In this document: piece after piece, positions 1-64,000 of the stretch
How the letters are laid out: every line of letters begins with the position of its first letter
How positions within the stretch are numbered: the first letter of the stretch is position 1
DNA from: Anaerolineae bacterium
GTDB lineage: Bacteria > Chloroflexota > Anaerolineae > 4572-78 > J111
Assembly: GCA_020433805.1 (NCBI GenBank)
Contig: JAGRBZ010000007.1
Coordinates: forward strand, 249-64,248
Direction of reading: 5' to 3'
Length of the DNA stretch: 64,000 nt
Notes under the pieces: generated by a model
The model's database searches: none
Seen by the model: the letters and a program-made list of their open reading frames with translations, nothing else
Told to the model about the DNA's origin: nothing
Program-made: the position numbers and the translations under genes

Positions 1-98
1 CACGGTCCCAGTGCCGGTTTAGTTGTATAGGCTTTTATACATTAAACTGTAGAATTTAGGGGAATAATGGAGAGATAAGCAGCGAATGAACGACCAAA

Positions 99-130
99 CT
101 GGGGCCACAAGGAATTTCTTGTGGCCCCAG
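99..130 (-). terminator. Perfect 13-bp GC-rich hairpin just downstream of the DEAD-box helicase stop (candidate terminator)
   Basis: ctggggccacaag-gaatttc-cttgtggccccag is a perfect inverted repeat. On the minus strand it is followed only by TTTGGTC, so the U-tract is weak. Confidence 0.45.
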
Positions 131-134
131 ACTT

Positions 135-1784
135 TTAGGCTCGCTCTACAGCTATGCGCTGTTTGCCGATGCGAAAAGAACCGGTTTTAGCCAGGACTTG
201 TCCTACAAACTGCTCCGGCACATCAACCAGGGTGTGTTGATCTTGAATGCGAATTTTACCAATGGCATTGCCGGGAATATCGGCATGATAGGCCAGTGTG
301 CCAACCACGTGGTTAACCTGCACCCCGTCGGCTTTACCGGCATCGAGCGATAGTTGAACCATACCGGCCTCTTGCGAACGGTCTTGAAAACGATCGTCTC
401 GGCGGCGGTTTCGAGAGCGGCGGTTCTGTTTACCGTTTTGCTTATCCCTATTTGGGCGCGACGGGCGTACTTCAGCAATTGGCTCGATAGGGCGCTGCTT
501 TTCTTCCGCCCGCGCTACTTTCAAAGCAGAAGCAGCAATATCGGCGATATCGAAGCCTTGTTCGATCAGTTCCGCCACAATTTCTTGCTCGCGGCGGCAG
601 CGATCGCGCCGCAGCCAAATGAGCATTTGTTCGACCAGTTGGGACTCACGGTGCTGTTTAATTTCGGGGATGGTCGGCAGCGTTGCTTGCGTGATGCTTT
701 GTTTGGTGTACGACTCAATTTTGCGCAGGAGCCACCGTTCGCGAGGTGTCACTATTGAAATCGCTACACCCTCTTTGCCGGCGCGCCCCGTTCGACCTAC
801 ACGGTGAACATACACCTCCGGCTCGGGCGGCAAGTCGAAGTTGAAAACGTGCGAAATGTCGTCGATGTCGAGGCCACGGGCGGCCACATCGGTTGCCACC
901 AGTACGGTAATTTGCTGCTGGCGAAATCGATCCAGCACACGCTCACGAGCATCCTGACTGAGGTCGCCGTTAAGCGATTCGGCAGGAAAACCGCGTACGG
1001 TCAGTTCGTTAGCCAGTTCGCCGGTACCAACCCGCGTTCGGGCGAAGATAAGGGCGCTGGTGATTGGCTCAACTTCAAAGAGGCGCGTGAGAGCAGCCAG
1101 CTTATCCGACTCATTAACCAGATAGTAGCGCTGCTCGACGGTTGAAACCGTAAGCTGACTTGCTTCAACCCTAAAGGAGTGGGGTTTGTGCATATATTGG
1201 TTAGCCAGACGGCGAATCTCTGCGGGTAGCGTGGCCGAAAAGAGCGCGGTTTGACGGGCCAGCGGTGTTGCTTCCAGAATAGCTTCAATATCTTCGATGA
1301 AGCCCATACTCAGCATCTCATCCGCTTCGTCGAGCACAACGGTCGAAACCTGGCTGAGATCAAGCGCTTTTTGCCGGATAAGGTCGAGCAGGCGTCCGGG
1401 CGTTCCAACCACAACATCAATCCCTTTCTTGAGGCGATTAATTTGGCGGCTGTACGACTGGCCCCCGTAAACGGGCAGCACCCGCACGTTTATAGCGCGT
1501 CCATATTGGTACATCGCTTGGGCGACTTGCATCGCCAATTCGCGGGTCGGGGCTAGCACCAACGCTTGCACGTGATCCTGATTGGCCTCTAAGTTGTGCA
1601 AAATGGGTAGCGAAAAAGCGGCTGTTTTGCCGGTTCCGGTTTGCGATTGAGCAATGATATCTTGGCCGGTCATCATCGTTGGAATAATGGCGGCTTGGAT
1701 GGGGGTGGGGGTGGTGTAGCCAAGGTCGGCTACGGTCTGCACCAACTCCGGATGCAGACTAAAACTAGAAAATTCGGTTGTCAT
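135..1784 (-). CDS. DEAD-box ATP-dependent RNA helicase with DbpA/DeaD-type C-terminal RNA-binding domain
   Basis: Motifs read in translation: TPTPIQ, Walker A AQSQTGTGKT, PTRELA, VLDEADEML (DEAD), SAT, HRVGRTGRAG. A basic R/K-rich linker precedes a C-terminal GMVQLSLDAGKADGV... domain. Start set at ATG 1784, preceded by AGGAGAAACT, rather than the longest-ORF start at 1826. Confidence 0.93.
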   Translation of the reverse strand: MTTEFSSFSLHPELVQTVADLGYTTPTPIQAAIIPTMMTGQDIIAQSQTGTGKTAAFSLPILHNLEANQDHVQALVLAPTRELAMQVAQAMYQYGRAINVRVLPVYGGQSYSRQINRLKKGIDVVVGTPGRLLDLIRQKALDLSQVSTVVLDEADEMLSMGFIEDIEAILEATPLARQTALFSATLPAEIRRLANQYMHKPHSFRVEASQLTVSTVEQRYYLVNESDKLAALTRLFEVEPITSALIFARTRVGTGELANELTVRGFPAESLNGDLSQDARERVLDRFRQQQITVLVATDVAARGLDIDDISHVFNFDLPPEPEVYVHRVGRTGRAGKEGVAISIVTPRERWLLRKIESYTKQSITQATLPTIPEIKQHRESQLVEQMLIWLRRDRCRREQEIVAELIEQGFDIADIAASALKVARAEEKQRPIEPIAEVRPSRPNRDKQNGKQNRRSRNRRRDDRFQDRSQEAGMVQLSLDAGKADGVQVNHVVGTLAYHADIPGNAIGKIRIQDQHTLVDVPEQFVGQVLAKTGSFRIGKQRIAVERA

Positions 1785-1900
1785 AGTTTCTCCTACTTGC
1801 GTGTTGAATCGTCTGTTGTGCAGCATGCGCCATAAGCGCTATGCCCCAGTTGTTAGCGAACAGCCGACCCTTCCCCGCAAGTATGAGCCACTCTGTTGCA

Positions 1901-1931
1901 ACAAAAACGCCCGATACGGAAAAATCGGGCG
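1901..1931 (-). terminator. Rho-independent terminator of the hydrolase gene
   Basis: cgcccgat-acggaaaa-atcgggcg forms a perfect 8-bp stem (1908-1931). On the minus strand it is followed by TTTTTGT (complement of 1901-1907). It lies about 100 nt downstream of the stop at 2033. Confidence 0.6.
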
Positions 1932-2032
1932 ACCACATTGAACAGCCAAAACAATATGTTATTAGAATATGTGCTCCGTTTCGGGAGCAACGAAGGTATT
2001 ATAGCATACTTTTGCAATTTGCATAGAATCAA

Positions 2033-2677
2033 CTAGCCCAACAAAAACGACCCGGTATGGTCGCCAATCAGAGGTAATTGATCGTTAAGCCGATGGTCCG
2101 AGTCAACTTCGATTAGCGTTACACTGTTGGGGTTGGCTGAGGCGTACTGACGGCTACCGGTGATAGGCACAACGTCGTCATTTCGACCGTGGATGATAAC
2201 CGTTGGCACAGGCGGATGAACCGGTTGATTATACTGCAATCGATCAAGATGAAATTGATAGCGGAGCGGCAGGTCAGCCTGAAGACCATCATGCCAAAGG
2301 GTGCGCACGCCTGAAATTTGCCATTGGGCCAACTCATTGGGCGCATAGCGATTGACACTGTAAAAGAGAGCAGGAGCCAACAGCAATAGTTTTCTAATGC
2401 CACCGTAACGATAGGCATAATGAAGAGCAACTTGACCACCGAGTGAACTACCGATGAGACTCGCTGCTTCAATTTGGTGATCAAGGATATATTGCCGCAG
2501 GCGGTTTATCTGTCCGGTAATAGTCATAAATTCAAAGTCGCGAGGCGTTGGGTTAAATTCAAGAGCGTGAAATTCGACATCGGGGTAGTTAGCCAACCGC
2601 TGCCGCAGGTAATCGGCTTTGGTTCCCTGCGCTGATGATAAAAAACCATGCAGAAAGAGAATTGTCTCGTGTGTCAT
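2033..2677 (-). CDS. alpha/beta-fold hydrolase (small esterase-like)
   Basis: LFLHGF oxyanion region, GSSLGG nucleophile elbow, HGRNDDVV and DSDHRL in Ser-Asp-His order. AAGGAGG Shine-Dalgarno lies upstream of the ATG. Confidence 0.8.
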   Translation of the reverse strand: MTHETILFLHGFLSSAQGTKADYLRQRLANYPDVEFHALEFNPTPRDFEFMTITGQINRLRQYILDHQIEAASLIGSSLGGQVALHYAYRYGGIRKLLLLAPALFYSVNRYAPNELAQWQISGVRTLWHDGLQADLPLRYQFHLDRLQYNQPVHPPVPTVIIHGRNDDVVPITGSRQYASANPNSVTLIEVDSDHRLNDQLPLIGDHTGSFLLG

Positions 2678-2701
2678 CCTCTGGCCTCCTTGACATTATA
2701 G

Positions 2702-2738
2702 AAACAAAAAACTGCTGCTTAGACCGCAACAGTTTTTG
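2702..2738 (-). terminator. Rho-independent terminator downstream of the tRNA cluster
   Basis: aactgctgc/gcaacagtt stem (one mismatch) is flanked by an A-run and a T-run. On the minus strand the hairpin is followed by TTTTTTGTTTC. It sits 15-50 nt beyond the 3' end of tRNA-Asp. Confidence 0.6.
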
Positions 2739-2753
2739 TTAAAGCTATGTGAG

Positions 2754-2826
2754 CGGGAGCGACGGGACTTGAACCCGCGATCTCCGGCTTGACAGGCCGG
2801 CGTGTTGACCACTACACCACGCCCCC
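2754..2826 (-). tRNA. tRNA-Asp (anticodon GTC)
   Basis: Reverse complement GGGGGCGTGGTGTAGTGGTCAACACGCCGGCCTGTCAAGCCGGAGATCGCGGGTTCAAGTCCCGTCGCTCCCG folds as a 73-nt cloverleaf. Anticodon loop is CTGTCAA and T-loop is TTCAAGT. CCA is not encoded. Confidence 0.93.
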
Positions 2827-2886
2827 AATTGAGTACCGATTAATATATTATAACGTCTATCAACCGATTTGGCAAAATTAACCAAA

Positions 2887-2957
2887 CTGGGGAACCAGGA
2901 TTCGAACCTGGATATACGGCTCCAAAGGCCGCTGTCCTACCATTAGACGATTCCCCA
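2887..2957 (-). tRNA. tRNA-Gln (anticodon TTG)
   Basis: Reverse complement TGGGGAATCGTCTAATGGTAGGACAGCGGCCTTTGGAGCCGTATATCCAGGTTCGAATCCTGGTTCCCCAG. It has the U1-A72 pair typical of bacterial tRNA-Gln, anticodon loop CTTTGGA and T-loop TTCGAAT. Confidence 0.9.
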
Positions 2958-2967
2958 CTATTTAAGG

Positions 2968-3040
2968 TGCCGAGGCCCAGACTTGAACTGGGGACCCTTT
3001 GATTTTCAGTCAAATGCTCTACCAACTGAGCTACCTCGGC
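2968..3040 (-). tRNA. tRNA-Phe (anticodon GAA)
   Basis: Reverse complement GCCGAGGTAGCTCAGTTGGTAGAGCATTTGACTGAAAATCAAAGGGTCCCCAGTTCAAGTCTGGGCCTCGGCA is a canonical 73-nt cloverleaf with anticodon loop CTGAAAA. Confidence 0.95.
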
Positions 3041-3099
3041 ATAAATAGTTTTAATTAAAACTAAAAGCTTTTTTGTTGCCAACTATATTCAATTTTAAC

Positions 3100-3133
3100 G
3101 ACCGGTAGTATAACATATTGCCTACTACCGGTC
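3100..3133 (-). terminator. Perfect 11-bp hairpin downstream of the integrase stop (possible terminator or protein-binding palindrome)
   Basis: gaccggtagta-taacatattgcc-tactaccggtc. There is no clear U-tract on either strand. Confidence 0.3.
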
Positions 3134-3189
3134 AAATTCTACCCCATTTGCTCCGATTAACCGGCATTAATTATGCTGTTCTTTTGCTC

Positions 3190-4278
3190 TTACTCTTCCA
3201 AACTGTCATCCGGATTTTTAGCACTATAGGCTCTCTTACGTTCAGGATCTTCGCTGTGGGCGTAAATACGCAGCGTCGTATTTGGAGACTTGTGCCCTGC
3301 CTGTTTGCTAACGTGATGAACGGCAATACCATTATTTAGACTGTGGGTAACATGGCTGTGCCGAATTTCGTGGAACTTGTATGGACCTATACAGGCTTCT
3401 TCTTGCCTAGCTTGCCATGCTTGATAGATACCATATTTTGTGAATGGCTTTTTGGACCAACCGTTTCCCTTTGTTCCCAAAAAAACCTGGCCGCCTATGT
3501 CTGGTCGACTTTTTAGCCACAATTCCAAGGAATGTTGGGCCTGCCGACCAAAATAGACGGTACGCTGCTCTTTTGTTTTGGAGGTTTTGGGTTGGATTAC
3601 CGCTTTACCTTCTTTCAGATAAAAGTCGCGCATCCGTAAACCGGCTACTTCGCCGATACGGCAGCCTGTGGCGTAGGTAAAGCGGAGGATAGCTAAATCA
3701 CGAACGGCCCGTTCATAAGGCAAACCGCGTTGTTGAGGTTCTAAATTGACACTAGCTTGTTCCAAATACTTGATCACTTTGACAAAATCTTGGGGGGCAA
3801 TAACACTGGCTTCAACTTTTGGAAGCTTGGGGCGTTCTATTTGCTCCATTGGGTTAAGAATAATGTAGCCAGCTTTTTGAGCCCACTTGAACCAAGCGTT
3901 AAGTCGGACCCAATATTCAGCCAGAGTAACTTTACTGTATTCTTCTTCATTCCGATAGATATCCAAGAATTGGTTCACTTGCTCTATTGTGGGCGGCCAT
4001 TGTGGGGCAAATTCGGCAAAACTAATTAGTAAAGAATGGTAGCAAGTAATTGTACTTTGACTGACCTCTTCACGCTTTTTGTGAGTCTTGAATTTGTCAA
4101 CTAAGACTACTGTAGGCATTGCTACCTGATTATTGAGAGGTTGATCGTGGATGGTACCCGTTTTGACGTCAACAACAACTTGCCTGCCTGGAAAGACCAG
4201 AGTCACCGTCTGATATACTAATGGCACCGCACAAAAATCAAACTGAACTTGTTCATGGCTTAAATGGGTAATATTCAT
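3190..4278 (-). CDS. tyrosine site-specific recombinase (phage-type integrase)
   Basis: Catalytic signature in order: ATGCRIGEV (Arg), HEIRHSHVTH (H-x-x-R), GHKSPNTTLRIYAH (Tyr). An N-terminal SAM-like core-binding region is present. AAGGAGA Shine-Dalgarno. It sits next to the tRNA cluster. Confidence 0.9.
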   Translation of the reverse strand: MNITHLSHEQVQFDFCAVPLVYQTVTLVFPGRQVVVDVKTGTIHDQPLNNQVAMPTVVLVDKFKTHKKREEVSQSTITCYHSLLISFAEFAPQWPPTIEQVNQFLDIYRNEEEYSKVTLAEYWVRLNAWFKWAQKAGYIILNPMEQIERPKLPKVEASVIAPQDFVKVIKYLEQASVNLEPQQRGLPYERAVRDLAILRFTYATGCRIGEVAGLRMRDFYLKEGKAVIQPKTSKTKEQRTVYFGRQAQHSLELWLKSRPDIGGQVFLGTKGNGWSKKPFTKYGIYQAWQARQEEACIGPYKFHEIRHSHVTHSLNNGIAVHHVSKQAGHKSPNTTLRIYAHSEDPERKRAYSAKNPDDSLEE

Positions 4279-4494
4279 TATTTTGTCTCCTTAATATGCA
4301 ATAACTTTTTCTGTTGAGGTAGAACTGGGGGATGGTGTATGTCATTGCATAAAAGTGAGCAATTCCTTTCGTTTGGTGCCAGTGATTGACGGTGTAACGA
4401 GAGGGCTTGAGTTGTCAAGTAGATCTTTGTCAAGATAGCAAACCCTTAGAGGTGGGCAGGGTACCGAAATACCCTGCCCTAAGCTGAATAGCGA

Positions 4495-4562
4495 CAAAAC
4501 AAAAAACGGCCACCCTCGCCATGCAGGCAGGAGTGACCGTCTGGTTATCTTTGAGCTACCAT
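4495..4562 (-). ncRNA. Candidate small RNA inside the repeat (consensus-like promoter plus intrinsic terminator on the minus strand)
   Basis: Minus strand has TTGACA (4592-4597), a 16-nt spacer and TATCAT (4570-4575). A 14-bp hairpin follows (plus-strand arms 4507-4520 and 4526-4539, one mismatch), then TTTTTTGTTTTG (4495-4506). The same elements are conserved in copy B. No expression evidence. Confidence 0.3.
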
Positions 4563-4579
4563 AAAAGCTATGATAGAAT
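4551..4579 (+). promoter_or_regulatory. Candidate sigma70-type promoter with extended -10, driving a structured leader of about 175 nt upstream of the STAS-GHKL gene
   Basis: TTGAGC (4551-4556), 17-nt spacer, TGA-TAGAAT (4574-4579). The identical hexamers occur in repeat copy B (38095-38100 and 38118-38123). Hairpins lie downstream at about 4593-4613 and 4621-4656. Confidence 0.35.
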
Positions 4580-4760
4580 AGACACCAGCCTTGTCAACTG
4601 CTAAACCCAGTTGGCGGGGTTAGCCGCCGGTGAGTGTTCGTAGCACTCGCCGGTGGCGACGTGGGGTTTGCCCTATTCAACTCTGACTATATGGTACTCC
4701 TTGAATGGAGATGGGTCAAGCCTTTTTCCTACATTGATTTAGACTCGCGAACCTGCTTTT

Positions 4761-5627
4761 ATGAACCCTCAAGTCATTTTTCTTCACCCTTTGAATAAAG
4801 AACTTACCGGTGTCGAAGACTTTTACCAGCAATTGATTCAATCGTCCGGAGCGGCAAGTTTTGCTCTTGATTTCGGTCGGGTAACATATATTCAACCTCA
4901 TTACCTTATGGCCCTAAATATTGGGGTTCGTTATCTATTTCACCACAGCAAAAGCCCGATAGGTTTAAGAAATCTGAATGACCAGGTATTGTCCTATCTA
5001 GAGCGCATGAATTTTTTTTCGATCAGCAGCCAATGGATTGAATTACAGGGGAAACTTCTTGAAGATACGTGGAACCGAAATCCCGACACAGATAACTTAC
5101 TGGAATTAACGACCATTGCCAGTGAGGATGACGTTGTACAAATTGTCGAAAGAACAAGACGTGTCTGCGCTCCCCTCAACCTCTCTAACCTGCCACAGAT
5201 ATTGCAAATCCTAAGCGAATTATGTAGCAATGCTCTATATCATAGTGGTGACAACAAAAGCTGCGCTTTAATCCAGCGATATTGGCAACAAAGAAAGCGC
5301 AAAAGACGCGTCGTATGTATTGCCATCGGAGACATGGGGTGTGGAATCCGCGGAAGTCTAGCCACGCGATTTGGCGAATTCGGCAATGAACAGAGCGATT
5401 ATTTATCAGCGGCGCTTGATGGTAAGACCTCACGAGAGACAGGACGAGGGGGCTTAGGCCTGTCTACCATCGAGACAACGGTTGATCAAGAAGGCGGATA
5501 TTTGTGGCTCAGGTCCGAAACTGCGGCGATTTTCAGCCGCGGAAAATATCAGCGCCGAATATCACCTTCACTTTCCGCTATTCCTGGCGCCCAAGTTGTC
5601 GTCGAGTTTAGCGCCCCAATGAAGTAA
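4761..5627 (+). CDS. STAS-like N-terminal domain fused to a GHKL (HATPase_c, RsbW/SpoIIAB-like) ATPase or kinase
   Basis: N-terminus reads FALDFGRVTYIQPHYLMALNIG...LRNLNDQVLSYLERMNFF (STAS-like). C-terminus has N-box ELCSNALYHS, G1 IGDMGCGIRGS and G2 GRGGLGLSTI. No obvious Shine-Dalgarno. Confidence 0.75.
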   Translation: MNPQVIFLHPLNKELTGVEDFYQQLIQSSGAASFALDFGRVTYIQPHYLMALNIGVRYLFHHSKSPIGLRNLNDQVLSYLERMNFFSISSQWIELQGKLLEDTWNRNPDTDNLLELTTIASEDDVVQIVERTRRVCAPLNLSNLPQILQILSELCSNALYHSGDNKSCALIQRYWQQRKRKRRVVCIAIGDMGCGIRGSLATRFGEFGNEQSDYLSAALDGKTSRETGRGGLGLSTIETTVDQEGGYLWLRSETAAIFSRGKYQRRISPSLSAIPGAQVVVEFSAPMK

Positions 5628-5661
5628 TTTGCTCTCCGATACAAAAATTTAGAAAGGCGAT

Positions 5662-5690
5662 TTGACAAATCCACTTTGATTGAGTAAATT
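5662..5690 (+). promoter_or_regulatory. Candidate internal promoter upstream of gene 2 of the cluster
   Basis: TTGACA (5662-5667), 17-nt spacer, TAAATT (5685-5690), inside the 130-nt AT-rich spacer between genes 1 and 2. Confidence 0.3.
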
Positions 5691-5757
5691 GTAGTTACGA
5701 TTTCACTAATTTTAAGTGAATTGACATATAGACACAGTGAATATTCAGGGAGAAAAA

Positions 5758-6348
5758 ATGATAGGATATAACATTAGTCAATTGCAAAATGAGATCGGTC
5801 TTACAAGTGGGCTATTCATTATGCGTTCCAAGGGGGAAAAGGCCTATCCTATTTTAGAAATGCAACTGCAGAGTATCCCTGAAAACGAAGCCCTGGTGGT
5901 GTGCTTTCCCGATGATCAATTAATGGATGTTTCTTTTGCCGATGAAACCATCATCCGGTTGGGCGAAGAAATCGCTGCCAACAAATTCGATCAACGACGT
6001 TTGCTACTGAAGGGATTAACGCCAGACAGCATTGTAAATATTGATCGAGCCATTCGCGGCCAGAAACTCAAACTAGCATTTATCCATATCACTTCCACGG
6101 GGAAGTGGGAGATTATCGGGCATCTTGAACCCAGCCTGCAAGAAGTGCTGGAAATGCTGGCCAACCGCGAGCGAATAACTGCTCCCGAATTGGTTCAAGC
6201 GTTAGATTTGGCTCTCAACACCGCTAATAATCGCCTCAAGAGACTTTTTAACCAGGGCCTCATTCAACGAGAATATGAGGTGTCGGACAAAGGGCTTCTG
6301 TACTATTACCGTTTTCCAATTCCTGTTTCAGATCGAGTTGACCTATGA
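5758..6348 (+). CDS. STAS-like (DUF4325-type) domain plus C-terminal winged helix-turn-helix protein
   Basis: LVVCFPDDQLMDVSFADETIIRLGEEI... has the pattern I recall for DUF4325 STAS-like domains. C-terminal ERITAPELVQALDLALNTANNRLKRLFNQGLIQREY looks like a MarR/wHTH. Start set at ATG 5758 after GGGAGAAAAA. Confidence 0.7.
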   Translation: MIGYNISQLQNEIGLTSGLFIMRSKGEKAYPILEMQLQSIPENEALVVCFPDDQLMDVSFADETIIRLGEEIAANKFDQRRLLLKGLTPDSIVNIDRAIRGQKLKLAFIHITSTGKWEIIGHLEPSLQEVLEMLANRERITAPELVQALDLALNTANNRLKRLFNQGLIQREYEVSDKGLLYYYRFPIPVSDRVDL

Positions 6349-7496
6349 CCAAAGATGCCGATACCCTCTTCAAATATCTTGTCGCTGGACTAATTGAAGC
6401 TGCTGAAACAGATTTTCGATATCCCTATCCGCCGCTCTGGCAGCAAGCTCTGAACATGCTGACTGCCTTCCAGATACGGCATCGGACACCTATACCCAAT
6501 ACACTTACCGGGACCTTGGCATTGTTAGAAGAGCCGATAGGCGAGTGGTGGCCTGGTGAGCTGCCTGAGGCCGTTACCGCTGAATTGGATCAGGATTTTA
6601 CTTTGCTTTTTGGGGGCCAGCCCGATGACTGGGCTTATGAGTTTTTAGAGTCAGAGGGTGTAGCTGGTATGGCAACACTAGCCCAATTTCAGGATGAGAT
6701 TACGCAAACAGGAATGAAGAGACTGCGTGATCTCTACCGGTCCAATGCTGACACTCTGGGTTACGTTTATGTTGTAACCCGTCGATTTATCGTCGAAAAT
6801 CCTGTTACAACCCTGGCAAACATTCAACAGACATTAGGCAATTTACCTCTAATTCGCCTCAAACAAGTGGCCGATTTTTATGAGGCTGAAGACGAATTTC
6901 TGAATGAAGCCTTACATCAAGGCCAGTTCTGGCGGTGTCCCCATTGTCAATCAATTCTGAATTGGGTCGATGGCACTCCCCGGTGTGAGCGTCACAGTGT
7001 GTGTGGCCGTCTTACAAGCGGCTATCGTGCCTGTAAGTTGTTAGCGCCAACAGGTAACTTACTACGATTAAAGCCGAGTATGGTGCGACGGGTGTGTGTC
7101 CCGGGTTTACCAGAAGTTGAGCTGTACGATTGGGCCAAAAATTTACAAACAGCGAATTCCGGACTGGTGAGTGTTTTCCTCTGGCCAGGGGTGGACCGGT
7201 ATGATCTCCAACTTTGTTTTGCCGACAACACCTCCTGGGCGATTGATGTGAAAGATTACGCCGATCCCATCAACCTGGGCCGGCGAGTCAGTAGCCAGTC
7301 GTTCTATAACCTAGGACAACTGCGCTGGGATCAAGGATATTACGTATTTCCTCAGTATCGCGTTGATTGGAATAAAAACTATGTTGAGCTGTTTAACCGG
7401 GCTGCCGAATTATCTATCCAAGTCAAGGGAGTCAGTGAAGTGGATTTCAAGAACCTGGTTATTCGCAAACTTGCTCAATTAACCGAGGACGCCTGA
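6345..7496 (+). CDS. Zn-ribbon plus PD-(D/E)xK restriction-endonuclease-fold protein (pPIWI-RE-associated REase-like)
   Basis: FWRCPHCQS...TPRCERHSVCGR (four-Cys ribbon). GVDRYDL...WAIDVKDY gives a D...D-x-K nuclease core. ATGA start/stop overlap with the upstream gene. Confidence 0.7.
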   Translation: MTKDADTLFKYLVAGLIEAAETDFRYPYPPLWQQALNMLTAFQIRHRTPIPNTLTGTLALLEEPIGEWWPGELPEAVTAELDQDFTLLFGGQPDDWAYEFLESEGVAGMATLAQFQDEITQTGMKRLRDLYRSNADTLGYVYVVTRRFIVENPVTTLANIQQTLGNLPLIRLKQVADFYEAEDEFLNEALHQGQFWRCPHCQSILNWVDGTPRCERHSVCGRLTSGYRACKLLAPTGNLLRLKPSMVRRVCVPGLPEVELYDWAKNLQTANSGLVSVFLWPGVDRYDLQLCFADNTSWAIDVKDYADPINLGRRVSSQSFYNLGQLRWDQGYYVFPQYRVDWNKNYVELFNRAAELSIQVKGVSEVDFKNLVIRKLAQLTEDA

Positions 7497-7499
7497 CCT

Positions 7500-10400
7500 A
7501 TGTTTGACCAACAATGGTATGACTCTCTGAAACGAAAAATTAGTGCTGCCGATATTGATGCTGAAATCGATAATCCCCGCCTGCTGCTGGAGGTTGAACT
7601 CGCATTTCGGTTACTGGAAATAATCGGCTTGACCGATGAACCGGCTGACGTTATCTGGTCGCTATTGAGCACCTTACCTGTGCCTCACCAGTCACTCACC
7701 AACCTGGACAATAACCAAAAACGGGCGCTGGCCAACGCTCGGGTCTTGCTCCATTTTGGACGCTTCGCCTGGCGCGATGCGCTCTACTGGTATAGCAAGC
7801 TACCCGCTCAATGGCGCGTTTACCAGGTTGACGCAGCTCAACCACTCAGCAAACCGGCACAACGCGAACCTAACGGCCCAGCCTATGTGACCAATCGAAT
7901 AGAAATTTACGACAACCTGTTGCATAAAAAACTCAGTTACAATAAACATTCATATGTCTTGGCAGGACCCGGGCGCATCACCTTCCGCACAACCCGCCAA
8001 CGGCCCCGAACAATCACCGTTGATCTGGATGCTGAAATGGTTTCCGCTGCGACAGCCGGGGATACCATCCCTCAAATTAACGGTGAGGAACGACCCCGCC
8101 AACCAATCATTGTGGATTGGGCCGGACTAAGAAACACGGCTGATATGCTGGATCAAAGAGCCGAGGAACGAAAGCCAGATCAAAACTCTGCTAAATGGAG
8201 CTGGCTGCTTGACCAGGTTATCCGGTTGCGATTTGTCGAAAAAGATGGTGGTTTGAGCCAGCTAAATGGCCATCCGCTCAAAATCGAGGGGATGCTGCAT
8301 CTGGCGGGTATGGTTGGCGCCGGTAAATCCACCTTAATGAAGCTGTTGGCCGCGCATGGAGTCCTTTCCGGCAACTGGCGCACCACTCTGGTGGTCGGCG
8401 ATACCATTACCGCCATCAATTTAGCCGATGAATTCAATCATCTTCTCTCTGACGGCAACTCACCGGTTGCGGTGCCCCTCTTGGGTCGCACTACCCGGCA
8501 TCACCATTTGCAGCGTCTTTACCAATCGAACAGCTTCCGCCCTGACCATTGGGGCTTACGCTGGTTGGATACTCGCTGCGCCATTCAGGGTTCTGCCGTT
8601 GAAAATGATCTAAAAGATGGGCCATTACAGCCCGGCGACGAACCATGTGAACGGTTGCAAGCCGGCCCACCTGATAAACCAGGCTCACTGCTACATTGTC
8701 CGCTCTTTGCCTTATGCCCTTCACGCCAACTTTACCACGATATTCCTGAGGCGATGATCTGGATTACAACGCCTGGGGCAATGGCAACATCCCATTTACC
8801 GGTAGCAACTGACCGGCGTCAGATGCTTTTAGGAGAGATGATTTACCATGAGGCAGATCTTGTAATTTTTGACGAGGTTGATACGGTTCAGCAATGGTTT
8901 GACAACGTCTATGCCTCCGACCAGTGGCTACTCGACGGGGGCCAGGGGCTGCTTGACGTGATGGATGTCAAAACCATCGAGGGTCTCAATCGCGGCTATC
9001 AAATCTCTCGACAGGGGCAGCGCTGGATTACGGCCGAACGGAGCGCCCGGCAGGTCGCCGAACAAGTATGTAGTATGCTGCGCGACCAGGCCGTGTTACG
9101 GGAGTGGCTTGGCGACCGCTACTTCACCGCGCACCGTTTATTTTTTGATTTAGCCTATCGTTTGCAGGTGAAGAGATCGGATGCTGATCAGGAAAAGATT
9201 AATCGGGTAGCTCTGGATTATTTTGACCAATTTCGCCGTGGATCTATTCTCCATCCGGGCGATAGCTATAACAAGGAACCGCTATCTCGACTTCTGGCCA
9301 TTGCCGACCAGGTCTTGGCCCGTGGCGGCAGTCTGGTTGATCGGGAGCGGGTTTTAGCTTTATGCAAGCAATGGTTAGAAGAATATGTACCTGATTCTAA
9401 GGCCATTGCCGGCCAACTGGCGCTTGAAAAAGCAGCCTGGCTTGAGAAGTGGCAGCATCGATCAGCGCGTCGAACCAGAAAACGGCCACCCCCTATGCCT
9501 GATGACTTGGAGACGTTGGCCGTCAGGCTTGAACTGGCGATTTCGGTCGCTATCCTTGAGGAAATGGTGCGAATCACCTTTGATGGTTGGCAACATGCAC
9601 CCTTGTTTATCACCAGTCAGATTGCCGATGATTATCGCTTGAGTCGCATTCCGCGTGACCTGGCCGGTGTCTTGCCCACCTCACCCACCGGTAGTCTCTT
9701 CGGATTTCAATACCTGGAAGAAGCTGGAGCCAGCCCGGATACAGCGGATGGTGAACAAATTCCGCTGAAAGTTCGCAGATTTTCTACGTTTCAATATCGC
9801 AACATCGGCCGCTGGTACGTTGAACACTTCCATGAATTACTCAGTGACCTTGGTTATCCCGGCCCTAATGTGTTGGCCATGTCCGGCACATCCTGGCTTC
9901 CTGACTCGGCAACATGGCATTTTTCGGTTGAACCCGCCGCTGTCCTGGAACCCACAGCGCACAGCCAGCAGGCCATCGAGACCAGCAAATTCTTCTTCAG
10001 GCCGGCTCGAGACAACGAGGGTAAACCCATCTTTGTGTCAGGCAGCGGGCGTTTGAGACAACAACTGGCTTTATTGGGCAAACAGTTGGCCGGCTATCCA
10101 GCCCCAAAGCAAGCTTTTTTGCTGCAAGAGTTGAAACGCCTCACCAATTTAGCCGAGCAGCAGCCGGAAGTGTGGGGCGACCGGGTTCGCCTACTCCTGT
10201 TCGTAAACTCATATGAGCAGGTACAGCCGGTGATGCAAGCCATCTTGAGCCAGCAGCCAGAGTGGAACCAGTTAACCTATGGACTGGTACGCAGTGCCGT
10301 CCCAACCCAGTCGAATGAATGGCAGTGGGCCAGGCTGGATGGTCAGACATTTATTAAGCATGATATAGAGCAATTCGGCCAGACTCAGGGTAACATTCTG

Positions 10401-11000
10401 GTTGCGCCGCTGCAGGCCATTGGTCGTGGTTACAATATTCTCAATGAAAACAATGTTGCTGCCTTTGGAACCGTATTATTTTTGACCCGACCAATGGCGC
10501 CTCCCTTTGATATGCAGGCTCGAGCCCAATGGCTAAACTGGTGTGTCCTGAACAAATGCGGCAGATCTGACGATGAACTTTGGCAGGGAAAAGTAGGCTT
10601 TCACGAAAAAGCTGAAGTCTTGCGTGACTGGGCGCATGATGAGTGGGATAGCTATGATGCCGCCCGCCGATATCAGGATTTGGATGATAAGCGCAAAAAC
10701 GATCTAGCCGCCTCGATGGCCGGTCTTATTATTCAAGCTTGTGGCCGGTTGTTACGGGGAGGTGTTCCGTTTCGGGCGTATTTCGTTGACGCGGCCTGGG
10801 CACCCCATACGGCCACAGGCAATAGGTCTGACACACTTGAAACCAGTCTACTCTTGAGGATGATTTACCTACTAAACTATTATTGTCAAAAGCCAGTCGG
10901 ACAAGCTTTATACGCACCCTTGGCCAGGTCTTTAAACCAAATAGAAGGGCTGGCCAAGCTTGAAACCATTAAAGATGAACCACTTTTAGTAATGGAGTAA
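7500..11000 (+). CDS. Large SF2 (DinG/XPD-like) helicase, pPIWI-RE-associated type
   Basis: Walker A AGMVGAGKST (nt 8304-8333). Walker B VIFDEVD (nt 8862-8882). Motif VI-like QACGRLLRGG lies near the C-terminus. Four Cys (aa 360, 383, 400, 406) lie between motifs I and II. Starts 4 nt after the previous stop. Confidence 0.8.
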   Translation: MFDQQWYDSLKRKISAADIDAEIDNPRLLLEVELAFRLLEIIGLTDEPADVIWSLLSTLPVPHQSLTNLDNNQKRALANARVLLHFGRFAWRDALYWYSKLPAQWRVYQVDAAQPLSKPAQREPNGPAYVTNRIEIYDNLLHKKLSYNKHSYVLAGPGRITFRTTRQRPRTITVDLDAEMVSAATAGDTIPQINGEERPRQPIIVDWAGLRNTADMLDQRAEERKPDQNSAKWSWLLDQVIRLRFVEKDGGLSQLNGHPLKIEGMLHLAGMVGAGKSTLMKLLAAHGVLSGNWRTTLVVGDTITAINLADEFNHLLSDGNSPVAVPLLGRTTRHHHLQRLYQSNSFRPDHWGLRWLDTRCAIQGSAVENDLKDGPLQPGDEPCERLQAGPPDKPGSLLHCPLFALCPSRQLYHDIPEAMIWITTPGAMATSHLPVATDRRQMLLGEMIYHEADLVIFDEVDTVQQWFDNVYASDQWLLDGGQGLLDVMDVKTIEGLNRGYQISRQGQRWITAERSARQVAEQVCSMLRDQAVLREWLGDRYFTAHRLFFDLAYRLQVKRSDADQEKINRVALDYFDQFRRGSILHPGDSYNKEPLSRLLAIADQVLARGGSLVDRERVLALCKQWLEEYVPDSKAIAGQLALEKAAWLEKWQHRSARRTRKRPPPMPDDLETLAVRLELAISVAILEEMVRITFDGWQHAPLFITSQIADDYRLSRIPRDLAGVLPTSPTGSLFGFQYLEEAGASPDTADGEQIPLKVRRFSTFQYRNIGRWYVEHFHELLSDLGYPGPNVLAMSGTSWLPDSATWHFSVEPAAVLEPTAHSQQAIETSKFFFRPARDNEGKPIFVSGSGRLRQQLALLGKQLAGYPAPKQAFLLQELKRLTNLAEQQPEVWGDRVRLLLFVNSYEQVQPVMQAILSQQPEWNQLTYGLVRSAVPTQSNEWQWARLDGQTFIKHDIEQFGQTQGNILVAPLQAIGRGYNILNENNVAAFGTVLFLTRPMAPPFDMQARAQWLNWCVLNKCGRSDDELWQGKVGFHEKAEVLRDWAHDEWDSYDAARRYQDLDDKRKNDLAASMAGLIIQACGRLLRGGVPFRAYFVDAAWAPHTATGNRSDTLETSLLLRMIYLLNYYCQKPVGQALYAPLARSLNQIEGLAKLETIKDEPLLVME

Positions 11001-11006
11001 GATAGC

Positions 11007-13613
11007 ATGAATAAAACAGAGTCGCCGCATCACATTCAGGAATTCCGATTCCGCCTAAATCTGGAAGCATTGGCCAATGAACAGATTGCTTATCTGCGCT
11101 TTCCGTGGGAGAGAGCAATCAATGAATTTACTGACTTCATTAAACAGAAATTGGGCAGAGAGTTAGTTTTCAAAGAGCTGCCGCCATTTCAACCGCTCAA
11201 TGCAGCACTGGTCGCCTTATCAACGACATTGGTTCACGGATTTGAAGAGTATAAATTTGATGAGCAAGAAATCAGATATCTGGTGCTGCCGGCCGACGCG
11301 CCACGACCTCAACTAAGCCAGCTCATAACCGTCGTCCAATTATGGATCGCAAATTGGATTGACAATAAATTCAAGAATGAGATAACTTTGCCCGAAGTGC
11401 AGCAGGCCCGCCTGGAACTGCTAGAGAAGCTCGACCATCCCGAATATGAATGGGAAGAGGCAACGGTTGACTCTCTCTGGCCCCACAGCCCCTTTATTTA
11501 TCAGGCCATTCCCAGCCTATTGGCCAAGTATCTGGTCAAACAGAAGCTGACAATTTTCGACCTCCATCCAGAATGGCGCTTGAGTAAAGGAACGGGAAAG
11601 GGGCATTTATCTCTGGTCAGCCAGCCGCTCCCTTCGGAAGCGGGTAATGACAGATTTGCTTATGTTATTGAATTCATAGTTCAAACCGTGCCGGGCGATG
11701 CCGAGCCTTATGTGGACCTTCATGTTCATTGTCGCCGCTATATGAGCCGTCCGGTTGAGTGGCTGAATCGCAATCGCAAGTCAACAGTTATGGTTGGGCT
11801 TAAGGCACCGCTCATTGATGGTTGGCCTTTCGACACAACCCTTATCCCCTTACAGGTAGACAGACGCGGTAAAAAATTCTTTTGGCGCGATCAAACCCGT
11901 CACCTGCTTGAACAGGTCAATATCCGGGCGTTAATTGAGCCTGATAAATTGGCTGCTAATCCATCAGAACACTGGTTTGCCAATGACCGGGATAAATACT
12001 TCTGGATATACGCCCAGGGTATGCAGCCCGACCATGAATTAGGAACCGGCTTCAGCCCCGGCGAAATGTATGAGGTATTTCAACAGGTAGCCCAATTGAC
12101 AGACTCTATCCTCACGCCAATTGCACCACTTGAACGAGACATGGAAACCTTCGGACGCAGACGCACCGCGGCAGAACTGACGGTTTGGGAACTGATGGAC
12201 GAAGGCAACCGGCAGGTTCGAATATTCGGCCAGTCGCGAAAAACTGAAACGCTTGATGACGCAGCCAAGCAGCAGTTAAAAATCGAGTCCGGGCGGAGAG
12301 CCGTTGATGATAAACCTCTCTATTTGCTGCTGCTGTATCGCGCTGAAAATAGCCGCCTCGAATTACGGAAGCATGCGCAAATGTGTTTGCCTGCACCTGA
12401 TCTAGATACTCATATCATCGAATTACAGCTTCAGGATGAGTTGACAGCTCCTTTTCCGGAGGATGCTTCTACCATAGAGTTCCAGAGGCGTCGGCGTCTC
12501 TGGAAGAAGTTCTTGCAGGAGATAGAATTTCCTAATAACGCCAAAATAATGGCCTTAATTGAAGTCCCGCGTGACAACTTGTCAGATGACGATGAAAAAG
12601 TAAAAACCGTAATCCGTGAGGTGTGTATGCATCTTGATATCGGTTCGCAGTTATTTGTGCAGCCCAAGGCTGAATTCAAGTCAGGTGATACAAGCCGCGC
12701 CAAAAACGCCGTGACAGATTTGCTGGTGCGACAAACCGGCACAATTTTCGGCGACATTCGCGATATCTACCGGGCAGCTGGCCTGCCCGGCGAGGTGGCT
12801 GACCACCTGACGGTCATCGGTCTATACCGCCGCCGGACAAGCGGATCGAAAGCCATTGATTTTCCATTGGCGGTACGGGTTCTCCCCATTGGCAAGGTCG
12901 AGATGTGCTGGCCCGGCCAGATATGGTTGGCCTATCATCAGGCTACCCTGAGTTTGGGCCAGTTCTTCAAAAGCAATCGAGGGAAAAAAAATCACCGGCA
13001 AATTCTCAATCTGAATGGCGATAAAATCTCATCGTTCATTGAGCAGGTTTGCCTGATGACCAACAGCCCAACCCTGGTTCTGGTTGAAGCCCACGATTTT
13101 CGCGGTGTGTGGCCGACACTGCAAAATCCGAAGTTGCTGCGTAATGAGCTTCGCCTGACCACCGGGGATATTTTGACGCCCGCCTCAGTGCCAGACCTAC
13201 GGCTTATTCGCCTACGCACCAGTGAGAATCACGAAACACCTCAATACGTGCGGGTGTTTCCAGGCAATGACGCCGGTCAATATGAGGCTGGACGCAGCGC
13301 GGAAAGTCTACACTTGGCCCGCACGTCTGGCCCTTTCCCGATGTTTCACAGCATTGGCCAGATGCCCCAAACCACCACCTATCAAAAAGCGACTGACCCC
13401 AAGACCCAGAGTGGTGGGGATCGCTCATACAAACACCAACGTATTATGGAAATCATCCCCATTTTTATGCAACCCGGCGACCAGGAACAGGCTTGGGCGC
13501 GGCTGGTAGACTACTTGCGCTATACCCCGGCATGGCACGGCGGCGACCCCACGCTCCCTTTACCCAATCACCTCGCGGTTAACGCTCTGCAGGATGTGCT
13601 GTGTTTACTATAA
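11007..13613 (+). CDS. pPIWI-RE-like prokaryotic Argonaute/PIWI-family protein (RNaseH-fold C-terminal domain)
   Basis: Position is downstream of the REase plus DinG-like helicase. C-terminal strings PTLVLVEAHDFRGVWPTLQN, LIRLRTSENHETPQYVRV, KHQRIMEIIPIF and DPTLPLPNHLA match my memory of the pPIWI_RE RNaseH domain. Not verified by any search. Confidence 0.6.
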   Translation: MNKTESPHHIQEFRFRLNLEALANEQIAYLRFPWERAINEFTDFIKQKLGRELVFKELPPFQPLNAALVALSTTLVHGFEEYKFDEQEIRYLVLPADAPRPQLSQLITVVQLWIANWIDNKFKNEITLPEVQQARLELLEKLDHPEYEWEEATVDSLWPHSPFIYQAIPSLLAKYLVKQKLTIFDLHPEWRLSKGTGKGHLSLVSQPLPSEAGNDRFAYVIEFIVQTVPGDAEPYVDLHVHCRRYMSRPVEWLNRNRKSTVMVGLKAPLIDGWPFDTTLIPLQVDRRGKKFFWRDQTRHLLEQVNIRALIEPDKLAANPSEHWFANDRDKYFWIYAQGMQPDHELGTGFSPGEMYEVFQQVAQLTDSILTPIAPLERDMETFGRRRTAAELTVWELMDEGNRQVRIFGQSRKTETLDDAAKQQLKIESGRRAVDDKPLYLLLLYRAENSRLELRKHAQMCLPAPDLDTHIIELQLQDELTAPFPEDASTIEFQRRRRLWKKFLQEIEFPNNAKIMALIEVPRDNLSDDDEKVKTVIREVCMHLDIGSQLFVQPKAEFKSGDTSRAKNAVTDLLVRQTGTIFGDIRDIYRAAGLPGEVADHLTVIGLYRRRTSGSKAIDFPLAVRVLPIGKVEMCWPGQIWLAYHQATLSLGQFFKSNRGKKNHRQILNLNGDKISSFIEQVCLMTNSPTLVLVEAHDFRGVWPTLQNPKLLRNELRLTTGDILTPASVPDLRLIRLRTSENHETPQYVRVFPGNDAGQYEAGRSAESLHLARTSGPFPMFHSIGQMPQTTTYQKATDPKTQSGGDRSYKHQRIMEIIPIFMQPGDQEQAWARLVDYLRYTPAWHGGDPTLPLPNHLAVNALQDVLCLL

Positions 13614-13640
13614 TCATCAAGCTTAATCCAGGAGACCGAG

Positions 13641-16600
13641 ATGTCTATCCATCTCTACCTTGCCCCAGCCGGGGCCGGTAAAACCGATTATCTAATTGAG
13701 CAAGCTCGCCAGGTCGTTGGGGATTTGTCCACAACCGTGCGCGTTTGTGTCCCCAGCGGACTACAAGCCCAAGTCTGGAAACGCCGATTAGCGGCAGCGG
13801 GTGGCGCGTTGGGGGTGCGGGTGCAGCTCTTTTATGAACTCTATATGGAATGCCTGGATGCCGTGGGCCAGCCATACATCGAACTGAGTGAGCCGGTCCA
13901 ATACCGGCTGCTCCAGGCCACTGTTGATTCCCTGCCCTTAACCTACTACCGTTCCCTCAAACGTCGTCCCGGCTTTATCTCGCTCCTGCAAAATCTCACT
14001 GGAGAATTGAAGGCCGGGCGAATTGATCCTGATTTATTGTCAGCGGCCATCACCCAATTGGGCAACGAAAATCGCCTGGCCGAACTTGCCCAAATTTACG
14101 CCGCTTATCAGACCCAATTGCAGGCCCGTCACTGGACCGACCGGCCCGGCCTGGGCTGGCTGGCCGTAGAAGCGCTGGCTAACCGGCCAACTCTGCCCAC
14201 TTTTACCGACTCCGTGCTGTGGGTGGACGGGTTCGACAACTTCACACCCATGCAGATTGATTTTTTGAAAGAAATCGCTCAGCAGACCCAGCAATTGGTC
14301 ATTACCCTGACCGGCGCTGGCAGACCTACCCGGCCGCTGGTGCATCGTCGTTTCGAGCAAACGCGAGCGCAGCTGGAGGCCGCCCTGCACGTTTCAGCGG
14401 AGCCGCTACCGGTCAGACCACGCCGTTGCCACCCGGTGCTAGCCCACCTGGAAGCCCAGCTGTTCAAGTCGTCTCAGGACTCAGTGCTCGGCGTCGAGGT
14501 CGTGAGCCTGATTGAAGCACCCGACCGGGTCGGCGAGGTGCGCAGCGCGTTACGCTGGCTCAAAAAACGGCTCATTATGGACGGCTTGTCTCCCGGTCAG
14601 GTCGCCCTACTGGCCCGCTCAATTACCCCTTATCGCCCCTTCATCAGCCAAGTCGGGGTCGAGTTTGGTTTGCCCCTGCACCTGATGGAGGGTCAGCCGT
14701 TGCGCAGTAATCCGGCCGTAGCGGCCTTGCTCAATCTGTTGCGGCTGATGCTGCCAGCTTCGGCGACCGATCCCAGGCCGGCGCTGCCTTACCCGCTGGT
14801 ACTTGAAGCCTGGCGGTCACCCTATTTCGATTGGGCAGCCCGGCCAACCCTCGAAGCCGAAGAACCGATTGGAATTGAAGCCGGTGACGCTGCGTTACTG
14901 GCCAACGTTGCCCGCCAGGGGCAGGTGTTGGCGGGCCAGCGCCAATGGCTGGAGGCCTTTGAGCCGTTGACCCGGCGAGACCAGGCTGCCCAAGAAGTCG
15001 GGTTGCCTGACGCCGCCACCGCCCACAAACTTCAGACCATATTTGAGCGATTTATCCGGCGCCTGACGCCGCCGGAGGCAGCAGTTAGCCTGCGCGACTT
15101 TGCCGGGTGGCTGGAAGACCTAATCGGGGCCGACCCGCAGTTTGCGCTACGTTTTTCACAACCCGACCCGGCTGCCCCCATCTCGCTCAAGGTGATTGAC
15201 CGTATCCGGGCCGAGCTAACGACGGCCGCCCGCGACCTGGCCGCGCTCCAGCAACTCAAAGAGATTTTGCGCGGTTTGGTCTGGGCCGAAACTGCCATTA
15301 CCCCAAACCAATCAATGACCTTTAGCCAGTTTTTTGACGAGCTGGCCGGCGCTATTGAAGCCAGCAGCTACTTGCTGCCGTATGACCCGGCTGAGGAAGC
15401 CATCCTGGTCGCCGATGTGGTTCAGGCCCGCGGGGTGCCGTTTCAGGCCGTGGCCGTACTGGGCCTGGCTGAAGGCGAGTTCCCTACCCGCTTAAGCGAA
15501 GACCCGCTGCTGCGGGACAGCGACCGCTTCCGTTTGAACCAACTGGGTATTCCGCTTCGACCTTCCACCGAAAGCGCCGAGATCGAGTTCTTTTACGAAA
15601 CTATTGCCCGACCCTGGGATCAACTCCTGCTGACCCGCCCCCGCCTGGCCGACAATGGCGCGCCCTGGCAGGCCTCCCCATATTGGGAAGAGGTCATCAA
15701 ATTGGTCAAAGTCACCCCCTTGCCCCTGACTCAGGAGCGTTTGCCCCGGCCTGACGAAGTCGCCTCCTGGCCCGAGCTGATGGAGAGTTTGGGACGCTAC
15801 GCCGGTTACGCAGTAGTCAAGCAGTGGATCGCCGAGACCAACCCCGTACGGCAGACGGCTGTGGCTGCAGCTGCCCAAACAATGGCGCAGCGATTGGCCC
15901 AGGCAACGGGCAGTCTGTTTGACGGCAATCTGCACGCCGCCACTGCTGACCTGGCCAATGAGTATGGTCCCACCAGAATCTGGAGCGCCAGCCGTCTGGA
16001 AGATTATCGCACTTGCCCCTTTCTCTTTTTTGTCAGACACCTGCTGGGCGTTGAACCTAGAGGCGAACCGGAAGAAGGGCTGGACGCCCGCCAATTGGGC
16101 CGAATTTACCACGATACTTTTGAAAAGCTTTACCAATCCGTCCTTGACCCGACTGACCTGGAGGAATTGCTGGAAGCGTTGCCGGAAATCGGCGGCGCGA
16201 TTCTGGATAAGGCTCCGGAAAAGGAAGGTTTCCGGGCAACGGCCTGGTGGTCGCAAACCCGGCAGACTATTTTGGACAATGTGCAGCGCTCATTGATTAA
16301 ATTGGCCGAACTGGCCGGCGATTTTGAACCCCTGGCCTATGAGCAGCGTTTTTTTGAACCGGACATGCCGTTGACCCTTCGCGACGGCGATGATTACTTC
16401 CAGCTGCATGGAGTGATTGACCGGATCGACCAAGGGCCAGATAAAACCCTCCGCCTGATCGACTACAAAACCGGCGGTTCTTATGGCTATGATGAGGCTG
16501 CCATTCGAGAAGGGAAAAAGCTGCAACTGCCCCTTTATGCGCTGGCCGCGCAGGAAGCGTTGGAGCTAGGCCAGGCGGTGGATGGCTTTTACTGGCACAT

Positions 16601-16823
16601 CCACCAAGCTGAAGCCAGCCGTTTTAGACTGGCGACGTTCCGAGGCGAGTTTGCCAGCGGGCCAGAGGCGGCGATGCAGGTTGCGGTTGAGAAGGCCTGG
16701 GAAGCGGTGCGGGGGGCTCGAACTGGCCACTTTACACCCCAGCCGCCGGCTGGTGGCTGCCCCACTTACTGCCCGGCCGCGAGCTTTTGCTGGCACTATC
16801 ACCCGGCCTGGGGAGGACGCTGA
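13641..16823 (+). CDS. addB: AddB/RexB-like helicase-nuclease subunit (PD-(D/E)xK nuclease with Fe-S Cys cluster)
   Basis: N-terminal Walker A APAGAGKT. C-terminal SASRLEDYRTCPFLFF, DRID...LIDYKTG nuclease core and GGCPTYCPAASFCWH (1 + 3 Cys layout as in AddB). AGGAGA Shine-Dalgarno. Confidence 0.85.
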   Translation: MSIHLYLAPAGAGKTDYLIEQARQVVGDLSTTVRVCVPSGLQAQVWKRRLAAAGGALGVRVQLFYELYMECLDAVGQPYIELSEPVQYRLLQATVDSLPLTYYRSLKRRPGFISLLQNLTGELKAGRIDPDLLSAAITQLGNENRLAELAQIYAAYQTQLQARHWTDRPGLGWLAVEALANRPTLPTFTDSVLWVDGFDNFTPMQIDFLKEIAQQTQQLVITLTGAGRPTRPLVHRRFEQTRAQLEAALHVSAEPLPVRPRRCHPVLAHLEAQLFKSSQDSVLGVEVVSLIEAPDRVGEVRSALRWLKKRLIMDGLSPGQVALLARSITPYRPFISQVGVEFGLPLHLMEGQPLRSNPAVAALLNLLRLMLPASATDPRPALPYPLVLEAWRSPYFDWAARPTLEAEEPIGIEAGDAALLANVARQGQVLAGQRQWLEAFEPLTRRDQAAQEVGLPDAATAHKLQTIFERFIRRLTPPEAAVSLRDFAGWLEDLIGADPQFALRFSQPDPAAPISLKVIDRIRAELTTAARDLAALQQLKEILRGLVWAETAITPNQSMTFSQFFDELAGAIEASSYLLPYDPAEEAILVADVVQARGVPFQAVAVLGLAEGEFPTRLSEDPLLRDSDRFRLNQLGIPLRPSTESAEIEFFYETIARPWDQLLLTRPRLADNGAPWQASPYWEEVIKLVKVTPLPLTQERLPRPDEVASWPELMESLGRYAGYAVVKQWIAETNPVRQTAVAAAAQTMAQRLAQATGSLFDGNLHAATADLANEYGPTRIWSASRLEDYRTCPFLFFVRHLLGVEPRGEPEEGLDARQLGRIYHDTFEKLYQSVLDPTDLEELLEALPEIGGAILDKAPEKEGFRATAWWSQTRQTILDNVQRSLIKLAELAGDFEPLAYEQRFFEPDMPLTLRDGDDYFQLHGVIDRIDQGPDKTLRLIDYKTGGSYGYDEAAIREGKKLQLPLYALAAQEALELGQAVDGFYWHIHQAEASRFRLATFRGEFASGPEAAMQVAVEKAWEAVRGARTGHFTPQPPAGGCPTYCPAASFCWHYHPAWGGR

Positions 16824-19800
16824 TGGTGTTTCACCCTATCGTGCAGCAGTTATCGCCTAGTGAAGAACAAACCCCGGCTATTCTGGCTCGCAACCAGGAA
16901 GTGGTAGTCACCGCCGGCGCCGGAACCGGCAAAACCCGGACGCTGGTAGCCCGCTATCTGGCCTTGCTCAGCGAGGGAACGGGGCTGCGCAGCATTGTGG
17001 CTATTACGTTTACCCAAAAGGCGGCCCGGGAAATGCGCAATCGCCTGCGGGATGCCATTCGCGAATATCTGGACCGAACTGACTTATCCGAGGACGAGCG
17101 GGGCTTATGGCAAGCGCATTACAGCACGCTCGATGCGGCCCGGGTCAGCACCATCCACAGCCTGTGTGCCGAAATCTTGCGCGCTCATCCCGCTGAGGCT
17201 GGCCTTGATCCTCGCTTTGAAGTACTGGAGGAAGGGCTGACCAACGTCTTGCGAGAACAGGTCATTGCCGAAAGCCTGACCTGGGCGGCCAATCAGCCGG
17301 AGGTAGTCTCGCTGTTTGGGCTACTGGGCGAGGCGGTGTTGCGCCGCACCCTGGCGGTGCTATTAAACCGGCGGCTTGAAACCAGCGCGATTTTTGCCAC
17401 GATGCCGGATAACCTCATCGAACATTGGCACCAGCACCTGAGCCAGACTCAGGCCCAGGTGTTGGCCGTATTGACCAGCAGCACAGCCTGGCAGGCCAAC
17501 CTCGAAACCCTACGACAAAACGAACCAACGAATTCAGCCGACAAATTAGAAGCCCATCGCCAGACGGCGTTAGCCGTGGCGGCTAACCCGACCGGCTTGC
17601 TGGCCCATCTGGACACCATTAAGCTGAATGTTGGCAGTCAGAAAAACTGGCCAGGCGGGGCGGAACAGGTGGCTGAGGTTAAAGCAGCCTTGAAAACCAT
17701 CCGTGAGCTGTGGAAGAAAGAAAAACAATTCTTATTATTGGCCTTGAATGAATTGGACGAGACAGCAGCCGACGCCTTGCCCCGGTTGCGCCGGTTGTTT
17801 CAGTACGGCCATGATCGTTTCATTGCCCTGAAAGAAGCTCAAAACAGCCTTGATTTTGACGATCTCGAGGATAAGACCTTGCGCCTGTTACGTGACCAGG
17901 AAACGGTCCGCCAGCGTTGGCAGCGCGACATCCAGGCCATTCTGGTCGACGAGTTTCAGGACACCAATGACCGCCAGCGAGACTTGGTGGCATTGCTCAA
18001 TGGCGACCAGGGCAAATTGTTCATTGTTGGTGATGCCAAACAATCGATCTATCGCTTTCGCGGCGCTGATGTCAGCGTTTTTCGAGCCGAACGAGACGAG
18101 ATAGTGGCCCGGGGCGGGCAACACGTTCCGCTTGAAACGTCGTATCGGGCCCACAGCGATTTGATTGAGGGCATGAATGAATTGTTGGCCCCGGTGCTGG
18201 GTCGCGCTGCCGACCCGACACGCCCCTGGCTTGAGCCGTTTTCGGCGCTAGAGCCGCATCGCCAAGTAGCCGGCCAGGGCTTCACGGCGCCGCATATCGA
18301 GCTCCATCTCACGGTCGGTAGCAAAAGCGACGGTGCTCTGGACCACGCCGCCAGCGTGTTGGTCAATCGCCTGATCGAACTCGTTGAAGCAGAGGAAATC
18401 TACACCGGTGTAGGTGATAAGGCTCGCCGACTGGATTACGGCCATGTCGCCATCCTGTGCCGCTCATCCACTTCCTTCGCAGCCTATGAGGATGCGCTGG
18501 AAGCAGCCGGCATTCCGTTTTTAACGGTGGCCGGGCGGGGCTTTTATGAGCGGCCGGAAATTCGGGATTTGCTCAATGCCTTGCAAGCCATTGCCGACCC
18601 GACCGACGACTTGGCCCTGGTGGGGCTGCTCCGCTCACCGGCTTTCTCCCTCTCTGATGAAGGGCTGTATCGCCTCCACCAGGCTCGAACCCAGACATCA
18701 AGCTCATTTTGGGAAACCCTCACCTCAAGCGCACTCCATCTGTCTGAGACAGAAAAGCTGCGCCTTGATCGGACCAGGCCCATCATTGACAGGCTGCACC
18801 GCCAGGTGGGCCGTATGCCGGTCGCGGATATTCTGAAGCAATTTCTGGATGAGACGGATTACCGCGCCGCTTTGATCCAAATTGGCCAGCAGCGCAGCGC
18901 CCGCAATGTTAGCAAGTTGCTGGCCGATGCCAACACCGCGGAGTTAGTCAGCGTCAATGAGTTTCTAGCTTATATTAATAACTTGCGTGACAGTGGTAGT
19001 CGTGAAGGTGAAGCCCGGACTCCGGCTGAAGGGGCAGTGCAATTGTTGACTATTCACGCTGCCAAAGGGTTGGAATTTCCGGTCGTGGCCCTGGGCGATG
19101 TTAGTTACAAACCTCCAACCTGGCAAGAAATTCTAATTGACCCCGAATTGAGCCTCTTGATCCCTCATCGGGATGAGGAGAAAAATATAGCGGCCAGTTA
19201 TCTACTGGGCAATCGTACAGACAGCGAGCAGGAGGAGGCCGAATTCAAGCGCCTGCTATATGTGGCCGTTACCCGGGCCGAAGAAAAGGTGCTGTTGAGT
19301 GGAGCCATTAGCTTGAATAAGGACAATAAACTTAAGCGGGCCAGCGGCTGGTTGGCGCTGCTAGCCGAAACCGACAATCTGGGGTTGGGGGATCTGACCA
19401 TTGAACATAATGAGACCGGTGACAAAGCCATTGAATTGACATTAAGCGTGGGACAGAGTCCGGTGAGGTGCACCAATTACGAGCCGGGCTACAGTTTCAC
19501 GCAATCTGGTCGTATCGCCACGGTTGAGCCGGAGATATTGGCTCCGGTGCCGCCGCCTTTGCTCGATCCTGTGACTGTGTCAAAAGCACCGCTTCCGGCT
19601 GAGCGACTACCGCGTATCGCCCGAGTCGTTTCGTCGGCGGTACGCCGGCGTGCGCCGGCCTGGGTGGTGGGGGATTTAACGCACAAAGCCCTGGCGACCT
19701 GGCGTTTTGGCGAGGATGGCTTCGAGGTTTGGCTGGCAGCCCAGGCCCGCAATTATGGTCTGACGGATAATGAGCAGGTCACCGATGCTGTTCAAAAAGC

Positions 19801-20164
19801 GCAGCAAATGTTAGGGCGGTTCCAAAGCCACGAATTGTACCACAGGATGAACAGCGCCGAGCGCTGTCTGCACGAGGTTCCTTATAGTCTGCCCGTGGAC
19901 GGCGCCGTGGAGTCAGGCAGAATGGATGCCTTGTTTCTTCAGGACGATACGTGGCACGTGGTTGAATTCAAAACTGATGCTGTGCGTGACGAGTCTGAAC
20001 GAGAGAGGGTGCTGGCCCAAACCGATTATCTGGCCCAGGTTCAGCGTTACCGGCAGGTAATTGAGGTCATGCTGGGCCAGAAGCCGAAAATCATTTTCTG
20101 CTGGCTCAACTATGCCGGTCGGGTTGAGGTGCGGACTGATTTACGTAGTAAAACAGAAGCTTGA
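16823..20164 (+). CDS. addA: AddA/UvrD-like helicase-nuclease subunit
   Basis: TAGAGTGKT, ITFTQKAAREMRNR, ILVDEFQDTN, FIVGDAKQSIYRFRGA, TIHAAKGLEFPVV, LLYVAVTRAEEKV. C-terminal RecB-type nuclease GRMDALF...HVVEFKTD. Start set at ATG 16823 (TGATG overlap with the addB stop, GGGAGGA Shine-Dalgarno), not the ORF-track start 16787. Confidence 0.9.
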   Translation: MVFHPIVQQLSPSEEQTPAILARNQEVVVTAGAGTGKTRTLVARYLALLSEGTGLRSIVAITFTQKAAREMRNRLRDAIREYLDRTDLSEDERGLWQAHYSTLDAARVSTIHSLCAEILRAHPAEAGLDPRFEVLEEGLTNVLREQVIAESLTWAANQPEVVSLFGLLGEAVLRRTLAVLLNRRLETSAIFATMPDNLIEHWHQHLSQTQAQVLAVLTSSTAWQANLETLRQNEPTNSADKLEAHRQTALAVAANPTGLLAHLDTIKLNVGSQKNWPGGAEQVAEVKAALKTIRELWKKEKQFLLLALNELDETAADALPRLRRLFQYGHDRFIALKEAQNSLDFDDLEDKTLRLLRDQETVRQRWQRDIQAILVDEFQDTNDRQRDLVALLNGDQGKLFIVGDAKQSIYRFRGADVSVFRAERDEIVARGGQHVPLETSYRAHSDLIEGMNELLAPVLGRAADPTRPWLEPFSALEPHRQVAGQGFTAPHIELHLTVGSKSDGALDHAASVLVNRLIELVEAEEIYTGVGDKARRLDYGHVAILCRSSTSFAAYEDALEAAGIPFLTVAGRGFYERPEIRDLLNALQAIADPTDDLALVGLLRSPAFSLSDEGLYRLHQARTQTSSSFWETLTSSALHLSETEKLRLDRTRPIIDRLHRQVGRMPVADILKQFLDETDYRAALIQIGQQRSARNVSKLLADANTAELVSVNEFLAYINNLRDSGSREGEARTPAEGAVQLLTIHAAKGLEFPVVALGDVSYKPPTWQEILIDPELSLLIPHRDEEKNIAASYLLGNRTDSEQEEAEFKRLLYVAVTRAEEKVLLSGAISLNKDNKLKRASGWLALLAETDNLGLGDLTIEHNETGDKAIELTLSVGQSPVRCTNYEPGYSFTQSGRIATVEPEILAPVPPPLLDPVTVSKAPLPAERLPRIARVVSSAVRRRAPAWVVGDLTHKALATWRFGEDGFEVWLAAQARNYGLTDNEQVTDAVQKAQQMLGRFQSHELYHRMNSAERCLHEVPYSLPVDGAVESGRMDALFLQDDTWHVVEFKTDAVRDESERERVLAQTDYLAQVQRYRQVIEVMLGQKPKIIFCWLNYAGRVEVRTDLRSKTEA

Positions 20165-20425
20165 TCCTATAATAAAACTATAACATTTCCTTTGACTGAT
20201 CAGGGTGAAATCACGTAACTTAAATCTCCTACCTAATTGTGAACTATTTTAACCTAACCCAGCCTAATTCCCTGTCCGGCGAATAATCAGATTGATGTGC
20301 ACTTCTAGCGTAAACCAACTAACCTGACGTCATTGAGAAATTAACCTAAGCCTGCTACCATCTATAGTGTACTTTGTTTTTTGAGTACGGCCTCTTGAAT
20401 GGATACCAAAGAAACTGTTTGAGTT

Positions 20426-23400
20426 ATGTCGAAATTCAGAACATTACGAAATAGAGATGCTTCGAGCACTGTTCGGGGATATGTCTATCAAGTTGATCTT
20501 ACAATCGAAAAGTGGTTAAAGTTACAGCCTGAAGAAATTCTTGAACTTGAATGTGGAGAAGATATAGATCTTATTTCACCCTTGCTTACTGTTATTCCTG
20601 AAGAAGAGCAACGACTGCTTGAACAAATCAAGCAGCGAGAGAGGCCAATCACATTACGAAGTGATGAAGCAATTGAAGCGCTTGCTAATTTCTTGGAGCA
20701 TCGCAAGAGCAATCCTAGCATAGAGCTTATTTTTCAGTATACAACCAGTGCTAAAATAGGCAAGGAACAAAAATCACCAATGACAGATAAAATGGCTGCT
20801 ATTGTTGCCTGGGAAAATATTCGTACAGGCATCTGGCGTAATCCAGATGATCCCAAATTTAAGAAGGCGCTGGATGGTATTTGGAGAATTTTGCACACAA
20901 AGCAAAAGCCTCAAAGCGTACCCCAGAAAACTTGGCAAATCTTTAGAGACTTCCTCGAGGAGTCTGATAGGGAAAAGTTGCTTGAAGTAATCCGCAAATT
21001 TATCTGGAACACAAACACTCGTCCTGCCAGTGATATGAGGCTACGTATTCAACAATTACTTGTGGACAATCGATATGCTAGCAGTGAAACCGAAGCCGAA
21101 GCACAGTATCCAAGACTATTTCTATACATATTCAAGCTGCTCTCTAAGAGCGATGAAAAACAACTCACGGTAAAAAACAGGGAAGAGCAATTAGCTTTGC
21201 CCTGGTTGGACAACAATACTCAAGAATTGTTAGACACACTCATGGCAAAACTCGTGAATGTAACCACCGTTGAGCAATTGTTCAGCAACAACCCTGCCTA
21301 TGAGAATATTGAAACGTTATATGTCCCTCCCCTGGAATTTGAGACAATCAAATCTGTACTTCAAGAAAAGAATATGGTTTGTATTGTGGGCGAGCCACAT
21401 ATGGGTAAGACCTTCACGGCCGTATATCTCTTGTTGTCCTATTATCGTCAGGGCTATCACATCCATTTAATGGGGAACGATAATAGAATATCTATTGCCG
21501 GGCGTTATTCCTGGTCAGATTACGACAAAGATGACCTCAGAAAGTTTATCCAACCTGGTCAAATCACTTATATAGACGACCCATATGGTGCGACGGAAGA
21601 AGACTTCAAATATGCTCAAGAGAGATTTGATTTAAAAATACTTCTGGACGCAGTTCAGTCCAATGATAATGATCATCAACCGCCTAAACTTATCGTCACA
21701 ATGCGAAGGTCGGTTTTTGAACGAGTTGTGCAAGATACCCCACAGATAAGACAGCTTATACTCGATATTTACAAAGGCACTTCCTATGATGAGGAAAGCC
21801 GTCGCATCGTTTTAAGTAGATATATCAATTTCCTTGAACCAAAGTGGGCTTCGGACAACCCGATAATGCAAACAGTCCTTGAAACCGCGCCTAATAAATT
21901 GGTTGCTCCGCACAATATTTATTGGTTTGTTGACCACTCTAAAGATCACGAAAAATTAAATGATGTGTTATTGGCAATGAAAAACGCTAAGGAAATTGTC
22001 CCAGCATTAGCAAGTGAGATAAATCATCTTTCATCAGAGCTTGATCAACTTGTATTTGTAACCATGTATATTACTGATTTCAAACCTGGCTTTCAACGTT
22101 TCCCTCACATGGGCTTGCCTGGCCGTAACTGTTTTAATCACTATCAGATTTTTGCCGAAGCATTAGGTCATAATGACCCTGAAAAAGTTCTCCAGAGATT
22201 TAAAGCTACTTTAGCAAATTGGTCGGCTGTATTTATGGCAATTGGGTTGAAGAGCATTGGAACCGAGTCTCAACATATCGCCGGTGCTGTTTTCCAACAT
22301 CCTTCATTTGCAGAAGCAACGGCTCAATTTATTGAGAAAAGCAAGACCAAAGGTGTTTTTGCAGAATTATGTCTTCAATTCCAAAAGCTCATTTTTGATG
22401 CACAAACTTATGATTCAGCGATGATGTTGGTTCACCCATTGTTTAGACACTTTGAATGTTTACGGCCTGCTGTGTTAGACCAAACTCAAGAGTCATTTAG
22501 AACCGGCGAAAAGTTTGCCCAAAGGACGATTGTTGAAGCATTATTGGCAAATTATCATCAACTCCCGAGCCAACTTCAGCCATTTTTTGATGAGCTGGAC
22601 CCTGAAAACGATAAAGAGATCTGGTATATGTTTATGAAGGCTGCTTGGCCGAATCCTAATCTATTAGTTGAACAAAGAATAGAACTCTGGCGACGGGCGC
22701 TGATTGGAGGCGTTGTATATCCGCCTAATCCACTTTCCTCTAATCTGATGGACGGACCATTTTTGTACTATAGACGGTTGCCAAGCGAATTGCAGAAAAT
22801 CATCCTCGCTTATTTTGAGTTACGCAATCAATATGGCTGGTATTGTGTAGCTTATGCTCTTCTTAATAATTACAATTATCTCCCAGAAGAACTCCAAGAA
22901 TGGTTTCCAATATTGGCATCTGAGGGGGATGAGTACGTAGTTTACCAAATTATGTCAGCTTTGAGGAGTAATTATGAGGGTTTGCCTACTGAAGTTCAAG
23001 CTCTGGTAGTAGATTTCGGAACTGATGAAAATTGGAAATATCGTGCTTATATTGCTCAAATGTTTTGGCATAAAACTGAAACTTTACGATCTGATCATGC
23101 TAAACTTGTAATAGATCTAGCATTACAGGACCAAGACAGCCGTGTCCGTTTGTCAGTCGTCTACAGCCGACTTGTCTTAGCAAGTCTACAGAAAATAGAG
23201 GAGATGGATTCGGCGTATCCCTCAAAAATCTTTAATAGTTTGTTTTACTCTGAGTATCCTGAAGATAAGGCCGGCGTTCTTTTCTCAATATTCGATACAG
23301 CTAGATTCTGGAATGGTTCGAGGGAAGCAGAAGTTTATCGGCGACGATTTGCTGATTTGGTGGCAAGTACGGAACCAATCGTCATTGCAATGATGAGATA

Positions 23401-23542
23401 TAAATTGCAGGAAGACTACCCCTCAAGTTTACCACCACTACCACCTATCACATTACCAGAAACGGAATTGTCCCAATACAAGAGCGAGGTTGAATCGTTG
23501 ACGAGTGGATTGGTCAGCGTCAACTATGGGCCAGGCCATTAG
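20426..23542 (+). CDS. Cap4/DUF4297-like PD-(D/E)xK nuclease head + STAND-type P-loop NTPase + HEAT-like repeat tail (Avs-like antiviral NTPase candidate)
   Basis: N-terminus STVRGYVYQVDLTIEKWL...LECGEDIDLI...LEQIKQR. Walker A VGEPHMGKT (aa 321-329). Walker B ITYIDDPYG (aa 380-388). Four spaced repeats carry NY-x-x-LP-[SET]-[EQ]-[LV]-Q (aa 704-864). AT-rich relative to the flanks. Confidence 0.7.
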   Translation: MSKFRTLRNRDASSTVRGYVYQVDLTIEKWLKLQPEEILELECGEDIDLISPLLTVIPEEEQRLLEQIKQRERPITLRSDEAIEALANFLEHRKSNPSIELIFQYTTSAKIGKEQKSPMTDKMAAIVAWENIRTGIWRNPDDPKFKKALDGIWRILHTKQKPQSVPQKTWQIFRDFLEESDREKLLEVIRKFIWNTNTRPASDMRLRIQQLLVDNRYASSETEAEAQYPRLFLYIFKLLSKSDEKQLTVKNREEQLALPWLDNNTQELLDTLMAKLVNVTTVEQLFSNNPAYENIETLYVPPLEFETIKSVLQEKNMVCIVGEPHMGKTFTAVYLLLSYYRQGYHIHLMGNDNRISIAGRYSWSDYDKDDLRKFIQPGQITYIDDPYGATEEDFKYAQERFDLKILLDAVQSNDNDHQPPKLIVTMRRSVFERVVQDTPQIRQLILDIYKGTSYDEESRRIVLSRYINFLEPKWASDNPIMQTVLETAPNKLVAPHNIYWFVDHSKDHEKLNDVLLAMKNAKEIVPALASEINHLSSELDQLVFVTMYITDFKPGFQRFPHMGLPGRNCFNHYQIFAEALGHNDPEKVLQRFKATLANWSAVFMAIGLKSIGTESQHIAGAVFQHPSFAEATAQFIEKSKTKGVFAELCLQFQKLIFDAQTYDSAMMLVHPLFRHFECLRPAVLDQTQESFRTGEKFAQRTIVEALLANYHQLPSQLQPFFDELDPENDKEIWYMFMKAAWPNPNLLVEQRIELWRRALIGGVVYPPNPLSSNLMDGPFLYYRRLPSELQKIILAYFELRNQYGWYCVAYALLNNYNYLPEELQEWFPILASEGDEYVVYQIMSALRSNYEGLPTEVQALVVDFGTDENWKYRAYIAQMFWHKTETLRSDHAKLVIDLALQDQDSRVRLSVVYSRLVLASLQKIEEMDSAYPSKIFNSLFYSEYPEDKAGVLFSIFDTARFWNGSREAEVYRRRFADLVASTEPIVIAMMRYKLQEDYPSSLPPLPPITLPETELSQYKSEVESLTSGLVSVNYGPGH

Positions 23543-23752
23543 CAAATCAAAAACCAGGAAAAGGGCCAAGAATCCTGATGTGCATTTCAACTAACTCCGT
23601 GGTGTAACAATGTGTCAGCAAGCGTCGATGCATTCGATTTGTATGATGGGGTGTACAGCGGTGTTACTCAACGGATTGATGGTGATTCTTATCTAAAATT
23701 TTCGATGTCTTTAAATATTTGGAAAACTATGAAGAAATTATAGTATTTTCCT

Positions 23753-25072
23753 CTTAGTAACAGAGGGGGTAGCCATTTGCCAGTATCTAGGGAGGAAGGA
23801 CGAAATGGGCAACAAGGTCGGGATCAGGTAGAGCTGGCAAAATAGGAAAAGGAACCCCCTGGTTCAAAATATGATCTAAAAAGATAAAACCTAATTGAAC
23901 TAAACTATGATAAAAGGCATCGGTACGCACCAGACAACGAAAGATGCCCGAAAAAATGGCTTCAATGCCTAACAAAATGAGCAGATAATAAGCCACCGCG
24001 GCAGCCAACAAAAAGCGTTCCAGGCGTTCAGGCGTACGAATACGGGTCCGATCCAACTGAAAGCCCCGGCTCTTGAAATCGGCAAAACAGGTTTCAATAG
24101 TAAAGCGGTGTTCATACCACTGTTTGGCCTCTTGTTGAGTGGGACAGTTGGTCACAAAAAAGATATGGTGTTGTTCGGTCTGGTGCCAGGCAATGAAAAT
24201 ATTCAAGCCTGCAACTGGCTGCTTATGAATGAAAGGACAGTGTAGCAACAAAGCTGTATCGGTTGAGGCAAGGCCCAATTCCTGCCCGATTTCCGTCAGC
24301 GACAGCCATTTACCATCAAAATAAGCCAGATGGCTGTGACTGGTACGACAGACAAACTGCCAGTTGGTTTGTTGAGTGAGCCAGGTTAAGACCTGTGTCC
24401 CATCAAACTCAGCATCAGCCACGAACACCACTTGGCTAGCAGTTGGCACTAAAGTGGCCACATATTGTAAAAGTTCAAGTTGTTCCTGTTGAGGGGTATG
24501 TCCTTTCTTGCCTTTCAAACAATGCCAGGCAATTGGAATGGCCCGCTTTTTGTAATAGACACTGACCAGCAAACACAGACAGCGACCGCCCAATTTGGTA
24601 CTATCCATCATTAACACCAGTGGCTGGTTGGGAGCTAGGCGCTGCAACATTTGCCTGGCTAAAGGTTATAGACAGACTTGACCTGCAACCATCGGCTTTT
24701 GATAAAACGTTCAAAACGGCTGACCAGGCTGGGTGTCTTGTAGTCGTACAGGACTTTTTGGGCTATCTTGGTCAACCGTCCATCCCGACTGCGTAACAAG
24801 CCTGTGACCAACATGGCCAGGCTCAGCCGATGTTCTGCCAGCAGGTAGGGAAATTGTTGGCTCAGTTCGTCGACTATGAAACGAAACAAGCGAGCGGCAT
24901 CACTATTATTCTGTCTTTTTTTGTCGTCGTTTACGACGGCGTTGATATTTGTTACATCGGGTCTGGTATTGTTTTCGGATCGTTTGCATTTCTCAGCTCC
25001 TTCATATTTTTTAGCTGTACTTTGCTAAACTTTATCCGTTTTTGTCAATTCCTGACCCCCTACGTTACTAAG
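23753..25072 (-). mobile_element. IS4-family insertion sequence (1320 bp) with imperfect terminal inverted repeats (IRs) and 8-bp target duplication
   Basis: Ends are CTTAGTAACAGAGGGGG (23753-) and the reverse complement of CCCCCTACGTTACTAAG (-25072). ATTTTCCT flanks both sides directly (23745-23752 and 25073-25080). The transposase carries a Y-x2-R-x3-E-x6-K motif (YEHRFTIETCFADFK). Confidence 0.85.
23787..24889 (-). pseudogene. IS4-family DDE transposase, split by a 1-nt deletion
   Basis: ORFs 24659-24889 and 23787-24650 are one gene. Copy 2 reads ...VYEPLARQMLQR... continuously. This copy reads ...VYNL* and then restarts at MLQR in another frame (aacctttagcc versus gagcccttggcc). Confidence 0.75.
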
Positions 25073-25130
25073 ATTTTCCTCTTGGAGATTTTTTGAGGGC
25101 ATAGCAAACCTTTTTGCACGAAACCACTGG

Positions 25131-25374
25131 TTACAACTTGCGATCAATAACAACCAAGATTTTCATCCAGTTTGTACCATTCTCTAGTCGTTTCTGATGA
25201 TAGACTTGATATTCGGGTACTGTTCGTACGATACCAACCGCCAATAACCATAAAATCCGAGGCCTGAAACGATTGCCTTGATGGGACATTGTCTTCTGTT
25301 CTTGACAAGCCAAAGTAACTGAGGAGATGTTTAAGAGGATGAAACCGGTCGAGTGAGTCTAACTCAGCCAACAC
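25131..25374 (-). pseudogene. IS110-family transposase C-terminal remnant (frameshifted)
   Basis: Two overlapping frames give ...LDRFHPLKHLLSYFGLS... and ...GNRFRPRILWLLAVGIVRTVPEYQVYHQKRLENG...VVIDRKL, which resembles the IS110 C-terminal domain. No N-terminal part is present. Confidence 0.5.
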
Positions 25375-25544
25375 TGTGCCCAGTGACAGATAGCTACCAT
25401 AGCCTAAGTTACCATGAAAAGAGTCAAGAGAGTATCTTAGGTTAAGATAATTTTATGATTAAGATTTAGACTGGTTTCACATAGAAATAATGTTCTGATA
25501 CAATAGTTATTATTGTCCCAATAAGGTTGCAAGAGGAACCAAGT

Positions 25545-28500
25545 ATGCCGACGTTTGCTACAAGTCCGTTACCTGTACCCGAATCGTGGAAAGAGTTTGA
25601 AAAAATAGCCAGAGACATATACGCACGCCTTTGGCAAGATCCTAATGCTGAACTCAATGGACGTGACGGCCAATCGCAGCATGGCGTAGATGTTTATGGT
25701 CAACCTTGGGATTTGCAAGGTAGATATGTAGGTGTTCAATGCAAACGTTACAGAGAGACTAAACTCACCAAAACAAAGATCATAAAGGAAATTAAAAAAG
25801 CTGAACAATTCACCCCAAAGTTATTTGAGTATATTATCGTCACGACAGAGGTCAAAGATGGTGCTTTGCAAGAAATCGTTCGGGAAATAAATGTTGAACG
25901 TCTGGCAAACCAAAAGTTTCCTGTTCGTTTAGTCTTCTGGGAAGATCTATGTACCAACTATTTAGCCCATCCCGATTATCGCGATCTCCTACGTGAAATT
26001 GCTCGAAAACATTACTCGGATTGGGTAAACCTTTTTTCAGAAATAAAAGCTTTAGAAAGTTCGTCAATTTTTCAAATCAGTGTCGAGCGTGAACATAATC
26101 TTGGATCCCTCACCTTGCAAGAACGCCATCTCCAAGAACGATTGGAGGTTTTGAGAGCTGAAGCTAATAATGGCTACAAAGAAGCCATACAACCACAGGT
26201 AAGTGCATTGGTTTCAGATATGGAAAATATTGCTCAAGATGCTAACCTTGACTCGGAATTACAGGGACAGGTTTATCGGCTTGCAGCAAATGTTGTCTTA
26301 CCCAATCGTCCTGGTGGAGATACCAAGCAATGTAGAAATTATCTCTTGAAAGCACGAACATTTTCATCTTCAGGTGACGGACTTGTCAAGTGTCAGATCA
26401 TCGAAGCTTTATTGGCCTATCTAACACGTGGCTTAGACGTTGCTCTGGCAATGGTGGATGACATCGAGGGTAAAGAAGCTGACCGTTTCCGATTTAGCAT
26501 GTATTTGGAGAATAATGAATGGGCCGCTTGCACGACGTTGCTGCAAACCTATAAAGAAACCGACTTGTCCAACACGAAGGACTGGTTGCGATTGTTGGTC
26601 TTGTATTATGCAGGGGTTGGCAATCGGGTAAAGCTAGAGGAAATATCAGAACAATTGCTGGCTTCCATTAGTCATGCAGACCACTATATGATGGCCGGAT
26701 TCGCCTGGGTACGTTTGGCCTACCGACAGTACCAACATTTTTGCGAAAAACATGATGTTTGTCCCGCTTTACATATAGAACTAGCTCTGGATGAGTTAAT
26801 AGATTTTGAGGCTCGACAACAAGCCCTAGATATGTTCGCCCGAGCTTTTGAGATATATCGCGAGAAAAACTGTATTTTAACCGCGCAGCAAGCTCTACTA
26901 ACAGCAATACAATTAGCAATGGATGAGTCAGACTCCAAACGATTAGACCAGCTCCTTGAGCAGCTACAGGCACTTGATCCACAACACCCTCTCGTGATAT
27001 TGAAAAGGGATGAAATTAGGTTATCCAAACTAGCCAAACCGGAAGCTGTAACTGAGCAATTAGAGAAGTTACTCATTGATTCTGAAACTGACCTAGCCCT
27101 TGGTCTTGCCCTTGATGTGTCTCAAGAGGATGAAACTATAACCAAACAAGTTGCTTACCTGCTGGCACATCATCAGACACGTTTTGAACACGACGATATT
27201 GCTTCTGTCCAGTTTTTATACAAAGTCTTTCACTTGCATATGCAAGCAGATGCTCAGCCAGAAGCAAAAACTTGGCTAGATAGCCTATCCCCCCCAGAAC
27301 GTTATGGTCATCTACAACCACTTTTACAATTTATATTCTATATCAAACATGATCCACCCTTAGCTCCTCAATACTTAGAGCAAGCATTAGAAAAGTACCC
27401 GGAACACCCAGAAATTTTGGCGGTTGCAACAAAATATTATTGGGGGCAAGGGGATTATCAGCGACAGATTGAGTATGCCAGAAAACTATTCGCAATTCTA
27501 CCTATTGCGTCAGTTGCCATAGAAATTCTCAATGCGTTGATAGCTGCTCAGAATTATGACGTATTTTTGCAAGGTGTTAGTGAATTTGAAAGTCTATCCA
27601 TTCCTGAAGAAGCCATAAAGTCCAAGTGTGCCTACGCCCATCTTCGTTTAGGGCAGCCTCTGAACGCTTTGGAGCATCTAGAATGGTTGCATAATCAGAA
27701 TAAAGCGCGATTGGATGAATTAATAAACTTGGCTCGCATTCTTCAATATTTGGGACAATGGGGAGACGCTTTTGCTGTATTGGGTGATTGTGTCCAACTT
27801 TATCCAGAAGAACCTGAAGCATATTTAGAATTATCGCAAGCTTATTTAGACGCAGGCCAACGCGATGAGAGTTTCCAATGGGCTATGAAAGCTCGCAGTC
27901 GTTTCCGGTATAACGCGAATGTAGCAGTTCATCTTGTCCAGGTAAGCCACCTAACCGGATTTGAACATCGCTCTGACATTCAAAAAGTGTTTCAAGAATT
28001 TTCACTTGGCGGTCGTTTTGAAAGTACAGGGTATATGAGACCCGCATCACTAGAAGAAATCAGGTCAGCACTTAAGTCTCATCGGGATTTTTCTGAAAGT
28101 TTAGAGACCTCATATCGTCAAGGAAAGATATCTTCCATGATGTTATGCTATCTCCAACCAGGTTTCCCTAATGCTCTTTTCCGCTTTCATATCATCAGCA
28201 CTCAGTTTAAGCTTCCTCGATATGTGGCGGCCGGAGATCAACCCTTTGATGCGGCTTGGTTAAAAAAGAATAATCCCAAAGAGGTTGTTCTTGATTACAC
28301 GGCCATCTTGACCTTATGGTCATTGTATCGTGATGACTGGCTTGATACATTGCGTCACAATTTTCGCCAAGTCTGGGTTCCCGATAAACTCCTCCAGGCT
28401 ATGTACTCCGAGCAAAGGTTGATGAGGCAATATGGTCAACCATCACAATACAAAATACAAAGAGCCATTAGAGATGTCATCGAACAAAAACCGGGGAAAT

Positions 28501-31500
28501 TTCACATTCATTCTCAGGCCGATTCAGTAGATAGTTGGGGTGTAACGGGGATACACGCCGAAGCTCTAATTGCAGAGGAGAAAAATCTACCATACTTGAG
28601 TGAATACGACAATGATGAATTGATATCAACAACCCAAAACATAGGTTTGCGCTCCGTAGCCAGAGTCTTAAAAAAGAGTGGGGAAATCAATAATAAGACT
28701 CATCAACACTTAACCTCACAAGCTCGTCGACGTACCCGCTCAGAAAACAGATTGGTTTTACCAAAAGAAAGTGGTCTAGTAGTAGCTATGCCTGCTCTAA
28801 TTACCATTGTAAATGCTGGTGCGCTTGAGGAATTCTGTGATTATTTCGGTGAGATCCACCTCTCCCAATCTGCCTGGCAAAGAATTTTGGCCCAAATAGC
28901 AGAATTTGAGCGTACAGAAGAAATGATTCGTGAATTGCGCCACTTGCAAAGCATGTTGGGAGAAGCTGTACAGGATGGTTTTGTACAAGTTGGGGCCGCG
29001 TCGCCTGACCAAAGATTACTTTTACAGGCGGAACAAGACAAAAAAGATGACAATACACCTACCGAAGATGCTAATTCTTTAAGAGACATCAAGCAATTTT
29101 TGTCCGAATATCTTGATGACTTGCTGTGGATTGCCCATTCTCGTCAACTTTCAATTTGGGCAGATGATCGCTGGATGAGCAAATTTTATCCCAATGAGCG
29201 TAGACCAATATTTATCTTCGGCACAGACTCATTTCTAGAATGGGCACGAAGAAAGTCTTCAGATGATGATGAATATTTTGACAGATACAGTCGCATAATT
29301 GAGTGGGGATACCTAGGTCTACCATTACACCCAAACTACATTCTGTGGTTATTGAATCAAGACTTGCAACCGGAAGCCAAGATTTTTGCAGCTGCACTAT
29401 CCCTCTATCGTCAATATGTGATAGATATTTGGAATGCTTTCCGAATCACAGGAGAAATATCAGCCGAGTTCGGAACCAAACTTTTTGATCTATATAATCA
29501 GGCAATTATCTCAACGCTATTTCAATGTTTTGAGCAGGGAATTCTTTTAAAGACTTGCGCAGATATCTTTCGAGCTTTGGATTTGACTCGAAATACCTCA
29601 TTGGCGGAAGGCAATGAACCTCAATTCTTGGCAAGTCTGATAATTAGGGGTGTTAATGATGATTGCCTTGCACAATTGGATGGTGTCGAAGAATATTTAA
29701 CAAATTGGGCTCAATTTGTGAATTTCAACCGTTGGCTCGATAAAGTATTGCAAACATCCGGGGTTACGACGGAAGTAATACAGGAGGCTTGGTATGAGTT
29801 GTTGCAATCGCCTATTGCGATGTATGACAGTGCTAAAAATGAACAGGATAGGTTGATTGCTACACTTTTTTCACAAAGATTATTTGATGCAGCTCCAGAT
29901 CATGCTAAAGATTATTTGGTCAACAGCACCCTTGAGCCAACAATGCGACAAGCTTTTGGGTTTGATGCTCAATATTCTATCATTTTTACCAGTTCTGACG
30001 GCACGATACGAGCCAAAATTCCAGCCGAAGAATGGTCAAAAGACATTAACCAAGCAATTACAGAATTTGTAACCACCGAGTCCTCAGATCCTATAACTGT
30101 AGGAACTGCCACTATACAGGCCAACTGGGTAGCTTACGGATCAATATTCCTGCGATATAAAGAGTTTCCCTCAGAACTGCACAATGATCAGCCTGACGCT
30201 AAATTCCTTGACGGAGACTCCATCAGCATTCTACCGTATGCTACTTCGGAAAATATGAAAGAACGTTTAGGCTTCTGGTTTCAGGGGCTACGAAAACTAA
30301 AAAAGATGGACGGTGACTATGACGAATGGTTAATGTTATGTAACGACATCGAGTCTGAATCATCGGCGGACGTTACAGAAGCCGGACATCGACTCCAGTG
30401 TATTTTGTTTGGTCAGTTGACAATAGCGAAAGATTACCTTACTGAAGCAACGCAAATAGGGTCTCAAGCCATCTTACATGTATTAGCTCACATAGAACCT
30501 CAAGTAGTTCGGCGATGGTTAGATCTGCCCCAGTTAGATTGGGAAACCTCGGATAGCCTGACAACTTGGGCCAAGACCGGAATAGATGAGTTGTTATCAA
30601 ATGCAAACGACACCGCAAGAATTGATTTGCTCATAAACAATTATTCGAGTTTTGGATACTCAATTTTTCCGGATGCTTTGGTTTGGCAAGAGGCTATTGA
30701 TCAATCACTAGAAGATTGCAGCCTAGCAGAGTTGCGACGTGCAATTGATGATTTAGCGATTTTGAGCGAAAAAAGCCGATCGATGCCACTAAAAGCGAAC
30801 GTCCTTTTATCACTACTTCGTTTGGAACAAATAATTGATGATGCTGAGCTTGAAGCCAGTATCTCTGAACGTATCCATAAACTAACAGCCTGTATCGCAC
30901 AACCTTGGAAATCTACTGATGAGCAGGATCGATCCTATCAAAAATTAGAACAGACGCTATGTGATTACCTTTACATGGCTTGGCTCAAACAAAATAGCTC
31001 TGATCAAGATGTATTGCGAGAAATTGCATATCTCGCCTATCTGGGCGCTGCGATTATCACAGATATGTTGGCTAGTTCCGGTTTGTTGCTACTTGAATAT
31101 ATTGATGATCTAATAAGGGAGTTAACTACAGTTGCTCAAAAACGTTGGACAAAGGAAGGCATTGTGGCCCGGCAACCACACGGTATATTTAAACCAAGGT
31201 GGGGTGTAAACCTAAATTACGCTCTTGCATATTTGCTTAGGGTTAACATCCTGAACCAGCTACATTTAGGCAAACTTGCTACTAACTCAACAACTCGTCA
31301 AACATTACTTGATGCTGGTTCACTCTACCGTCTCATTCAAGCATACATTCCTAATCTTAGCCCTAAAGAAGATTGGCTTGACTCCTTACTCGTGGCAGAC
31401 ATTGGGCAAGGGATAGCTTACATCATATCAACAGCACTTGGGGACGAATTGGAGATTTGGCCAGAGGAAGAGCAAGTAAAATTCAACATCTGTAGTACGC

Positions 31501-32090
31501 CGGAAACTGGTGTTGCTATGATCGCTGAAAGGTTAAGAAATCTTCCTGCAGCCAATGAAAATGAGATTTCACATATCGTTGGTATGTCATTCGTCTCAGC
31601 GCCAACTTGGAGTGAAGAAGCCTATCAGCTTGTTGCTGTTTTATTGTATCCAGATATTCTTAATCAAATCATGCGTTTTCCAGTTGCCTATGGAGAACTT
31701 GTGGCACAGCTTATCTATTTGCTAGCAACCGATGAAACACTTTCTACCGAGCTTGCAAATCAGGCAAAAAACCTGGTATTTGGCTTGCCACCACAACTGG
31801 ATAATAGAAGCGATCTTATAGTAACACAGGCGAGGGTATTGTCAGGGGTAATCAACTTTACCCCATACACAAAAAACATAGAAACTTGGCTAAAAGATTT
31901 GACAACTGATACGGTGATAGAGACTTCTATGGTGAGACGTGGCCTAATGCCGTTTGTAAAGTCATGGCCTCATTATGAATATGAGATTAAACAAATTGTT
32001 GGAAAAGCCCTTGCTGAAATTGCAACTATCCCACGATTTTCAAATCTATGGGAACTTAAACGAATTAGCCGCGAGTTTACTCCACAATAG
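25545..32090 (+). CDS. Giant (about 2181 aa) Mrr-like PD-(D/E)xK nuclease + TPR array + PIN-like domain + long helical C-terminal region; no P-loop detected
   Basis: N-terminus HGVDVYG...YVGVQCKRY...YIIVTT (D...Q-x-K core). TPR-like helices, for example PEAYLELSQAYLDAGQRDESFQWAMKA. VVLDYTAIL...SEQ...SEYDNDEL at aa 915-1060. No GK[ST] appears anywhere. Start set at ATG 25545 after AAGAGGA. AT-rich. Confidence 0.75.
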   Translation: MPTFATSPLPVPESWKEFEKIARDIYARLWQDPNAELNGRDGQSQHGVDVYGQPWDLQGRYVGVQCKRYRETKLTKTKIIKEIKKAEQFTPKLFEYIIVTTEVKDGALQEIVREINVERLANQKFPVRLVFWEDLCTNYLAHPDYRDLLREIARKHYSDWVNLFSEIKALESSSIFQISVEREHNLGSLTLQERHLQERLEVLRAEANNGYKEAIQPQVSALVSDMENIAQDANLDSELQGQVYRLAANVVLPNRPGGDTKQCRNYLLKARTFSSSGDGLVKCQIIEALLAYLTRGLDVALAMVDDIEGKEADRFRFSMYLENNEWAACTTLLQTYKETDLSNTKDWLRLLVLYYAGVGNRVKLEEISEQLLASISHADHYMMAGFAWVRLAYRQYQHFCEKHDVCPALHIELALDELIDFEARQQALDMFARAFEIYREKNCILTAQQALLTAIQLAMDESDSKRLDQLLEQLQALDPQHPLVILKRDEIRLSKLAKPEAVTEQLEKLLIDSETDLALGLALDVSQEDETITKQVAYLLAHHQTRFEHDDIASVQFLYKVFHLHMQADAQPEAKTWLDSLSPPERYGHLQPLLQFIFYIKHDPPLAPQYLEQALEKYPEHPEILAVATKYYWGQGDYQRQIEYARKLFAILPIASVAIEILNALIAAQNYDVFLQGVSEFESLSIPEEAIKSKCAYAHLRLGQPLNALEHLEWLHNQNKARLDELINLARILQYLGQWGDAFAVLGDCVQLYPEEPEAYLELSQAYLDAGQRDESFQWAMKARSRFRYNANVAVHLVQVSHLTGFEHRSDIQKVFQEFSLGGRFESTGYMRPASLEEIRSALKSHRDFSESLETSYRQGKISSMMLCYLQPGFPNALFRFHIISTQFKLPRYVAAGDQPFDAAWLKKNNPKEVVLDYTAILTLWSLYRDDWLDTLRHNFRQVWVPDKLLQAMYSEQRLMRQYGQPSQYKIQRAIRDVIEQKPGKFHIHSQADSVDSWGVTGIHAEALIAEEKNLPYLSEYDNDELISTTQNIGLRSVARVLKKSGEINNKTHQHLTSQARRRTRSENRLVLPKESGLVVAMPALITIVNAGALEEFCDYFGEIHLSQSAWQRILAQIAEFERTEEMIRELRHLQSMLGEAVQDGFVQVGAASPDQRLLLQAEQDKKDDNTPTEDANSLRDIKQFLSEYLDDLLWIAHSRQLSIWADDRWMSKFYPNERRPIFIFGTDSFLEWARRKSSDDDEYFDRYSRIIEWGYLGLPLHPNYILWLLNQDLQPEAKIFAAALSLYRQYVIDIWNAFRITGEISAEFGTKLFDLYNQAIISTLFQCFEQGILLKTCADIFRALDLTRNTSLAEGNEPQFLASLIIRGVNDDCLAQLDGVEEYLTNWAQFVNFNRWLDKVLQTSGVTTEVIQEAWYELLQSPIAMYDSAKNEQDRLIATLFSQRLFDAAPDHAKDYLVNSTLEPTMRQAFGFDAQYSIIFTSSDGTIRAKIPAEEWSKDINQAITEFVTTESSDPITVGTATIQANWVAYGSIFLRYKEFPSELHNDQPDAKFLDGDSISILPYATSENMKERLGFWFQGLRKLKKMDGDYDEWLMLCNDIESESSADVTEAGHRLQCILFGQLTIAKDYLTEATQIGSQAILHVLAHIEPQVVRRWLDLPQLDWETSDSLTTWAKTGIDELLSNANDTARIDLLINNYSSFGYSIFPDALVWQEAIDQSLEDCSLAELRRAIDDLAILSEKSRSMPLKANVLLSLLRLEQIIDDAELEASISERIHKLTACIAQPWKSTDEQDRSYQKLEQTLCDYLYMAWLKQNSSDQDVLREIAYLAYLGAAIITDMLASSGLLLLEYIDDLIRELTTVAQKRWTKEGIVARQPHGIFKPRWGVNLNYALAYLLRVNILNQLHLGKLATNSTTRQTLLDAGSLYRLIQAYIPNLSPKEDWLDSLLVADIGQGIAYIISTALGDELEIWPEEEQVKFNICSTPETGVAMIAERLRNLPAANENEISHIVGMSFVSAPTWSEEAYQLVAVLLYPDILNQIMRFPVAYGELVAQLIYLLATDETLSTELANQAKNLVFGLPPQLDNRSDLIVTQARVLSGVINFTPYTKNIETWLKDLTTDTVIETSMVRRGLMPFVKSWPHYEYEIKQIVGKALAEIATIPRFSNLWELKRISREFTPQ

Positions 32091-32446
32091 GTGGGTAATT
32101 CTCGTGAAATTGGTAGATCATTGCCAAAACTACGTATAGGCTATGACACCGTCGTCGACCCCATTACCACTACGTTTTTAATTCTAAACCCTCGATATCA
32201 TTCGAAACAAAACCCTTGAACCAACCTTTCTCATCTAATATGCTGCTCCTGTAACCACAAAATCGACGTCTTCTAATTGCTCTTGTGCGGCCAAGTTTCT
32301 GACCATAGGTTCCAAATTACCACTTTTTTGGGTCCGTAACGCCAATATTTTTGGCCGTAAAACACAAACGAGAGGTATTGACCCAACTCGCCAGGAATGA
32401 TACGCTGACAAAAATCTCTAATGAAATTACGGGACAGGAGGCCAGC

Positions 32447-33364
32447 GTGAATATCGAGGCTTTTCTACAGTTTCTGCAGGCGGAAGATCGGGCCGAGCGG
32501 ACCATTGCCGGCTATGCGCGTGATCTGACCAAATTTCTGGCATGGTTTGAACAAACCACCGGCCGGCAACCCCAGCCGGCGATTGTCACCCCGCTAGACA
32601 TCCGCGAATATCGCCGCCATTTGCAGCAGGAAAAACGGCTCAAACCGGCCAGCGTCAATCGCCGTCTGGCCGCGCTGCGGGTCTATTTCCGCTGGGCTAC
32701 CGAAACCGGTCTCATTGCCGCCAACCCGGCGGCATCCATCAAGATGCTGCCCCAAATCGGGCAAGGTCCCCGCTGGCTGGAGCGGGACGAAGCCTACGCC
32801 CTGATCCGGGAAGCGGATGCGACCATTCGATTGGCCAAGGCTAAAGAACTGACCCCCTCAGCCAATCTGGCCACCCGCAACGCCGCGATTTTGTCGTTGT
32901 TGCTGCACGGATTGCGAGTGTCGGAAGTGTGTGCGCTACGTCTGGAAGATGTAACCATCAGGGAGCGAAGCGGCAAGGTAGTGGTTCATGCCGGCAAGGG
33001 CAACAAATACCGGGAGGTGCCGATCAATGTCGATGCCCGCCAGACCGTGTCGGCCTGGTTAAAGGTACGGCTGGATGATAACGGCATCTACCTTTTCACC
33101 GGACGGCGCGATCAACAGTTGCAACCCCGGGCCGTTCAGCGCTTTTTGGATCGGCTGGCCCGGCGGGCCGGTCTTGATCCACAGAAAGTGACGCCCCACG
33201 CCTGCCGCCATACCTTCGGCAAGAGTTTGGTCGATGCCGGCGAGTCGCTGGACCGGGTAGCGATCTTGATGGGGCATAATGACCTGTCGACGACTGCCCT
33301 TTACACCACCCCCTCGCGGACGGACCTGGCCAGTGCGGTTGAGAAAATTGCCTGGCAGGATTGA
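32447..33364 (+). CDS. XerC/XerD-like tyrosine recombinase
   Basis: LHGLRVSEV (Arg), HACRHTFG (H-x-x-R), GHNDLSTTALYT (Tyr). Start proposed at GTG 32447 (GGAGG 7 nt upstream); the longest ORF starts at 32351. Confidence 0.88.
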   Translation: MNIEAFLQFLQAEDRAERTIAGYARDLTKFLAWFEQTTGRQPQPAIVTPLDIREYRRHLQQEKRLKPASVNRRLAALRVYFRWATETGLIAANPAASIKMLPQIGQGPRWLERDEAYALIREADATIRLAKAKELTPSANLATRNAAILSLLLHGLRVSEVCALRLEDVTIRERSGKVVVHAGKGNKYREVPINVDARQTVSAWLKVRLDDNGIYLFTGRRDQQLQPRAVQRFLDRLARRAGLDPQKVTPHACRHTFGKSLVDAGESLDRVAILMGHNDLSTTALYTTPSRTDLASAVEKIAWQD

Positions 33365-33366
33365 CC

Positions 33367-34027
33367 TCAATTACGCAGATCAGTGAGTCGTTGTTGACTG
33401 CCGGTGCCGGGCGAAAAAGTCCCAGATCTCAGCCAGGCCGTCAATGTCTTGATTTTTGGGGCCGAGGAACCACGCCCCAGACGGCCCAGGGGATCCGGTC
33501 CGGGTAAGGTGTGACCTCCATTTTTGATGCGATAAAAGATGACCTCTGGCGCAAATGCGTTGGGCATCGATGGTGAACGTGCTTTCTGCCCAGTTAATCA
33601 GGGCCAGGATGAAGCCAACATCATCGGCAGTTGTGGCCAGGTCGGGGCTGGTTGCGCCGGTGCGGCAGTCGTTCCAGTGGTGGCTGCCGGCGTTGTTCGG
33701 ATCAGGCTGCCCTTCCGGCAAAAGGAGAATGAACCGGTGTTCATCGGCCAGCGTTTTCCAGCGCTGTCCCGCCTCAAACGTCCAGGTGTTGTGGGCGTTC
33801 TGACCGCCACCGTGTAACAAGATGACCAACGGTACCGGGCTGTCCGGCAAGTCGGGCGGCACATAGTAGGCAAAGGTACGGGTTAGCTGGTCGTAACCAA
33901 GGCTGCCCCACTGCAACTGTTCAGCCGCGATTTGCATCCGGTGCGGGCCGGGGTTGAGCTGGCAGCCCAGCAGCATTACCAGCATTAAGCCTACAAGCCT
34001 GATCAATCTGTAGTCGAAACGGTTCAT
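33367..34027 (-). pseudogene. PHB-depolymerase/LpqC-family esterase lipoprotein, internally deleted and frameshifted
   Basis: Signal peptide with LLGC lipobox, then VILLHGGGQNA...ADDVGFI...IDAQRI. The nucleophile-Ser segment is missing. A second frame (33367-33567) carries ...NGGHTLPG, and the first frame ends ...IDGLAEIWDFFARH. Confidence 0.6.
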
Positions 34028-34192
34028 CGTAACATCCTTGAAGCATTGGTAAAATTGTGCTTGTTACTATGTATACAGCCTGACGCGCGAAAAGTTGCAG
34101 TCTCGAGTTAAGCGGGTCAGGCCATCTATTTTGAGCGCCGGGGCCGTCCGGCTAGAATACCCTTCTGAATTTAATGGTAAAGGAATGAATTG

Positions 34193-34414
34193 ATGAATAG
34201 CCTACCCCCTGAATTTGAGGCATTGAACCCCCAGATCGAGGGCATGCCGGCTGAAGTAGTTCAAGCCTTCCGCTACAGCCTAGCCCGGTTGCTGGTTGAA
34301 GCAGGCCGATTAAGTGATGTCTCTAGCGGTGGCAATACGGCCAGTTCTGGACTGCTGGCGGTTCTGAATTTGAATTGCCGAACCCCCACTTGCCGGCAGC
34401 ACAGGCCAAAATGA
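34193..34414 (+). CDS. Small hypothetical protein, possibly frameshifted (alternative C-terminus runs to 34449)
   Basis: AAGGAA lies upstream of ATG 34193. A protein-like continuation ...YGQFWTAGGSEFELPNPHLPAAQAKMMEDHLRWLMGL sits in another frame and ends at TAG 34447-34449. Confidence 0.3.
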   Translation: MNSLPPEFEALNPQIEGMPAEVVQAFRYSLARLLVEAGRLSDVSSGGNTASSGLLAVLNLNCRTPTCRQHRPK

Positions 34415-34961
34415 TGGAAGACCACCTGCGTTGGCTGATGGGGTTGTAGCTTTGATCAGGCTTCCTGCCGGGGCAGTGACGCCATCCACTCAACCCGCAG
34501 ATTGGTCACCTCAGCTTGCTGCTGGATAGTTGTTTTTTGGCCCACCGCTATCGGTTCGTTGTGATGGTCACCAGGGGTTGAGCTTTGCTCAAGTCGTCCC
34601 CGGTTACGCGGCTTTTAGCCGGCTCCTCTGGGCTGACCTGGCCTATCAAGGTACGGTCATTTACATCTGTCCCAACAGCACCACCCCCGCCGATGTGCGG
34701 CAGATATATGGTCAGATCCACCTGACCCGGCCGGATGTGGGGTACGGTTGGTGTAGCAAAGTTGGCCTACCGCAACTGGTCACAGTGAGACGACCAAGCC
34801 GCGCCTGAAATATATTGAAGTCTGGTTTTCTTCGGTGCTGCCGGATATCTTGGAATTCCGAAGTTCGCAGGATATCCAATAGCCAGCGCAAAATTTTCTT
34901 GTATTTTCACTATTATGGAGTATACTCAGGATAAATCAGCTTACGGTAAGGAATAGAGCTT

Positions 34962-35423
34962 ATGACAATTGTCCTTGATTCCTACATCATCCCCGAAAAG
35001 GGAATGGTTGAACTCAAAGTCGACCGCGCGTTCGAGATCAAGGTGACAGCCGAAGAAGCACGACGCCGGGTTAATCGTTGGCTGCACGACGAGGTTAGTA
35101 TGCTGATGCGTGCTCTGTCACCCAGCCTGGTTGTCGGAGAGCAGATTGTCTGGCGTGTCCCTGCCTCGCTTGGGATGCCTCATCTTGGACAGGTCGGGAC
35201 AGTGGGGACGGTTGATGTCGATGTCACCACTGGCGAAATGACCAATACGTCGGAATACAAGGCGGAACTTGAACGCTGCGCCAAGGCGCTGGCCACCCGG
35301 CTGCCACCCTATCAACCTCGAAAAAAGACCCCTCCTGAGTATGTGGCGAAAAATGTGCCACCTGCTCCGAACTTACACATCCCTGAAGATGAGCAAGCAC
35401 CGCTCGTTATTTCTGAAGAATGA
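34962..35423 (+). CDS. Hypothetical protein (153 aa), no recognisable motif
   Basis: Clean ORF with AAGGAA upstream. It sits 100 nt upstream of the C39-like peptidase gene on the same strand. Confidence 0.55.
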   Translation: MTIVLDSYIIPEKGMVELKVDRAFEIKVTAEEARRRVNRWLHDEVSMLMRALSPSLVVGEQIVWRVPASLGMPHLGQVGTVGTVDVDVTTGEMTNTSEYKAELERCAKALATRLPPYQPRKKTPPEYVAKNVPPAPNLHIPEDEQAPLVISEE

Positions 35424-35526
35424 CATTAACCCCAAAGCAAAAGCTACTCTACGGCTATATATTCCACTTAATGCCGGTACTTAAAGTGGCCGGGGCAGAG
35501 ATAACTATGACGACTGGAAGTTTTCG

Positions 35527-35991
35527 ATGTCTCCTGTGATGTTGCCTGTGCCGCATATGCGGCAGCGTCATCCTGGTGAATGTCTTGCTGCTTGTGCAGC
35601 CATGGTACTCACCTACCTGGGTTTCTCCACGAGCTACGAACGACTGTTGAAATTGCTGCGGGTGGAGCAAGGCATCGGTACACCGGCCTCCAATATTCGC
35701 GAACTTGGCCAGTTGGGCGTAACCGTCATCTATAAACAGGGCACTTTGGCCGAGCTCCACGATCATCTAACGAATGATCGGCCATGTATTGCCTTTGTGC
35801 AAAGTGGCGAACTTCCCCACTGGAATACCGACACCGATCACGCCATTGTGGTGGTTGGCTTGGATGAGACGTATATTTATCTAAACGATCCCGAATTTCC
35901 TGATGCCCCGCTCCAGGTTCCGCATGGTGACTTTGACCTGGCCTGGCTTGAGTGGGATGAATGTTACGCCACATTCATAAGCTCTACGTGA
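35527..35991 (+). CDS. Stand-alone peptidase C39-like (papain-fold cysteine peptidase) domain protein
   Basis: QRHPGECLAACAAMVLTYLG (Gln...Cys catalytic region) and DHAIVVVGLDETYIYLNDP (His...Asp region), in the order typical of C39 bacteriocin-processing domains. Confidence 0.7.
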   Translation: MSPVMLPVPHMRQRHPGECLAACAAMVLTYLGFSTSYERLLKLLRVEQGIGTPASNIRELGQLGVTVIYKQGTLAELHDHLTNDRPCIAFVQSGELPHWNTDTDHAIVVVGLDETYIYLNDPEFPDAPLQVPHGDFDLAWLEWDECYATFISST

Positions 35992-36294
35992 TTGCTGTAT
36001 TTTTTCTCATTGTCGGCTAGACAACTCAAAACAAAAAAACTCGTCTGATATACTTTCAACAAAGCGGCTTGATAAGGTCGTTTTTCACCTTGGAGCCGGC
36101 CATGTCTGGCTATAGAAAGTTGGGTAAAATTTAAGGTATCCCGAAAAAAGATATATCAGAGTCCGGGCGAAGGCGTTCAGAATCGACATCATAGTCGATT
36201 CATAGTAATATGCCGGACACTCGCTAAAAATGTATTTCGGTGTCCTGCCTATAAGCGTTAGGCACCATCTACGGATTCCAGGACGTCTTGAATT

Positions 36295-36861
36295 ATGGAT
36301 GACAAGCTACTTAAAAGATATCTTGAATACGCAAACACCGAAGAGTCCTTTGCAGTTCTCTTTGTGAAGAAGCATCTCGCTCAAGCAAAAGGGCATTGGG
36401 TAGATATTGTCGATTGCCGACGCTATGAGATGTCCTCGGATAATTTACATTTCCGATTCGTTGTAGGCCGCCTGTATAAGAGAAAAATAAAACCGCAGTA
36501 TCCCTCAAAATCCGCATACACCATTGATGGCAAATTTGACGAACGTGGATATTACTTGATGACACGAGCCATAACGTGGGAAACCGCACACAAGGACATA
36601 GAGCAGCAACAGTCAAAGAACGTGGCGGTGTCGAAATTCAAGATAACAGGCGTGAGCTACGATAAGAATCGAGGCAACAAGAACTATTTTCGGGACGACG
36701 CACCACCCGAGATAAAGGCTCTTGCAAGGGATCTTAACGACCGTACAGACCCACTGTGGGACAAGGCCATGCAATATGTTAACAAGCCGGAGTTTGTTTA
36801 TGAAATAAAACAGGTTTCGATGGTAAAGCGGTGTTCATACCAATATTTGGCCTGCTGTTGA
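36295..36861 (+). CDS. Orphan hypothetical protein; its 3' end runs into the truncated IS4 copy
   Basis: AT-rich ORF with no motif recognised. The last roughly 18 codons are read from IS-derived sequence (homology to 24084 onward starts near 36806), so the native C-terminus is probably lost. Confidence 0.4.
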   Translation: MDDKLLKRYLEYANTEESFAVLFVKKHLAQAKGHWVDIVDCRRYEMSSDNLHFRFVVGRLYKRKIKPQYPSKSAYTIDGKFDERGYYLMTRAITWETAHKDIEQQQSKNVAVSKFKITGVSYDKNRGNKNYFRDDAPPEIKALARDLNDRTDPLWDKAMQYVNKPEFVYEIKQVSMVKRCSYQYLACC

Positions 36862-37795
36862 GTAGAACAGTTCGTCAAAAAAAAGATATGTCGTTGCTCA
36901 ACCTGATGTCAGGCAATGAAAATGTTCAAGCCTATAACCGGCTGTTTATGGATGAAAGGAGACTGGAACAACAAGGCTGTTTGGGCTGAGGCCAGGGCCA
37001 GTTCCTGCACAATTTCCGTCAGGGAGAGCCATTTACCCGCAAAGTAAGCCAGATGGCTTTGGCTGGTACGACAGACAAACTGCCAGTTGGTCTGCTCAGT
37101 GAGCCAGGTTAGCACTTGTGTGCCATCAAATTCAGCATCAGCCACAAAGACCACTTGGCTGGCGGCTGGTAATAAAGTGGCCACATATTGTAAAAGTTCA
37201 AGTTGTTCTTGTTGCGGTGTGTGTCCTTTCTTGCCTTTCAAACAACGCCAAGCAAGCGGAATGGCTCGTTTTTTGTAATAGACACTTACCAGCAAACACA
37301 GACAACGACCGCCCAGTTTGGTACTGTCCAGCATTATCACAAGTGGCTGGTTGGGAGCGATGCGCTGCAACATCTGCCTGGCCAAGGGCTCATAGACCGG
37401 CTTGACCTGCAACCACCGGCTTTTGATAAAGCGTTCGAAACGGCTGATCAGGCTGGGCGTCTTGTAGTCGTACAGTACCTTTTGGGCTATCTTGGTCAAC
37501 CGTCCATCCCGGCTGCGCAACAGACCGGTGACCATCATGGCCAGGCTCAAGCGATGTTCCGGCAGCAGCTTTGGTAATTGGTTGCTCAGTTCGCTGGCTA
37601 TGAAGCGAAACAGGCGGGCCGCATCACTCTTATTTTGCCTTTTTTTGTTTGTCGTTTTCGACGGCGCTGCTGTTTGTTACATCGGGTCTGGTATCGTTCT
37701 CGGATCGTTTGCATCTGTTAGCTCCTTCATATTTTTGAGGGTACTTTGCTAAACTTTATCCCTTTTTGTCAATTCCAGACCCCTACGTTATTAAA
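36806..37795 (-). mobile_element. Truncated second copy of the IS4-family element (lacks about 330 bp, including one terminal IR and the transposase C-terminus)
   Basis: Aligns to 24084-25072 of copy 1, roughly 85-90 percent identity by eye. Transposase ORF 36909-37550 is continuous across the copy-1 frameshift site. Terminal ...ccctacgttattaa corresponds to ...ccccctacgttactaag. Confidence 0.8.
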
Positions 37796-37992
37796 ATCAT
37801 ACATATGTCATTTGCTTTTAACATTGGTATTCTTTGTGATTTCAACTTCAACTCACATTTAGCCTGAGCCTGTAATGGAATCATAAAAGTTTGTTGCATT
37901 TTTTATGCTCCTTTGCAATAAAATTATTGGGATGAAAGCGGACAATTGAATAATTACATTGCGAAGGAGCCGACAACTTCTTGGCAACTTTT

Positions 37993-38295
37993 GAGGGCAG
38001 GTGGGGCTTTGACGCACCCCACCCTGAGCTGAATAGCGACAAAACAAAAACGGCCACCCTCGCCATGCAGGCAGGAGTGACCGTCTGGTTATCTTTGAGC
38101 TACTATAGAAGCTATGATAGAATAGACACCAGCCCTGTCAACTGCTAAACCCAGTTGGCGGGGTTAGCCGCCGGTGAGTGTTCGTAGCACTTGCCGGTGG
38201 CGAATTGGGATTTGTCCTATTCAACTCTTACTATATGGTACCCCTTGATTGGAGATGGGTCAAGCCTTTTTTATATTGTTTCAGTCTCGTGAATT
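37993..38295. repeat. Direct repeat copy B (partner of 4452-4752)
   Basis: Same order of elements as copy A: an edge hairpin with different sequence, A-run, long hairpin, TTGAGC-17-TAGAAT, two leader hairpins, ...ggagatgggtcaagcctttttt. Confidence 0.9.
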
Positions 38296-38700
38296 AGCTC
38301 CCCTACACAAATCTAGTCATCAATCTGTACAATAAATTGAATAACTTGGCCTGAAGAGTTGATGAAGCTCTCTTTATGAGGTTTCAATACCCATCGACAT
38401 CTATCCTGCTATAGCTCTCTTGCCAGAAATTTCAGTATTTCCACTATTGATGAATGTGGCTGATTTTTTTCTTGTAGATAACGATGCGCTTAATGCCCAC
38501 CGCTGTATTTGGCCCATCGCATTGAGACGGTCATCTGAGATTTCAAATTGTCCCCACTATTCTATAATTAAGTCTTTTATATAGTCTGAGACAAAAGTCA
38601 CATACCCTCATAATTACGCTTGTTATAGTAGCAACAGCTTCGCCTGATGTCTTATCTGGCAACTAACGGCTGATACTAATGATTACTATAGAGGAGATAT

Positions 38701-40143
38701 ATGGCAAAGATCCTATGGGTAGAAAAGCAGATTGACTATGAGCCGCAGGGTATCATGTCAATGTCGGCGGTGTTGAAGGAGGCTGGGCACGATGTTAGAC
38801 TGACCATTGCAGCCCAAGAAGATCCGGTGCAGATAGCCGAAAAACTCCAGCCGGATATCGTTGGCTATAGCGTGATGACCGGTTCACAAAATTATTATTT
38901 CCGGCTCAACAATGCCATCCGCGAGAATCTAAACGGCAAAGGTGTCTTTTCGGTTTTCGGTGGGCCACACCCTACCTTTTTCCCGGAAATGATACAGAAA
39001 CCGGGCGTTGACGGGGTTTGTGTGGGTGAGGGCGAAGGCCCTATTGTTGACTTGGCTAACGCACTGGACAACGGCGGCTTTCATCCCGACATCCCTAATT
39101 GGTGGTTTAAGGTTGATGGTGAAATTATCCAAAACCCGGTGCGTCCGCTTATCAGAACTCTAGGTGACTTGCCGATGCCGGATCGCGAAATCATCTACAG
39201 TAAACACGCGCCTACCCGTAACAGCCCCATTAAACATTTTATGGCCGGACGTGGCTGTCCCTATCACTGCACGTACTGCTTTAACCATGCCTGGTATCAA
39301 ATTTACAAGCGTGAAAAAAGAGGCTACCAACGCCCGGTTGATGCGGTCATTGAGGAGGTCAACTGGATTCGGGCGCGTTATCCGCTGGAACAAGTGATCT
39401 TTTTAGATGATCTTTTCATTATTTTTATAGACTGGTTGGAGGAGTTTGCTGACAGATTTCCCAAAGAGGTAGGCCTCCCGTTCTTTTGCAATGTGCGCTC
39501 TAACCTGATTACTCCGGAAAAGGTAGCATTGCTCAAGAAGGCTGGGGCTAACACGGTTAGCATGGGCGTTGAGTCCGGCAATGATAGGCTGCGTAACGAG
39601 TTGCTAAAGCGCAAAATGCCCCGCGAGACCATCATTGAATCGGGCCGAATGCTGCACGAGGCCGGTATTAATTTAACATCCACTAACATTCTAGCCCTGC
39701 CTACCAGCACACTAGAAGATGATCTTGACACCATGCGTTTAAACGCCGAAGCCAAAGTAAAATACGCCCACGCCTTTCTGTTTCAACCCTACCCAGCTAC
39801 AGAATTGGGGGAGTTCACCCAACAAAACGGATTGATGGCCGGCAGTTTTGAAGATATAGGCTCCATTGCTTGGGATACCTCTATCATCATTCGGGATGAA
39901 AAAGAGAAGCAACAGATGGAATATTTACAGCGCTGGTTTGCTCTAGGGGTGGAGTTCCCTTGGCTGGAGCCAGCCATCCATATGCTTGTTAAAGCACCCA
40001 AAAACAAATTTGTTGACAACTTATACTGGTGGGTTCACAAACTGTGGAAGGGCTGGGCCATTGCTCGCCGGGTGCATCCCATCAAGATTACGCCCAAAAT
40101 CATCTGGGACAACGCTCGCCATTTTCTACAACTGGAAGCTTAG
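38701..40143 (+). CDS. B12-binding domain radical SAM protein
   Basis: N-terminal cobalamin-binding-like domain ([29 protein letters not shown]). Radical SAM motif [11 protein letters not shown] (C-x3-C-x2-C). GAGGAG Shine-Dalgarno. Confidence 0.85.
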
Positions 40144-40581
40144 GTGGCAAATGATAAATTATCGCTGAGTAAACACGCTATTTCATTGGAAGTCATTGGT
40201 AATGAAGATATGATCGACTCGCTTTCACTCAAGAGCACCAACACGATATTATATTGTAAGAAATGGCGAGAAACCGTCCACTTTTACGAACACCAGTTAG
40301 GGTTATCCATAACATTTGCTGCGGATTGGTTTGTGGAATTTCGGTTAACAGAGGCAGCCCATTTGAGTGTTGCCGATGAACGGCGAGCGACGATAAAAAG
40401 CAGTGGCGGTGCAGGTTTGACCCTAACCTTACGGGTCAATGATGCTGATGAAGCGTGGTCTAAATTACACAACCAAGGCTTGGCGCTGGAACCGGTCAGA
40501 GATCATGCCTGGGGCGCACGGGTATTTTACTTTTTTGACCCTGAGGGAAATCGTCTGGAAATTTGGTCCGCCAAATCGTGA
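40144..40581 (+). CDS. VOC/glyoxalase-family protein
   Basis: FYEHQLGLSITF...HLSV...LTLRV...HAWGARVFYFFDPEGNRLEIW is a typical paired beta-alpha-beta-beta-beta module ending. Confidence 0.7.
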   Translation: MANDKLSLSKHAISLEVIGNEDMIDSLSLKSTNTILYCKKWRETVHFYEHQLGLSITFAADWFVEFRLTEAAHLSVADERRATIKSSGGAGLTLTLRVNDADEAWSKLHNQGLALEPVRDHAWGARVFYFFDPEGNRLEIWSAKS

Positions 40582-40719
40582 TTGTTCATTATACTCGGTC
40601 CGAATTGCCAAGTCCACAACATGTTAGCTAACCCTGAAGGTGGAGGTTCTCTTACTGGAGGATGTCGATCATAAATTATTGTAACAGAGGAGGATATCAA
40701 GCATTTAACGATAAGTCAG

Positions 40720-41663
40720 ATGAATCGTCTCTTGATTATCGTCATTTTAGCAAGCGTTACCATTCTCCTCTGGGGAACGGTACAGACTTCCCGTTCCCTA
40801 CCCCACTGCCTGAAGCATTTCTTATCCCAGACGGACAGGTGGTGTTTACCCGTACCGATATCAAGACCAGGCAGGCCGCCTTTCACCGGTATGATCTAAT
40901 GAGGTTTAGCACTCTGCTGGGTAATGGTAGCTACTTTGGGCCTGATTTTACAGCTGAGTATCTGGAAGGAACATTGGTACTGCTGGCTGGCTTTTTGGTC
41001 ATCGGTCATCACTTCTGGTGGGTTGGAGAACCAACGATATGGCTGGGTGTTGGTAGTGTCTTCAGCACCCTGGAGGTATTGCTCCTCTTCATGCTGTTAA
41101 TCAGCGCCCTGCGTGTAATAAAAGCAAGAGCTAACATTCTGCCTACCCAACACCGTTTACCCTTCTATTTCTTTTTAGCAGCAGCCATTTGGCAGTTTAT
41201 CGGATCAGGTATTTTGGTGTTGTTAATTAACTTGCCGGTGGTGAACTACTATGAGCACGGCACGTTCCTGACCGTGGCTCACTCGTATGTCTCATTCTTA
41301 AGTGGATTTGGATTCATCGCTCTGGGACTATTGCTTTACGCGATACGCCATACCAGGTCGGATACCTGGAGCGAGCGTCGCCTATTTTGGGGTTTTTGGG
41401 CACTCAACGTTGGTTTGGCATTGATGGTGGTGGTCTCAGTAGTGCCGGTAGGAGTACTACAACTGTTGGAAGCAGTGCAGATGGATTATGCCGCCAGGTC
41501 GCTGGCTTTTTATCAGCAGCCGCTGGTGTATCTATTGAACGAATTGCGGCTGCCCGGAGACACCTTGATTATTCTCGGCGCGGTCTTGCTGGCTTGGGAG
41601 GTCGTGCCCAAAACTGGACGTATTTTGCCGGGACAAAGAACTCAACCGTTTACAGGACAATGA
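40720..41663 (+). pseudogene. Quinol-dependent nitric oxide reductase (qNOR/NorZ-like) remnant: N-terminal frameshift plus a large internal deletion
   Basis: Frame A from ATG 40720 gives the N-terminal TM helix [19 protein letters not shown]. Frame B gives [45 protein letters not shown] (qNOR N-terminal periplasmic segment). That is joined directly to [26 protein letters not shown]...[18 protein letters not shown] (helices VII-XII). Heme His ligands are degraded (HGH to HSY). Confidence 0.7.
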
Positions 41664-42943
41664 GCATGAATGAACGTCCTAAAGTAGTGATTGTTGGGGC
41701 CGGTTTTGGAGGCCTATGGGCCACCAAAACGCTAGCTCGCTCTTCGGTCGAGGTGATTCTTATTGACCGGAACAATTACCATACCTTCTTTCCCTTGCTC
41801 TATCAGGTGGCTGCAGCTGAGCTGGAGCCGGTAGACATTGCCTACCCAGTACGGACCACTCTACGGAAGCTATCGAACGTCCGCTTTATCATGGCAGAAG
41901 TAAATAAGGTGGATCTCGTAGCCCAGGTTGTAGAAACCGATGGTTCCGCAATTGCGTACGATTATCTTATCCTAGCAATGGGCAGTCGTGTGCACTTCTT
42001 CGGTGTGCCCGGCGTTGACGAGTTTGCCTATCCTTTACGAACCCTTGAACAGGCCATTACACTACGCAACCATATCCTCTCTTGTTTTGAGCAGGCCTCT
42101 TGTGCGGCTGACGCCAATCATCGCCGCCGGTTACTGACATTTGTCATTGTTGGAGGGGGCCCTACAGGGGTAGAATTTGCCGGAGCCTTGGCCGAGCTGG
42201 TCTATGGCTCTTTTATGGAAGATTATCCAACCCTAAATACCCAAGATGTGCGCATCGTGCTTCTGGAAGCTATTGGTACTGTGCTATCCAACTTACCGGA
42301 GCGACTTCAGCATTATACTCTGACCCGCCTACATGAGAAACATATTGAAGTGCGCTTGAAAGCCCAGGTCACCCGGGTCACTTATAAGACAGTCCAGCTC
42401 AATGATGGCGAGATTATCCCTGCAGAAACCGTAATTTGGACGGCGGGAGTATGTGGCGACCCACTAGCTCAAATATGGGGGCTACCAGTTACCCGTACGG
42501 GGCAGGTGAGGGTCAAGCCCACCCTTCAAGTCGAAGGCCATCCAGAAGTTTATGTCATTGGAGACCTGGCTTCGGTAGCAGAGAATAATCATCCACTTCC
42601 AATGGTCGCTCCTGTGGCTATTCAGCAAGGCATGCTAGCTGCCCGGAATATCATCCGGCAAATTAACACTCAGGCCCTACACGCCTTCGATTATAAAGAT
42701 ATGGGAACGATGGCCGTCATTGGACGTAATGCGGCTGTAGCTAATCTACTCAGTCGGTGGAGTTTTACAGGTTTTCCAGCTTGGTTACTTTGGCTAGGTG
42801 TCCACCTGCTCCGGCTGATTGGTTTCCGCAATCGCTTAGTGGTGCTCATCAATTGGGCCTGGGATTATCTCTTCTACGAACGGGTCGTACGTTTGATCCT
42901 ACCTCGAAAGAGGAAGCCAGTTTCGAAGGGCATTTTGCAATAA
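41660..42943 (+). CDS. ndh: Type II NADH dehydrogenase (NDH-2) / FAD-dependent pyridine nucleotide-disulfide oxidoreductase
   Basis: Two Rossmann motifs, [10 protein letters not shown] and [14 protein letters not shown], plus IWTAGV and VIGD. Start set at ATG 41660 (ATGA overlap with the upstream stop) rather than ORF-track 41387. Confidence 0.88.
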
Positions 42944-43040
42944 TACACTTGAGTTTTAATATGAGCGGAGAAAAAGAGTCCCAGATTCTTAAAAGTATAT
43001 CAGAGATAAGCAACAGAGACCAGCCCAATCTGGATTAGCC

Positions 43041-44360
43041 CAGGGCTATTGCAAAGTCGGGCAAGGATTAAGAAAAATAAGATTGAGCGCCTCCAAAGGC
43101 TTAGCCGAGAATCTCCGCCTGGCATCAGGCACGGTTTGGAAATCAAGGCGATCAATGAGAGCCAGGACCAAATTGTTGAGAATGGCCATAACGCGTGGCG
43201 CATTGCCAGTACGCAAGCGAGAGCTATCTTCATTGAGGGAGACATCCCGTCGATAATGGAGCCGATTTTCAATGGCCCAATAGCTGCGTTTGAAGGCCAA
43301 CAACTGTTCCGGGCCAGCTTCAGCAGCAGCCAAACTGGTCAAGCCATAATCGGTTTGAGATTGCACCTGACCGCTTTTACAATTGACGGAGCGATAATCC
43401 AGCTTGAAGACTTGTTGGAGGTAAGGCCAGTCCAAATAATCTTTGAGCATACTACTGGTGGTGATGGTTCGGCTTTCATAGCGACCGTGACCATAGTTAT
43501 GGCGGGTCAGGCTCTGAAAGTCAGTCGGTAAAGGACTGGTCGCTGGTGGACATTCCTGTGGCGCAAACAGGTGGGCAATGTCTTGTTTCAACTGGGCTTG
43601 ATTATCTTTGGCAAGCCACAAATAGTCACCACCTGCCGTGACAATCTCGATGGAAAGCTGGCGTTGGGTATGCATGGCATCGCCAATGACCACTTTGCCC
43701 CGTAAATCGATGGTCTGCAACAATTTAGGGGCAGCCACAATCTCATTTTCTTTCCGCTCAACCTCAACTTGCATCAACACCAGACCTTCTGCCGGCAGAT
43801 AGGCCGCTAACAGATGTAGTCCCTGACTTTGACCAAGCTCAATCGTGCCCCGTAAGCTTTTGCCATCAATCGCGATCACGATTTCTTGGCTGAGTTGGCT
43901 TTGACCATCAAAATAGTGTTGTAACAGCCGCTCCAATTCTTCTGGCTCGATGGCGCCCGCTAATATCCGGCCAATCGTGACCTGATGGGGCATACTTTCC
44001 CGTGGTAACTTTAAGGCTTTGACCAGTTGTTCTGCCCGATGGCTCAACCAGTCTGCTATCCCGCGGGGTTTATCTTCCCCACCCAGTTTGGCCAGGATGA
44101 TCAGACTTAAGACATCAGCCAATTGATACCGAACCCCCCGCCGGTCTCGGCCATCTGTCAACCGTTCTAAGTGAGCGTACAAGCTCCTCAGATCAAAGAC
44201 ATACTCGCCCAACATAAATTTCTCTAAGGCCTGATTGTATTCCACTCGACTTGTGCTACACTCCATTTTTAGCCTCCTATAGTGTTTTGTTTCATTTGTC
44301 AGTGAAACTTCACTATTGGAGGCTTTTTCTTTTTTGTCAAGTGACTTTGCAACAGCCCTG
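43041..44360 (-). mobile_element. ISAs1-family insertion sequence (1320 bp) with 18-bp IRs and 10-bp target duplication
   Basis: CAGGGCTATTGCAAAGTC (43041-) versus the reverse complement of GACTTTGCAACAGCCCTG (-44360). TGGATTAGCC directly flanks both ends (43031-43040 and 44361-44370). Confidence 0.88.
43046..44266 (-). CDS. ISAs1-family DDE transposase (apparently intact)
   Basis: RRGVRYQLADVLSLIILA, IAIDGKSLRG, VIGDAMHTQ, YWAIENRLHYRRDVSLNEDSSRLR. Confidence 0.88.
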   Translation of the reverse strand: MECSTSRVEYNQALEKFMLGEYVFDLRSLYAHLERLTDGRDRRGVRYQLADVLSLIILAKLGGEDKPRGIADWLSHRAEQLVKALKLPRESMPHQVTIGRILAGAIEPEELERLLQHYFDGQSQLSQEIVIAIDGKSLRGTIELGQSQGLHLLAAYLPAEGLVLMQVEVERKENEIVAAPKLLQTIDLRGKVVIGDAMHTQRQLSIEIVTAGGDYLWLAKDNQAQLKQDIAHLFAPQECPPATSPLPTDFQSLTRHNYGHGRYESRTITTSSMLKDYLDWPYLQQVFKLDYRSVNCKSGQVQSQTDYGLTSLAAAEAGPEQLLAFKRSYWAIENRLHYRRDVSLNEDSSRLRTGNAPRVMAILNNLVLALIDRLDFQTVPDARRRFSAKPLEALNLIFLNPCPTLQ

Positions 44361-44488
44361 TGGATTAGCCCAATTCAGAGAAAAAGCTGAACAGAGTTTG
44401 GCTAATAAAGTCCGCAGGATATAGTCATAGGAGAGACCAGCTTAGGTCTGCCGAACAATCCAATAGTTAACGTTTACAACAAGAGAAA

Positions 44489-45584
44489 ATGAAGTTGAAT
44501 AAAAGAATGATCCTCCAATATGAATACCTCAGAAAAAACAAAACAGTGTTCCAAGCAATGACGGGATTGCAGCTGGTTGAATTTGAGCAATTAGTCGATG
44601 ATATGTTGCCGCTGTTTAGTGAAGCCGAAACAGAACGGCTAAGTCACCCCAATCGTAAACGCAACATTGGTGGTGGGCCAAACTTTGAACTGAGCCCACG
44701 CAACCAATTGTTGCTGACGGTGGTTTGGTTACGGCAATATCCGACCCACGAAGTGTTAGGCTATCTTTTCGGGGTCAGTGATACCACCGCCGGTCGCTGT
44801 ATAAAACGGTTCTTACCCCTGTTGGAGGTAGCTGGTCAAGATACGATGCGTATGCCAGGATCCAGGTCATAAAAGACGACGACAATTGTCCGAATTGCTG
44901 GCTGAGATGCCCGAATTAGCGGTTATCATTGATACCTTTGAATAACGGGTCCAGCGCCATCAAGGATCGGTCTGAAGCCGACTAGTACTGCATTTCGCAA
45001 GTCTTTAGGGTTTAGACCTTGTATGACAAGCGAATTATGTAAAGTAAAAAGCGGAAGGGCTAAAGAAAAGAGTCCTGGTGAAACTAAAGACCTGACAGGT
45101 CTTTTCCCCCAATTATTTATGAAACGCAGTACTAGTACTACAGTGGAAAAAACATACGCTTAAAGCTACGTAATCGTGGACGAACTCACCAGCCAAATTG
45201 TTGATATTGCCCCCAATGTCCAGGGGCCAACCACTGATTTGACCCTGCTTGACCAATCAGGCCTCTTATCGCGCTTGTCCGAGGATGTTGGCGCTTTAGG
45301 CGACTGAGCTAATCTGGGGATCGCCGAGTTGCATCCCAAGGCTTGGCTGCCACCCCTCGTCGTAACCCACACGGCAAAGCGCATCTACCTGAAGATGTGG
45401 TCTTTAACAGCCAGTTTGCCAGTCGATGTATTAGGTCGAACACACCATTGACCGCATCCGCCGCTATGAAGCCTTGAGTCAGACCGATCGCAATCATCAG
45501 CATTATCATTCCCAACGGGTGGTCGCTGTTGCTGGCTTGGTCAATCGTCAACTTCAGCATCGCTTACCGGATCTTGATTGTTAA
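44489..45584 (+). pseudogene. IS5-like (DDE_Tnp_4 / Harbinger-type) transposase, multiply disrupted
   Basis: The N-terminal HTH part is intact to 44872. It then continues in other frames: ...ELAVIIDTFE*RVQR..., YYSGKNIRLK, VDELTSQIVDIAP...GPTTDLTLL, ...RTHH*, ...GLVNRQLQH. It is interrupted by a 148-bp insertion. Confidence 0.65.
44985..45132. mobile_element. MITE-like 148-bp insertion inside the IS5-like pseudogene
   Basis: Terminal IR GTACTGCATTTC ... GAAACGCAGTAC is flanked by TA/TA. The boundary is ambiguous by about 4 bp because ACTAGTAC is also repeated. Internal palindrome agacctg-a-caggtct. Removing the element restores ...EAD*YYSGK... Confidence 0.55.
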
Positions 45585-45889
45585 ACCGTTACTGGGTTAG
45601 AGACCTTGTTCCCCTCACCCTTATTATGAAAGTTAACTAATGGACTTAATAGCCCGATATTTCATCATTTTATCAACGCCCGTCTGACAATATTGACTGG
45701 ATGATTGAAACTGGCCTCGAACGGTCCAATGAGAACGACCAGGTATCCCTTGGTTACCAAGAAAAGTCCAGGCTCCGCTTGCCATCTTCATCGAAGGCAG
45801 CGCAATATTTCGGAAAATTGGGTCAAGATTGGTAAAGTGTTGGTGAAATCGAGAGGCATGAGGTACAATAGATAATGAGGAGGTGTACA

Positions 45890-47041
45890 GTGAAATCAGA
45901 AGTGGTCAAGGCCACCCTCTGGGGCCTATTGGTTACAATAGGGTTGGCCGCTTTAGTTATCATTGGCTCACGCAACCTTTCCCATTTTGACGCAGCTCTG
46001 GTTGCTTATACCTTCTCCATTCTATTTGCCACCTTTGGCCTAACCTATCGCTACAGTATGTGGTTGCAGCGCCCACCCACAGCCACTTACTGGAAACGTG
46101 GCTGGCAGGTCTTTTTCAAACAAGGCTACCGGCGGCTTAATTTTGGCAACTGGTTCAAATGGGTTACGGCTGATATTGCTCTCAATCGTTTCATTTGGTC
46201 CCGCGATATCTTGCGGGGACTGGCTCACGGCCTGATCATGTGGGGTTGCGCCCTGGCTGTAACCATCACATTTCCCCTGGTTTTTGGCTGGCTCCATTTT
46301 GAAACACTACCCAATAATCTGGAATATTATCGCACCATTGTGTTTGGCTTCCCCACTTTTTCCTTTCCTGTTGACTCCTTTATCGGCTTTTTACTCTTCC
46401 ACGGACTGGTCTGGGCCTCGTTTCTGGTCATTGCCGGGGTGATGCTGGCCATGCGCCGCCGTATGCGCGATGAAGGTGCGGCCGCCTTACAACTATTTGG
46501 CGAAGATATTCTGCCGCTGGTTCTACTGTTTGCCATTAGCCTGACCGGTCTGATGCTGACCGCTAGTTACACCTGGATGAAGGGCTACGCCTATGATTTT
46601 CTGGCCATTCTACACGCCATCACCGTGATTTTCACCTTCCTGTGGCTGCCCTTTGGTAAATTTTTTCACATCTTTCAGCGACCTGCTCAAATCGGCGTAC
46701 GTTTTTACAAAGATATCGGCCAGCGAGAAGAAGCTGCTCACTGCCGGCGCTGCGGCCAGCCCTTCACTTCCCGCATGCACGTCGAAGACCTGATTCTGGT
46801 AGAACAGGCGCTTGGTTACCACTACGAAATAAATAACGATACAGAACATTACCAATGGATTTGTCCCCCTTGTCGCCGGGCAATGTTTGCCCTGGCTCAG
46901 GGCCGCTTGTGGCAGGGCCAACGCGGTGGCATTGCTCTTGATAGTGATGGTCACCCGTCCACACCAACCCCTCAATTCGTCAACCCTGCCCCTGGCGAAG
47001 GGCCACTTGGTAAGGAAGACGCCCAGAATTTTCATCCATAG
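45890..47041 (+). CDS. Polytopic membrane protein, NarI/DsrM-like (putative di-heme b quinol-interacting subunit) with C-terminal CxxC...CxxC ribbon
   Basis: Multiple TM helices. [14 protein letters not shown] resembles the conserved end of nitrate-reductase-gamma-like domains. C-terminal CRRCGQPF...WICPPCRR. Start GTG 45890 after AGGAGG; ATG 45875 is the alternative. Confidence 0.55.
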
Positions 47042-47139
47042 AACGTAGCACCTGGACCCAATGGGACAGGAACGTAAAGTCTTCCACGTTTTACGTCCTA
47101 CAATTTACGAATTAGCCTCATACAAAAAGGAAGTTCTCT

Positions 47140-49386
47140 ATGACCACCATCCCGGTCGAAACTATAAACATCATAGAACAGTTTGGCCCCCACCTGGCCC
47201 ATACCAAAGCCACTAACCTGGATACCAGCCTGGAACCCGACAAAATTGTGCAGACCCACTGCTGCTTTTGCGGCCAGCAATGCGGTATCCAGCTAAAAGT
47301 CAAAGATAATGAAGTGATTGGTTTTGAACCGTGGTACGACTTTCCCTTCAACCAGGGCAAGCTCTGTCCTAAAGGGGTCAAACGTTATCTGCAAGGAGCG
47401 CATCCCGACCGGCTGCTGCACGCCTACCAACGTGATGGGTCCGCCTCCGGCGGCTTTAGCCCACTGTCCTACGAGCAGGCCATTAGCCGCGTAGCCGCCG
47501 AAATCGAACGCATTCAGACGCAGTATGGGCCACATGCCTTTGGCCTGCTGAGTGGGGCCAGCCTGACCACCGAGAAAACTTACCTGATGGGCAAGTTCGC
47601 CCATATGTGCCTCAAAACGTCCAATATTGACTACAATGGGCGGTTGTGTATGGTCAGCGCCGCTGCCGGTAACAAAAAAGCTTTCGGTATCGACCGGGCG
47701 GCCAATCCCTGGAGCGACATCCTCAAAGCCGAGGTGGTCTGGATTAGCGGGGCTAATGTGGCCGAGTGCGCCCCTATCACCACCGATTACGTCTGGCAAG
47801 CCCGCGAAAATGGGGCCAAAATCATTGTGGTTGACCCGCGCATCACGCCTATCGCCCGTACCTGCGACCTGTTCTTACCGGTCAAACCGGGCCGCGATGT
47901 AGCCCTGTTTAACGGCATCCTGCATTTGATGATTGAGAAGGATTGGCTGGATCACGACTTCATCGAGCAGCAGACAACGGGCTTTGAGGCCGTGGCCGAA
48001 CATGTTAAACAGTGGACTCCGCAGCGCACCGCCCAGGTAACCGGCATCGCCGAAAAAGCTATCCATCGGGCCGCCGAGTTGTGGGGCACGGCCAGCACCA
48101 GCTTTCTGATGCACGCTCGGGGCATCGAGCATCACAGTCACGGGGTACAGAACGTACTAGGGGCTATTAACATCGTGCTGGCCTCCGGGCGGATTGGCCG
48201 GGAGTATTGCGGCTATGCCACCATCACCGGCCAGGGCAATGGCCAGGGCGGGCGCGAGCACGGGCAAAAGTGCGACCAGCTTCCCGGCGCCCGTGACCTG
48301 GGCAACCCGGAACATCGGGCCTACGTGGCCAGCGTGTGGGGCATCAGCCCGGACGACCTGCCCCCACCGGGGGTAGACGCCTACGAGATTATGCGCAAAA
48401 TTGAGGCGGGCGAAATTAAGGGGCTGCTGGCTATCTGTTTCAACCCACTGGTCTCTCTGCCCGACAACAACTACGTGCGGCAGCAGTTAGAGAAGCTGGA
48501 ATTCTTCGTCGCCATCGACTTTTTTCTCAACGAAAGCGCACGCCACGCCGACATCATCCTGCCCGGCTCGCTGCACGAAGAGGATGAAGGAACCGTCACC
48601 ACCGCCGAAGGGCGAGTCATCAAGATCAACAAAGCCGTTGACTGTCCCGGCGAAGCTCGCCAGGATTGGCGCATTATTCAGGACCTTGCCAGGGCGTTGG
48701 GCCGAGAGCAGGGTCTGACCTTTACCGGTCCGGCGGAGATTTTTGACGAGCTGCGTCAGGCTTCTAAGGGCGGGGTAGCCGACTATTCTGGCATCAGCTA
48801 CGAAAAAATCGAGCAGCAGCACGGCATCTTCTGGCCCTGTCCCGACGATGATCACCCCGGCACGCCCCGGCTGTTCGAGCCGGGATCATGGAATCCGGTG
48901 GCTCAGGGTCAGGGCTCGTTTTATTTTCCCGACGGCAAGGCTCGCTTTAACGTGGCCGAGTATAGCCCGCCCGCCGAAGATGTAGACGCCGACTATCCAA
49001 TCATCTTGACCACCGGGCGAGTAGTCAGCCAGTTTTTATCGGGTACGCAAACGCGGCGCATCGGCCCACTTATTGACCAATACCCGGAGCCGCGTCTGGA
49101 GATACATCCCCGGCTGGCAGAGCGATTGGGCCTTGCTGATGGTGATTGGGCCACAACCGAATCCCGACGAGGAAGCTGTACATTGCGAGCGCGGGTACTC
49201 AAGACAATCCGGCCTGACACAGTATTTATTCCCTACCACTGGGCCGGAGGCAAAAGCGCTAACCAGTTGACCATCTCGGCCCAAGACCCTATCTCCAAAA
49301 TACCGGAGTTCAAAGTTTGCGCCGTGCGAGTAAAAAAAGCAGACGCGCCGCCAGCGTATGCCAGCGAACTGGAAGCGCAACAGTAA
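47140..49386 (+). CDS. Molybdopterin (bis-MGD) oxidoreductase catalytic subunit, NarB/NasA/Fdh-like, no Tat signal
   Basis: N-terminal 4Fe-4S motif [10 protein letters not shown]...GKLCPKG (C-x2-C-x3-C...C). Length and overall pattern fit the MopB superfamily. There is no RR-motif leader. Confidence 0.85.
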
Positions 49387-49401
49387 TAAAGGAGGATACC
49401 C

Positions 49402-50049
49402 TTGCCCACCCCAATCGGCAAAACTTTCTTCATTGATCCCGGCCGCTGTATTGGCTGCCAGGCATGCGTACAGGCCTGCAGCGAGTGCGACACCCATAAA
49501 GGCCAGTCGATGATTCAGCTTGATTTTATTGACCAGTTAAACTCGCCCCAAACCGTGCCGGTGGTGTGCATGCACTGTACTTCACCGACCTGCGCCGAGG
49601 TGTGTCCTGCCGACGCTATCAAAGTCACCGATGACGGGGTGGTGCAGACGGCCCGTAAACCGCGCTGCATTGCCTGCAATAACTGCGTACTGGCCTGCCC
49701 CTTTGGCGTACCCAAGATGCATACAAAAATGAATCTGATGATGAAGTGCGATATGTGCTATGATCGTACGTCGGTGGATCTGAAGCCAATGTGCGCCTCG
49801 GTTTGTCCCAGCCAGGCTCTCTTCTATGGCACCTGGGCCGAGTTGGAAGAGTTGCGGCCCCGCTCCAGACCGGTCAATAGCTTTCAGTTTGGAGGACAGC
49901 TTATCCAGACCCGGGTCAATATGATGATACCCAGCGCGAGTCTGGTTGAACATATTGATGTAACCGCTGCTATGTTTGAGCCAACCGTTGGCCACGATAT
50001 TTTTGCCGATATTTTGCTAGATAATATTAACCAGGAGGAGCCACTATGA
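49402..50049 (+). CDS. Four-cluster 4Fe-4S ferredoxin-type electron-transfer subunit (DmsB/NrfC/FdhB-like)
   Basis: [44 protein letters not shown]...CASVCP. TTG start after AAGGAGGA. Confidence 0.85.
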
Positions 50050-50594
50050 TCACCCAAGACCCGGACCGTCTGACCGTTCCCCCTGACGGACGCTCGCACA
50101 GCGAGCAACCGCGCTGGCGGCAGGATTTTCCTATTGAGTGGGCGCAGGATAATTACGTTTCCCGGCGCGACTTCACCCGTTTTATGGTGCTGACCAGCCT
50201 GGCTTTTGTGGTGGGTCAGTTTGTTATCCTGTTTCAAAGTATTCTGCGCCGCAACCAGGGCGAACCGCCCAGGCAAGAGATTGCCAGCGTGAATGAGATT
50301 CCGGTTGGCAGCTCGCAGGTGTTTCACTACCCCAATGAACGTACCCCGAGCATTTTGGTGCGGCTGGATGAGTCGACTTTTGTAGCCTATGAGCAGCAGT
50401 GTACACATCTGGCATGTCCGGTCATTCCCCAGCCGGAAACGGGCCATTTACACTGCCCCTGTCACGAGGGGGTGTTTGACCTGCACACCGGCCAACCGTT
50501 AGCCGGCCCACCCCGCCGCCCATTAGCGCGGGTGAAATTAGAAGTGCAAGCAGGCAAAATTTACGCGGCCGGCGTAGAGGAGGCTTTTGCATGA
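50046..50594 (+). CDS. Rieske [2Fe-2S] protein with N-terminal RRDF motif plus TM anchor
   Basis: CTHLACPV...CPCHEGVFD (C-x-H...C-x-x-H). [25 protein letters not shown] looks like a Tat-type signal anchor. ATGA overlap with the upstream gene. Confidence 0.85.
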
Positions 50595-50818
50595 GAGGAC
50601 GCTCTCGCTTTGCCCGAAAACAGCGTATGACCATAGTGTTGGGAATTTTAAGCATTGTGGTCATAATTGTTATTTTGCAACTGTGGCTGCTGACCGCCAC
50701 CATGAATGCATATCTGGGAGGCGACGAGTCGGTTTTGATTCCGGCAGCGCTGGCCAGCCTGGCTTGTCTGGGGCTAAATGCCGGCCTATTATGGTACCTC
50801 TACGGGCTGGAGCAGTAG
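50591..50818 (+). CDS. Small two-TM hydrophobic protein
   Basis: ATGA overlap with the Rieske stop. Basic N-terminus followed by two hydrophobic helices. No homology recognised. Confidence 0.4.
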   Translation: MRGRSRFARKQRMTIVLGILSIVVIIVILQLWLLTATMNAYLGGDESVLIPAALASLACLGLNAGLLWYLYGLEQ

Positions 50819-50821
50819 ACT

Positions 50822-51871
50822 TTGAAAAACAGCAAAATTGGGCAGGCTGCCGCCAATCTGTTTCCCGCTTATTTTGCATTCGTGATGGCCACCGGTATCG
50901 TGTCCATTGCCTCGTACCTGCTGGGGATGAGGCCCATTGCCTGGGGGCTGCTGGTCATCAACCTAGTGGCTTATGGGGTGTTGTGGCTGCTAACGATTGT
51001 CCGCTTAATCTGGCACTTTCCCCGGCTGCTGGCCGATTTGACCAGCCATGCTCGTGGACCTGGTTTTTTTACGCTGGTGGCCGGCACCTGCGTGCTGGGC
51101 AGCCAATTGATTGTCGTAGCCGGTTATTACCCGGCGGCGCTGTGGCTGTGGCTTTTGGGGTTGCTACTGTGGTTGCTGATTATGTATGCCTTCTTTACCG
51201 CTGTTACCGTGCAAGAGAACACTCCCGGCCTGGAAAGCGGTCTCAATGGGGCCTGGCTCATCGCCATAGTGGCTACGCAGTCGGTCTCCATTTTGGGGAC
51301 GATGCTCGCCTCGCAGCTCCTATTTGACGATGTTAGAGAGATTCTGCTGTTTTTTACGCTCAGCATGTACCTGATTGGCTGCATGCTCTACCTGCTGATT
51401 ATCACTCTAATTTTTTACCGCTTCACATTTCTGCCACTAACCAGTGCCGCTCTTACACCGCCCTACTGGATTAACATGGGGGCAGTAGCTATCACTACGT
51501 TAGCAGGGGCCACGCTGATACTCAATAGCTCGCAAATGGCCTTTTTACAGGAAATTCTGCCCTTCCTCAAAGGCTTCACACTCTTCTTTTGGGCCGCCGG
51601 CACATGGTGGATTCCGTTGTTGTTTATTTTGGGGGCATGGCGACATCTATATAAACGATATCCCCTGATCTATGATCCCCAATATTGGGGGATGGTATTC
51701 CCCCTGGGGATGTACACTACCTGCACCTTCCAGTTGGCAAAAGCAATTAACTTGCCGTTTCTGGTTATGATTCCTCGCTATTTTATCTACATTGCCCTAA
51801 TCGCCTGGGGGGCAACATTTGTTGGTTTGGTTGCTAGCCTGGTGCGTAACCTGGCCGGGGTGAAAGTGTAA
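50822..51871 (+). CDS. TDT (TehA/Mae1/SLAC1) family anion transporter
   Basis: N-terminal [19 protein letters not shown] is typical of the tellurite-resistance/dicarboxylate transporter family. About 10 TM helices. TTG start is uncertain. Confidence 0.7.
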
Positions 51872-52027
51872 ATAGGCCGGTCAAGTGATTTTCAGCCCAA
51901 GTCCGGCAAATGCTGGCCGATGGCCATGCCATGCCGGTACCCATCCTTTCCAACTGGGATGAGTCCGACACAACTGATAATATTGGCAACGAATACCGAT
52001 AGAATAGCAATACAAAAGGAAAATGCT

Positions 52028-53184
52028 ATGCGCATTGAAAATACCTATTTATTGGAAACGCTGATAAAGGCAATTCAAATCAATTCAGTTATTCCTCATG
52101 AAGAGGCGCTGGCGACGTTTTTTGCCGATGAGGTGCGGAAGCTGGGCCTCGAACCTGAGTGGCACCTGGTCGCTCCTGGCCGGCCAAATGTGTACGTCAC
52201 CGCCGACCTCGGTTCGTCCGACGACCTGTTGCTGCTCACCGGCCACCTCGACACGGTTGATGTGGCCGCAAACTGGAGCACAAACCCGTTTGAAGCTGTT
52301 GAAAAGAATGGGCGGTTGTATGGATTAGGCTCGTTTGATATGAAATCGGGCCTTGTCTGTGCCTTTGCGGCTTTCAAGGCACTGGTCGAGGATACATCAC
52401 TACACGGCTAGCTTGGCAAAATCGGCTTTGCAGCCACGGTTGACGAAGAGGGATTGGGCCTTGGGGCCAGGGCGCTGCTGACCACGGGTTATCGCCAGAG
52501 TACGGGTATTCTGCTGACAGAGCCATTTGGGGGTCGTAATCTAAATGCATCGGTGCCACTCGGATTGACCGGCAAGGCATTGTACCGGCTTCGGGTTGAG
52601 GGCAAGATGGCACACGGTTTCTATCCTGAGCGCGGGCACAACGCGGTCGAAGCCGCCAGCAAGATTGTGGCTGCGCTCGATCAGCTGCATCTACATACCC
52701 ATTCAATATACGGACGCGGTAACATCTCTACTCTAAAGATCGAGGGTGGTTATAAGGAATATGCTATTGTCGTGCCTGAATATTGCGAGGTGATCCTTAC
52801 TCGTTTGACAGTTCCGGGGGAGACTCGAGAGATAGTGGAAAATGATATGCGTCGGCTCATCGACTCGCTCCAACTCGATTGTACTGTGACTATTGAAACG
52901 CCTGACCCATTTTATGATCCGTATGTTGTCGACACCAATTCAAAATTAGCAACCAGCTTTAGCGCCGCCTATCAGACCACACTCGGCTCGCAGCCAACTT
53001 TGGTTTTCTGACCGGTATCACTGACGCCAATATCTATGTTACCGAGGGCAACATCCCGACCATTACCTATGGACCAGGCGGTAACGACGCCCATGAGTGT
53101 AATGAGTATGTTGAAATCGACTCGCTCCTGCCGGTGGCCCAAATCCTGGCTGATAGCTGCCTAAAATACTTTCAAGCTGTTTAA
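52028..53184 (+). pseudogene. M20-family metallopeptidase (ArgE/DapE-like) with an in-frame TAG and a downstream frameshift
   Basis: LLLTGHLDTV, GLGSFDMKSG, then TAG at 52409-52411. The same frame continues ...FAATVDEEGLGLGA...MAHGFYPERGHNAVE.... The frame changes near 53005 to ...GFLTGITDANIY...TYGPGGNDAHECNEYVEI... Confidence 0.75.
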
Positions 53185-53498
53185 TGTCCAAGTAGTCAAA
53201 AACTTGAGAAGTAATAGCCCCGACTCTCGGCAGGCTCATGTGGGATATAGTACAAGTTATGTCAAATAAGGGGTGGTCTCGTGGTCCGATGTGGACTGCG
53301 GGCCTTTTTTTTCGAAAGGGAGGTAGACAGGCTCTTCCGGACTGGGGTAGGATGCAAACCGCAGGCAGATACAGTGAGATAAGGTTGAGACAAAAGTCAC
53401 ATCTTATTGTGGCTACGCTTGTTACAGTAGCTATGTACTACGTAAAAAGATACGTGGTTTGAAAGTTCTCTACGCAACTAATGTCAAGAGGAAGAGGT

Positions 53499-53697
53499 GT
53501 GGCTAAAATTTTATGGGTAGAAAAAACTAACTTATGAACCACAGGGCGCACCCAAAAACAGATTTATTAACGGCCTGTACTGGTAGATCTGCAAACTGTG
53601 GAAAGGCTGGGCCATTGCCCGCCGGGTTCATCCCATCAAGGTTACACCCAAAATTATCTGAGACAGCATTCATCATTTTTTACAGTTAGAAACGTGA
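53499..53697 (+). pseudogene. Remnant of a second B12-radical SAM gene (paralogue of 38701-40143) with about 1.2 kb deleted
   Basis: gtggctaaaattttatgggtagaaaaa... aligns to atggcaaagatcctatgggtagaaaag.... The sequence then jumps to ...acccaaaaacagatttatt...ctgtggaaaggctgggccattgcccgccgggttcatcccatcaag..., which aligns to 39983-40143. Upstream similarity starts at 53383 versus 38588. Confidence 0.7.
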
Positions 53698-53747
53698 GTG
53701 GGAAGTGACATATAAAAATCAAAGTCTATCAATAAGGAAACTCAACA

Positions 53748-54074
53748 ATGAAAACAATCCAATTGTTAGAAAATTTAGAATTTCACGACAAGAACCCGTA
53801 CGCAGAACCTCTGCACGTGGCTAAAACGGGCCGAATTTTGCGCTTCACCTTGAAACCCAGCCAGGAGGTGGTCGAGCACAGCGCACCCGACTCGCCCGTA
53901 TATTTGGTAGTGTTGCAAGGACAAGGTTACTTTAGCGGCGGCGATGGTGAGGAAGCGCAATTTGGCCCCAACAGTCTACTCGTTTTTGAGCCGGGCGAGA
54001 CACATTCTATCCGGGCCGAAGACGAAGAGTTGGTATTTCTAGCTTTCCTGCATGGCGCGTCAAGCTGGCAGTAA
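53748..54074 (+). CDS. Cupin-domain protein
   Basis: VVEHSAPDSPVYLVVLQGQGYF...FEPGETHSIRAEDEELVFLAF is a cupin_2-like two-motif pattern. Confidence 0.7.
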   Translation: MKTIQLLENLEFHDKNPYAEPLHVAKTGRILRFTLKPSQEVVEHSAPDSPVYLVVLQGQGYFSGGDGEEAQFGPNSLLVFEPGETHSIRAEDEELVFLAFLHGASSWQ

Positions 54075-54165
54075 GCAGATGACAGCCCATTATAAAGTGA
54101 TTGACGCTAACCAACGAGCCACTGTTTCAAGCAGCAGAATCAATTAGACAAGGAGATTATTATTT

Positions 54166-55155
54166 ATGGGAATACAACTCATACCCCCCAAACCTACCGC
54201 CGAAAAGACGGTGGGCGAGATTGTAGCAGCCGACTACCGCGCAGCAGAGGTCTTTAACACTTACGGCATTGATTTCTGCTGCGGTGGCCAGATGCCACTG
54301 GGCGAAGCCTGCACGGAACAGGGGGTCCGTGTGGAGGAGGTGCTGCAGGAACTGGAACAGGTGACCCAGGCTGCCAGTAGTCCATTTGAGCGCTACGATC
54401 AGTGGGAACAGGATTTTTTGACCGACTACATTGTCAACCAACACCATGCCTATACCAAGAGAATGATCCCCCAATTGAGAGAATTTTCCGCCACCGTGGC
54501 TGACGTTCACGGAGACAGCCACCCGGAGACGTGCTCCATCGCCCAATTGTGGCAAGAAGCTAGCGGAGACCTGGCCGCCCATATGCAGAAGGAAGAGCTG
54601 TTGCTGTTCCCTTACATCAAGCGACTCGTTCAAGGGCAAAAAGAGGGTCGTCCACCGGTCGCGCCGCCATTTGGCTCGGCCCGCCAGCTAATTCAAGAGA
54701 TGGAGGATGACCACGAAGCCACCGGCGACCATTTGGCCCAAATTGAAACCTTGAGCAACGGCTTCACCCCGCCGCAGGATGCCTGTAACACCTACCGGGC
54801 GCTATACGCCTATCTGGCTGAGTTCGATGCCAGCACCAAGAAACATGTTCACCTGGAGAACAACATTCTCTTTCCCAAAACAATTGATTTAGAAGAACAA
54901 CTACGGAGCTCAGCAATCGATACCGAGACTCTTGATTTACGCCAGCTTCCGCCGCCGGAGCGGCATCCTCTTATTTTTCAAACCTTTGAAAACCTGGAGC
55001 CGGGTCGGAGCTTTATTCTGATTAACGACCATGACCCCAAGCCGCTCTACTACCAATTTCAATTTGAGCGGGAGGGGCAGTTCACCTGGGAATATCTGGA
55101 GCAGGGCCCGCGTGACTGGCGCGTCCGCGTTGGGCGGGCAGACCCGGCATCTTAA
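54166..55155 (+). CDS. Iron-sulfur cluster repair di-iron protein (RIC, ScdA/YtfE-like) fused to a C-terminal DUF2249-like domain
   Basis: ScdA_N-type TVGEIVAADYRAAEVFNTYGIDFCCGG. Hemerythrin-like His/Glu-rich middle (HHAYTKR...HMQKEE...EDDHE...HVHLENN). C-terminal LDLRQLPPPERHPLIFQTFENLEPGRSFILINDHDPKPLYYQF. Confidence 0.8.
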   Translation: MGIQLIPPKPTAEKTVGEIVAADYRAAEVFNTYGIDFCCGGQMPLGEACTEQGVRVEEVLQELEQVTQAASSPFERYDQWEQDFLTDYIVNQHHAYTKRMIPQLREFSATVADVHGDSHPETCSIAQLWQEASGDLAAHMQKEELLLFPYIKRLVQGQKEGRPPVAPPFGSARQLIQEMEDDHEATGDHLAQIETLSNGFTPPQDACNTYRALYAYLAEFDASTKKHVHLENNILFPKTIDLEEQLRSSAIDTETLDLRQLPPPERHPLIFQTFENLEPGRSFILINDHDPKPLYYQFQFEREGQFTWEYLEQGPRDWRVRVGRADPAS

Positions 55156-55169
55156 GGAGGCAACACGCT

Positions 55170-55361
55170 ATGAATATCATTGAAGCCTGGCCACCCTCCT
55201 TTTTTAAGCGAGGGGTGCATGGGTTAGGTGGTATTCGCATTCTGGATCAGCGTAAACTGCTTCAAGTGGTGAGTGAAGGGGGCTCCGACTACTTTTTTGA
55301 AAAAGAGGCTGAAAAACTCTGCCTGGTTTGCCATTCGTTAGTTGAAACCATACATTGGTAG
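55170..55361 (+). CDS. Small hypothetical protein (63 aa)
   Basis: Strong AAGGAGG lies 8 nt upstream of the ATG, immediately after the RIC stop. No motif recognised. Confidence 0.45.
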   Translation: MNIIEAWPPSFFKRGVHGLGGIRILDQRKLLQVVSEGGSDYFFEKEAEKLCLVCHSLVETIHW

Positions 55362-55442
55362 ATATAGTGATCTTTTTTGGGAGTTAGCAATGACATAGTT
55401 ACAATATTATCTTAGAACCTCTATTCACTGTAGGGTAACAAG

Positions 55443-56956
55443 ATGATTGAAACTATTCAGCAATCGGTAAAATTACATGACCAATATCAAGTGGAAATAA
55501 AGCTGGATTATGAGTTGCTTAAGGCTAAACAGACTTATTATAAGATCACAACCTATTTCTTTGTGCCCCAAAGTTTGGGAATCACCAAAGACAGCTATAG
55601 CAAAGCCAACTTTTATCAGGACGTTCAAAACTATATTCGGTTGAAAACGCCTACGTTTACCCTGAGAGATTTCACCGAGAATTCAGCTTCTCCACTAGCT
55701 GTTATCGAAAGAATGATCTCATTTGAGAATTGGACCAGCAATCCTGACTGTAGAGACAAAATTATTAGTCAATTCAAGATTTTAAGTGCGATGCTCAAAA
55801 GCTCAATTAGAGACCTTTCAACCTCATCAAGCATAGAATAGACGAAGCCACCCCTGATAGTAAAATTTACTTGATTATCCATAATTTGGTTGAAGGATTT
55901 CTGGTGGAAAGCCAGAAAATAACCGATAAGTTTCGCTCGTTTTACCCAATCTTCAATCGGCCCAATATGGATACCGAGGTGTTCACAGCCTATGCCTTCA
56001 CCGATGAATCTATCAGCTTGTTGTTTGAAGAAAGTGCGACAGAGATGTTTAGGATCGTTGGAGATTACTCAAAGAAGAGCCAAAGGGTTAACTACAGGCA
56101 ACAACTAATCGCAATGGTCAAAGCCGAAACTAAACACCGGCGTTCTTTTGGCTATCGCTCCATTTTAAGTATCGGTAGCGACAATGAAGAATATGTCTTC
56201 AGAACCTCTGTTCTTAAAAAATACGCCGCTAGTGTGCTATACCTGTCAACAGCAGTACGACGCGAAGGAGTAGGTTTGGAGCAGATGTTATTTGCCATTG
56301 CAGCAGGAATATCGATGATATTTGCTACCCTTGTTGCTTTCTATTTTCAGTGGTGGTACGGTAACTTTACTTTTACTTTTTTCATTGCCCTGGTCATTGG
56401 CTATATGTTCAAGGATCGTATCAAGGAAATTGGCCGGGCTTTATTCAGCCGGTATCTGGACAACAAATTGTATGACCGGCGCATCGTGATTAAGACGCAG
56501 GACGGCAAACACAAATTGGGAACGCTGAAGGAGAAAGTAAGATTCATTAGGGAAGATGAGGTACCCAATCGAGTGATTAGAACTCGAAATAAGGGTCACT
56601 TTACCGACTTGGGTAATGATGGACAAGGAGAGAATGTTATCCGCTACACAAAAGAGGTTGTCTTATATACCGATGCATTCAAAAGAGCTTTTGTTGATAT
56701 CCCGAACACTTCCGGCATCAATGACATTATGCGTTATGATATTCGGGCTTATCTCAACAAAATGGCAGACCCGACTCAAGAACACTACTATCTACAAGAT
56801 GAACAATTGTTGTCGCTTCAATGTCACAAGGTTTATCACTTGAATATTATCTGTCGTTATGCCTCTCCTAATACTGACAAAGACAAATTGTTTACCCGCA
56901 CTCGCCTTGTTTTGAATCGAGAGGGAATAAAAAGAATTGAACAAGTACCGGTGTAG
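55443..56956 (+). pseudogene. Hypothetical membrane-associated protein, apparently one gene split by a frameshift near 55805-55835
   Basis: ORF 55443-55841 ends ...SSIRDLSTSSSIE*. The frame of ORF 55871-56956 is already open from 55811 (RPFNLIKHRIDEATPDSKIYLIIHNL...). Two TM helices lie around LFAIAAGISMIFATLVAFYF. AT-rich. Confidence 0.5.
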
Positions 56957-57014
56957 AAAAAAAGAGATCGAAAAAATCTACTTGGTGTGAGAGGGGTTAG
57001 GAAAAGATTAAAAT

Positions 57015-58112
57015 ATGAAAGTTATTCGCCTCCCGTTGATGGTTATGGGGATGGTAGCCTTGCTAGCTGGTATGTGGGCCGGATTAGTTCGCCTGGGCTG
57101 GGGCTGGCCGCCATTGCAGCCTGCGCTGCCTATCGCCCATGGCCCGTTGATGATTAGCGGCTTTCTGGGAACCGTCATCGGCTTAGAGCGAGCCGTGGCC
57201 CTTTCGGCAATCTCACCCGGTCGTCTCTGGACTTATTGCGTGCCACTGCTGGCCGGCCTGGGTGGTCTGAGTCTGATCGTGGGCCTGCCTCAACCCGTTG
57301 GGGCGGTGTTGATCAGCCTGGCCAGTCTGGGATTGGTCATCATTTTTGTCCTGATCCTCCGCCTGCAGCTGACCCGCTTCACACTCACGATGGCTATAGG
57401 TGCCCTACTTTGGCTTATAGGGAATGGCTTATGGGGATTAGGCTGGCCCATTTACCAGGTGGTATATTGGTGGCTCGGTTTCCTGCTGTTGACCATCGCC
57501 GGAGAACGGTTGGAGTTGAATCGGGTTCTCCGGCTATCCAGACCAGCCCAGATAATTTTTCTAGCCGGAATAGGGCTTTTTCTAATTGGCCTGGTAACGA
57601 CTATCTTTGCCCTTGACCAGGGTGTTCGTGTGGCTGGAACGGCAATGCTAATGCTTGCCGGGTGGTTACTGCGCTATGACATCGCCCGCTACACCGTGCG
57701 AAAAACCGGGCTAACTCGCTTCATCGCGATCTGCCTGCTCTCCGGTTACGTCTGGTTGGGAGTGAGTGGTATATTGGCTATGATGTTGGGCGGGGTCACC
57801 GCCGGGCCATACTATGATGCGATACTCCATACGGTTTTTGTCGGCTTTGTTATGGCCATGATTTTCGGTCACGCCCCGATTATCTTTCCGGCGATCACCG
57901 GCAAAGCGATGCCTTTTCGACCGGTCTTTTATAGTCATCTGAGCCTGCTCCATTTTTCGTTGCTCTTGCGGCTCAGCAGTGACCTGATGGTTTGGCCGCT
58001 CGGGCGGCAGTGGGGCGGCCTGCTCAACGGGGTAGCCATTTTGCTCTTTATAGCCAACACCGGATACGCTATGCTTGGGGCAAACAAAACGCCTCTATTT
58101 CAAATAAGTTGA
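57015..58112 (+). CDS. Polytopic membrane protein (10-12 TM), possibly NnrS-like; function not assigned
   Basis: Repeated His-containing TM motifs (AHGPLMISGFLGTVIGLERA, LTIAGERLEL, FGHAPIIFPAITG). It sits among NO-stress genes. Confidence 0.55.
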   Translation: MKVIRLPLMVMGMVALLAGMWAGLVRLGWGWPPLQPALPIAHGPLMISGFLGTVIGLERAVALSAISPGRLWTYCVPLLAGLGGLSLIVGLPQPVGAVLISLASLGLVIIFVLILRLQLTRFTLTMAIGALLWLIGNGLWGLGWPIYQVVYWWLGFLLLTIAGERLELNRVLRLSRPAQIIFLAGIGLFLIGLVTTIFALDQGVRVAGTAMLMLAGWLLRYDIARYTVRKTGLTRFIAICLLSGYVWLGVSGILAMMLGGVTAGPYYDAILHTVFVGFVMAMIFGHAPIIFPAITGKAMPFRPVFYSHLSLLHFSLLLRLSSDLMVWPLGRQWGGLLNGVAILLFIANTGYAMLGANKTPLFQIS

Positions 58113-58226
58113 AGCCAGGTTGGTGTGAAAAGTGATAAGCTATGATTGAGCATGGGGAAATCACGAGGAGGTATACTTCCCACCTACGCAAGTTATAGCC
58201 CCAAAAACCATAGAGGCAAAGCCGCG

Positions 58227-59030
58227 CTAAAGCAGTTCTCGCAGCCCCTCTCTGTCCAGAATTTTTATCTGGTGCCGGTCAAAGGCGATAAGCCCGGCCT
58301 GCTCTAGCTCTCTAAAAGAACGGACAACCATTTCCCGAACAGTGCCCAAATGGGCCGCAATTTCATCCTGTGTCCAACGATGACGGTCCAAAATAGCACC
58401 GTCGCGCCCCTCACGCAGCAAGAAAGCAGCCAACCGGCCCGTTACCGAGAGGAAGGAAACGGTGTAAATTCGTTTGACCAGATGGCGAGAATGTTGGGCC
58501 AGATTATTGATGATGACATCATTAAGTTGGGGATATTGCCGGCGCAGGCGGTCCATAGAATCCTTGGTAACCACCCAGACCGTCGAGTCCTCAATAGCGG
58601 CCAGGTTGGCCGGGTTGGGGCCGCCATCTACTGCCGCCACCTCGTTGCAAAAATTACCCGGCCTCAACAAGTGCAGAATGTGCTCACGTCCCTCACTAGA
58701 CATATGGTAAATCTTACCCAACCCCTCTACCACTAAATGCAGACCCCGGCCCGGCTCCCCTTCTAGAAAAATCACTTGGCCAGTGCTGTAATGCCGAACA
58801 ATTATCTCCTGGGCTACGCTTCTAAGGCCGTCATCATCTAAAGCCTGAAAATAGGGTATCCCGCTTATTAATGATTTTGTTTGAACATCAAATAGGGTTG
58901 GTATCGTCAATACCGTCTCCTCAAAAATTTTTACCGTAGACAGCCTTTCGGGAAGGTTGTGACAAAAGTCGCATTGTTCAAGGAAAGGAGTTGGTAGACT
59001 CACTTTATTCAATAAGTTTAATCCCGACAC
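58227..59030 (-). CDS. Crp/Fnr-family transcriptional regulator
   Basis: cNMP-binding beta-barrel (VIFLEGEPGRGLHLVVEGLGKIY...GREHILHLLRPGNFCNE). C-terminal HTH TQDEIAAHLGTVREMVVRSFRELEQAGLI. GTG start is uncertain. Confidence 0.85.
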   Translation of the reverse strand: MSGLNLLNKVSLPTPFLEQCDFCHNLPERLSTVKIFEETVLTIPTLFDVQTKSLISGIPYFQALDDDGLRSVAQEIIVRHYSTGQVIFLEGEPGRGLHLVVEGLGKIYHMSSEGREHILHLLRPGNFCNEVAAVDGGPNPANLAAIEDSTVWVVTKDSMDRLRRQYPQLNDVIINNLAQHSRHLVKRIYTVSFLSVTGRLAAFLLREGRDGAILDRHRWTQDEIAAHLGTVREMVVRSFRELEQAGLIAFDRHQIKILDREGLRELL

Positions 59031-59064
59031 TCAAGGGATGCAAAATAGCATAGGAGTATATCTA

Positions 59065-59364
59065 ATGACTCACGTAATTACAGCTTTATGCACTCGCGAA
59101 GGAGACTGTGTAGAAGTCTGCCCGGTCGACTGCATTGTTCCCGGTCCTAAAGAGGATGCTAACTGGGGTGATCTCTTCTTTATTGACCCCGATATCTGCA
59201 TTGATTGCGGCGCTTGTGTACCCGTTTGCCCGCCGGAAGCCATCTTCCCGGAAGAAGATATACCAGGCGAGTACGAGGATGATATCGCCCGCAACGCCAA
59301 CTACTTTGATGAAGGCCCCGGCTACTGGGATTATGATTTGGATGAAGAGCGAAGACAAACGTAG
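59065..59364 (+). CDS. FdxA-type (7Fe-like) ferredoxin
   Basis: CVEVCPVDCI and CIDCGACVPVCP with an acidic C-terminal tail. TAGGAG Shine-Dalgarno. Start set at ATG 59065. Confidence 0.85.
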   Translation: MTHVITALCTREGDCVEVCPVDCIVPGPKEDANWGDLFFIDPDICIDCGACVPVCPPEAIFPEEDIPGEYEDDIARNANYFDEGPGYWDYDLDEERRQT

Positions 59365-59386
59365 TTGGCTGGACAGGGACCTTACA

Positions 59387-59602
59387 ATGGTCGATTTCAA
59401 ACGTTCAATTAGTGGCTTTCATCAGGATGAGCTGGGGGATTGGGTTGCCGAGCTGGCCTGCGGCCACCAGCGCCATGTGCGCCACAATCCTCCTTGGACA
59501 AACCATCCCTGGGTTACTACTCCAGCAGGTCGCCGGAGTTTTATTGGGATTGAAATAGAATGCAAGTATTGCAGAGAAGAAAAATCTCAGGAGAATAATT
59601 GA
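59387..59602 (+). CDS. DUF3565-like small protein
   Basis: ISGFHQDELGDWVAELACGHQRHVRHNPPWTNHPWVTT...CKYC matches my memory of the DUF3565 pattern. Start ATG 59387 lies within the longer ORF-track entry. Confidence 0.7.
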   Translation: MVDFKRSISGFHQDELGDWVAELACGHQRHVRHNPPWTNHPWVTTPAGRRSFIGIEIECKYCREEKSQENN

Positions 59603-59605
59603 TTT

Positions 59606-61096
59606 ATGCGCGTTATGATTGTAAACCCCCGCTTTCATCTCCCCATCGACACTCGCACTAGCCCCCATCTGGGACTGGCCTATCTGGCCGCCGTTTCTGA
59701 GCAGCGCGGTGATGATGTGCTGGTGTACGATGCCGATGTGGAAGACGATCCGATTACAGAAGTTATTAACCGGTTTGACCCCCAAATTGTGGGCATTACC
59801 GCCAATACTCCCCAGGTTAAATCGGCCTGGCGCACGGCCCAAGCGGTCAAATCTATTAAAGATGTGCCGGTGGTGCTAGGCGGCCCTCATGTTTCCGTGT
59901 TGCCCGCCGAAAGCGCAGTCAAGCCCCAGGTTGATGTGGTAGTACGCGGCGAGGGCGAAGCCGTGTGGATCAAACTATGTGAAATTATCGAGCAAGCTGG
60001 TCAACAGACCTCTCACTTTTCGGCTCGAAACCTGCTCAATTCGGAAGCCGGGCTACTGGACGGGCTTTTGGGCATTAGCTACGTTACCACCGATGGCCGG
60101 GAGCGTCACAACCCCGACCACCCGCCCATTGCCGATTTGGATACCCTGCCATTTCCGGCTTACCACTTTTTCAAAATGGAGCGTTACACCAACCTGCAAC
60201 CGGCCACCGATGCGGTAGACGGGGCCAAATCCTTCTCGGTGATGACGTCGCGGGGCTGCCCCTATCGCTGCACGTTTTGCTCGCAAAGCATTATGCCCGT
60301 AAAATGGCGCGCCCGCAGCCCGGAGAGTGTGCTAGCCGAGTGGCAACATTTGGTCCACAACTTGGGCGCACAGGAGATTGGCGTGCTTGACGACTCGGCC
60401 AATATCCAGGTTAACCGGCTGGAAAAAATTGCCGACTTGCTGATTGAACACAAAATAAACCACGTGCCCTGGATATTTGTCAACGGTATTCGGGCTAACC
60501 TGGCTACGGTTCCACTGCTAACCCGGCTGAAACAAGCCGGGCTGAAGCGGGTGGCCTTTGGCGTGGAAAGTGGTGATCCAGGTGTGCTGCTCTCAATTGA
60601 TAAAAAGATTGATCACGACACCATCCGCCAGGCATTTAAAAACGCCAAACAGGCCGGGTTGGAAACCATCGGTTTTTTCATCATTGGCCTGCCCGGCGAA
60701 AATGAAGAAAGTATGGAACGAACCATCCAGTTTGCTTGCGAGGTTAACCCGCTCATAGCCAATTTCTCGATGATGACCCCCTACCCCGGCACCAAAGTGT
60801 ACGAGATTGTGAAACGGCAAGGCACACTTCTGCTGCAAGATTGGGAGGATTATGTCTTTTTTGACGGCAAAGCCCGCTACGAGTTAGGCGAGATGACCGC
60901 TGAAGTCGTTGAACGCAAATGGAAAGAAGCCTATCGCCGCTTTTATCTGCGCCCGCACCGGATAGCCCAAACCCTTACCCGCAAAGATTTCTGGCTCAAC
61001 TGGCAACGCACCTTCAAAGTAGCCTTCAAAACCATCTTTCCCAAAAGAGAAAAGGCCGGCTTGCGCGAGTCGGTAGAAGCCGGGCAGATTGTATAA
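59606..61096 (+). CDS. B12-binding domain radical SAM protein
   Basis: N-terminal B12-like domain (VMIVNPRF...LGLAYLAAVSEQRGDDV). GCPYRCTFCSQ radical SAM motif. Confidence 0.85.
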   Translation: MRVMIVNPRFHLPIDTRTSPHLGLAYLAAVSEQRGDDVLVYDADVEDDPITEVINRFDPQIVGITANTPQVKSAWRTAQAVKSIKDVPVVLGGPHVSVLPAESAVKPQVDVVVRGEGEAVWIKLCEIIEQAGQQTSHFSARNLLNSEAGLLDGLLGISYVTTDGRERHNPDHPPIADLDTLPFPAYHFFKMERYTNLQPATDAVDGAKSFSVMTSRGCPYRCTFCSQSIMPVKWRARSPESVLAEWQHLVHNLGAQEIGVLDDSANIQVNRLEKIADLLIEHKINHVPWIFVNGIRANLATVPLLTRLKQAGLKRVAFGVESGDPGVLLSIDKKIDHDTIRQAFKNAKQAGLETIGFFIIGLPGENEESMERTIQFACEVNPLIANFSMMTPYPGTKVYEIVKRQGTLLLQDWEDYVFFDGKARYELGEMTAEVVERKWKEAYRRFYLRPHRIAQTLTRKDFWLNWQRTFKVAFKTIFPKREKAGLRESVEAGQIV

Positions 61097-61182
61097 CCCA
61101 GGATACCGCAATCTGTTTTCTTGCCTCGCCTATCCTGTGTTAGAATATTTAGACAAACAGATAGTAGGATAATAGACCCAAA

Positions 61183-61428
61183 ATGAAACAAACCGCCGAT
61201 CGTCAAAAATATGAAGAATTGAGTGAGCCACACCAATTGGCCGAAACCATCCGGGCGGCCTGTATTCAAGCCGCTGTCGATGGTTACGAGGATGCCAGTA
61301 TGAGCGGTCTTTGCCATGAGGGAGCCTGGGAGCTTGCGATTGACGCGATTCGCAGTCTGAATATCAATGCCATTTTTGAGCAGATGGCGACAGATTTAAA
61401 GGATGGCCTGTCCCAGGAGTCTGGCTAG
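61183..61428 (+). CDS. Hypothetical protein (81 aa)
   Basis: ORF only. Its stop overlaps the GTG start of the kinase gene (TAGTG). Confidence 0.45.
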   Translation: MKQTADRQKYEELSEPHQLAETIRAACIQAAVDGYEDASMSGLCHEGAWELAIDAIRSLNINAIFEQMATDLKDGLSQESG

Positions 61429-62741
61429 TGTCTGCTTCCAACACTAATGACCGACAAACCAGTGAGCTATATGTTCTAACCGAGGTCGCCAAGGCGTTGA
61501 CCACGTCGCTGGCCCTCCCGGCGTTACTTGAAGCGGTGATGGAACGTATTGCCGAAGTGCTGGCCCCGGCTGAGTTTGGGGTGGTGCTGCTATGGGACCC
61601 ATCCACCGGGCTGTTTCGTCCTCAAGCCGTTTACGGCCCAACCTTTCCTAATCTGCAGGCGCTTCGCCAACTGAGTTTGCAAGAGGGCGAGTCGGTTACC
61701 GGAAAAGTTCACACCCGGGGCGAAACTATTGTCCTGAGCAATGAGATGGCCATTGCCGAGTTTATGGGTGATCTTCGGCCGGCTAATCGGGCCGCTTGGA
61801 ACCAGGCCCTGGATGTAGACATGTTGCCGCGCAGTATATTGGCCGGGCCATTGTGGGCCGGCGGTCACAAATTTGGGGTACTCATTTTAGGTACTATCCA
61901 GCGTAAAAAAGTATTCTCAGCCAATGATATTCCTTTTGTTCAGACCCTGGCCGACTTAATTGCCCTGGCCATTGACCGGGCCCGGCTGGAAGCTGAAGCG
62001 CTGGCTAGTTATGAAGCAAAACAGGCTGACCGGCTCAGAGCCGAAGCGCTGGCCACCCTGTCTCACGAACTCCGCACGCCTCTGGGGGCCATTAAAGGCT
62101 ACAGCACCGCCCTCCTGCTGGATGAGGTCGCCTGGTCTACCGAGAAACGGCGCGAGTTTCTACATCTCATCGAGGAAGAATGTGAAAACCTGGAAACAAT
62201 GATTGGTGATCTCCTTGACTCTTCACTCATTGACGCCGGCCAACTGACGCTCGAATACCAGCCGGTGCGCCTGGAGCGTCTGGCTCACGAGGTGGCTGAT
62301 GAAATGCAGCGCCAGAGTAATCAGCATACCATCGTTCTTGATTTCCCCGGAGCCTTTCCAATTATTGACGCCGACCCCTTGCGGCTTAAGCAGGTGCTGC
62401 GAAACATTGTCCACAATGCCATTAAATATGCCCCGAATGGTGGCCTGGTGATGATTCGTGGTCAGGTACGTCCCACCGATATCGTCATCAGCATTGCCGA
62501 CCAGGGCATTGGTATCTCGCCTGAAGATTTGATTCCCTTGTTTGAAAAGTACTTTCGGGTTAAATCGCCGGCCGGGCACCGCGTGCCGGGCACCGGCCTG
62601 GGGCTACCCGTCGCCAGAACCATTGTGGAGGCCCACCAGGGACGTATTTGGGCCGAGAGCAAGGTCGGTAAAGGGACAACGCTCTATTTCTCCTTGCCTC
62701 GCCAGGGTTTGAGTGCTGACCTGGAGCGCGACAATGAGTGA
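61428..62741 (+). CDS. GAF-domain sensor histidine kinase
   Basis: H-box LSHELRTPLGAIKGY, N-box HNAIKYAPNGG, G1 DQGIGISPEDL, G2 GTGLGLPVARTIVEAHQGRIW. An N-terminal GAF-like region is present. Confidence 0.88.
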   Translation: MSASNTNDRQTSELYVLTEVAKALTTSLALPALLEAVMERIAEVLAPAEFGVVLLWDPSTGLFRPQAVYGPTFPNLQALRQLSLQEGESVTGKVHTRGETIVLSNEMAIAEFMGDLRPANRAAWNQALDVDMLPRSILAGPLWAGGHKFGVLILGTIQRKKVFSANDIPFVQTLADLIALAIDRARLEAEALASYEAKQADRLRAEALATLSHELRTPLGAIKGYSTALLLDEVAWSTEKRREFLHLIEEECENLETMIGDLLDSSLIDAGQLTLEYQPVRLERLAHEVADEMQRQSNQHTIVLDFPGAFPIIDADPLRLKQVLRNIVHNAIKYAPNGGLVMIRGQVRPTDIVISIADQGIGISPEDLIPLFEKYFRVKSPAGHRVPGTGLGLPVARTIVEAHQGRIWAESKVGKGTTLYFSLPRQGLSADLERDNE

Positions 62742-63441
62742 AGGGCGTATTCTGATTGTTGATGACGAACCCAAACTGGTGCGTCTCGTTTCCGAAGTGC
62801 TCACCGCCACCGGCTACACCGTCGTGACCACGGCCAAGGGTGAGAAAGCGATTGAGCTGACGGCGGTGGAACAGCCCGACCTGATTGTATTGGACATTGT
62901 GCTGACCGGAGACCTGGATGGTTTTGAAGTGGCCCATCGGATACGCGAATTTAGTAGTGTGCCGATTATCATGCTTACCGCCAAAGCCCGCGAGTCTGAT
63001 CTATTGCGGGGCTTTGACGCAGGCGCCGACGACTACCTGACCAAGCCCTTTAGTGCCAAAGAGCTATTGGCCCGGGTGCGAGCACTTCTTAAACGGACAC
63101 GCCTCGAGGCGGTTGAACCCGGCCAGACAAAGATTGAATGTGGCCCGCTGCAGATTGATCCCGCCCGGCGGCGGGTCACGGCCGCCGGGCAAGAAGTCCG
63201 GCTGACCCGCACAGAGTATAACTTGTTGCATGAGTTGGCAACCCACGCCAACCAGGTTTTGCTTCACGAACAGCTTTTGACGGCGGTGTGGGGCTTTGAA
63301 TACCAGGATGATATTGACTATCTGCGCGCATACATTCGCTATTTGCGCCGCAAGCTTGAAGTTGAACCGGACACTCCCAGGCTAATCATCACTCAACCCG
63401 GCGTGGGTTACGTGCTGGAGTGTCCAGAAGAGCAGGCTTGA
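62734..63441 (+). CDS. OmpR/PhoB-family response regulator
   Basis: ILIVDDEP...DLIVLDIVL...MLTAKA receiver domain. C-terminal winged helix LTRTEYNLLHEL...VGYVL. ATG 62734 overlaps the kinase stop. Confidence 0.9.
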   Translation: MSEGRILIVDDEPKLVRLVSEVLTATGYTVVTTAKGEKAIELTAVEQPDLIVLDIVLTGDLDGFEVAHRIREFSSVPIIMLTAKARESDLLRGFDAGADDYLTKPFSAKELLARVRALLKRTRLEAVEPGQTKIECGPLQIDPARRRVTAAGQEVRLTRTEYNLLHELATHANQVLLHEQLLTAVWGFEYQDDIDYLRAYIRYLRRKLEVEPDTPRLIITQPGVGYVLECPEEQA

Positions 63442-63501
63442 TTTTGTTCGATAAGGGATAGTTTCCCTGAACAGTCCGGCTCACATCTGAGACCCAAAAA
63501 A

Positions 63502-63530
63502 GACCGCGGTTATGATATCGCGGTTTTTTT
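63502..63530 (+). terminator. Rho-independent terminator of the two-component operon
   Basis: gaccgcg-gttatgatat-cgcggt stem-loop followed by TTTTTTT. Confidence 0.7.
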
Positions 63531-63774
63531 CATGGTTTTTTCATGATTTACCCCTCACTTTCTATGAGTTTTTCATTGGATATGTCATATAATCGTAGAT
63601 GTGAGGGGCGCTGATATTCCTCCTCAGGGATAATGGTGACTGGAAAGTAACGTATGCCGCCCGGTTCCAGATCTCCAGTTGATATGTTTGCCCCTCACAC
63701 CATGAAGATAATCAACAGGCAGATGGGAGTACCCAATGATTATGTCCTTCAACACAAAACTAAGGAGGTTTACG

Positions 63775-64000
63775 ATGACGCCGGCAATTTCTGCTGTCGA
63801 GGTAAAGGAAACCCTACCTATCAGCCAGGTAACTCAACTGCGAGACCTGGCCCAGAATATCCAGGACAAGGCGCTGTTCCAAACGTATGCCAAGATGGTC
63901 CCGGTGCAGCGATCTCTGGGGTTGGAGCATCTGTTAAAAAATCGTGATTTCTTTGAGAGCTTCAAATACTCCCTGGCCAAAGCTGTAGCCCAAACACTCG
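63775..64000 (+). CDS. Hypothetical protein, 5' partial (runs off the window)
   Basis: TAAGGAGG lies 6 nt upstream of ATG 63775. The open frame MTPAISAVEVKETLPISQVTQLRDLAQNIQDK... continues to the window end. It is not in the ORF track because no stop is reached. Confidence 0.5.
   Translation, partial: MTPAISAVEVKETLPISQVTQLRDLAQNIQDKALFQTYAKMVPVQRSLGLEHLLKNRDFFESFKYSLAKAVAQTL

Follow-up and report, generated by a model that had tools for sequence, protein, structure and literature searches.

Results

Two copies of a non-coding module bracket a defense-rich block

The window (the whole 64-kb stretch of DNA analyzed) carries a leftward tyrosine integrase gene near tRNA-Phe, two copies of a non-coding sequence, here called E_L and E_R, and a backbone of radical-SAM/B12, glyoxalase and NorB-like genes (Table 1). 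Between the two copies lies a block of mosaic composition, which starts with HATPase and HTH genes and continues with the pPIWI-RE system. The block also contains gene fragments, and its decayed IS copies are 84-88% identical. Both the accessory content between the copies (defense genes, IS copies, a recombinase and gene fragments) and the position of the integrase gene outside the left copy are as originally predicted.

Table 1 Features of the locus, with positions in the window
Feature	Position	Strand	Basis or remark
tRNA-Phe, likely attachment site of the resident element	2966-3040	-	integrase family linkage, synteny
Tyrosine integrase of the larger resident element	3190-4278	-	family tied to 5' side of tRNA-Phe
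E_L, left copy of module E	4448-4797		core 4482-4745; older homology 4448-4481 and 4746-4797
Hairpin0 of E_L	4455-4480 (E_R: 37998-38024)	-	sequence differs between copies, stem kept
Leftward intrinsic-terminator hairpin and T-run	4497-4540	-	predicted
Rightward promoter-like site TTGAGC-17-TG-n-TAGAAT	4551-4579	+	consensus match
Two long hairpins with G-U pairs fitting the plus strand	4587-4657	+	folding z-score, covariation
Leftward promoter-like site P2 (TTGACC-17-TACCAT)	4691-4719	-	convergent with rightward promoter-like site
Bracketed block, mosaic composition	4798-37992		~33.5 kb, defense-rich
HATPase and HTH genes	start of block, right of E_L		cargo
pPIWI-RE three-gene system	6345-13613		block
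AddAB-like pair	13641-20164		block
LmuA-like/STAND protein	20426-23542		block
IS copy	about 23.7-25.06 kb		block
Mrr-TPR-PIN giant, 2187 aa	25527-32090		block
XerC-like recombinase	32351-33364		block
IS remnant	36807-37783		block
ORF37, start of a small, truncated homologue of L012 orf62	37786-37899	-	37 codons
E_R, right copy of module E	37993-38344		core 38027-38290
Radical-SAM/B12, glyoxalase and NorB-like genes	38701-41636	+	backbone common to window and L094

Self-comparison of the window returned the repeat as a family of two direct copies and no more (4497-4727 and 38041-38271, 94% identical, ungapped). A gapped alignment of 4471-4798 with 38016-38344 gave 86% identity over 332 columns (E = 8e-96). 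The 264-nt core has 246 matches, 15 mismatches and 3 gaps (93.2%); its exact blocks measure 58, 56, 26, 22 and 19 nt. Weaker, older homology extends the repeat on both sides to the limits given in Table 1: the left-edge hairpin is 54% identical between the copies, its stem being kept through compensatory changes, and the right edge is 57% identical. Thus, the claim of direct repeats at 4452-4752 and 37993-38295, differing at about a dozen positions over ~255 nt, was essentially right.

Both repeat junctions are backed by independent assemblies, and the arrangement is not an assembly artefact. One contig (L004) covers the integrase gene, the left copy and the HATPase gene; two (L106 and L109) reach from the IS remnant through ORF37 into E_R as far as 38100; and two more (L001 and L003) begin at 38137 and 38162 and run on into the radical-SAM gene.

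The repeat was also claimed not to derive from a tRNA, and this holds. Neither copy contains a tRNA or tmRNA according to ARAGORN and Rfam, which detect three tRNAs, all at 2753-3040, and E is no more similar to the tRNA-Phe region than expected by chance. An integron was likewise rejected. The integron integrase model TIGR02249 gave 45.8 bits, its cut-off being 265; generic Xer-like models matched best, all of them below their cut-offs. The cargo consists of multi-gene operons and proteins of 1000-2187 aa, not of short promoterless cassettes that each end in an attC hairpin, and self-comparison of the window revealed no further hairpin repeat family.

E is a structured module associated with integrase genes

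The repeat consists of two copies of E, a previously undescribed and unannotated structured non-coding module of ~280-350 nt located beside the integrase gene. Each of its strands has promoter-like sites, and the module further includes a terminator reading leftward and hairpins that covary; all of these promoter and RNA assignments are drawn from consensus matches or covariation. In hairpin0, both sides of the pair have changed at 5 of the 11 stem positions. The terminator hairpin retains all its pairs when read from the minus strand, whereas the plus strand gives mismatches, and the copies of E in L013 and L104 show compensatory changes. Together with a promoter-like site reading from 4597 to 4570, this terminator could produce a predicted sRNA of ~65 nt. 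The two long hairpins have a folding z-score of -4.7 on the plus strand versus -1.3 on the minus strand, and show U-G/C-G alternation as well as one A-U to G-C change.

The rightward promoter-like site, whose TGATAGAATAG stretch is unchanged in six copies, faces the HATPase gene in E_L and the radical-SAM gene in E_R. In P2, the -35 box and a TAnnAT hexamer lie exactly 17 nt apart in all six copies, despite a spacer that is merely 42-70% identical across them. A search for Rfam families in E gave none at the gathering threshold, the best sub-threshold match being RybB (22.4 bits against 40). The layout resembles the pR/pL and Pe/Pc switches of coliphages 186 and P2, in that E is a compact non-coding region beside an integrase-side operon whose promoter-like sites stand face-to-face ~98 bp apart and are predicted to yield overlapping antisense transcripts. 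Unlike these switches, E has no adjacent repressor gene, and a comparison of E with 186 and P2 showed no sequence similarity.

Four independent contexts have E immediately upstream of a tyrosine integrase gene: the left copy of the window and contigs L094, L101 and L012. Where the flank is visible, further copies adjoin an integrase of one family (the copy in L104 is partial). E is much better conserved than the neighboring integrases, and the cargo slot next to them varies: pPIWI-RE, BREX BrxL (on the cargo side of E in L101), a two-component system, a hydrolase or the radical-SAM/NorB cluster. E is not private to this locus. As sub-segments of E appear as different types that are mixed across the copies, repeated exchange between E modules is indicated. 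The invariant 20-21-mers of E are absent from GTDB representatives and from IMG/VR. A dispersed MITE/REP-like repeat would be expected at many unrelated intergenic places of one genome; the 64 kb covered here contain two copies.

Relatives carry a single E without the block

The integrase gene of the window belongs to a larger, tRNA-Phe-linked resident element and not to the block. Its family has junctions in tRNA-Phe, ~1.3 kb away and on the opposite side of the integrase gene from E, and synteny with the nearest genome stops at this tRNA.

In contigs from four samples (L094-L097), one continuous stretch contains the radical-SAM, glyoxalase and NorB genes, a single E and the integrase, and the block is missing from it. 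In L094, a 49-kb JGI contig from a related Chloroflexota whose integrase is 78% identical to that of the window, the radical-SAM operon comes immediately after the single E. The outer flanks of the two window copies are orthologous to L094 at 80-86% nucleotide identity, on the left of E_L at 4279-4390 and on the right of E_R from 38290 on. The inner flanks are not: that of E_L diverges beyond 4797, and that of E_R is unrelated to L094. A relative with one repeat copy and no block had been named as the test of the original prediction, and L094-L097 are such relatives; given 80-86% nucleotide identity, L094 represents a different lineage and no sister strain, and shows presence and absence of the block, not the event itself. 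Among contigs of the same organism, recognized by the exact integrase or radical-SAM protein, there was no deletion allele, circular junction or hybrid contig.

The inner flank of E_R resembles an integrase side

The inner flank of E_R is homologous to the side of L012 that carries a small ORF and an integrase gene, as a cointegrate of two E-bearing elements predicts. Over 151 nt, similarity to the orf62 side of L012 is 66%, and the score of 46.8 bits compares with at most 24 for shuffled sequences. In L012, orf62 is followed by a distant integrase homologue, within which the contig ends. ORF37 is cut by the IS end at 37783 and is, judging from this homology, a remnant of the L012-type integrase-side module of a donor element. 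Near E_R inside the block, marginal integrase similarity occurs at 36446-36514 (E about 0.02), and otherwise no donor integrase. The search for a donor with its own module (E') beside a close HATPase homologue found none, the best homologues being ~50-55% identical.

Discussion

Our model suggests that the block probably arose when a further E-bearing element with pPIWI-RE and other defense genes joined the resident element through a single crossover in E. The original prediction had proposed a Campbell-type crossover or a segmental duplication, and the single-E allele and the orthology of the outer flanks support it; insertion as the direction and RecA as the enzyme are what we infer. Since E occurs throughout the family beside integrase genes, the two elements would have had it in common. 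In this small family of Chloroflexota integrative elements, E separates a leftward tyrosine integrase gene from variable cargo on the right. The resident element would comprise the integrase, E and the genes from radical-SAM/NorB onward, joined to the chromosome at tRNA-Phe. The donor, presumably circular and of the L012 type, would have carried a distant integrase, a small ORF, E' and cargo starting with the HATPase/HTH genes and pPIWI-RE. One crossover within the highly similar core would fuse them in the order integrase, E_L, donor cargo, donor integrase side, E_R and resident cargo. The donor integrase side may later have been destroyed by an IS insertion or deletion, and more defense genes built up in the block. 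Each copy of E would then offer a rightward promoter to the gene cluster at its right.

We hypothesize that the crossover was most probably homologous and of the RecA type. The E copies are suitable for homologous recombination, since their exact runs, 58 and 56 nt long, are above the minimal pairing length of RecA. Both parents are ~93% alike in the core, so that the crossover point within it cannot be placed. Recombination between the two copies, as direct repeats, could still delete the block in full and return the locus to an arrangement like that of L094.

A site-specific event by an L012-type integrase would yield an identical product. E' would then be attP, with E_L and E_R as attL and attR, and excision would need an integrase that is now lost. 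The usual place of attP is directly beside excisionase and integrase genes, and L012 indeed has a small ORF at the excisionase position and an integrase gene directly beside E, of which E_R keeps the small-ORF remnant, the integrase now being lost. The conservation of E, far above that of the adjacent integrases, is also reminiscent of attachment sites in conserved RNA genes, and its core includes a stretch of perfect identity. However, the resident integrase family adjoins E and yet has its junctions in tRNA-Phe; therefore, a place beside E does not imply the use of E. Moreover, the entire module is duplicated, with homology decaying at both edges instead of a short core with sharp arms, and the right limit of homology varies, from ~4728 for L012, L013 and L101 to 4797 for E_L versus E_R. 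We therefore regard integration into E by such an integrase as unlikely.

It is quite unlikely that the two-copy state is ancestral, for example through tandem accretion at tRNA-Phe, and that E_L and E_R recombined in the L094 lineage and thereby removed the block. The comparative data are equally compatible with this direction, the two copies differ by 7%, and the block is not recent, since it is compositionally mosaic with decayed IS copies (84-88%) and pseudogenes. Against this, the E of L094 has another type of P2 spacer, 62-67% identical to those of the window copies, versus 93% between those two; because of this spacer type, it is not a simple recombinant of copies like those of the window. 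Tandem accretion would also leave a tRNA-Phe fragment between the modules, and none was found there.

That the ~264-nt core was duplicated locally, or copied as a promoter/sRNA cassette, with accessory genes accumulating afterwards and no second element involved, is highly improbable: the core of the two window copies, including the unconstrained P2 spacer, is much closer to each other than to other E, and the repeat edges have diverged as much as unrelated family members, but local duplication does not explain the homology of the E_R left flank to the L012 integrase side, and both edges (hairpin0 and 4746-4797) share homology but diverged long ago, which fits two family members and not one copied segment.

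The cointegrate that we favor has several known counterparts. In ICE/CIME accretion in Streptococcus thermophilus and in composite tRNA-linked genomic islands, integrative elements accumulate in tandem or nested form. As in ICE/CIME accretion, two related integrative modules stand in series with a repeat at outer as well as inner junctions, one integrase has decayed, and a unit can be lost through recombination between the repeats. In contrast, the repeat of the window is a non-coding module of 264-350 nt across the integrase gene from the attachment core (tRNA-Phe). As the repeated sequence is not the attachment core of the integrase, the join was probably homologous and not site-specific. 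In Campbell-type cointegrates (plasmid, prophage or IS-mediated), a single crossover likewise leaves the shared segment as direct repeats and the reverse reaction removes the inserted DNA, but here a conserved promoter/RNA module, in place of an IS or a gene, forms the shared segment, and the donor circle is a presumed one.

P2/P4-like prophages and satellites carry variable hotspots of defense genes. There too, a conserved backbone (here the integrase and E) borders a slot whose cargo changes from one relative to the next. The window differs in its host phylum and its unrelated backbone, only one border of the slot (E) is defined, and the cargo of the family is not all defense. It is very unlikely, in our judgment, that E is a dedicated landing pad, that is, a recombination site or RNA module that works with the integrase family in capturing and swapping operon-sized cargo. 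If true, whole cargo blocks, often defense systems, would be swapped between co-resident elements, and the near-identity of E despite very different integrases would reflect selection for pad compatibility. The attI site of integrons would be a loose analogy, but the cargo of E is operon-sized.

The arrangement in the window is ordinary island biology, a common route by which genomic islands grow, and it does not overturn current ideas of island evolution; E itself is new. With no Rfam family of its own, E is a candidate regulatory switch or recombination hotspot. For annotation, the limits of the island differ from those that the integrase position suggests. In this uncultured Chloroflexota bacterium, the natural single-copy allele points to the 33.5-kb defense-rich block with pPIWI-RE as a removable unit within a larger tRNA-Phe-linked element, and because the block's own integrase side has decayed, only homologous deletion could now remove it.

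Two copies of a non-coding module bracket the block

The original prediction held that direct repeats of about 300 bp bracket an accessory block of about 33.5 kb, and both pairwise alignment and a whole-window repeat scan confirmed that these repeats are real. The scan returned a single direct-repeat family with two copies (4497-4727 and 38041-38271, 94% identical), and the gapped match reaches 4471-4798 versus 38016-38344 (86% over 332 columns, E-value 8e-96). We refer to the repeated unit as module E, with a left copy, E_L (4448-4797), and a right copy, E_R (37993-38344). Its core (4482-4745) comprises 246 matches, 15 mismatches and 3 gaps (93.2%), including exact runs of 58, 56, 26, 22 and 19 nt; identity between the copies is 54% in the left-edge hairpin (4448-4481) and 57% at the right edge (4746-4797).

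Each junction was reproduced by independent metagenome assemblies of the same organism. Contig L004 covers the integrase, E_L and the HATPase gene, contigs L106 and L109 cover the IS remnant, a 37-codon ORF (ORF37) and E_R as far as 38100, and contigs L001 and L003 begin at 38137 and 38162, respectively, and run on into the radical-SAM gene. As expected for a repeat with two copies, the short-read contigs end within the exact blocks. No HATPase pseudogene was found 3' of E_R.

Genes and features around and within the block.
Feature	Coordinates	Strand	Location
DeaD helicase and hydrolase			left of the repeat
tRNA-Asp/Gln/Phe	2753-3040	minus	
Tyrosine integrase	3190-4278	minus	
HATPase and HTH genes	4761-6348		inside block
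Complete pPIWI-RE system (PprRE, PprDinG, PprPIWI)	6345-13613		inside block
AddAB-like pair	13641-20164		inside block
LmuA-like/STAND protein	20426-23542		inside block
IS, DDE_Tnp_1	about 23700-25059		inside block
Mrr-TPR-PIN protein, 2187 aa	25527-32090		inside block
XerC-like recombinase	32351-33364		inside block
Gene fragments			between XerC-like recombinase and IS remnant
Second IS copy, 5'-truncated	36807-37783		inside block
Radical-SAM/B12, glyoxalase and NorB-like genes			right of E_R

The G+C content of the block ranges from 40% to 62%, and the block is therefore a mosaic. The AddB/AddA-like nuclease-helicase pair has 56-62% G+C versus 40-50% in its neighbours, a contrast that suggests its separate acquisition; its AddA-like protein also matches GajB-type defence helicase models. 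The two DDE_Tnp_1 IS copies are 84-88% identical to each other.

Relatives with a single module lack the block

The original prediction also called for a comparison with relatives that might have one repeat copy and no block, and such an allele was found in L094, a 49-kb contig from a related organism (80-92% nucleotide identity to the window in the aligned parts). Read in the orientation of the window, L094 carries the integrase, a single E, the radical-SAM, glyoxalase and intact NorB genes, and then genes matching window 53.7-59.7 kb; contigs L095-L097, from three other samples, have the same junctions. In a five-way alignment, the left flank of E_L (4279-4390) and the right flank of E_R (38290 onward) are orthologous to L094. 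The right flank of E_L shows weak homology to 4797 and is unrelated beyond, and the left flank of E_R has no relation to L094.

To the right of E_R, the junction between the radical-SAM end and the glyoxalase start is duplicated (39994-40159 and 53548-53713, 78% identical, 13.5 kb apart). The NorB-like gene, 748 aa and intact in L094, is truncated in the window at about 41636, where about 12 kb of extra DNA (41636-53712), including an IS (43046-44266), precedes the resumption of L094-like backbone.

Junctions link the resident integrase family to the tRNA-Phe 5' side

Synteny with L014, the nearest GTDB genome (DeaD 82% identical in amino acids), comprises only DeaD, the hydrolase and the three tRNAs, and ends exactly at the tRNA-Phe 5' end. 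The integrase is followed by an intact tRNA-Phe in the window (2966-4278) and in two related loci, L100 (4692-5079) and L105. In L094-L097 and in a further related locus, L104, the integrase and the same promoter-like spacer lead to only nt 1-44/53 of tRNA-Phe, with unrelated DNA beyond (L094 11089-11290). These junctions suggest that the resident element brings a promoter and a tRNA-Phe 5' half and sits upstream of the tRNA gene, an unusual orientation. The integrase belongs to a larger element, tied to the tRNA-Phe 5' side, whose far end lies beyond the window and would be expected to carry an orphan 5' fragment of tRNA-Phe. A search for tRNA-fragment repeats marking attachment sites found no exact match of at least 13 nt to the tRNA/integrase region elsewhere in the window.

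Module E is not the attachment site of this integrase, since it lies about 1.3 kb from the tRNA-Phe junction and shares nothing with it beyond chance-level similarity. The invariant GGTAGCTCA in E (4552-4560, minus strand) equals tRNA-Phe nt 6-14, a chance-level match (BLAST E-value about 0.3). An integron reading of the window was likewise rejected.

Three contigs with more distant integrases (L098, L102 and L103) are phage- or plasmid-like, with tail-fibre, ParB, actin-like segregation and AAA_25 genes; in L094, the partial tRNA-Phe is followed by HTH_3 and AAA_25 genes. A temperate phage or a phage-plasmid may be the ancestor of the resident element.

The right end of the block resembles a second element

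The left flank of E_R contains ORF37 (37899-37786, minus strand), which has a well-placed AAGGAG upstream; the IS remnant, ending at 37783, cuts this ORF and provides its stop codon. In L012, another E-bearing element, a 62-codon ORF (orf62) lies on the side of E that bears the left-edge hairpin, followed by an integrase that, over its N-terminal 155 residues, shares 24.5% identity with the window integrase. The left flank of E_R aligns with this orf62 side (66% over 151 nt, 46.8 bits; shuffle maximum 24, n = 200), and the right block end is thus best read as what remains of the integrase side of a second E-bearing element, of L012 type. No integrase was found behind ORF37, where one would be expected; similarity at 36446-36514 is marginal (E-value about 0.02), and there was no Pfam match. 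A donor search with the first gene of the block gave best homologues just 52-55% identical.

Module E carries opposed promoter-like sites and conserved hairpins

E is non-coding, its only small ORFs varying between copies; it matched no Rfam family (the best, RybB, fell below threshold). Promoter and RNA assignments in E are inferred from consensus and covariation. The hairpin at the left edge (hairpin0) varies in sequence among copies, its stem being preserved through double changes. A leftward terminator hairpin (4540-4503), followed by TTTTTTGTTTTG, has pairs that all hold on the minus strand only, with compensatory changes in L104 and in L013, another E copy. E also carries overlapping back-to-back promoter-like sites, leftward TTGACA-16-TATCAT and rightward TTGAGC-17-TAGAAT with a TG extension; six copies share an unchanged TGATAGAATAG in the rightward site. 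Two long hairpins at 4587-4657 favour the plus strand by their G-U pairs and U-G/C-G alternation, with a fold z-score of -4.7 versus -1.3 on the minus strand.

P2, a further leftward promoter-like site, retains in all six copies its -35 box TTGAC[CA] and, at a spacing of exactly 17 nt, a TAnnAT hexamer; the spacers are only 42-70% identical outside two closer pairs (the window copies, and L094 with L012). P2 and the rightward site stand face to face, about 98 bp apart. Transcripts are predicted to start at about 4684 and about 4563 (leftward) and at about 4586 (rightward), and leftward ones to stop at about 4497. Pairing of the 8-bp inverted repeat CTGAATAG/CTATTCAG, whose variants are G-U compatible on the minus strand only, could close a leftward RNA about 200 nt long.

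The rightward site of E_L precedes the HATPase, HTH and pPIWI-RE genes, and that of E_R precedes the radical-SAM gene at 38701, while each copy sets its leftward sites and terminator before an integrase-side gene. A switch between leftward and rightward directions is a candidate role for E.

Module E belongs to a narrow family of elements

Among 5.8 billion proteins, only about 20 are homologous to the window integrase. A 21-mer scan of JGI metagenomes recovered two more E copies, in L012 and L013, which share 86-91% identity with those of the window and occupy different contexts. No match to E was found in GTDB species representatives (one 20-mer), IMG/VR (two 21-mers), PLSDB plasmids or GenBank phages, and E is absent at 80 DeaD-anchored loci of related Chloroflexota. 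Where the flank is visible, E is found upstream of an integrase-side gene, at a distance of about 100-300 nt, and the cargo on its opposite side varies. This distribution marks E as a module of one narrow integrative-element family.

Relatives of the window integrase and their module E.
Locus	Integrase identity to window	Module E	Context
L094-L097	78%	single copy	radical-SAM backbone
L101	59%	present	BREX BrxL on cargo side
L104	52%	terminator and hairpin0 part only	after unrelated gene
L100, L105	62%, 58%	absent	integrase then intact tRNA-Phe
L098, L102, L103	45-50%	absent	phage-like contigs

In L104 (192-306), the terminator hairpin and hairpin0 stand between an unrelated G+C-rich gene, which they follow directly, and the integrase. 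The left part of E can thus occur alone, perhaps acting as an insulator ahead of the integrase gene.

Across elements whose neighbouring integrases share only about 24-78% identity, E is 82-98% identical (including 4448-4745 versus L012 2815-3089), and selection or frequent exchange may explain this conservation above the integrases. The grouping of the copies changes from one sub-segment to another, which makes E a mosaic. In the P2 spacer the two window copies share 93% identity and L094 shares 85% with L012; in its left core, E_L shares 98% with L012. Such a mosaic of segment types would indicate repeated exchange.

A single crossover would account for the block

The L094 allele and the orthology of the outer flanks support the Campbell-type single crossover through a shared segment put forward in the original prediction. 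We hypothesize that an incoming circular element carried its own copy, E', and that one crossover between the resident E and E' would be the simplest history; the gene order it predicts is exactly the order observed. On sequence grounds we favour homologous recombination for this crossover, because the whole module is duplicated with homology fading at both edges, the exact runs meet the length requirement of RecA, the homology limits vary among family members and E is a mosaic across copies. Informative sites compared with L094, L012, L013 and L101 did not place the crossover point, on account of the same mosaicism.

A site-specific event by a now-lost L012-type integrase would give an identical product, but the features that favour homologous recombination make it unlikely. 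A literature search on RNA-guided tyrosine recombinases found nothing relevant. Two direct E copies are deletion substrates whichever history holds, and the reverse direction, in which two copies are the ancestral state and L094 has lost the block, would draw on this property. We regard it as unlikely, as the E of L094 is not a simple recombinant of copies like those of the window.

With the single crossover as the preferred history, the architecture is of the standard island kind, in which a segment common to nested or serial integrative elements joins them. What sets this segment apart is that it does not serve as an attachment core. The undescribed module E and the linkage to the 5' side of tRNA-Phe deserve follow-up.

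Follow-up and report, generated by a model that had tools for sequence, protein, structure and literature searches.

A repeated non-coding module with predicted RNA structures on both strands beside recombinase genes of Chloroflexota genomic islands

The locus and its repeated module

We analysed a 64,000-nt stretch of an Anaerolineae genome (contig JAGRBZ010000007.1 of assembly GCA_020433805.1), referred to below as the window. Near its left end a cluster of three tRNA genes is followed by a tyrosine recombinase gene, and beyond this lies a non-coding module of ∼267–270 bp, the length of the full unit from a hairpin, L, to a promoter, P3 (Table 1). The module occurs twice in the window. Copies A (4454–4720) and B (37996–38264) are 92% identical over 281 nt (4471–4751 against 38016–38293), and their flanks have no similarity outside the repeat. 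An initial annotation of the repeat had listed a plus-strand promoter leading into two hairpins, a minus-strand promoter, a terminator and a hairpin at the left edge, and all of these elements are found where it placed them, in both copies. The same architecture is present at five places in the source genome. A cyanobacterial origin was considered and rejected, as HIP1 is not enriched.

Table 1. Positions of the module, its predicted elements and the genes on its left
Feature	Positions	Strand	Description
tRNA-Phe, tRNA-Gln, tRNA-Asp	2753–3040	−	Just downstream of the integrase; tRNA-proximal island end
Tyrosine recombinase, 362 aa	3190–4278	−	Pfam Phage_integrase, 4.6e-26; co-directional with RNA-M
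Hairpin L, copy A	4454–4479	−	GGGCAGGGTA-CCGAAA-TACCCTGCCC; last predicted RNA-M element before the integrase 5′ UTR
P0, 3′ strand, with U-run of T	4483–4504	−	GCUAUUCAGC plus UUUUUUGUUUUG; pairs with 4663–4684 in MFE and consensus folds
Terminator/attenuator T	Hairpin 4541–4505, with U-run to 4497	−	Predicted; GC-rich stem, inner 4-bp helix, then UUUUUUGUUUUG
P1	4551–4579	+	TTGAGC-17-TAGAAT, TG-extended −10 (TGATAGAAT); predicted start near 4586
hpP1	4558–4578	−	Palindromic P1 spacer (CUAUCAUAGCUUUUAUGGUAG); close clade only; in consensus fold
P2	4570–4597	−	TTGACA-16-TATCAT at 4597–4570; 11/12 match
RNA-P	4586–4682	+	Predicted; hairpin 1, linker UAG, hairpin 2, tail with CUAUUCAA; about 95–100 nt
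RNA-P hairpin 1	4587–4621	+	Core GTCAACTG/CAGTTGGC
RNA-P hairpin 2	4623–4657	+	GCCGCCGGTGAGTG/CACTCGCCGGTGGC
P0, 5′ strand	4663–4684	−	GUUGAAUAGGGCAAACC; predicted 5′ end of RNA-M; MFE and consensus folds
P3	4691–4719	−	TTGACC-17-TACCAT at 4719–4691; both copies; right boundary of module; predicted start near 4684
Copy B, whole module	37996–38264	+	T ∼38049–38085; P1 38095–38123
Copy B, hairpin L	About 37998–38026	−	CAGGTGGGG/CCCCACCCTG
Copy B, RNA-P	38130–38226	+	
Copy B, P3	38263–38235	−	

The recombinase gene starts 176 nt beyond hairpin L, and genes of this kind recur at the same side of other copies. A minus-strand tyrosine recombinase adjoins the module on its left in at least 12 of the first 21 loci. 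Of the left-hand ORFs at 51 loci, 17 encode tyrosine and five encode large serine recombinases, and another family of the phylum adds one more serine recombinase. This position is also taken by FtsK/SpoIIIE and other mobile-element genes. In distant copies the gene following the terminator T is sometimes not a recombinase, the examples being lipoprotein-like genes, a C5 methylase and a T5orf172 protein; reading these sequences directly places T ∼30–40 nt before a Shine–Dalgarno sequence and ATG. To the right of the module are long multi-gene cargo operons whose first gene differs in identity from copy to copy and lies on the plus strand at 24 loci and on the minus strand at 19. In the source genome this cargo is for defence. 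That of copy A is a CapK/CapS-pPIWI-RE operon, with the capK start codon (4761) only ∼40 nt past the module end; contig C376 carries a protein with a Cas10/Cmr2 palm domain in this place and contig C1025 a Piwi protein. The constant partner of the module is the recombinase or mobile-element gene on its left, which has the same direction as the minus-strand RNA described below.

To follow the module more widely, we used two covariance models, R1 for the plus-strand RNA and R2 for the left minus-strand unit, each made from 19 copies; R1 scores 112.9 bits at the RNA-P of copy A. At the family level 11 of 31 genomes have the module, in one to three copies each, and across the class R1 finds it in 17 of the 151 genomes sampled. 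Two more families of the phylum also give matches to the model, with at most five copies per genome, so that genomes with the module carry between one and five. An exact search for the core pattern matched nine metagenome contigs and no viral contig, and a loose pattern, GCAGGCAGGNNYGACCGTC, gave only chance matches over the genome contigs. A 47-codon ORF in one copy (L003) is missing from the others; no ORF is conserved in the module, and its loops and spacers are variable.

A search of the whole window against Rfam 15 returned only the three tRNAs, the module remaining below every gathering threshold. With permissive settings over 4300–4850 the top match was RybB, which scored 22.4 bits (gathering score 40; E = 0.033) and corresponds to a generic hairpin plus U-run, and the remaining matches had E > 0.4. 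The module likewise matches no known IS or MITE end, and we found no description of such a module in the literature searched. The RNA pair is thus new to Rfam and to that literature, while cis-antisense control in mobile elements is of a known kind. We also found no earlier description of the architecture formed by the long-range helix P0 and hairpin L, of the position at an integrase/cargo junction, or of homogenisation across unrelated islands.

RNA structures and promoters on the two strands

The predicted two-hairpin RNA that follows P1, RNA-P, is the best-supported feature of the module. The 97-nt RNA-P of copy A folds with a ΔG of −57 kcal/mol (z = −7.2). In an alignment of 33 distinct sequences 97.7% of cells at paired positions are standard pairs, compared with 77% in shuffles, and 21 of the 26 pairs have compensatory changes with both sides altered. 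None of 500 shuffles reached any of these measures, and slid controls were 35–44% paired. The pairing is also strand-specific: G·U cells outnumber A·C cells 143:8, and in 43 of 43 loci the plus strand gives the better fold (mean −47.3 kcal/mol, against −34.1 kcal/mol for the minus strand). Recurring copies and strong covariation together indicate that the repeat is more than chance, and the suggestion that it is a structured regulatory RNA module under selection is borne out by the plus-strand hairpins, making it a well-supported candidate new family of structured RNAs.

Almost every copy retains the P1 motif TGnTAnAAT, even distant ones in which the −35 element is absent and T abuts the extended −10. 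In copy A hairpin 2 has no U-tail, so that P1 may also read into the CapK/CapS-pPIWI-RE operon. Over the loci as a whole, the presence of a U-tail after hairpin 2 showed no association with cargo orientation by a noisy method (p = 0.93). An ops/RfaH-like reading of GCCGGTAGGTG, suggested by resemblance, was set aside.

On the minus strand, the conserved promoter is P3. Of 50 loci, 37 have the pattern TTGACN-16..18-TANNNT at a constant distance, compared with one of 50 on the opposite strand, and distant copies commonly have TATAAT and TG-extended forms, often as TTGACA-17-(TG)nTATAAT. Because P3 is conserved and faces P1, the arrangement of the two is convergent rather than divergent. A transcript started at P3 (RNA-M) would therefore be antisense to all of RNA-P before it reaches T. 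RNA-M is predicted to be ∼190 nt long up to T, and longer where T is read through.

T has the form of an intrinsic (Rho-independent) terminator, in which a GC-rich hairpin is directly followed by a U-run on the minus strand. A hairpin with U-run is found in the same place in distant copies with unrelated stem sequences, at 40 loci or more; its minus-sense fold is the better one in 36 of 42 loci, with a G·U:A·C ratio of 57:2. Beyond T lies hairpin L, the edge hairpin of the initial annotation (z = −5.0 in copy A). Eleven pairs are predicted, several of them compensatory, as in GGGCAGGG/CCCTGCCC compared with GGGTGGGG/CCCCACCC and GGGCGGAG/CTCCGCCC. The G·U:A·C ratio of 23:1, with G·U in the minus sense only, supports the earlier proposal that this hairpin is under selection on structure.

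The initial annotation had missed P3, the integrase context and a long-range inverted repeat, CTGAATAG at 4484–4491 and CTATTCAA at 4673–4680, whose arms form the helix P0 between the predicted 5′ end of RNA-M and the segment just past the T hairpin. Its compensatory variants include CTGAATAG/CTATTCAG, CTAAAGAG/CTCTTTAG and CCGAACAG/CTGTTCGG, and cognate arms pair better than non-cognate ones (p = 0.007). The minus sense is favoured in 35 of 46 loci (G·U:A·C, 14:2); in the most distant copies P0 is weak or absent. The hairpin hpP1 likewise varies in its pair types (UA/UG, CG/UG/UA and UA/CG/UG), with a ratio of 17:3, although this palindrome and those of the P3 spacers might instead be operators bound by proteins. 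By these counts T, L, hpP1 and P0 are all predicted to be minus-sense RNA structures.

In the close clade the full minus-strand RNA has a consistent predicted fold (z = −8.1 for copy A). From its 5′ end this consists of the closing helix P0 and imperfect complements of hairpins 2 and 1, then a short CUGG/CCAG helix that encloses hpP1, and finally T, the 3′ strand of P0 and hairpin L. Since L and the 3′ strand of P0 lie past T and are conserved at the RNA level, some transcripts would be expected to pass T.

These features bear on a different wiring, that of the initial annotation, in which P1 and P2 are divergent, an sRNA of ∼65 nt runs on the minus strand from P2 to T, and a plus-strand leader controls the first right-hand gene in cis. 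P2 is the top match to a consensus promoter in the window, and 17 of the 21 close copies retain its TAnnnT, as read from the alignment; the missing U-tail and nearby capK of copy A, and a right-hand gene on the plus strand in five of 11 well-resolved loci, would also suit a cis-acting leader. However, the elements of P2 are explained by other constraints, its −35 lying inside stem 1 of RNA-P and its −10 being the reverse complement of the extended −10 of P1. Distant copies that lack P2 keep P1, P3, T and RNA-P, right-hand genes vary in both identity and orientation, and P0 and L make sense only on a P3-started transcript that passes T. We therefore consider this wiring unlikely. Parts of it survive in altered form: both promoter sites are present, and P2 may plausibly be active in the close clade, outside the conserved core; an antisense relation exists, with the left recombinase and not the right-hand gene as the constant partner; and the ∼65-nt species is probably the 3′ end of the ∼190-nt P3 transcript, although a short P2 product is possible in this clade.

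Island carriage and concerted evolution

At five loci the module, integrase and tRNA gene follow one another in a single direction throughout, and the tRNA follows the integrase clade. The window's integrase adjoins tRNA-Phe, while tRNA-Cys adjoins two integrases that are 86% identical and tRNA-Arg(CCT) two that are 78% identical. One such element shows up in a comparison of the congeneric genomes G006 and G007: G007 lacks the integrase and module of G006 together with at least 20 kb of sequence past the module, and the two genomes become syntenic again exactly at tRNA-Arg. The module is present once in G006, with no partial second copy within ±20 kb. An island that is absent from the relative, ends at tRNA-Arg and holds one copy indicates that the module is neither an att site nor a host gene. 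The idea that many integrases target a host sRNA gene was rejected on the same comparison, as the module is absent from G007 and the island boundary is a tRNA gene; in addition, the right-hand genes are never syntenic. The module is borne on islands of Chloroflexota that are mostly tRNA-associated and carry defence cargo.

Islands residing in one genome have little in common besides the module. The C376 and C1025 islands share only 274 bp, at 96% identity, and two loci of genome G025 only 278 bp, at 97%; copy A matches the copy on C1153 at 97.5% identity as far as the end of the contig. In co-resident island pairs the integrases are 23, 36 and 31% identical, compared with 92–97% for the modules. 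In an orthologous island at a metagenome locus (L173), by contrast, the module has 83% and the integrase gene 80% DNA identity. Because the two have diverged alike there, the cassette is not hyper-conserved relative to the integrase; the contrast is confined to co-resident islands, among which the module is homogenised or exchanged. A non-coding regulatory cassette here clearly evolves in concert across mobile elements that have no other relationship. Compact, easily recognised and found by R1 across classes, the module would also mark island borders in phyla dominated by MAGs.

Such homogeneity might suggest that RNA-P, RNA-M or both are chiefly trans-acting sRNAs of islands, used for cross-talk, 'immunity' or host targets, with cis control of the recombinase secondary. 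Near-identical modules in unrelated surroundings within one genome mean that an RNA made by one island could base-pair with leaders belonging to others, and there are up to five copies per genome to do so. Copy B has moreover persisted without a recombinase, its left side holding only remnants of an IS4 transposase (36909–37550). Against this, we identified no target, the fixed position and orientation beside the left gene suggest a role in cis, and gene conversion of homologous stretches would give the same identity without selection. We regard a chiefly trans-acting role as decidedly unlikely.

It is highly improbable that the module acts at the DNA level, whether as an att or recombination site (a possibility raised by the initial annotation), as a homology anchor for exchange of integrase and cargo, or as a MITE, with its folds incidental. 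Several observations would fit such an element. Copies A and B are direct repeats that bracket 33.5 kb, the boundaries of homology are sharp, an inverted repeat, CTGAATAGCGACAAAAC ... GTTTGCCCTATTCA, flanks ∼190 bp so that the P0 arms resemble terminal inverted repeats of ∼25 bp, and in genome G005 the module is cut within hairpin L and joined to tRNA-Gln. Yet the G·U strand bias seen in every helix is unexpected for a DNA site, and tyrosine and serine recombinases, both of which are neighbours, would not share one site. The P0 inverted repeat is internal, as conservation extends to L and P3 outside it, and the local sequence shows no target-site duplication at either set of ends. Unlike a dispersed MITE, the module keeps a constant place relative to the recombinase. 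An att site is also at odds with the single-copy, tRNA-bounded island of G006, with the lack of tRNA similarity in the module and with the lack of a tRNA-derived repeat in the window.

Possible control of the recombinase gene and its known counterparts

To our knowledge, how islands choose between the integrated and the excised state is poorly understood beyond a few model phages and ICEs, and we know of no account of this choice in Chloroflexota. Of the functions considered, antisense-RNA and terminator control of the recombinase gene is the most likely for the module, and we give this reading about an even chance of being correct. It is favoured by the part order, which is like that of the pIP501 and pT181 leaders, together with the placement of T 30–40 nt before a start codon. 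Transcription from P1 would produce RNA-P, whose two long hairpins would serve as a countertranscript. Transcription from P3 would produce RNA-M, which is complementary to RNA-P, crosses P1 and reaches T; transcripts that pass T would take in the 3′ strand of P0 and then hairpin L before entering the recombinase gene. RNA-P and head-on transcription from P1 and P3 might then set the share of P3 transcripts that pass T to become recombinase mRNA, with cutting of the RNA-P/RNA-M duplex or of P0 by RNase III as a further possible route. The outcome would be a gate on island excision and mobility.

Some observations fit antisense and terminator control of the recombinase less well. Copy B lacks a recombinase, and the gene after T in distant copies is not always one. 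T is strong, so that the recombinase may be transcribed from a separate promoter that a consensus scan does not see. Our search for an anti-terminator, or 'preemptor', by which RNA-P binding might be linked to the formation of T yielded no convincing conserved one. In truncated-leader folds the base of T pairs with a CUGG segment that also coexists with T (18 loci scored, no control). A preemptor formed by the hairpin 2 antisense (GGCAGGUG) and the 5′ arm of T (CCUGCC) was also considered and rejected: identified by eye, it is confined to close copies, is missing from the distant copy L182 and has no consistent equivalent in the truncated-leader folds.

A broader form of antisense and terminator control would extend it from single islands to the cell. 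As the modules of a cell differ so little between islands that are otherwise unrelated, one RNA would control mobility for the whole set, the pair consisting of a countertranscript of ∼100 nt and a multi-helix leader of ∼190–240 nt closed by P0. We consider this version possible but doubtful. If true, it would amount to a protein-free toggle at the integrase/cargo junction and a shared 'immunity' circuit for elements with tyrosine and with serine recombinases. The module suggests a switch for recombinase expression that is made of RNA alone. RNA-primed replication or copy-number control of an excised island, in the manner of ColE1 RNA II/RNA I, would also use a sense/antisense pair, stable stem-loops and convergent promoters, but is extremely unlikely, as there are no replication initiator or origin features nearby, the terminator at which the predicted minus RNA ends stands immediately before a gene, for a recombinase or otherwise, and the pattern is not found in viral contigs.

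The leaders of pIP501 (RNAIII/RNAII-repR), pT181 (RNAI/II-repC) and pAMβ1 offer the closest parallel to recombinase control by an antisense RNA and a terminator. In the pIP501 and pT181 leaders a promoter is followed by the antisense target, the antisense promoter on the other strand, a terminator and the gene. The predicted elements of the module are conserved in the same order (P3, the complement of RNA-P, P1, T and the gene), and in both cases the antisense RNA is ∼100 nt with long stem-loops. The likeness is one of layout only, with no sequence or Rfam relation. The plasmid systems control a replication initiator, whereas the module would act on a recombinase or another mobile-element gene carried by a chromosomal island; in addition, we found no preemptor pairing in the module, and it has the long-range helix P0 and a hairpin, L, after the terminator.

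The switches of coliphages 186 and P2 (pR/pL and Pe/Pc) resemble the module in other respects. Their convergent promoters are about 100 bp apart, as here, so that transcriptional interference is expected, and the integrase gene of a tRNA-integrating element adjoins, int being part of the lysogenic transcript. These phages, however, encode protein repressors at the switch (CI/Apl and C/Cox), whereas the module has no ORF and it is RNA helices that are conserved. Retroregulation of λ int by sib and RNase III provides a precedent for integrase output that depends on RNA structure and terminator read-through, and the P0 and RNA-P/RNA-M duplexes would be plausible substrates of RNase III. The sib site, however, is located 3′ of int, past attP, whereas the module is wholly 5′ of its gene.

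The integron platform (intI, Pint/Pc and attI) is similar in that a tyrosine recombinase is transcribed away from a short promoter region with variable cargo beyond it. An integron was nevertheless rejected, as the integrases next to the module are not IntI: they score 41.6–45.8 bits with TIGR02249, for which the cut-off is 265 bits, and at most 39.1 bits with PRK15417, against 435. The cargo of the module also differs in consisting of multi-gene defence operons in either orientation, and the module is common to unrelated tyrosine and serine recombinases.

Finally, in the RNA-IN/RNA-OUT system of IS10/Tn10 an opposing promoter drives a stable stem-loop RNA that is antisense to the 5′ end of the mRNA for a mobility enzyme. 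The overlap in the module, ∼100 nt, is far upstream of the start codon with a terminator in between, and control would be exerted on transcription or stability, not on ribosome binding. In IS10 this type of antisense RNA gives rise to 'multicopy inhibition' between copies in one cell, which fits the homogenised modules of co-resident islands.

Cargo genes and a truncated module

The genome from which the window derives (G000) contains two other complete modules, and defence-type cargo is present in both of these islands too. At one locus, the product of the first cargo gene (L147 2397-5060; G000:C376) is 887 aa long and has a Cas10/Cmr2 second palm domain; at the other, the first cargo gene (L148 5872-7998; G000:C1025) encodes a 708-aa Piwi-domain protein. 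A shortened module was found in genome G005 (L009/L146, G005:C164, ∼8520-9023), where the cassette is broken off within hairpin L, the left-edge hairpin, such that only the 3' arm, ACCCGGCCC, is retained. Some ∼90 nt separate the remaining arm from tRNA-Gln and tRNA-Asp, and the locus has neither the integrase nor tRNA-Phe. It appears to have arisen by deletion from the island type seen in the window.

Mobile elements and palindromes near the module

The interval between module copies A and B contains a second tyrosine recombinase that is not adjoined by a module. One of two IS4-family copies lies immediately to the left of copy B, in the place that is occupied by the integrase in other islands. 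The two palindromes located between the window integrase and tRNA-Phe may represent the integrase terminator or part of an att region.

Recombinase, insertion-sequence and palindrome features of the window
Feature	Coordinates	Strand	Details
Second tyrosine recombinase, 337 aa	32351-33364	+	Phage_integrase, 1.8e-32
IS4-family element or remnant, two copies	23787-25014 and 36807-37739		84-87% identical
Perfect palindrome, 18 nt	3046-3063		TAGTTTTAATTAAAACTA; between integrase stop and tRNA-Phe
Hairpin, 11-bp stem	3100-3133		GACCGGTAGTA...TACTACCGGTC; between integrase stop and tRNA-Phe

A ∼120-nt repeat adjoins the island of genome G006 (L144 3533-3656; G006:C8) and has >40 matches, on both strands, across genome G007. 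It is probably a MITE-like element with no relation to the module.

Features of distant copies

In seven distant copies (L179, L180, L195, L205, L207, L208 and L210), the spacer between the -35 and -10 elements of P3, the minus-strand promoter at the right boundary, is a 6-9-bp inverted repeat whose sequence varies from locus to locus (for example, ATACCATG-AAATC-CATGGTAT). We did not see this repeat in the window's clade. It could be an operator or the third hairpin of a longer plus-strand RNA. In one distant subgroup (L191, L192, L196 and L202), TTGACA is separated from TGnTATAAT by just 7-8 nt and is too near to serve as its -35 element, but is nonetheless conserved. In three of these copies (L196, L202 and L191), the gene following T, the minus-strand terminator, begins with a lipoprotein-type signal peptide and is not a recombinase.

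Integrase placement relative to tRNA genes

No tRNA-derived repeat was found within the window. In five islands (window positions 2753-4278, L148, L151, L152 and L144), the integrase lies upstream of a tRNA gene in the same direction, with 140-190 nt between the integrase stop and the tRNA 5' end. Among these islands, tRNA identity tracks the integrase clade (Phe once, Cys twice and Arg-CCT twice). This placement differs from the classical arrangement, where the integrase is located at the tRNA 3' end.

Follow-up and report, generated by a model that had tools for sequence, protein, structure and literature searches.

Seven co-directional genes are packed together on the plus strand of a 64,000-nucleotide stretch of Anaerolineae DNA (hereafter the window), and the question they raise is whether they make up one composite defence system, with a STAS/GHKL pair at its head and a dedicated AddAB helicase-nuclease at its tail, as a first-pass annotation had proposed. 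All seven ORFs are found where that annotation had placed them (Table 1), and so are their junctions, namely a 4-nt ATGA overlap between capS and gene 3 (6345–6348), gaps of 3 nt (7496 to 7500) and 6 nt (11000 to 11007) on the two sides of gene 4, a gap of 27 nt between the PIWI gene and addB (13613 to 13641), and a TGATG overlap between addB and addA (16821–16825). Two of the starts were revised: that of gene 7 was corrected to the ATG at 16823, in agreement with public gene calls, and gene 2 probably begins at ATG 5758 (196 aa) rather than at GTG 5737.

Table 1. Features of the capKS–pPIWI-RE–addBA locus (positions within the window)
Feature	Coordinates	Strand	Remarks
tRNA-Asp/Gln/Phe cluster, then tyrosine integrase	2753–4278	-	ARAGORN; Pfam Phage_integrase, E 4.6e-26
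Gene 1, capK-like	4761–5627	+	
Predicted sigma-70-like promoter	5662–5690	+	TTGACA, 17 nt, TAAATT; consensus scan, 10/12 matches
Putative CapS operator	5702–5741	+	Palindrome TTCAC-N9-GTGAA (5702–5720) and third GTGAA half-site (5737–5741)
Gene 2, capS-like	5758–6348	+	ORF opening at GTG 5737
Gene 3, pPIWI-RE REase	6345–7496	+	Y domain and restriction-endonuclease-fold domain
Gene 4, pPIWI-RE DinG-like SF2 helicase	7500–11000	+	Z domain and helicase with Fe-S cysteine cluster
Gene 5, pPIWI-RE protein	11007–13613	+	X, MID and RNase H/PIWI domains
Gene 6, addB	13641–16823	+	AddB-type; Walker A, C-terminal PD-(D/E)xK nuclease, four cysteines
Gene 7, addA	16823–20164	+	ORF 16787/16823–20164; UvrD-type SF1 helicase, C-terminal RecB-like nuclease

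By their sequences, genes 1 and 2 are homologues of CapK and CapS, that is, a predicted STAS-GHKL serine kinase and a predicted STAS-winged HTH (wHTH) repressor. CapK/CapS has been described as a DNA-damage-sensing kinase and repressor pair (EMBO J, June 2026; PMC13373217), a modular regulator that precedes many immune operons and turns the adjacent one on in response to DNA damage. Gene 1 matches HATPase_c in Pfam (E 6.5e-9), and its GHKL motifs, the N-box (E153, N157), the G1 box (D191-x-G193-x-G195) and the G2 box (G228–L234), are invariant in 17 homologues. When its family profile is compared with E. roggenkampii CapK by hhalign (probability 96.1%, E 3.3e-9), residues 59–284 align with 116–364 of CapK, and N157 stands opposite the active-site N218. 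Unlike Enterobacter CapK, gene 1 has no N-terminal HTH and no counterpart of W68, which is needed for activation by single-stranded DNA (ssDNA). Gene 2, which contains a winged HTH, matches the solved CapS structures of V. cholerae (9Z72, E 6.6e-6) and E. roggenkampii (9Z71, E 3.1e-5) across both domains in a phmmer search of the PDB, and its family profile matches CapS structures with E 1.4e-11. In the alignment, its S66 falls on the phospho-acceptor serine (S54/S58), and all 40 sequences compared keep it; the AlphaFold2 model (pLDDT 90.6) places a wHTH after an N-terminal domain of alternating strands and helices. Thus, the STAS domain assigned earlier to both proteins holds for gene 2, given this homology and the confident model, and is partly supported for gene 1, whose profile aligns with the STAS-GHKL portion of CapK and which gives a single weak match to the STAS protein TM1442 (E 0.43).

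The homology rules out the idea of a new STAS/GHKL pair and bears out, by analogy, the earlier suggestion that the pair gates an adjacent system; the pair itself has already been published (PMC13373217). Among the relatives surveyed, at least four kinds of module are found downstream of it: it precedes pPIWI-RE in the window, in L005 and L007, and in Nostoc (L019), lies about 3 kb upstream of pPIWI-RE with four other genes in between in L122, and elsewhere stands before Bub-like E2/E1/JAB genes, SWIM/MoxR/VWA genes, or an uncharacterised two-gene module (about 1160 and 770 aa). Since it has also been published upstream of many immune operons, the pair is neither specific for pPIWI-RE nor undescribed.

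The capK–capS spacer is where experiments have placed the palindromic operator of Enterobacter CapS, and here, too, it bears a predicted promoter, followed by a putative operator whose TTCAC/GTGAA half-site differs from the TTAA of the Enterobacter protein. In relatives, -10-like TATAAT/TATATT elements occupy the same position relative to the operator. The exact palindrome occurs once in the 64-kb window (5702–5720) and in 28 of the 123 loci examined, as one copy per locus (two in L017), being absent from the other 95; it lies 35–117 nt upstream of a capS homologue in 27 loci, and L123 has the same promoter-operator pair immediately ahead of its REase gene. Because capS overlaps gene 3, pPIWI-RE is probably transcribed from the CapS-controlled promoter.

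Genes 3–5 were recognized at the outset as a pPIWI-RE module of the kind predicted computationally by Burroughs et al. (2013), and this is confirmed by Pfam and PADLOC matches in a textbook composition. Gene 3 matches pPIWI_RE_REase (E 8.3e-22), pPIWI_RE_Y (E 9.4e-9) and PADLOC PprRE (E 1.1e-21), and gene 4 matches PprDinG (E 7.6e-126) and pPIWI_RE_Z (E 1.6e-26), its Walker A (G270–K276), D458-E459-x-D461 and cysteines C360, C383, C400 and C406 being invariant in five diverse homologues. Gene 5 carries the RNase H/PIWI fold expected of it (RNaseH_pPIWI_RE, E 7.4e-35), along with pPIWI_RE_X (E 2.5e-38), MID_pPIWI_RE (E 7.1e-9) and PprPIWI (E 8.4e-79), and its invariant R737 and E815 are spaced like R639/E718 of PsPIWI-RE. 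In the alignment, the first RNase H strand ends with Y607 and not with an acidic residue, so the PIWI protein may lack catalytic activity. In Aulosira and Streptomyces, the plasmid-borne pPIWI-RE modules consist of three genes only.

Genes 6 and 7 are, from their sequences, an intact AddB/AddA pair with all predicted catalytic motifs present. In AddB (PDDEXK_1, E 1e-39; ADDB_N, E 3e-18), the residues G13/K14/T15, D927, D941/K943 and the cysteines C792/C1040/C1044/C1050 do not vary among 33 homologues; in AddA (UvrD-helicase, E 7.6e-61; UvrD_C, E 1.1e-26), conservation across 36 homologues is 95% or more for Walker A, DExQ and the C-terminal motifs D...VEFKTD and Q..rY, and the NCBIfam matches to addA_Gpos (E 4.8e-100) and addA_alphas (E 8.1e-86) lie under the equivalog cut-offs.

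The pair was thought to be dedicated to the system, and several observations speak against this and most likely mark addBA as the housekeeping helicase-nuclease genes with which the lineage itself processes double-strand breaks. AddB falls within the ordinary Chloroflexota radiation: homologues with 52–62% identity are found by the hundreds in Chloroflexota/Anaerolineae, and a neighbour-joining tree of 70 AddB proteins groups the system-linked sequences in a single clade inside this diversity, on a short stem and with branches of ordinary length. The composition of addBA is native, with GC3 of 0.66 (addB) and 0.63 (addA) against 0.60–0.68 for backbone genes of the window, unlike that of genes 1–5 (0.44–0.55). 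The sister lineages L009 and L119 have the gene order sbcD-sbcC-addB-addA, and B. subtilis has addB-addA-sbcD-sbcC. Moreover, no homologues of genes 1–5 are found in the flanks of 79 of 80 metagenomic AddB loci, and relatives without genes 3–5 (L008–L010, L119) do carry addBA, although they have capKS. Outside one clade, pPIWI-RE and capKS loci also lack AddAB, which is neither a required nor a general part of either, and a single seven-gene system is not established.

The tRNA cluster and the integrase (GC3 0.41) probably form the left edge of a low-GC island carrying capKS and pPIWI-RE; no att direct repeat was found in a search for one. The explanation we favour, with moderate confidence, is a CapK/CapS-regulated pPIWI-RE operon on this island, lying directly before what is most likely the lineage's own addBA. 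Counting against it, the PIWI–addB adjacency appears from sequence comparison to be better conserved than that of casual neighbours. Wherever a PIWI relative of at least 48% identity could be placed, addBA directly follows it, in four lineages (window/L006; L005/L007; L118; L122=L056/L123) whose AddB proteins share only 49–62% identity; the spacers are 27–81 nt in three of them, and the identity patterns of REase, DinG, AddB and AddA are congruent. Across lineages, GC3 is 0.47–0.58 for pPIWI-RE versus 0.48 to 0.74 for the adjoining addBA, which simple vertical co-inheritance does not explain. In the sister lineage (L008–L010, L119), a capKS-headed system begins about 80 nt after addA, so that all members of the AddB clade whose context is known adjoin a capKS system. 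The parts are already known; the conserved arrangement of CapKS, pPIWI-RE and addBA is new.

A true functional composite, which we hold to be rather unlikely, would account for the persistence of this adjacency across four lineages that have diverged from one another, and for spacers that are short and free of terminator-like sites. AddAB would resect broken phage, plasmid or damaged DNA into single-stranded fragments that activate CapK, and read-through after de-repression would raise addBA in a positive loop; the fragments might also serve PIWI-RE as guides, in parallel to the RecBCD-dependent guide acquisition of CbAgo-type Argonautes, or AddAB might finish degrading REase-cut targets. The coupling is plausible by analogy because a CapKS reporter in E. 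coli is induced less strongly by mitomycin C and by levofloxacin when recB is deleted; ssDNA of about 20 nt activates CapK (PMC13373217). In addition, capKS directly after addA resembles the published order of R-M, then capKS, then immune operon (88 of 443 loci; PMC13373217), P. stutzeri cells without piwi-re are ciprofloxacin-sensitive, and cooperation of pAgo with RecBCD or a Cas4-family nuclease has been reported (bioRxiv 10.1101/2020.03.01.971358; PMC12094033). However, the association is limited to one AddB clade: addA and addB are absent near the pPIWI-RE modules of Nostoc, Aulosira and Streptomyces and near 27 capS loci of species-representative genomes (flanks up to 10 kb per side), and L013, whose capKS module matches that of L010 (89% identity), has no addBA in the 8.4 kb upstream of capK. 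The change in GC3 from PIWI to addB speaks for separate histories, and a housekeeping AddAB could supply ssDNA from any genome position, which makes adjacency unnecessary for the proposed function. With adjacency kept in four lineages and recB contributing to induction, a functional link may still exist.

Much less probable is that the addBA of this clade is a defence-dedicated paralogue moving in defence islands with capKS-headed systems, a separate housekeeping end-processing enzyme being encoded elsewhere. Defence genes, including capKS systems, ZacABC, BREX-like genes, SNF2/SACS and nSTAND3, do flank addBA on both sides in all ten clade contigs with known context (about six lineages), and the block in the window is bounded by the tRNA–integrase junction and a transposase, beyond which lies another integrase. 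The short stem and ordinary branch lengths of the clade, the backbone-like GC3, the sbcDC–addBA synteny typical of repair loci, and the conservation of all helicase, nuclease and Fe-S motifs speak against a paralogue, as does the lack of a second AddB-like gene in any locus examined.

For the favoured CapK/CapS-regulated pPIWI-RE operon before resident addBA, a course of events can be proposed from experiments on the Enterobacter and Vibrio CapKS. CapS dimers would bind TTCAC-N9-GTGAA just downstream of the spacer promoter and repress capS and, owing to the 4-nt overlap, the REase, DinG-like helicase and PIWI-RE genes as well. DNA damage or phage attack would generate ssDNA that activates the CapK kinase, and phosphorylation of S66 would dissociate the CapS dimer and turn the operon on. 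According to the prediction of Burroughs et al. (2013), PIWI-RE, here possibly inactive as a catalyst itself, would then recognize a guide/target (RNA–DNA) hybrid on invading DNA, the DinG-like helicase would unwind it, and the REase would cut. The PIWI–addB adjacency would be inherited within one Anaerolineae clade, where addBA occupies a defence-island hotspot. As addBA lies 27 nt after the PIWI gene, with an AGGAG ribosome-binding site of its own and no terminator-like site in the gap, it is probably read through from the induced CapS-controlled promoter.

The seven same-strand reading frames that the first-pass annotation had claimed are all present on the + strand, and the junctions it noted are borne out: an ATGA overlap at 6345-6348, gaps of 3 nt, 6 nt and 27 nt, and a TGATG overlap at 16821-16825. 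On three metagenomic contigs with the same DNA, the public gene calls agree with these frames and place the AddA start at the ATG at 16823. An AGGAG ribosome-binding site lies in the 27-nt gap between the PIWI-RE gene and addB; nothing terminator-like was found in the window near this gap. The regulator (2026), the pPIWI-RE module (2013) and AddAB are each already known; new here are the pairing of capKS with pPIWI-RE in two phyla, the putative operator TTCAC-N9-GTGAA, and the clade-wide contact of capKS-headed systems with addBA. In the best-supported reading, pPIWI-RE forms an operon under CapKS control, sits on an acquired island and has come to lie upstream of the native addBA, at a defence hotspot; read-through into addBA is probable. 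The features are listed in the table, where loci named with L are fetched relatives, 123 in all.

Coordinates of features in the window and in related loci (locus coordinates for the latter)
Feature	Locus	Coordinates	Strand	Remarks
tRNA-Asp/Gln/Phe cluster and tyrosine integrase	window	2753-4278	-	left edge of the low-GC block
Gene 1, capK homologue	window	4761-5627	+	
Sigma-70-like promoter	window	5662-5690		
Putative CapS operator	window	5702-5720		sole exact copy in the window
Third GTGAA	window	5737-5741		
Gene 2, capS homologue	window	5758-6348	+	
Gene 3, REase	window	6345-7496	+	
Gene 4, DinG-like helicase	window	7500-11000	+	
Gene 5, PIWI-RE	window	11007-13613	+	
Gene 6, addB	window	13641-16823	+	
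Gene 7, addA	window	16823-20164	+	
1038-aa protein	window	20426-23542	+	N-terminal DUF4297/LmuA-like (Cap4-type nuclease) region, nSTAND3 NTPase; GC3 0.37
DDE transposase	window	23787-24650	-	just ahead of the 2187-aa gene
2187-aa protein	window	25527-32090	+	N-terminal Mrr-type restriction-endonuclease domain, TPR repeats; GC3 0.36
Second integrase	window	32351-33364	+	high GC3, 28 kb rightward
Promoter and putative operator	L123	60-180		
PIWI-RE	L005	6052-8667		
PIWI-RE	L007	6063-8669		
ZacA/ZacB/ZacC homologues	L010	3504-9965		PADLOC E down to 0
Matching three-gene set	L122	19267-22655		DUF6361, unnamed protein, helicase
tRNA array	L005	20186-22998		
Module B	L008	18579-23189		
Module B	L010	18517-23189		
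Module B	L013	10306-16133		
Module B	L119	16296-20902		
Module B	L011, L012, L015, L018, L033, L034			

Genes 3-5 are the pPIWI-RE triad, as had been proposed: Pfam and the PADLOC models PprRE, PprDinG and PprPIWI agree, and the order reported by Burroughs, Iyer and Aravind in 2013 is kept. Gene 3 matches pPIWI_RE_REase (E 8.3e-22), pPIWI_RE_Y (E 9.4e-9) and PADLOC PprRE (E 1.1e-21), while gene 4 matches PprDinG (E 7.6e-126) and pPIWI_RE_Z (E 1.6e-26) and bears a Walker A motif, DEVD and four invariant cysteines. The expected PIWI/RNaseH fold of gene 5 is found as well, since pPIWI_RE_X, MID and RNaseH_pPIWI_RE all score above the Pfam cut-offs, and the family arginine and glutamate (R737, E815) do not vary across nine diverse homologues. 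The order of REase, DinG-like helicase and PIWI-RE is strict, with spacings of 3 nt and 6 nt; this order with overlapping or very close termini is shared with the 2013 module (PMC3702460), and the Y, REase, Z, X, MID and RNaseH_pPIWI_RE domains and the invariant R and E are all present. The window module differs in being headed by a separate two-gene kinase/repressor, whereas HTH domains are fused to the REase in the 2013 module (PMC3702460), and in being directly followed by addBA, which is seen in the linked AddB clade only, i.e., the clade holding the pPIWI-RE-adjoining copies.

pPIWI-RE was predicted computationally in 2013, and only part of the family retains the RNase H catalytic residues (PMC3702460). 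The literature searched yielded one biochemical study and no account of pPIWI-RE control; that study reports RNA-guided DNA nuclease activity for the PIWI-RE of P. stutzeri and ciprofloxacin sensitivity for the knockout (PMC10991935). In nine aligned sequences from gene 5 and its relatives, no acidic residue ends the first RNase H strand (LTVIGLY607RRR), and the catalytic aspartates are not evident in gene 5, in contrast to D525 and D610 of PsPIWI-RE (PMC10991935); gene 5 may belong to the catalytically inactive subset described by Burroughs et al. A word-indexed protein search returned only six PIWI relatives, plasmids yielded just two loci by tblastn with gene 5, and a DinG-based scan of viral contigs found no relative. 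The PIWI-RE proteins of L005 and L007 share only 56% identity, though their CapK (91%), CapS (93%), DinG (81%), REase (79%) and AddB (89%) are much closer; the L007 PIWI is nearer to that of L118 (62%) than to that of L005, which points to the PIWI alone having been replaced or diverging very fast in these loci.

The two leading genes are homologues of a recently described regulatory pair, as judged from profile alignments and conserved residues. CapK and CapS ("controller of associated pathways"; Chambers et al., EMBO J 2026) comprise an HTH-STAS-GHKL kinase activated by ssDNA of ~20 nt and a STAS-wHTH repressor; CapK phosphorylates a conserved STAS serine of CapS, the phosphorylated CapS dimer falls apart, which lifts the repression of capS and of the immune operon downstream (PMC13373217). 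The window shares with this system a GHKL kinase gene with a STAS-wHTH repressor gene right behind it, ahead of an immune operon, a layout found in at least 19 related loci, as well as modularity over different downstream systems. PADLOC (2023) and NCBIfam, both older than CapKS, offer no names for genes 1-2, and their weak DrmA and Csa3 matches were dropped as domain-level noise.

For gene 2, a profile of 40 homologues matches PDB 9Z72/9Z73 and 9Z71 over its full length (E 1.4e-11); these are the CapS proteins of V. cholerae and E. roggenkampii that Chambers et al. published on 9 June 2026 in EMBO J (PMC13373217). The single sequence matches too (9Z72, E 6.6e-6; 9Z71, E 3.1e-5), and both cover residues ~30-192. 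The homology extends to both domains and includes the phospho-acceptor serine: S66 of gene 2, invariant in the 40 sequences, is aligned with S54 (E. roggenkampii) and S58 (V. cholerae), and D64-x-S66-F67 pairs with D-S-S-F in 9Z71 and D-A-A(S58A)-F in 9Z72. An AlphaFold2 model of gene 2 (pLDDT 90.6) retrieved only wHTH proteins with Foldseek from a PDB copy ending in April 2026, which predates 9Z71-9Z73.

A family profile of 17 gene 1 homologues matches E. roggenkampii CapK, taken from the source data of PMC13373217, with an hhalign probability of 96.1% and E 3.3e-9 (~24% identity by profile comparison). The kinase motifs are common to both: the GHKL boxes are invariant in the family, and the active-site N218 of CapK pairs with N157. 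The alignment begins within the STAS region, leaving the first half of this domain outside, and the match to the TM1442 STAS domain is weak (E 0.43); STAS-to-STAS hhalign of the gene 1 and gene 2 families gave no match (probability 0.1%), so the STAS domain of gene 1 is read from the CapK alignment only. An AlphaFold2 model of gene 1 built without an alignment was unusable (pLDDT 33). Gene 1 is shorter than CapK (288 aa vs 368 aa), starting at about CapK residue 60, and lacks the N-terminal HTH, which is dispensable in CapK, where its deletion has no effect (PMC13373217). W68 of CapK, needed for ssDNA-stimulated kinase activity, finds no Trp counterpart: placed by offset because the N-terminal part is unaligned, the first 20 residues of gene 1 and the family consensus there contain no Trp, so that ssDNA sensing by gene 1 is only inferred by analogy with CapK. 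The basic patch around CapK K237/K239 has a counterpart in RKRKRR at 176-181.

Like CapK/CapS loci, the window has a putative palindromic CapS site overlapping a promoter in the capK-capS spacer. The DNA bearing the putative half-sites (TTCACTAATTTTAAGTGAA) contains TTCAC-N9-GTGAA, which lies just after the -10 element of a sigma-70-like promoter; the half-site TTCAC/GTGAA with 9-nt spacing differs from the TTAA of Enterobacter CapS. The exact motif occurs at 28 loci, 35-117 nt upstream of capS in 27 of these, and is missing from the other 95. The separate downstream promoter and "wide palindrome" of CapK/CapS loci are absent here because capS overlaps the first effector gene; this overlap leaves pPIWI-RE without its own promoter region, so that it should be transcribed from the autoregulated promoter in the capK-capS spacer. 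In L123, no capS stands between the REase gene and the regulatory DNA directly before it, which has a TTGACA/TATTCT promoter, a copy of the TTCAC-N9-GTGAA operator and a further two GTGAA half-sites; the contig begins 176 nt upstream of the gene. In L122, an 88-90% relative of L123, capKS lies 3 kb upstream and is followed by four other genes, including one for a trypsin-like protease.

An alignment scan of species-representative genomes with gene 2 gave 27 loci in Chloroflexota, heterocystous cyanobacteria and one Rhizobium-labelled MAG. Clustering of the neighbouring genes defined four cargo classes: module A, pPIWI-RE, in the window, L005, L007, Nostoc L019 (whose REase and helicase share 23-25% identity with those of the window) and L122 with its more distant capKS; module B, proteins of ~1160-1280 aa and ~770 aa without a family match, in nine loci; module C, a fused Prok-E2_A/ThiF/JAB protein (Bub-like), mainly in cyanobacteria; and module D, a SWIM/DUF5691/MoxR/DUF5682/VWA set, in eight loci. 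Neither the pPIWI-RE cargo nor the Chloroflexota and heterocystous cyanobacterial hosts appear in the main text of the CapK/CapS paper, which likewise does not mention PIWI, Argonaute, DinG or AddAB, all 443 CapKS loci being in its Dataset EV2 (PMC13373217). The range of CapKS is widened to Chloroflexota and cyanobacteria, with a new operator sequence and new cargo including the two-gene ~1160/~770 aa module. Module B is capKS-headed in nine or more Chloroflexota loci and falls into two subtypes with 28% identity between them; Pfam and PADLOC give no match for either protein, only a weak ResIII hint for the larger. Module B stands as a candidate CapKS-regulated system, so far uncharacterised. 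For L008-L010, the idea that the large proteins behind capKS are divergent DinG/PIWI was rejected: BLASTP was not significant, and Pfam and PADLOC gave no hits. At the module D loci (L022-L024, L026, L028, L030, L032, L037), a capS homologue and the conserved operator precede the SWIM/DUF5691/MoxR-AAA/DUF5682/VWA set; in most of them, BLAST finds no capK homologue upstream, and other genes occupy its place.

AddAB of the Bacillus type is a functional analogue of RecBCD. Judged by their motifs, genes 6-7 are an intact AddB/AddA pair: AddB has ADDB_N and PDDEXK_1 domains with invariant GKT, D927, D941/K943 and four cysteines, and AddA, encoded beside it, is a UvrD-type SF1 helicase with a C-terminal nuclease. 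The overlapping stop and start codons, the Walker A motif, PD-(D/E)xK nuclease and four-Cys cluster of AddB, the UvrD-type motifs and C-terminal nuclease of AddA, and the adjoining sbcDC in sister lineages are all as in AddAB systems. Both proteins miss the NCBIfam equivalog cut-offs (AddB 139.8 bits vs 903.7, AddA 336 vs 707), but the addA/addB_Gpos and addA/addB_alphas models were built for Gram-positive and alphaproteobacterial subfamilies, so the low scores reflect the divergence of a Chloroflexota subfamily rather than another kind of enzyme. Unlike Bacillus-type AddAB, the pair of the linked clade always stands amid defence genes, and it is probably co-transcribed with the defence operon.

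Several observations argue that addBA is the native, ordinary copy of the lineage. Chloroflexota AddB homologues number in the hundreds (52-62% identity); a metagenome scan gave 80 AddB loci with AddA next wherever the contig permits, with unrelated flanks and no conserved synteny around addBA, and a homologue of any of genes 1-5 near only one of the 80 (L056). The system-linked AddBs group as a single clade nested among the others in a 70-sequence neighbour-joining tree, and their branches are of ordinary length. GC3 is 0.66 in addB and 0.63 in addA, within the 0.60-0.68 of the window's backbone genes, compared to 0.44-0.55 in genes 1-5 and 0.36-0.37 in the downstream defence genes; the low-GC stretch starts at the tRNA cluster and tyrosine integrase, and the order sbcD-sbcC-addB-addA is found in L009 and L119.

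The proposal of one undescribed composite seven-gene defence system is not established: AddAB co-occurs with pPIWI-RE and capKS only within one AddB clade. None of the 27 capS loci has addA or addB within the flanks covered, pPIWI-RE stands at one of the 80 AddB loci, and outside the linked clade the capKS loci and the pPIWI-RE loci, those of Nostoc, Aulosira and Streptomyces included, have no addAB nearby. Within the clade, addBA follows every placeable PIWI relative of at least 48% identity (four lineages; six PIWI relatives from the word-indexed search), at an interval of 27 nt in the window and L006, 42 nt in L122 (the same as L056), 51 nt in L123, 424 nt in L118 and two small genes in L005 and L007; AddB identity across the linked lineages is 49-62%, and REase, DinG, AddB and AddA all group alike. 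The sister lineage (L008-L010, L119) lacks pPIWI-RE; there, a capKS-headed module B or another module starts ~80 nt past addA, and addB is preceded by different genes from locus to locus (SACS and SNF2, BREX-like genes and SbcCD, or ZacABC). L013 has module B at 89% identity and no addBA within 8.4 kb upstream of capK. The Zac homologues lie directly upstream of addB in L010, and a matching three-gene set lies directly downstream of addA in L122; the Zac-type set is another system recurring at the addBA hotspot.

The main rival to a CapKS-regulated pPIWI-RE island beside native addBA is a functional coupling of AddAB with capKS-pPIWI-RE. Published work lends it substance: recB deletion in E. 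coli lowers CapKS induction and CapKS is commonly sandwiched behind a DNA-cutting R-M system (PMC13373217), and Argonautes cooperate with RecBCD or Cas4-family nucleases (bioRxiv 10.1101/2020.03.01.971358; PMC12094033). AddAB resection of broken invader or damaged DNA would release ssDNA fragments as the CapK-activating signal; the de-repressed promoter would yield pPIWI-RE and, by read-through, more AddAB in a self-amplifying loop; and AddAB might feed PIWI-RE with guides or destroy REase-cut targets. That AddAB has been wired into an immune circuit of the linked Anaerolineae clade in all these capacities, as CapK signal source, read-through output, and guide supplier or target destroyer, seems rather unlikely; if true, it would be the first core recombination enzyme serving as both the sensor input and the co-transcribed output of an Argonaute-family defence operon. 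A PIWI-fold protein with a genetic or functional tie to a PD-(D/E)xK end-processing nuclease or helicase is also found in the long-A pAgo whose guide acquisition depends on RecBCD and in pAgo with the ACE1 Cas4-family nuclease (bioRxiv 10.1101/2020.03.01.971358; PMC12094033). This likeness goes no further than analogy: the pPIWI-RE proteins are distant members of the PIWI fold, they bring an REase and a helicase of their own, and the candidate nuclease partner here is a full AddAB. In most lineages (window 11007-16823; L122, L123, L056, L006, L118), GC3 rises by 0.09-0.20 at the PIWI/addB junction, a step that long vertical co-inheritance does not readily explain; pPIWI-RE holds at 0.47-0.58, and the adjoining addBA spans 0.48-0.74 across lineages.

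Even with AddAB as a mere neighbour, the locus is a useful example of how a core repair operon can anchor a defence hotspot. The occurrence of pPIWI-RE under CapK/CapS in two phyla together with the conserved operator suggests that pPIWI-RE is kept off until DNA damage appears, an arrangement that would do away with the self-toxicity problem posed by the REase. The repeated capKS-addBA contact, taken with the lower CapKS induction in recB-less E. coli, raises the question whether ssDNA made by AddAB/RecBCD is the physiological CapK signal; another is whether PIWI-RE depends on end-processing enzymes, as some Argonautes do.

As to the island borders, the two window integrases share only 24% identity, a search at the borders for att-like direct repeats of tRNA-region sequence found none, and relatives show no tRNA-addB synteny. 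The 1038-aa protein directly past addA is, by its domains, probably a separate single-gene STAND-type defence protein, and the 2187-aa product weakly matches the PIN domain of the TPR-GreAB-C-PIN system. In L005 (Chloroflexota MAG GCA_016860845.1), 20 tRNA genes are packed into 2.8 kb, ~3.7 kb downstream of addA.

Follow-up and report, generated by a model that had tools for sequence, protein, structure and literature searches.

A CapK/CapS-type gene pair as the probable controller of a pPIWI-RE defense operon in a Chloroflexota genome

The window analyzed here (the whole 64-kb stretch of DNA) originates from a Chloroflexota genome of the class Anaerolineae and carries a gene cluster in which two small genes, currently named “sensor histidine kinase” (gene 1; MCB0190668.1) and “winged helix-turn-helix transcriptional regulator” (gene 2; MCB0190669.1) at NCBI, precede genes of a pPIWI-RE system (Table 1). 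According to Burroughs et al. 2013, the three-gene pPIWI-RE system reportedly consists of a REase, a DinG-type helicase and the pPIWI-RE protein encoded in one operon; the function of these systems is poorly understood. All three genes are found together in one operon of the window by Pfam and PADLOC. The ATG of gene 3 overlaps the stop codon of gene 2 (ATGA at 6345-6348), and a helicase-nuclease pair, genes 6 and 7, is closely packed behind gene 5. Counts of internal promoters and terminators within 6300-20500 were at or under shuffle expectation, and genes 6 and 7 probably belong to one transcription unit with the preceding pPIWI-RE genes. Pfam detected no PIN/VapC gene among genes 3-8, and neither a sigma factor nor a PP2C phosphatase was present among the nine large ORFs with annotation in the interval 3190-23542.

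Table 1. Genes, domains and predicted regulatory elements at the locus (window coordinates).
Feature	Position	Strand	Evidence or remark
Candidate sigma-70-type promoter of gene 1, TTGAGC-17-TAGAAT, TG before the -10	4551-4579	+	pattern scan, 9/12
Gene 1, CapK/VapK-like kinase, 288 aa	4761-5627	+	Pfam, 48-sequence alignment, AF2, Foldseek, hhalign
Gene 1 STAS domain, ~residues 1-118	4761-5114	+	
Gene 1 GHKL domain, ~residues 120-288	5118-5624	+	
Gene 1 codon Y43	4887-4889	+	
Gene 1 codon E153	5217-5219	+	
Gene 1 codon N157	5229-5231	+	
Gene 1 codon D191	5331-5333	+	
Gene 1 codons G230-G233	5448-5459	+	
Promoter of gene 2 and downstream operon	5662-5690	+	scan 10/12; -35 TTGACA 5662-5667, 17-bp spacer, -10 TAAATT 5685-5690
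Predicted operator O1, exact palindrome TTCAC-N9-GTGAA	5702-5720	.	11 bp past the -10
Predicted operator O2	5723-5741	.	21 bp after O1; consensus site in most kinase-linked loci
Ribosome-binding site AGGGAG	5747-5752	+	5 nt ahead of ATG 5758
Gene 2, CapS-like predicted repressor, 196 aa	5758-6348	+	50-sequence alignment, CapS-structure profile matches, hhalign, AF2
Gene 2 STAS domain, ~residues 1-122	5758-6123	+	
Predicted phospho-acceptor Ser59 codon, gene 2	5932-5934	+	
Gene 2 wHTH, ~residues 125-186	6130-6315	+	
Gene 3, pPIWI_RE_Y + REase	6345-7496	+	Pfam PF18154, PF18156; PADLOC PprRE
Gene 4, pPIWI_RE_Z + DinG-type helicase	7500-11000	+	PADLOC PprDinG 7.6e-126; Pfam PF18155
Gene 5, pPIWI-RE protein (X, MID, RNaseH/PIWI domains)	11007-13613	+	Pfam PF13111, PF18157, PF13032; PADLOC PprPIWI 8.4e-79
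Gene 6, AddB-like	13641-16823	+	Pfam and NCBIfam
Gene 7, AddA-like	16787-20164	+	Pfam and NCBIfam

The characterized system to which genes 1 and 2 can be compared is CapK/CapS (Chambers, Rani, Min, Villa and Corbett, EMBO J 2026; PMC13373217; PDB 9Z71, 9Z72, 9Z73). [quoted passage not shown] CapS binds as a dimer to palindromes in its own promoter, the “wide palindrome” being TTAA-N10-TTAA, and phosphorylation abolishes this binding; its acceptor serine is absolutely conserved (S54 in E. roggenkampii, S58 in V. cholerae; Chambers et al., 2026). CapK itself has the architecture HTH-STAS-GHKL, with an HTH that is dispensable in a reporter assay, a catalytic N218 and a stacking W68 that contacts ssDNA (Chambers et al., 2026). 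The related VapK-VapS-VapC system, a three-gene operon with a PIN-domain VapC toxin and a VapS that has no wHTH, uses the same kinase/STAS logic post-translationally. That ssDNA is the signal was shown for CapK by in vitro experiments, whereas for VapK it was deduced from an AF3 model together with an F54A mutation that abolished protection (Chambers et al., 2026).

Gene 1 had been read in the first-pass annotation as a STAS-like N-terminal domain joined to a GHKL module with N, G1 and G2 boxes, an architecture that is borne out by Pfam, alignment, AF2 and Foldseek. The Pfam family HATPase_c covers residues 146-254 (E 6.5e-9, over the gathering score), and the N box (E153, N157), the G1 box (D191-x-G193-x-G195) and the G2 box (G230-G231-x-G233) show little or no variation among 48 relatives, N157 being kept in 48/48. 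In the confident AF2 model (pLDDT 92.9), the C-terminal half superposes on GHKL folds in Foldseek searches and the first ~100 residues resemble SpoIIAA and other STAS proteins (1til_B, 1tid_B, 2ka5; prob 0.99-1.0); the previously noted motif VLSYLERMNFF corresponds to residues 75-85. Profile comparison by hhalign links gene 1 to both CapK (96.3%, E 1.8e-9, 227 columns) and, over the whole length of gene 1, VapK (95.1%, E 3.4e-8, 232 columns). The motif surrounding N157, SELCSNALYHS, pairs with SELIGNVRDHS of CapK, the motif which holds the sole Asn near the catalytic N218, and Y43 pairs with F54 of VapK, an F, Y or W being found at this position in 47 of the 48 relatives. Since the hhalign match begins only at CapK residue 103, no equivalent of the CapK W68 could be identified by this comparison. 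K237 and K239 of CapK pair with the gene 1 loop QQRKRKRR, which is basic in the window and variable across the family, and W104 of gene 1 is nearly invariant in its clade with no counterpart in CapK. An N-terminal HTH is absent from gene 1, which comprises 288 aa compared to 368 aa for CapK and whose STAS domain begins at residue 4 of the AF2 model; among 97 listed relatives, 96 span 159-305 aa and one has 317 aa. The NCBIfam model spIIAB matches gene 1 weakly (9e-4, far under the cutoff). Several gene 1 relatives carry the JGI name “anti-sigma regulatory factor.”

For gene 2, the proposed combination of a second STAS-like domain and a wHTH was likewise confirmed, by homology to CapS structures as well as by Pfam and Foldseek, while the DUF4325 label that had been attached to this STAS domain is marginal by Pfam: gene 2 of the window has no match at E<=1 and only four of 50 relatives match, the best with an E of 0.0016. 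This label was dropped, and the STAS assignment is based on homology to crystal structures of CapS over their full length: the profile of the gene 2 family (50 sequences) searched against the PDB matches CapS 9Z72 (E 7.9e-12) and 9Z71 (E 5.5e-10) over both domains, and does not match the VapS structure 9Z7O at E<=1. Comparison with E. roggenkampii CapS by hhalign yields 96.9% (E 1.7e-10). The wHTH is recognized by Pfam (HTH_24 5.6e-6, MarR 5e-5), and in Foldseek the AF2 model (pLDDT 92.5) superposes on ArsR, MarR and TFE winged helices (~65 residues at 1.3-2.4 A); the wHTH also dominated the top 50 Foldseek matches of the whole gene 2 model, among which STAS and CapS entries were absent (library to April 2026). 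Matches of genes 1 and 2 in PADLOC (PADLOC-DB 2.0) were weak and uninformative (DrmA N-terminus 9e-5, PDC-M13B 0.04, CARF/Csa3 wHTH). PADLOC-DB 2.0 is older than the CapKS description.

A conserved phosphorylatable residue in the STAS domain of gene 2, whose existence had been raised as a point to verify, is found in Ser59, which is invariant in 50/50 sequences and in every locus examined. It lies in the invariant motif D57-x-S59-F60-x-D62-E63, whose counterparts are DSSF in E. roggenkampii CapS and, for the S58A mutant of V. cholerae, DAAF. Because of this alignment, in which the numbering was carried over from structure chain to native protein by deduction, Ser59 is read as the predicted acceptor corresponding to S54/S58 of CapS. 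The recognition helix of the wHTH is nearly invariant as well (N154, A156, R159, K161, R162). Gene 2-type proteins form 301 representative clusters at E<=1e-10, and most of the best 150 listed are 180-210 aa long. The GTG at 5737 that had been taken as the start of gene 2 is not retained, as the relatives (186-205 aa) align from the ATG at 5758, which is preceded by AGGGAG; this ATG is most likely the true start, and the GTG falls within the operator half-site GTGAA.

The candidate promoter at 5662-5690, previously suggested for gene 2 and the genes behind it, is present, and most kinase-linked loci exhibit TTGAC(A) and a TATAAT-like hexamer at equivalent positions ahead of the operator. The scan presumes sigma-70-type promoters, here in a Chloroflexota genome, and returned 7 promoter-like sites in 4200-6500 compared to 3.9 +/- 1.9 in shuffles. 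The palindrome of O1, TTCAC-N9-GTGAA, has a single exact match in the window; of the 53 loci that could be assessed, 42 carry an exact copy next to their gene 2 start, and 47 matches were counted in 749 kb where ~0.7 would be expected. In a divergent clade (loci L055-L059) both half-sites are changed symmetrically to TTCAA-N9-TTGAA with the same geometry. A second site with the consensus (T)CAC-N9-GTGAA trails O1 in most kinase-linked loci; in O2 of the window the right half GTGAA (5737-5741) is exact and the left half is degenerate (GACAT compared to the consensus tCAC). The half-site centers are spaced by 14 bp, which is also the spacing of the wide palindrome published for CapS. A recognition-helix code for the operator was considered and rejected: a Thr (AS-T-RLKRL) occurs in 5/5 of the TTCAA/TTGAA loci and also in L046 and L021, which have CAC-type sites. 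The claim that gene 1 has a promoter of its own inside the upstream repeat holds as far as a pattern match (9/12) within the 280-bp repeat 4471-4751, whose second copy retains the hexamers. No operator half-sites are found near this candidate promoter at 4551-4579, and an Rfam search assigned the repeat to no family.

A survey of co-occurrence, as had been proposed for this pair, covered 67 related loci, 44 of which hold both genes; in 43 of these 44, gene 1 and gene 2 are adjacent in this order. The pair was found upstream of CBASS II, CBASS IIB(E2), 6A-MBL with E2-E1-JAB, OLD-like and pPIWI-RE cargo and of sets of unknown function, among others. The first cargo gene varies completely by locus (cyclase, MBL, REase, helicase-like, ATPase), and an unannotated two-gene cargo (~1250 aa and ~760 aa) is one of the two commonest in the clade. 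Since pPIWI-RE cargo occurs in just five of the 48 loci with at least 1.5 kb of downstream sequence, in addition to the window, the notion of a gate specific to pPIWI-RE is not sustained. The pair and its changing defense cargo occur on mobile islands, and the hosts of the clade are Chloroflexota and cyanobacteria. About seven gene 2 relatives are located upstream of SWIM/DUF5691/MoxR/DUF5682 cargo without an adjacent kinase, and the repressor can therefore occur without a kinase encoded in cis.

Taken as sequence relationships, these findings identify the pair as a distant, shortened version of CapK/CapS, with both proteins being remote homologs, gene 1 of CapK/VapK and gene 2 of CapS (identity to characterized CapK, CapS and VapK ~19-25% over aligned columns). 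As in CapK/CapS, variable immune operons are headed by a STAS-GHKL kinase gene that is followed directly by a gene for a STAS-wHTH repressor, the Asn for catalysis and the acceptor Ser of the STAS domain are shared, palindromes with a 14-bp half-site spacing, here predicted from sequence, are located at the capS promoter, and CBASS II, CBASS IIB(E2) and 6A-MBL with E2-E1-JAB stand on the published cargo list. In contrast to CapK/CapS, the kinase lacks the N-terminal HTH, the proteins are only ~23-25% identical over aligned columns, and the operator half-site is TTCAC/GTGAA instead of TTAA. Furthermore, the window has a single promoter and a capS gene overlapping the first cargo gene, whereas E. 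roggenkampii has a second promoter downstream of capS. The hosts (Chloroflexota, cyanobacteria) and the pPIWI-RE cargo, often accompanied by AddAB-like genes, differ as well; the published CapKS set is mostly from Proteobacteria (Chambers et al., 2026), and a text search of its 443-locus Dataset EV2 did not return the names Chloroflexota, cyanobacteria or pPIWI-RE. Genes 1 and 2 are thus likely, with good though not complete confidence, to be a CapK/CapS-type controller of the adjacent pPIWI-RE operon. The earlier suggestion that the pair senses infection or gates transcription under the control of phosphorylation is supported, as this mechanism was demonstrated by experiment for CapK/CapS and the window proteins are homologous to that pair. 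The pair does not represent a novel type of system, because CapKS was published in 2026; its mechanism is already known, and what is new are the pPIWI-RE cargo and this bacterial group.

The biochemistry of the window pair is read across from these homologs. In the resting state, a dimeric gene 2 repressor would hold O1 and O2 just downstream of the -10 of the 5662-5690 promoter, as suggested by homology and by the position of the operators, and would keep gene 2 and the co-transcribed pPIWI-RE genes low; the AddAB-like genes probably share this transcript. Gene 1 may be supplied from its separate upstream promoter as an HTH-less STAS-GHKL kinase, predicted to act on serine. Upon infection or DNA damage, ssDNA would, by analogy with CapK and VapK, be bound in the STAS/GHKL groove that holds Y43, and the activated kinase would phosphorylate Ser59 of the repressor. 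Phosphorylation would then split the repressor dimer and clear the operators, resulting in induction of capS and the pPIWI-RE operon. We infer kinase activity, ssDNA signal, dimer dissociation and repression at this locus from the characterized systems.

Several other readings of the locus have to be weighed. The same wiring might respond to another input, such as a nucleotide, a protein encoded by the phage, or something that the AddAB-like or pPIWI-RE machinery produces; alternatively, gene 2 might be an activator. The unmatched CapK W68, the basic loop that is unconserved in the family, the clade-specific W104, and hosts and cargo unlike the published set would fit such a deviation. However, the aromatic residue at the VapK F54 position is kept in nearly all relatives and ssDNA has been assigned to both CapK and VapK, which makes a different input unlikely, and the operators are located past the -10 where they cover the likely start site, an arrangement typical of a repressor rather than an activator.

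Less probable still is a VapKSC-like gate, in which gene 2 would be an antitoxin-like inhibitor of the gene 3 REase that is freed by phosphorylation, with transcriptional control being secondary or absent. Like VapK, gene 1 is a STAS-GHKL kinase without an HTH that aligns over its full length and carries an aromatic residue at the F54 position, the ATGA overlap of genes 2 and 3 resembles that often seen in toxin-antitoxin pairs, and the kinase/STAS logic is known to work post-translationally (Chambers et al., 2026). Gene 2, on the other hand, has a complete wHTH with a near-invariant recognition helix, whereas VapS has a short C-terminal helix. The promoter of gene 2 carries a conserved operator, and the gene 2 profile reaches CapS and not VapS. 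A PIN/VapC toxin is missing from genes 3-8, and the complete exchange of the first cargo gene between loci argues against a specific inhibitory protein-protein contact.

In SpoIIAB-SpoIIAA and RsbW-RsbV, the target of the GHKL serine kinase is a conserved Ser located where the second helix of the STAS protein begins. The description of genes 1 and 2 as a partner-switching-like pair remains valid for the predicted GHKL serine kinase and its STAS partner, whose folds match in Foldseek, but the classical analogy goes no further, as neither a sigma factor nor a PP2C phosphatase is encoded among the nine large ORFs. A classical switch, in which gene 1 would sequester a sigma factor as an RsbW/SpoIIAB-type anti-sigma factor with gene 2 as its antagonist, can be given hardly any probability despite these folds, the spIIAB match and the JGI names, as these ORFs lack both proteins, a STAS domain is already part of the kinase, the substrate carries a DNA-binding domain and is at the same time the transcription factor, the pair moves with changing defense cargo on mobile islands, and the characterized homologs act on promoters directly (Chambers et al., 2026). 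Modular repressors that respond to DNA damage or ssDNA also head many defense systems in the form of CapW/BrxR (wHTH-WYL) and CapH+CapP (Chambers et al., 2026). These proteins are unrelated, however, and their release depends on a bound ligand in the case of CapW and on proteolysis in the case of CapP, not on phosphorylation.

The AddAB-like genes are linked to the pair and pPIWI-RE downstream in the window and upstream in L056/L057 and in L058, where AddA overlaps capK. This linkage was found in three of five independent assessable pPIWI-RE loci compared to none of the ~45 loci that carry other cargo (Fisher p 5e-4). It is known that deletion of the host recB lowered CapKS-dependent induction (Chambers et al., 2026). 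A speculative and rather doubtful extension is that, in this subtype of pPIWI-RE, the AddAB-like helicase-nuclease encoded in the operon belongs to the sensing loop. This helicase-nuclease would then resect foreign or broken linear DNA and deliver ssDNA to the CapK-like kinase, resulting in self-amplifying de-repression, and pPIWI-RE and DinG might also use the strands produced as guides or substrates. If true, this would be a defense system with its own generator of the CapK signal and without reliance on the host RecBCD. Searches of the literature covered here returned no paper linking pPIWI-RE with STAS or AddAB.

The pair would provide a first regulatory handle on pPIWI-RE, for which no mention of a dedicated regulator was found in the literature checked. 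At the level of annotation, the NCBI names of genes 1 and 2 could be corrected to CapK/CapS-type names, and TTCAC-N9-GTGAA could be used as a marker of regulated defense cassettes, including the unannotated two-gene cargo. This clade adds Chloroflexota and cyanobacteria to the host range of CapKS, as well as a kinase form without an HTH that links CapK with VapK. With a CapKS-type switch as the probable head of the operon, pPIWI-RE is predicted to be silent until DNA damage or ssDNA arises, and induction by DNA damage or ssDNA may be needed for a pPIWI-RE phenotype in heterologous hosts.

The gene pair at the head of the pPIWI-RE cluster resembles a published regulatory system (Chambers et al., EMBO J 2026, PMC13373217; preprint February 2026). 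In this system, the genes for CapK (HTH-STAS-GHKL) and CapS (STAS-wHTH) are found upstream of CBASS, Bub, Bil, MBL, Thoeris IV and CarolAnn operons, and CapS acts as a dimeric repressor on TTAA-based palindromes, including a “wide palindrome,” TTAA-N10-TTAA, which is bound by the main CapS dimer. Single-stranded DNA (ssDNA) of about 20 nt activates CapK, which phosphorylates CapS (at S54 in E. roggenkampii), and the phosphorylated dimer separates into monomers; the phosphomimetic variant S54E loses DNA binding and yields constitutive expression. The N-terminal HTH of CapK was dispensable in a reporter. VapK, a related HTH-less kinase, phosphorylates VapS and thereby frees the VapC toxin, and mutation of its predicted ssDNA-stacking residue (F54A) abolished phage protection (PMC13373217).

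The first-pass annotation had described gene 1 as a STAS-like N-domain joined to a GHKL module with N, G1 and G2 boxes, and this architecture was confirmed. In Pfam, gene 1 scores above the gathering cutoff for HATPase_c (E 6.5e-9). Among 48 aligned relatives, its N box (E153, N157), G1 box (D191-x-G-x-G195) and G2 box (G230-G-x-G233) show little or no variation. In a confident AF2 model (pLDDT 92.9), the C-terminal half resembles GHKL ATPases and the first ~100 residues resemble SpoIIAA and other STAS structures (Foldseek, probability about 1). The family aligns with CapK (hhalign 96.3%, E 1.8e-9, CapK 103-363), placing the N157 motif SELCSNALYHS opposite SELIGNVRDHS, which contains the sole Asn near the catalytic N218 of CapK, and over the full STAS-GHKL length with VapK (95.1%, E 3.4e-8; sequence from supplement 63 of PMC13373217). 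Y43 lies opposite VapK F54, and this position holds an aromatic residue (F, Y or W) in all but one of the 48 relatives. In contrast to CapK, gene 1 carries no N-terminal HTH. Furthermore, a counterpart to CapK W68 was not recognized in gene 1, and its basic loop is not conserved across the family; both observations speak for a less likely alternative, in which the same kinase-repressor wiring responds to another input signal. In one related locus (L007, 6519-9914), the gene 1 homologue forms the end of a 1131-aa open reading frame (ORF), reflecting either an N-terminal fusion of ~840 aa or a run-through of ORF calling.

For gene 2, previously described as STAS(DUF4325)-wHTH, the STAS and wHTH parts were borne out, while DUF4325 is marginal (4 of 50 relatives, best E 0.0016). 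The C-terminal winged helix is recognized by Pfam HTH_24 and MarR, with Foldseek superpositions of 1.3-2.4 A, and the N-terminal alpha/beta domain contains an invariant D57-x-S59-F60-x-D62-E63 motif. Two crystal structures of CapS, 9Z72 (E 7.9e-12) and 9Z71 (E 5.5e-10), are matched by the family profile across the STAS and wHTH domains, and VapS (9Z7O) gave no match at E<=1. Alignment with E. roggenkampii CapS (sequence from the source data of PMC13373217) reached an hhalign probability of 96.9%. Ser59 lies opposite the residue preceding Phe in DSSF of E. roggenkampii CapS and in DAAF of the V. cholerae S58A mutant. This residue is taken to be the phospho-acceptor S54/S58, given an inferred offset between chain and native numbering, so that gene 2 would possess the phosphorylatable STAS residue that the first-pass annotation proposed to look for. 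An exhaustive profile search returned 301 representative clusters at E<=1e-10, and the best 150 of these are mostly proteins of 180-210 aa with near full-length matches.

The candidate promoter noted earlier before gene 2 (5662-5690) belongs to a layout that is conserved among aligned intergenic regions separating genes 1 and 2, in which a -35 element, TTGAC(A), often overlapping the gene 1 stop codon, is followed by a 17-bp spacer, a TATAAT-like -10 element, a TTCAC-N9-GTGAA palindrome ~10 bp further on, a second site, (T)CAC-N9-GTGAA, 3-4 bp later, a ribosome-binding site and the gene 2 start. A site directly after the -10 element is a typical position for a repressor. The exact palindrome is unique within the 64-kb window, and of the 53 loci that could be assessed, 42 have it next to the start of gene 2; the fetched loci (749 kb) contain 47 exact matches, compared to ~0.7 expected (4^-10 per position). 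Its half-site centres are 14 bp apart, the same spacing as in the published TTAA-N10-TTAA. In a divergent clade of five loci (L055-L059), whose cargo, i.e., the genes downstream of the pair, is pPIWI-RE wherever visible, both half-sites are changed symmetrically to TTCAA-N9-TTGAA with unchanged geometry. Such a symmetric change is expected of a dimeric binding site. All five carry a recognition-helix Thr (ASTRLKRL); a strict code linking this Thr to TTCAA/TTGAA was ruled out, as L046 and L021 combine it with CAC-type sites.

The first-pass start of gene 2, GTG 5737, is probably incorrect, as it lies within an operator half-site; the start should move to ATG 5758, from which relatives align and which has AGGGAG upstream. 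The NCBI model (188 aa) begins eight codons too late. Whereas E. roggenkampii capKS has an intergenic promoter between capS and its cargo, none was found in the window, where genes 2 and 3 overlap by ATGA; other pPIWI-RE loci are likewise gapless. No operator was found upstream of gene 1, and of the separate gene 1 promoter suggested inside the 280-bp repeat, a pattern match only was recovered.

Features of the window and of related loci (L-numbers)
Feature	Position	Strand	Remark
tRNA-Asp/Gln/Phe cluster	2753-3040		
Tyrosine integrase	3190-4278	-	
Gap, integrase to gene 1	482 bp		
280-bp repeat, copy 1	4471-4751		
Gene 1 candidate promoter	4551-4579		
Gene 1, kinase	4761-5627	+	MCB0190668.1
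-35	5662-5667		
-10	5685-5690		
O1, predicted operator	5702-5720		
O2, predicted operator	5723-5741		left half degenerate
Gene 2, STAS-wHTH	5737 or 5758 to 6348	+	MCB0190669.1
Gene 3, pPIWI_RE_Y plus REase	6345-7496	+	
pPIWI_RE_Z plus DinG	7500-11000	+	
pPIWI-RE	11007-13613	+	
AddB-like	13641-16823	+	
AddA-like	16787-20164	+	
AddAB-like, window	13641-20164		downstream of pair
DUF4297/nSTAND3 gene	20426-23542		
280-bp repeat, copy 2	38016-38293		
480-aa ORF	38701-40143		
AddAB-like, L056	2-2002		upstream of pair
AddAB-like, L057	2-1984		upstream of pair
AddAB-like, L058	3607-9950		upstream of pair

One genome-contig scan (gene 2 alignment) and one metagenome-contig scan (gene 1 alignment) yielded 67 related loci, which were compared by ORF calling and BLASTP. 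Both genes are present in 44 of them, adjacent and in the order gene 1, gene 2 in 43. Cargo annotation (Pfam, PADLOC, NCBIfam) of the 48 loci with at least 1.5 kb of downstream sequence revealed varying downstream genes: CBASS type II with cyclase, E1-E2 and SAVED nuclease (8 loci), an unannotated pair of ~1250 and ~760 aa (8), 6A-MBL with E2-E1-JAB (7), SWIM/DUF5691/MoxR/DUF5682 (7), pPIWI-RE (5, namely L009, L055, L057, L058 and L066, plus the window), CBASS IIB(E2) with patatin (4), OLD/AriA-like ATPase (2) and unclassified cargo (4). CBASS II, IIB(E2) and MBL are shared with the published CapKS list, and a text search of its capKS table (Dataset EV2) returned no entries for PIWI, Nostoc, Anabaena, Calothrix, Anaerolineae or Chloroflexi. 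In six of the seven SWIM-type loci (L012, L013, L014, L017, L020, L024), the gene 2 relative occurs without a kinase in the fetched DNA, suggesting a trans-acting kinase or kinase-independent control; in the seventh (L019), the kinase is located two genes upstream. Gene 2 relatives heading these operons are usually accompanied by TTCAC-N9-GTGAA. The ~1250/~760-aa pair (L001, L002, L003, L007, L008, L025, L026, L030, L031, L048), located at 10587-14285 and 14275-16569 in L008, shares the rank of most frequent cargo in the clade with one other. It gave nothing above curated cut-offs in Pfam, PADLOC and NCBIfam, the larger protein showing a weak ResIII hint only, and is a candidate uncharacterised defence system.

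A post-translational gate resembling VapKSC, to which the kinase homology would lend itself, is disfavored by the intact wHTH of gene 2, the operator at this gene, the variation of the first cargo gene between loci and the lack of a PIN toxin. A classical partner switch that acts on a sigma factor is likewise disfavored, as neither a sigma factor nor a PP2C phosphatase is found among nine large annotated ORFs nearby. The pair, whose domains, residues, homology, synteny and operator were observed directly, is filed as an HTH-less VapK-type kinase plus a CapS-type repressor, a variant of the published mechanism; its biochemistry would, by analogy, be that of CapK, CapS and VapK. The earlier reading of a kinase-controlled wHTH gate is supported, its mechanism having been published previously. 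In current annotation, NCBI names the genes “sensor histidine kinase” and “winged helix-turn-helix transcriptional regulator,” JGI labels several relatives “anti-sigma regulatory factor,” and neither uses a CapK/CapS label.

The window is part of a contig (65,786 bp) from a metagenome-assembled genome belonging to the Anaerolineae (Chloroflexota), in which gene 1 to the AddA-like gene form seven tightly packed genes in one orientation. The adjoining tRNA cluster and integrase (2753-4278) fit an integrated mobile island. A direct repeat of 280 bp (92% identity), containing two strong hairpins and matching no Rfam family, flanks an interval of ~33.5 kb with the pair, pPIWI-RE, the AddAB-like genes and a DUF4297/nSTAND3 gene; one copy lies between integrase and gene 1, the other upstream of a 480-aa ORF, and the repeat may represent an island boundary or att-like duplication. 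The DUF4297/nSTAND3 gene (1038 aa, DUF4297/LmuA-like N-terminus and nSTAND3 NTPase, ~41% GC) starts 262 bp past the AddA-like gene and is probably a separate defence gene of the same island.

AddAB-like genes accompany the pair and pPIWI-RE in the window, L056, L057 and L058, of which L056 and L057 are near-duplicates. L058 exhibits the order AddB, AddA, capK, capS, REase, DinG, PIWI, with AddA overlapping capK. Thus, three of five independent assessable pPIWI-RE loci carry these genes, compared to none of ~45 loci that have a different cargo (Fisher p 5e-4). Their GC content in the window is 56-62%, versus 44-53% for genes 1-5. Deletion of host recB reduced CapKS-dependent induction (PMC13373217); therefore, an operon-borne, end-resecting AddAB-like enzyme could supply the ssDNA signal, a speculative idea that we regard as rather improbable. 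No link of pPIWI-RE to STAS-GHKL genes or AddAB is made in the 2013 paper on pPIWI-RE, and a search of a literature library returned none. Compared to published CapKS, the single-promoter layout, the distinct operator, the host phyla and part of the cargo, notably pPIWI-RE with AddAB-like genes, are new. The main value of these findings is a concrete regulatory hypothesis for pPIWI-RE that is open to test, and the operator together with the gene pair provides a marker to find regulated defence cassettes.
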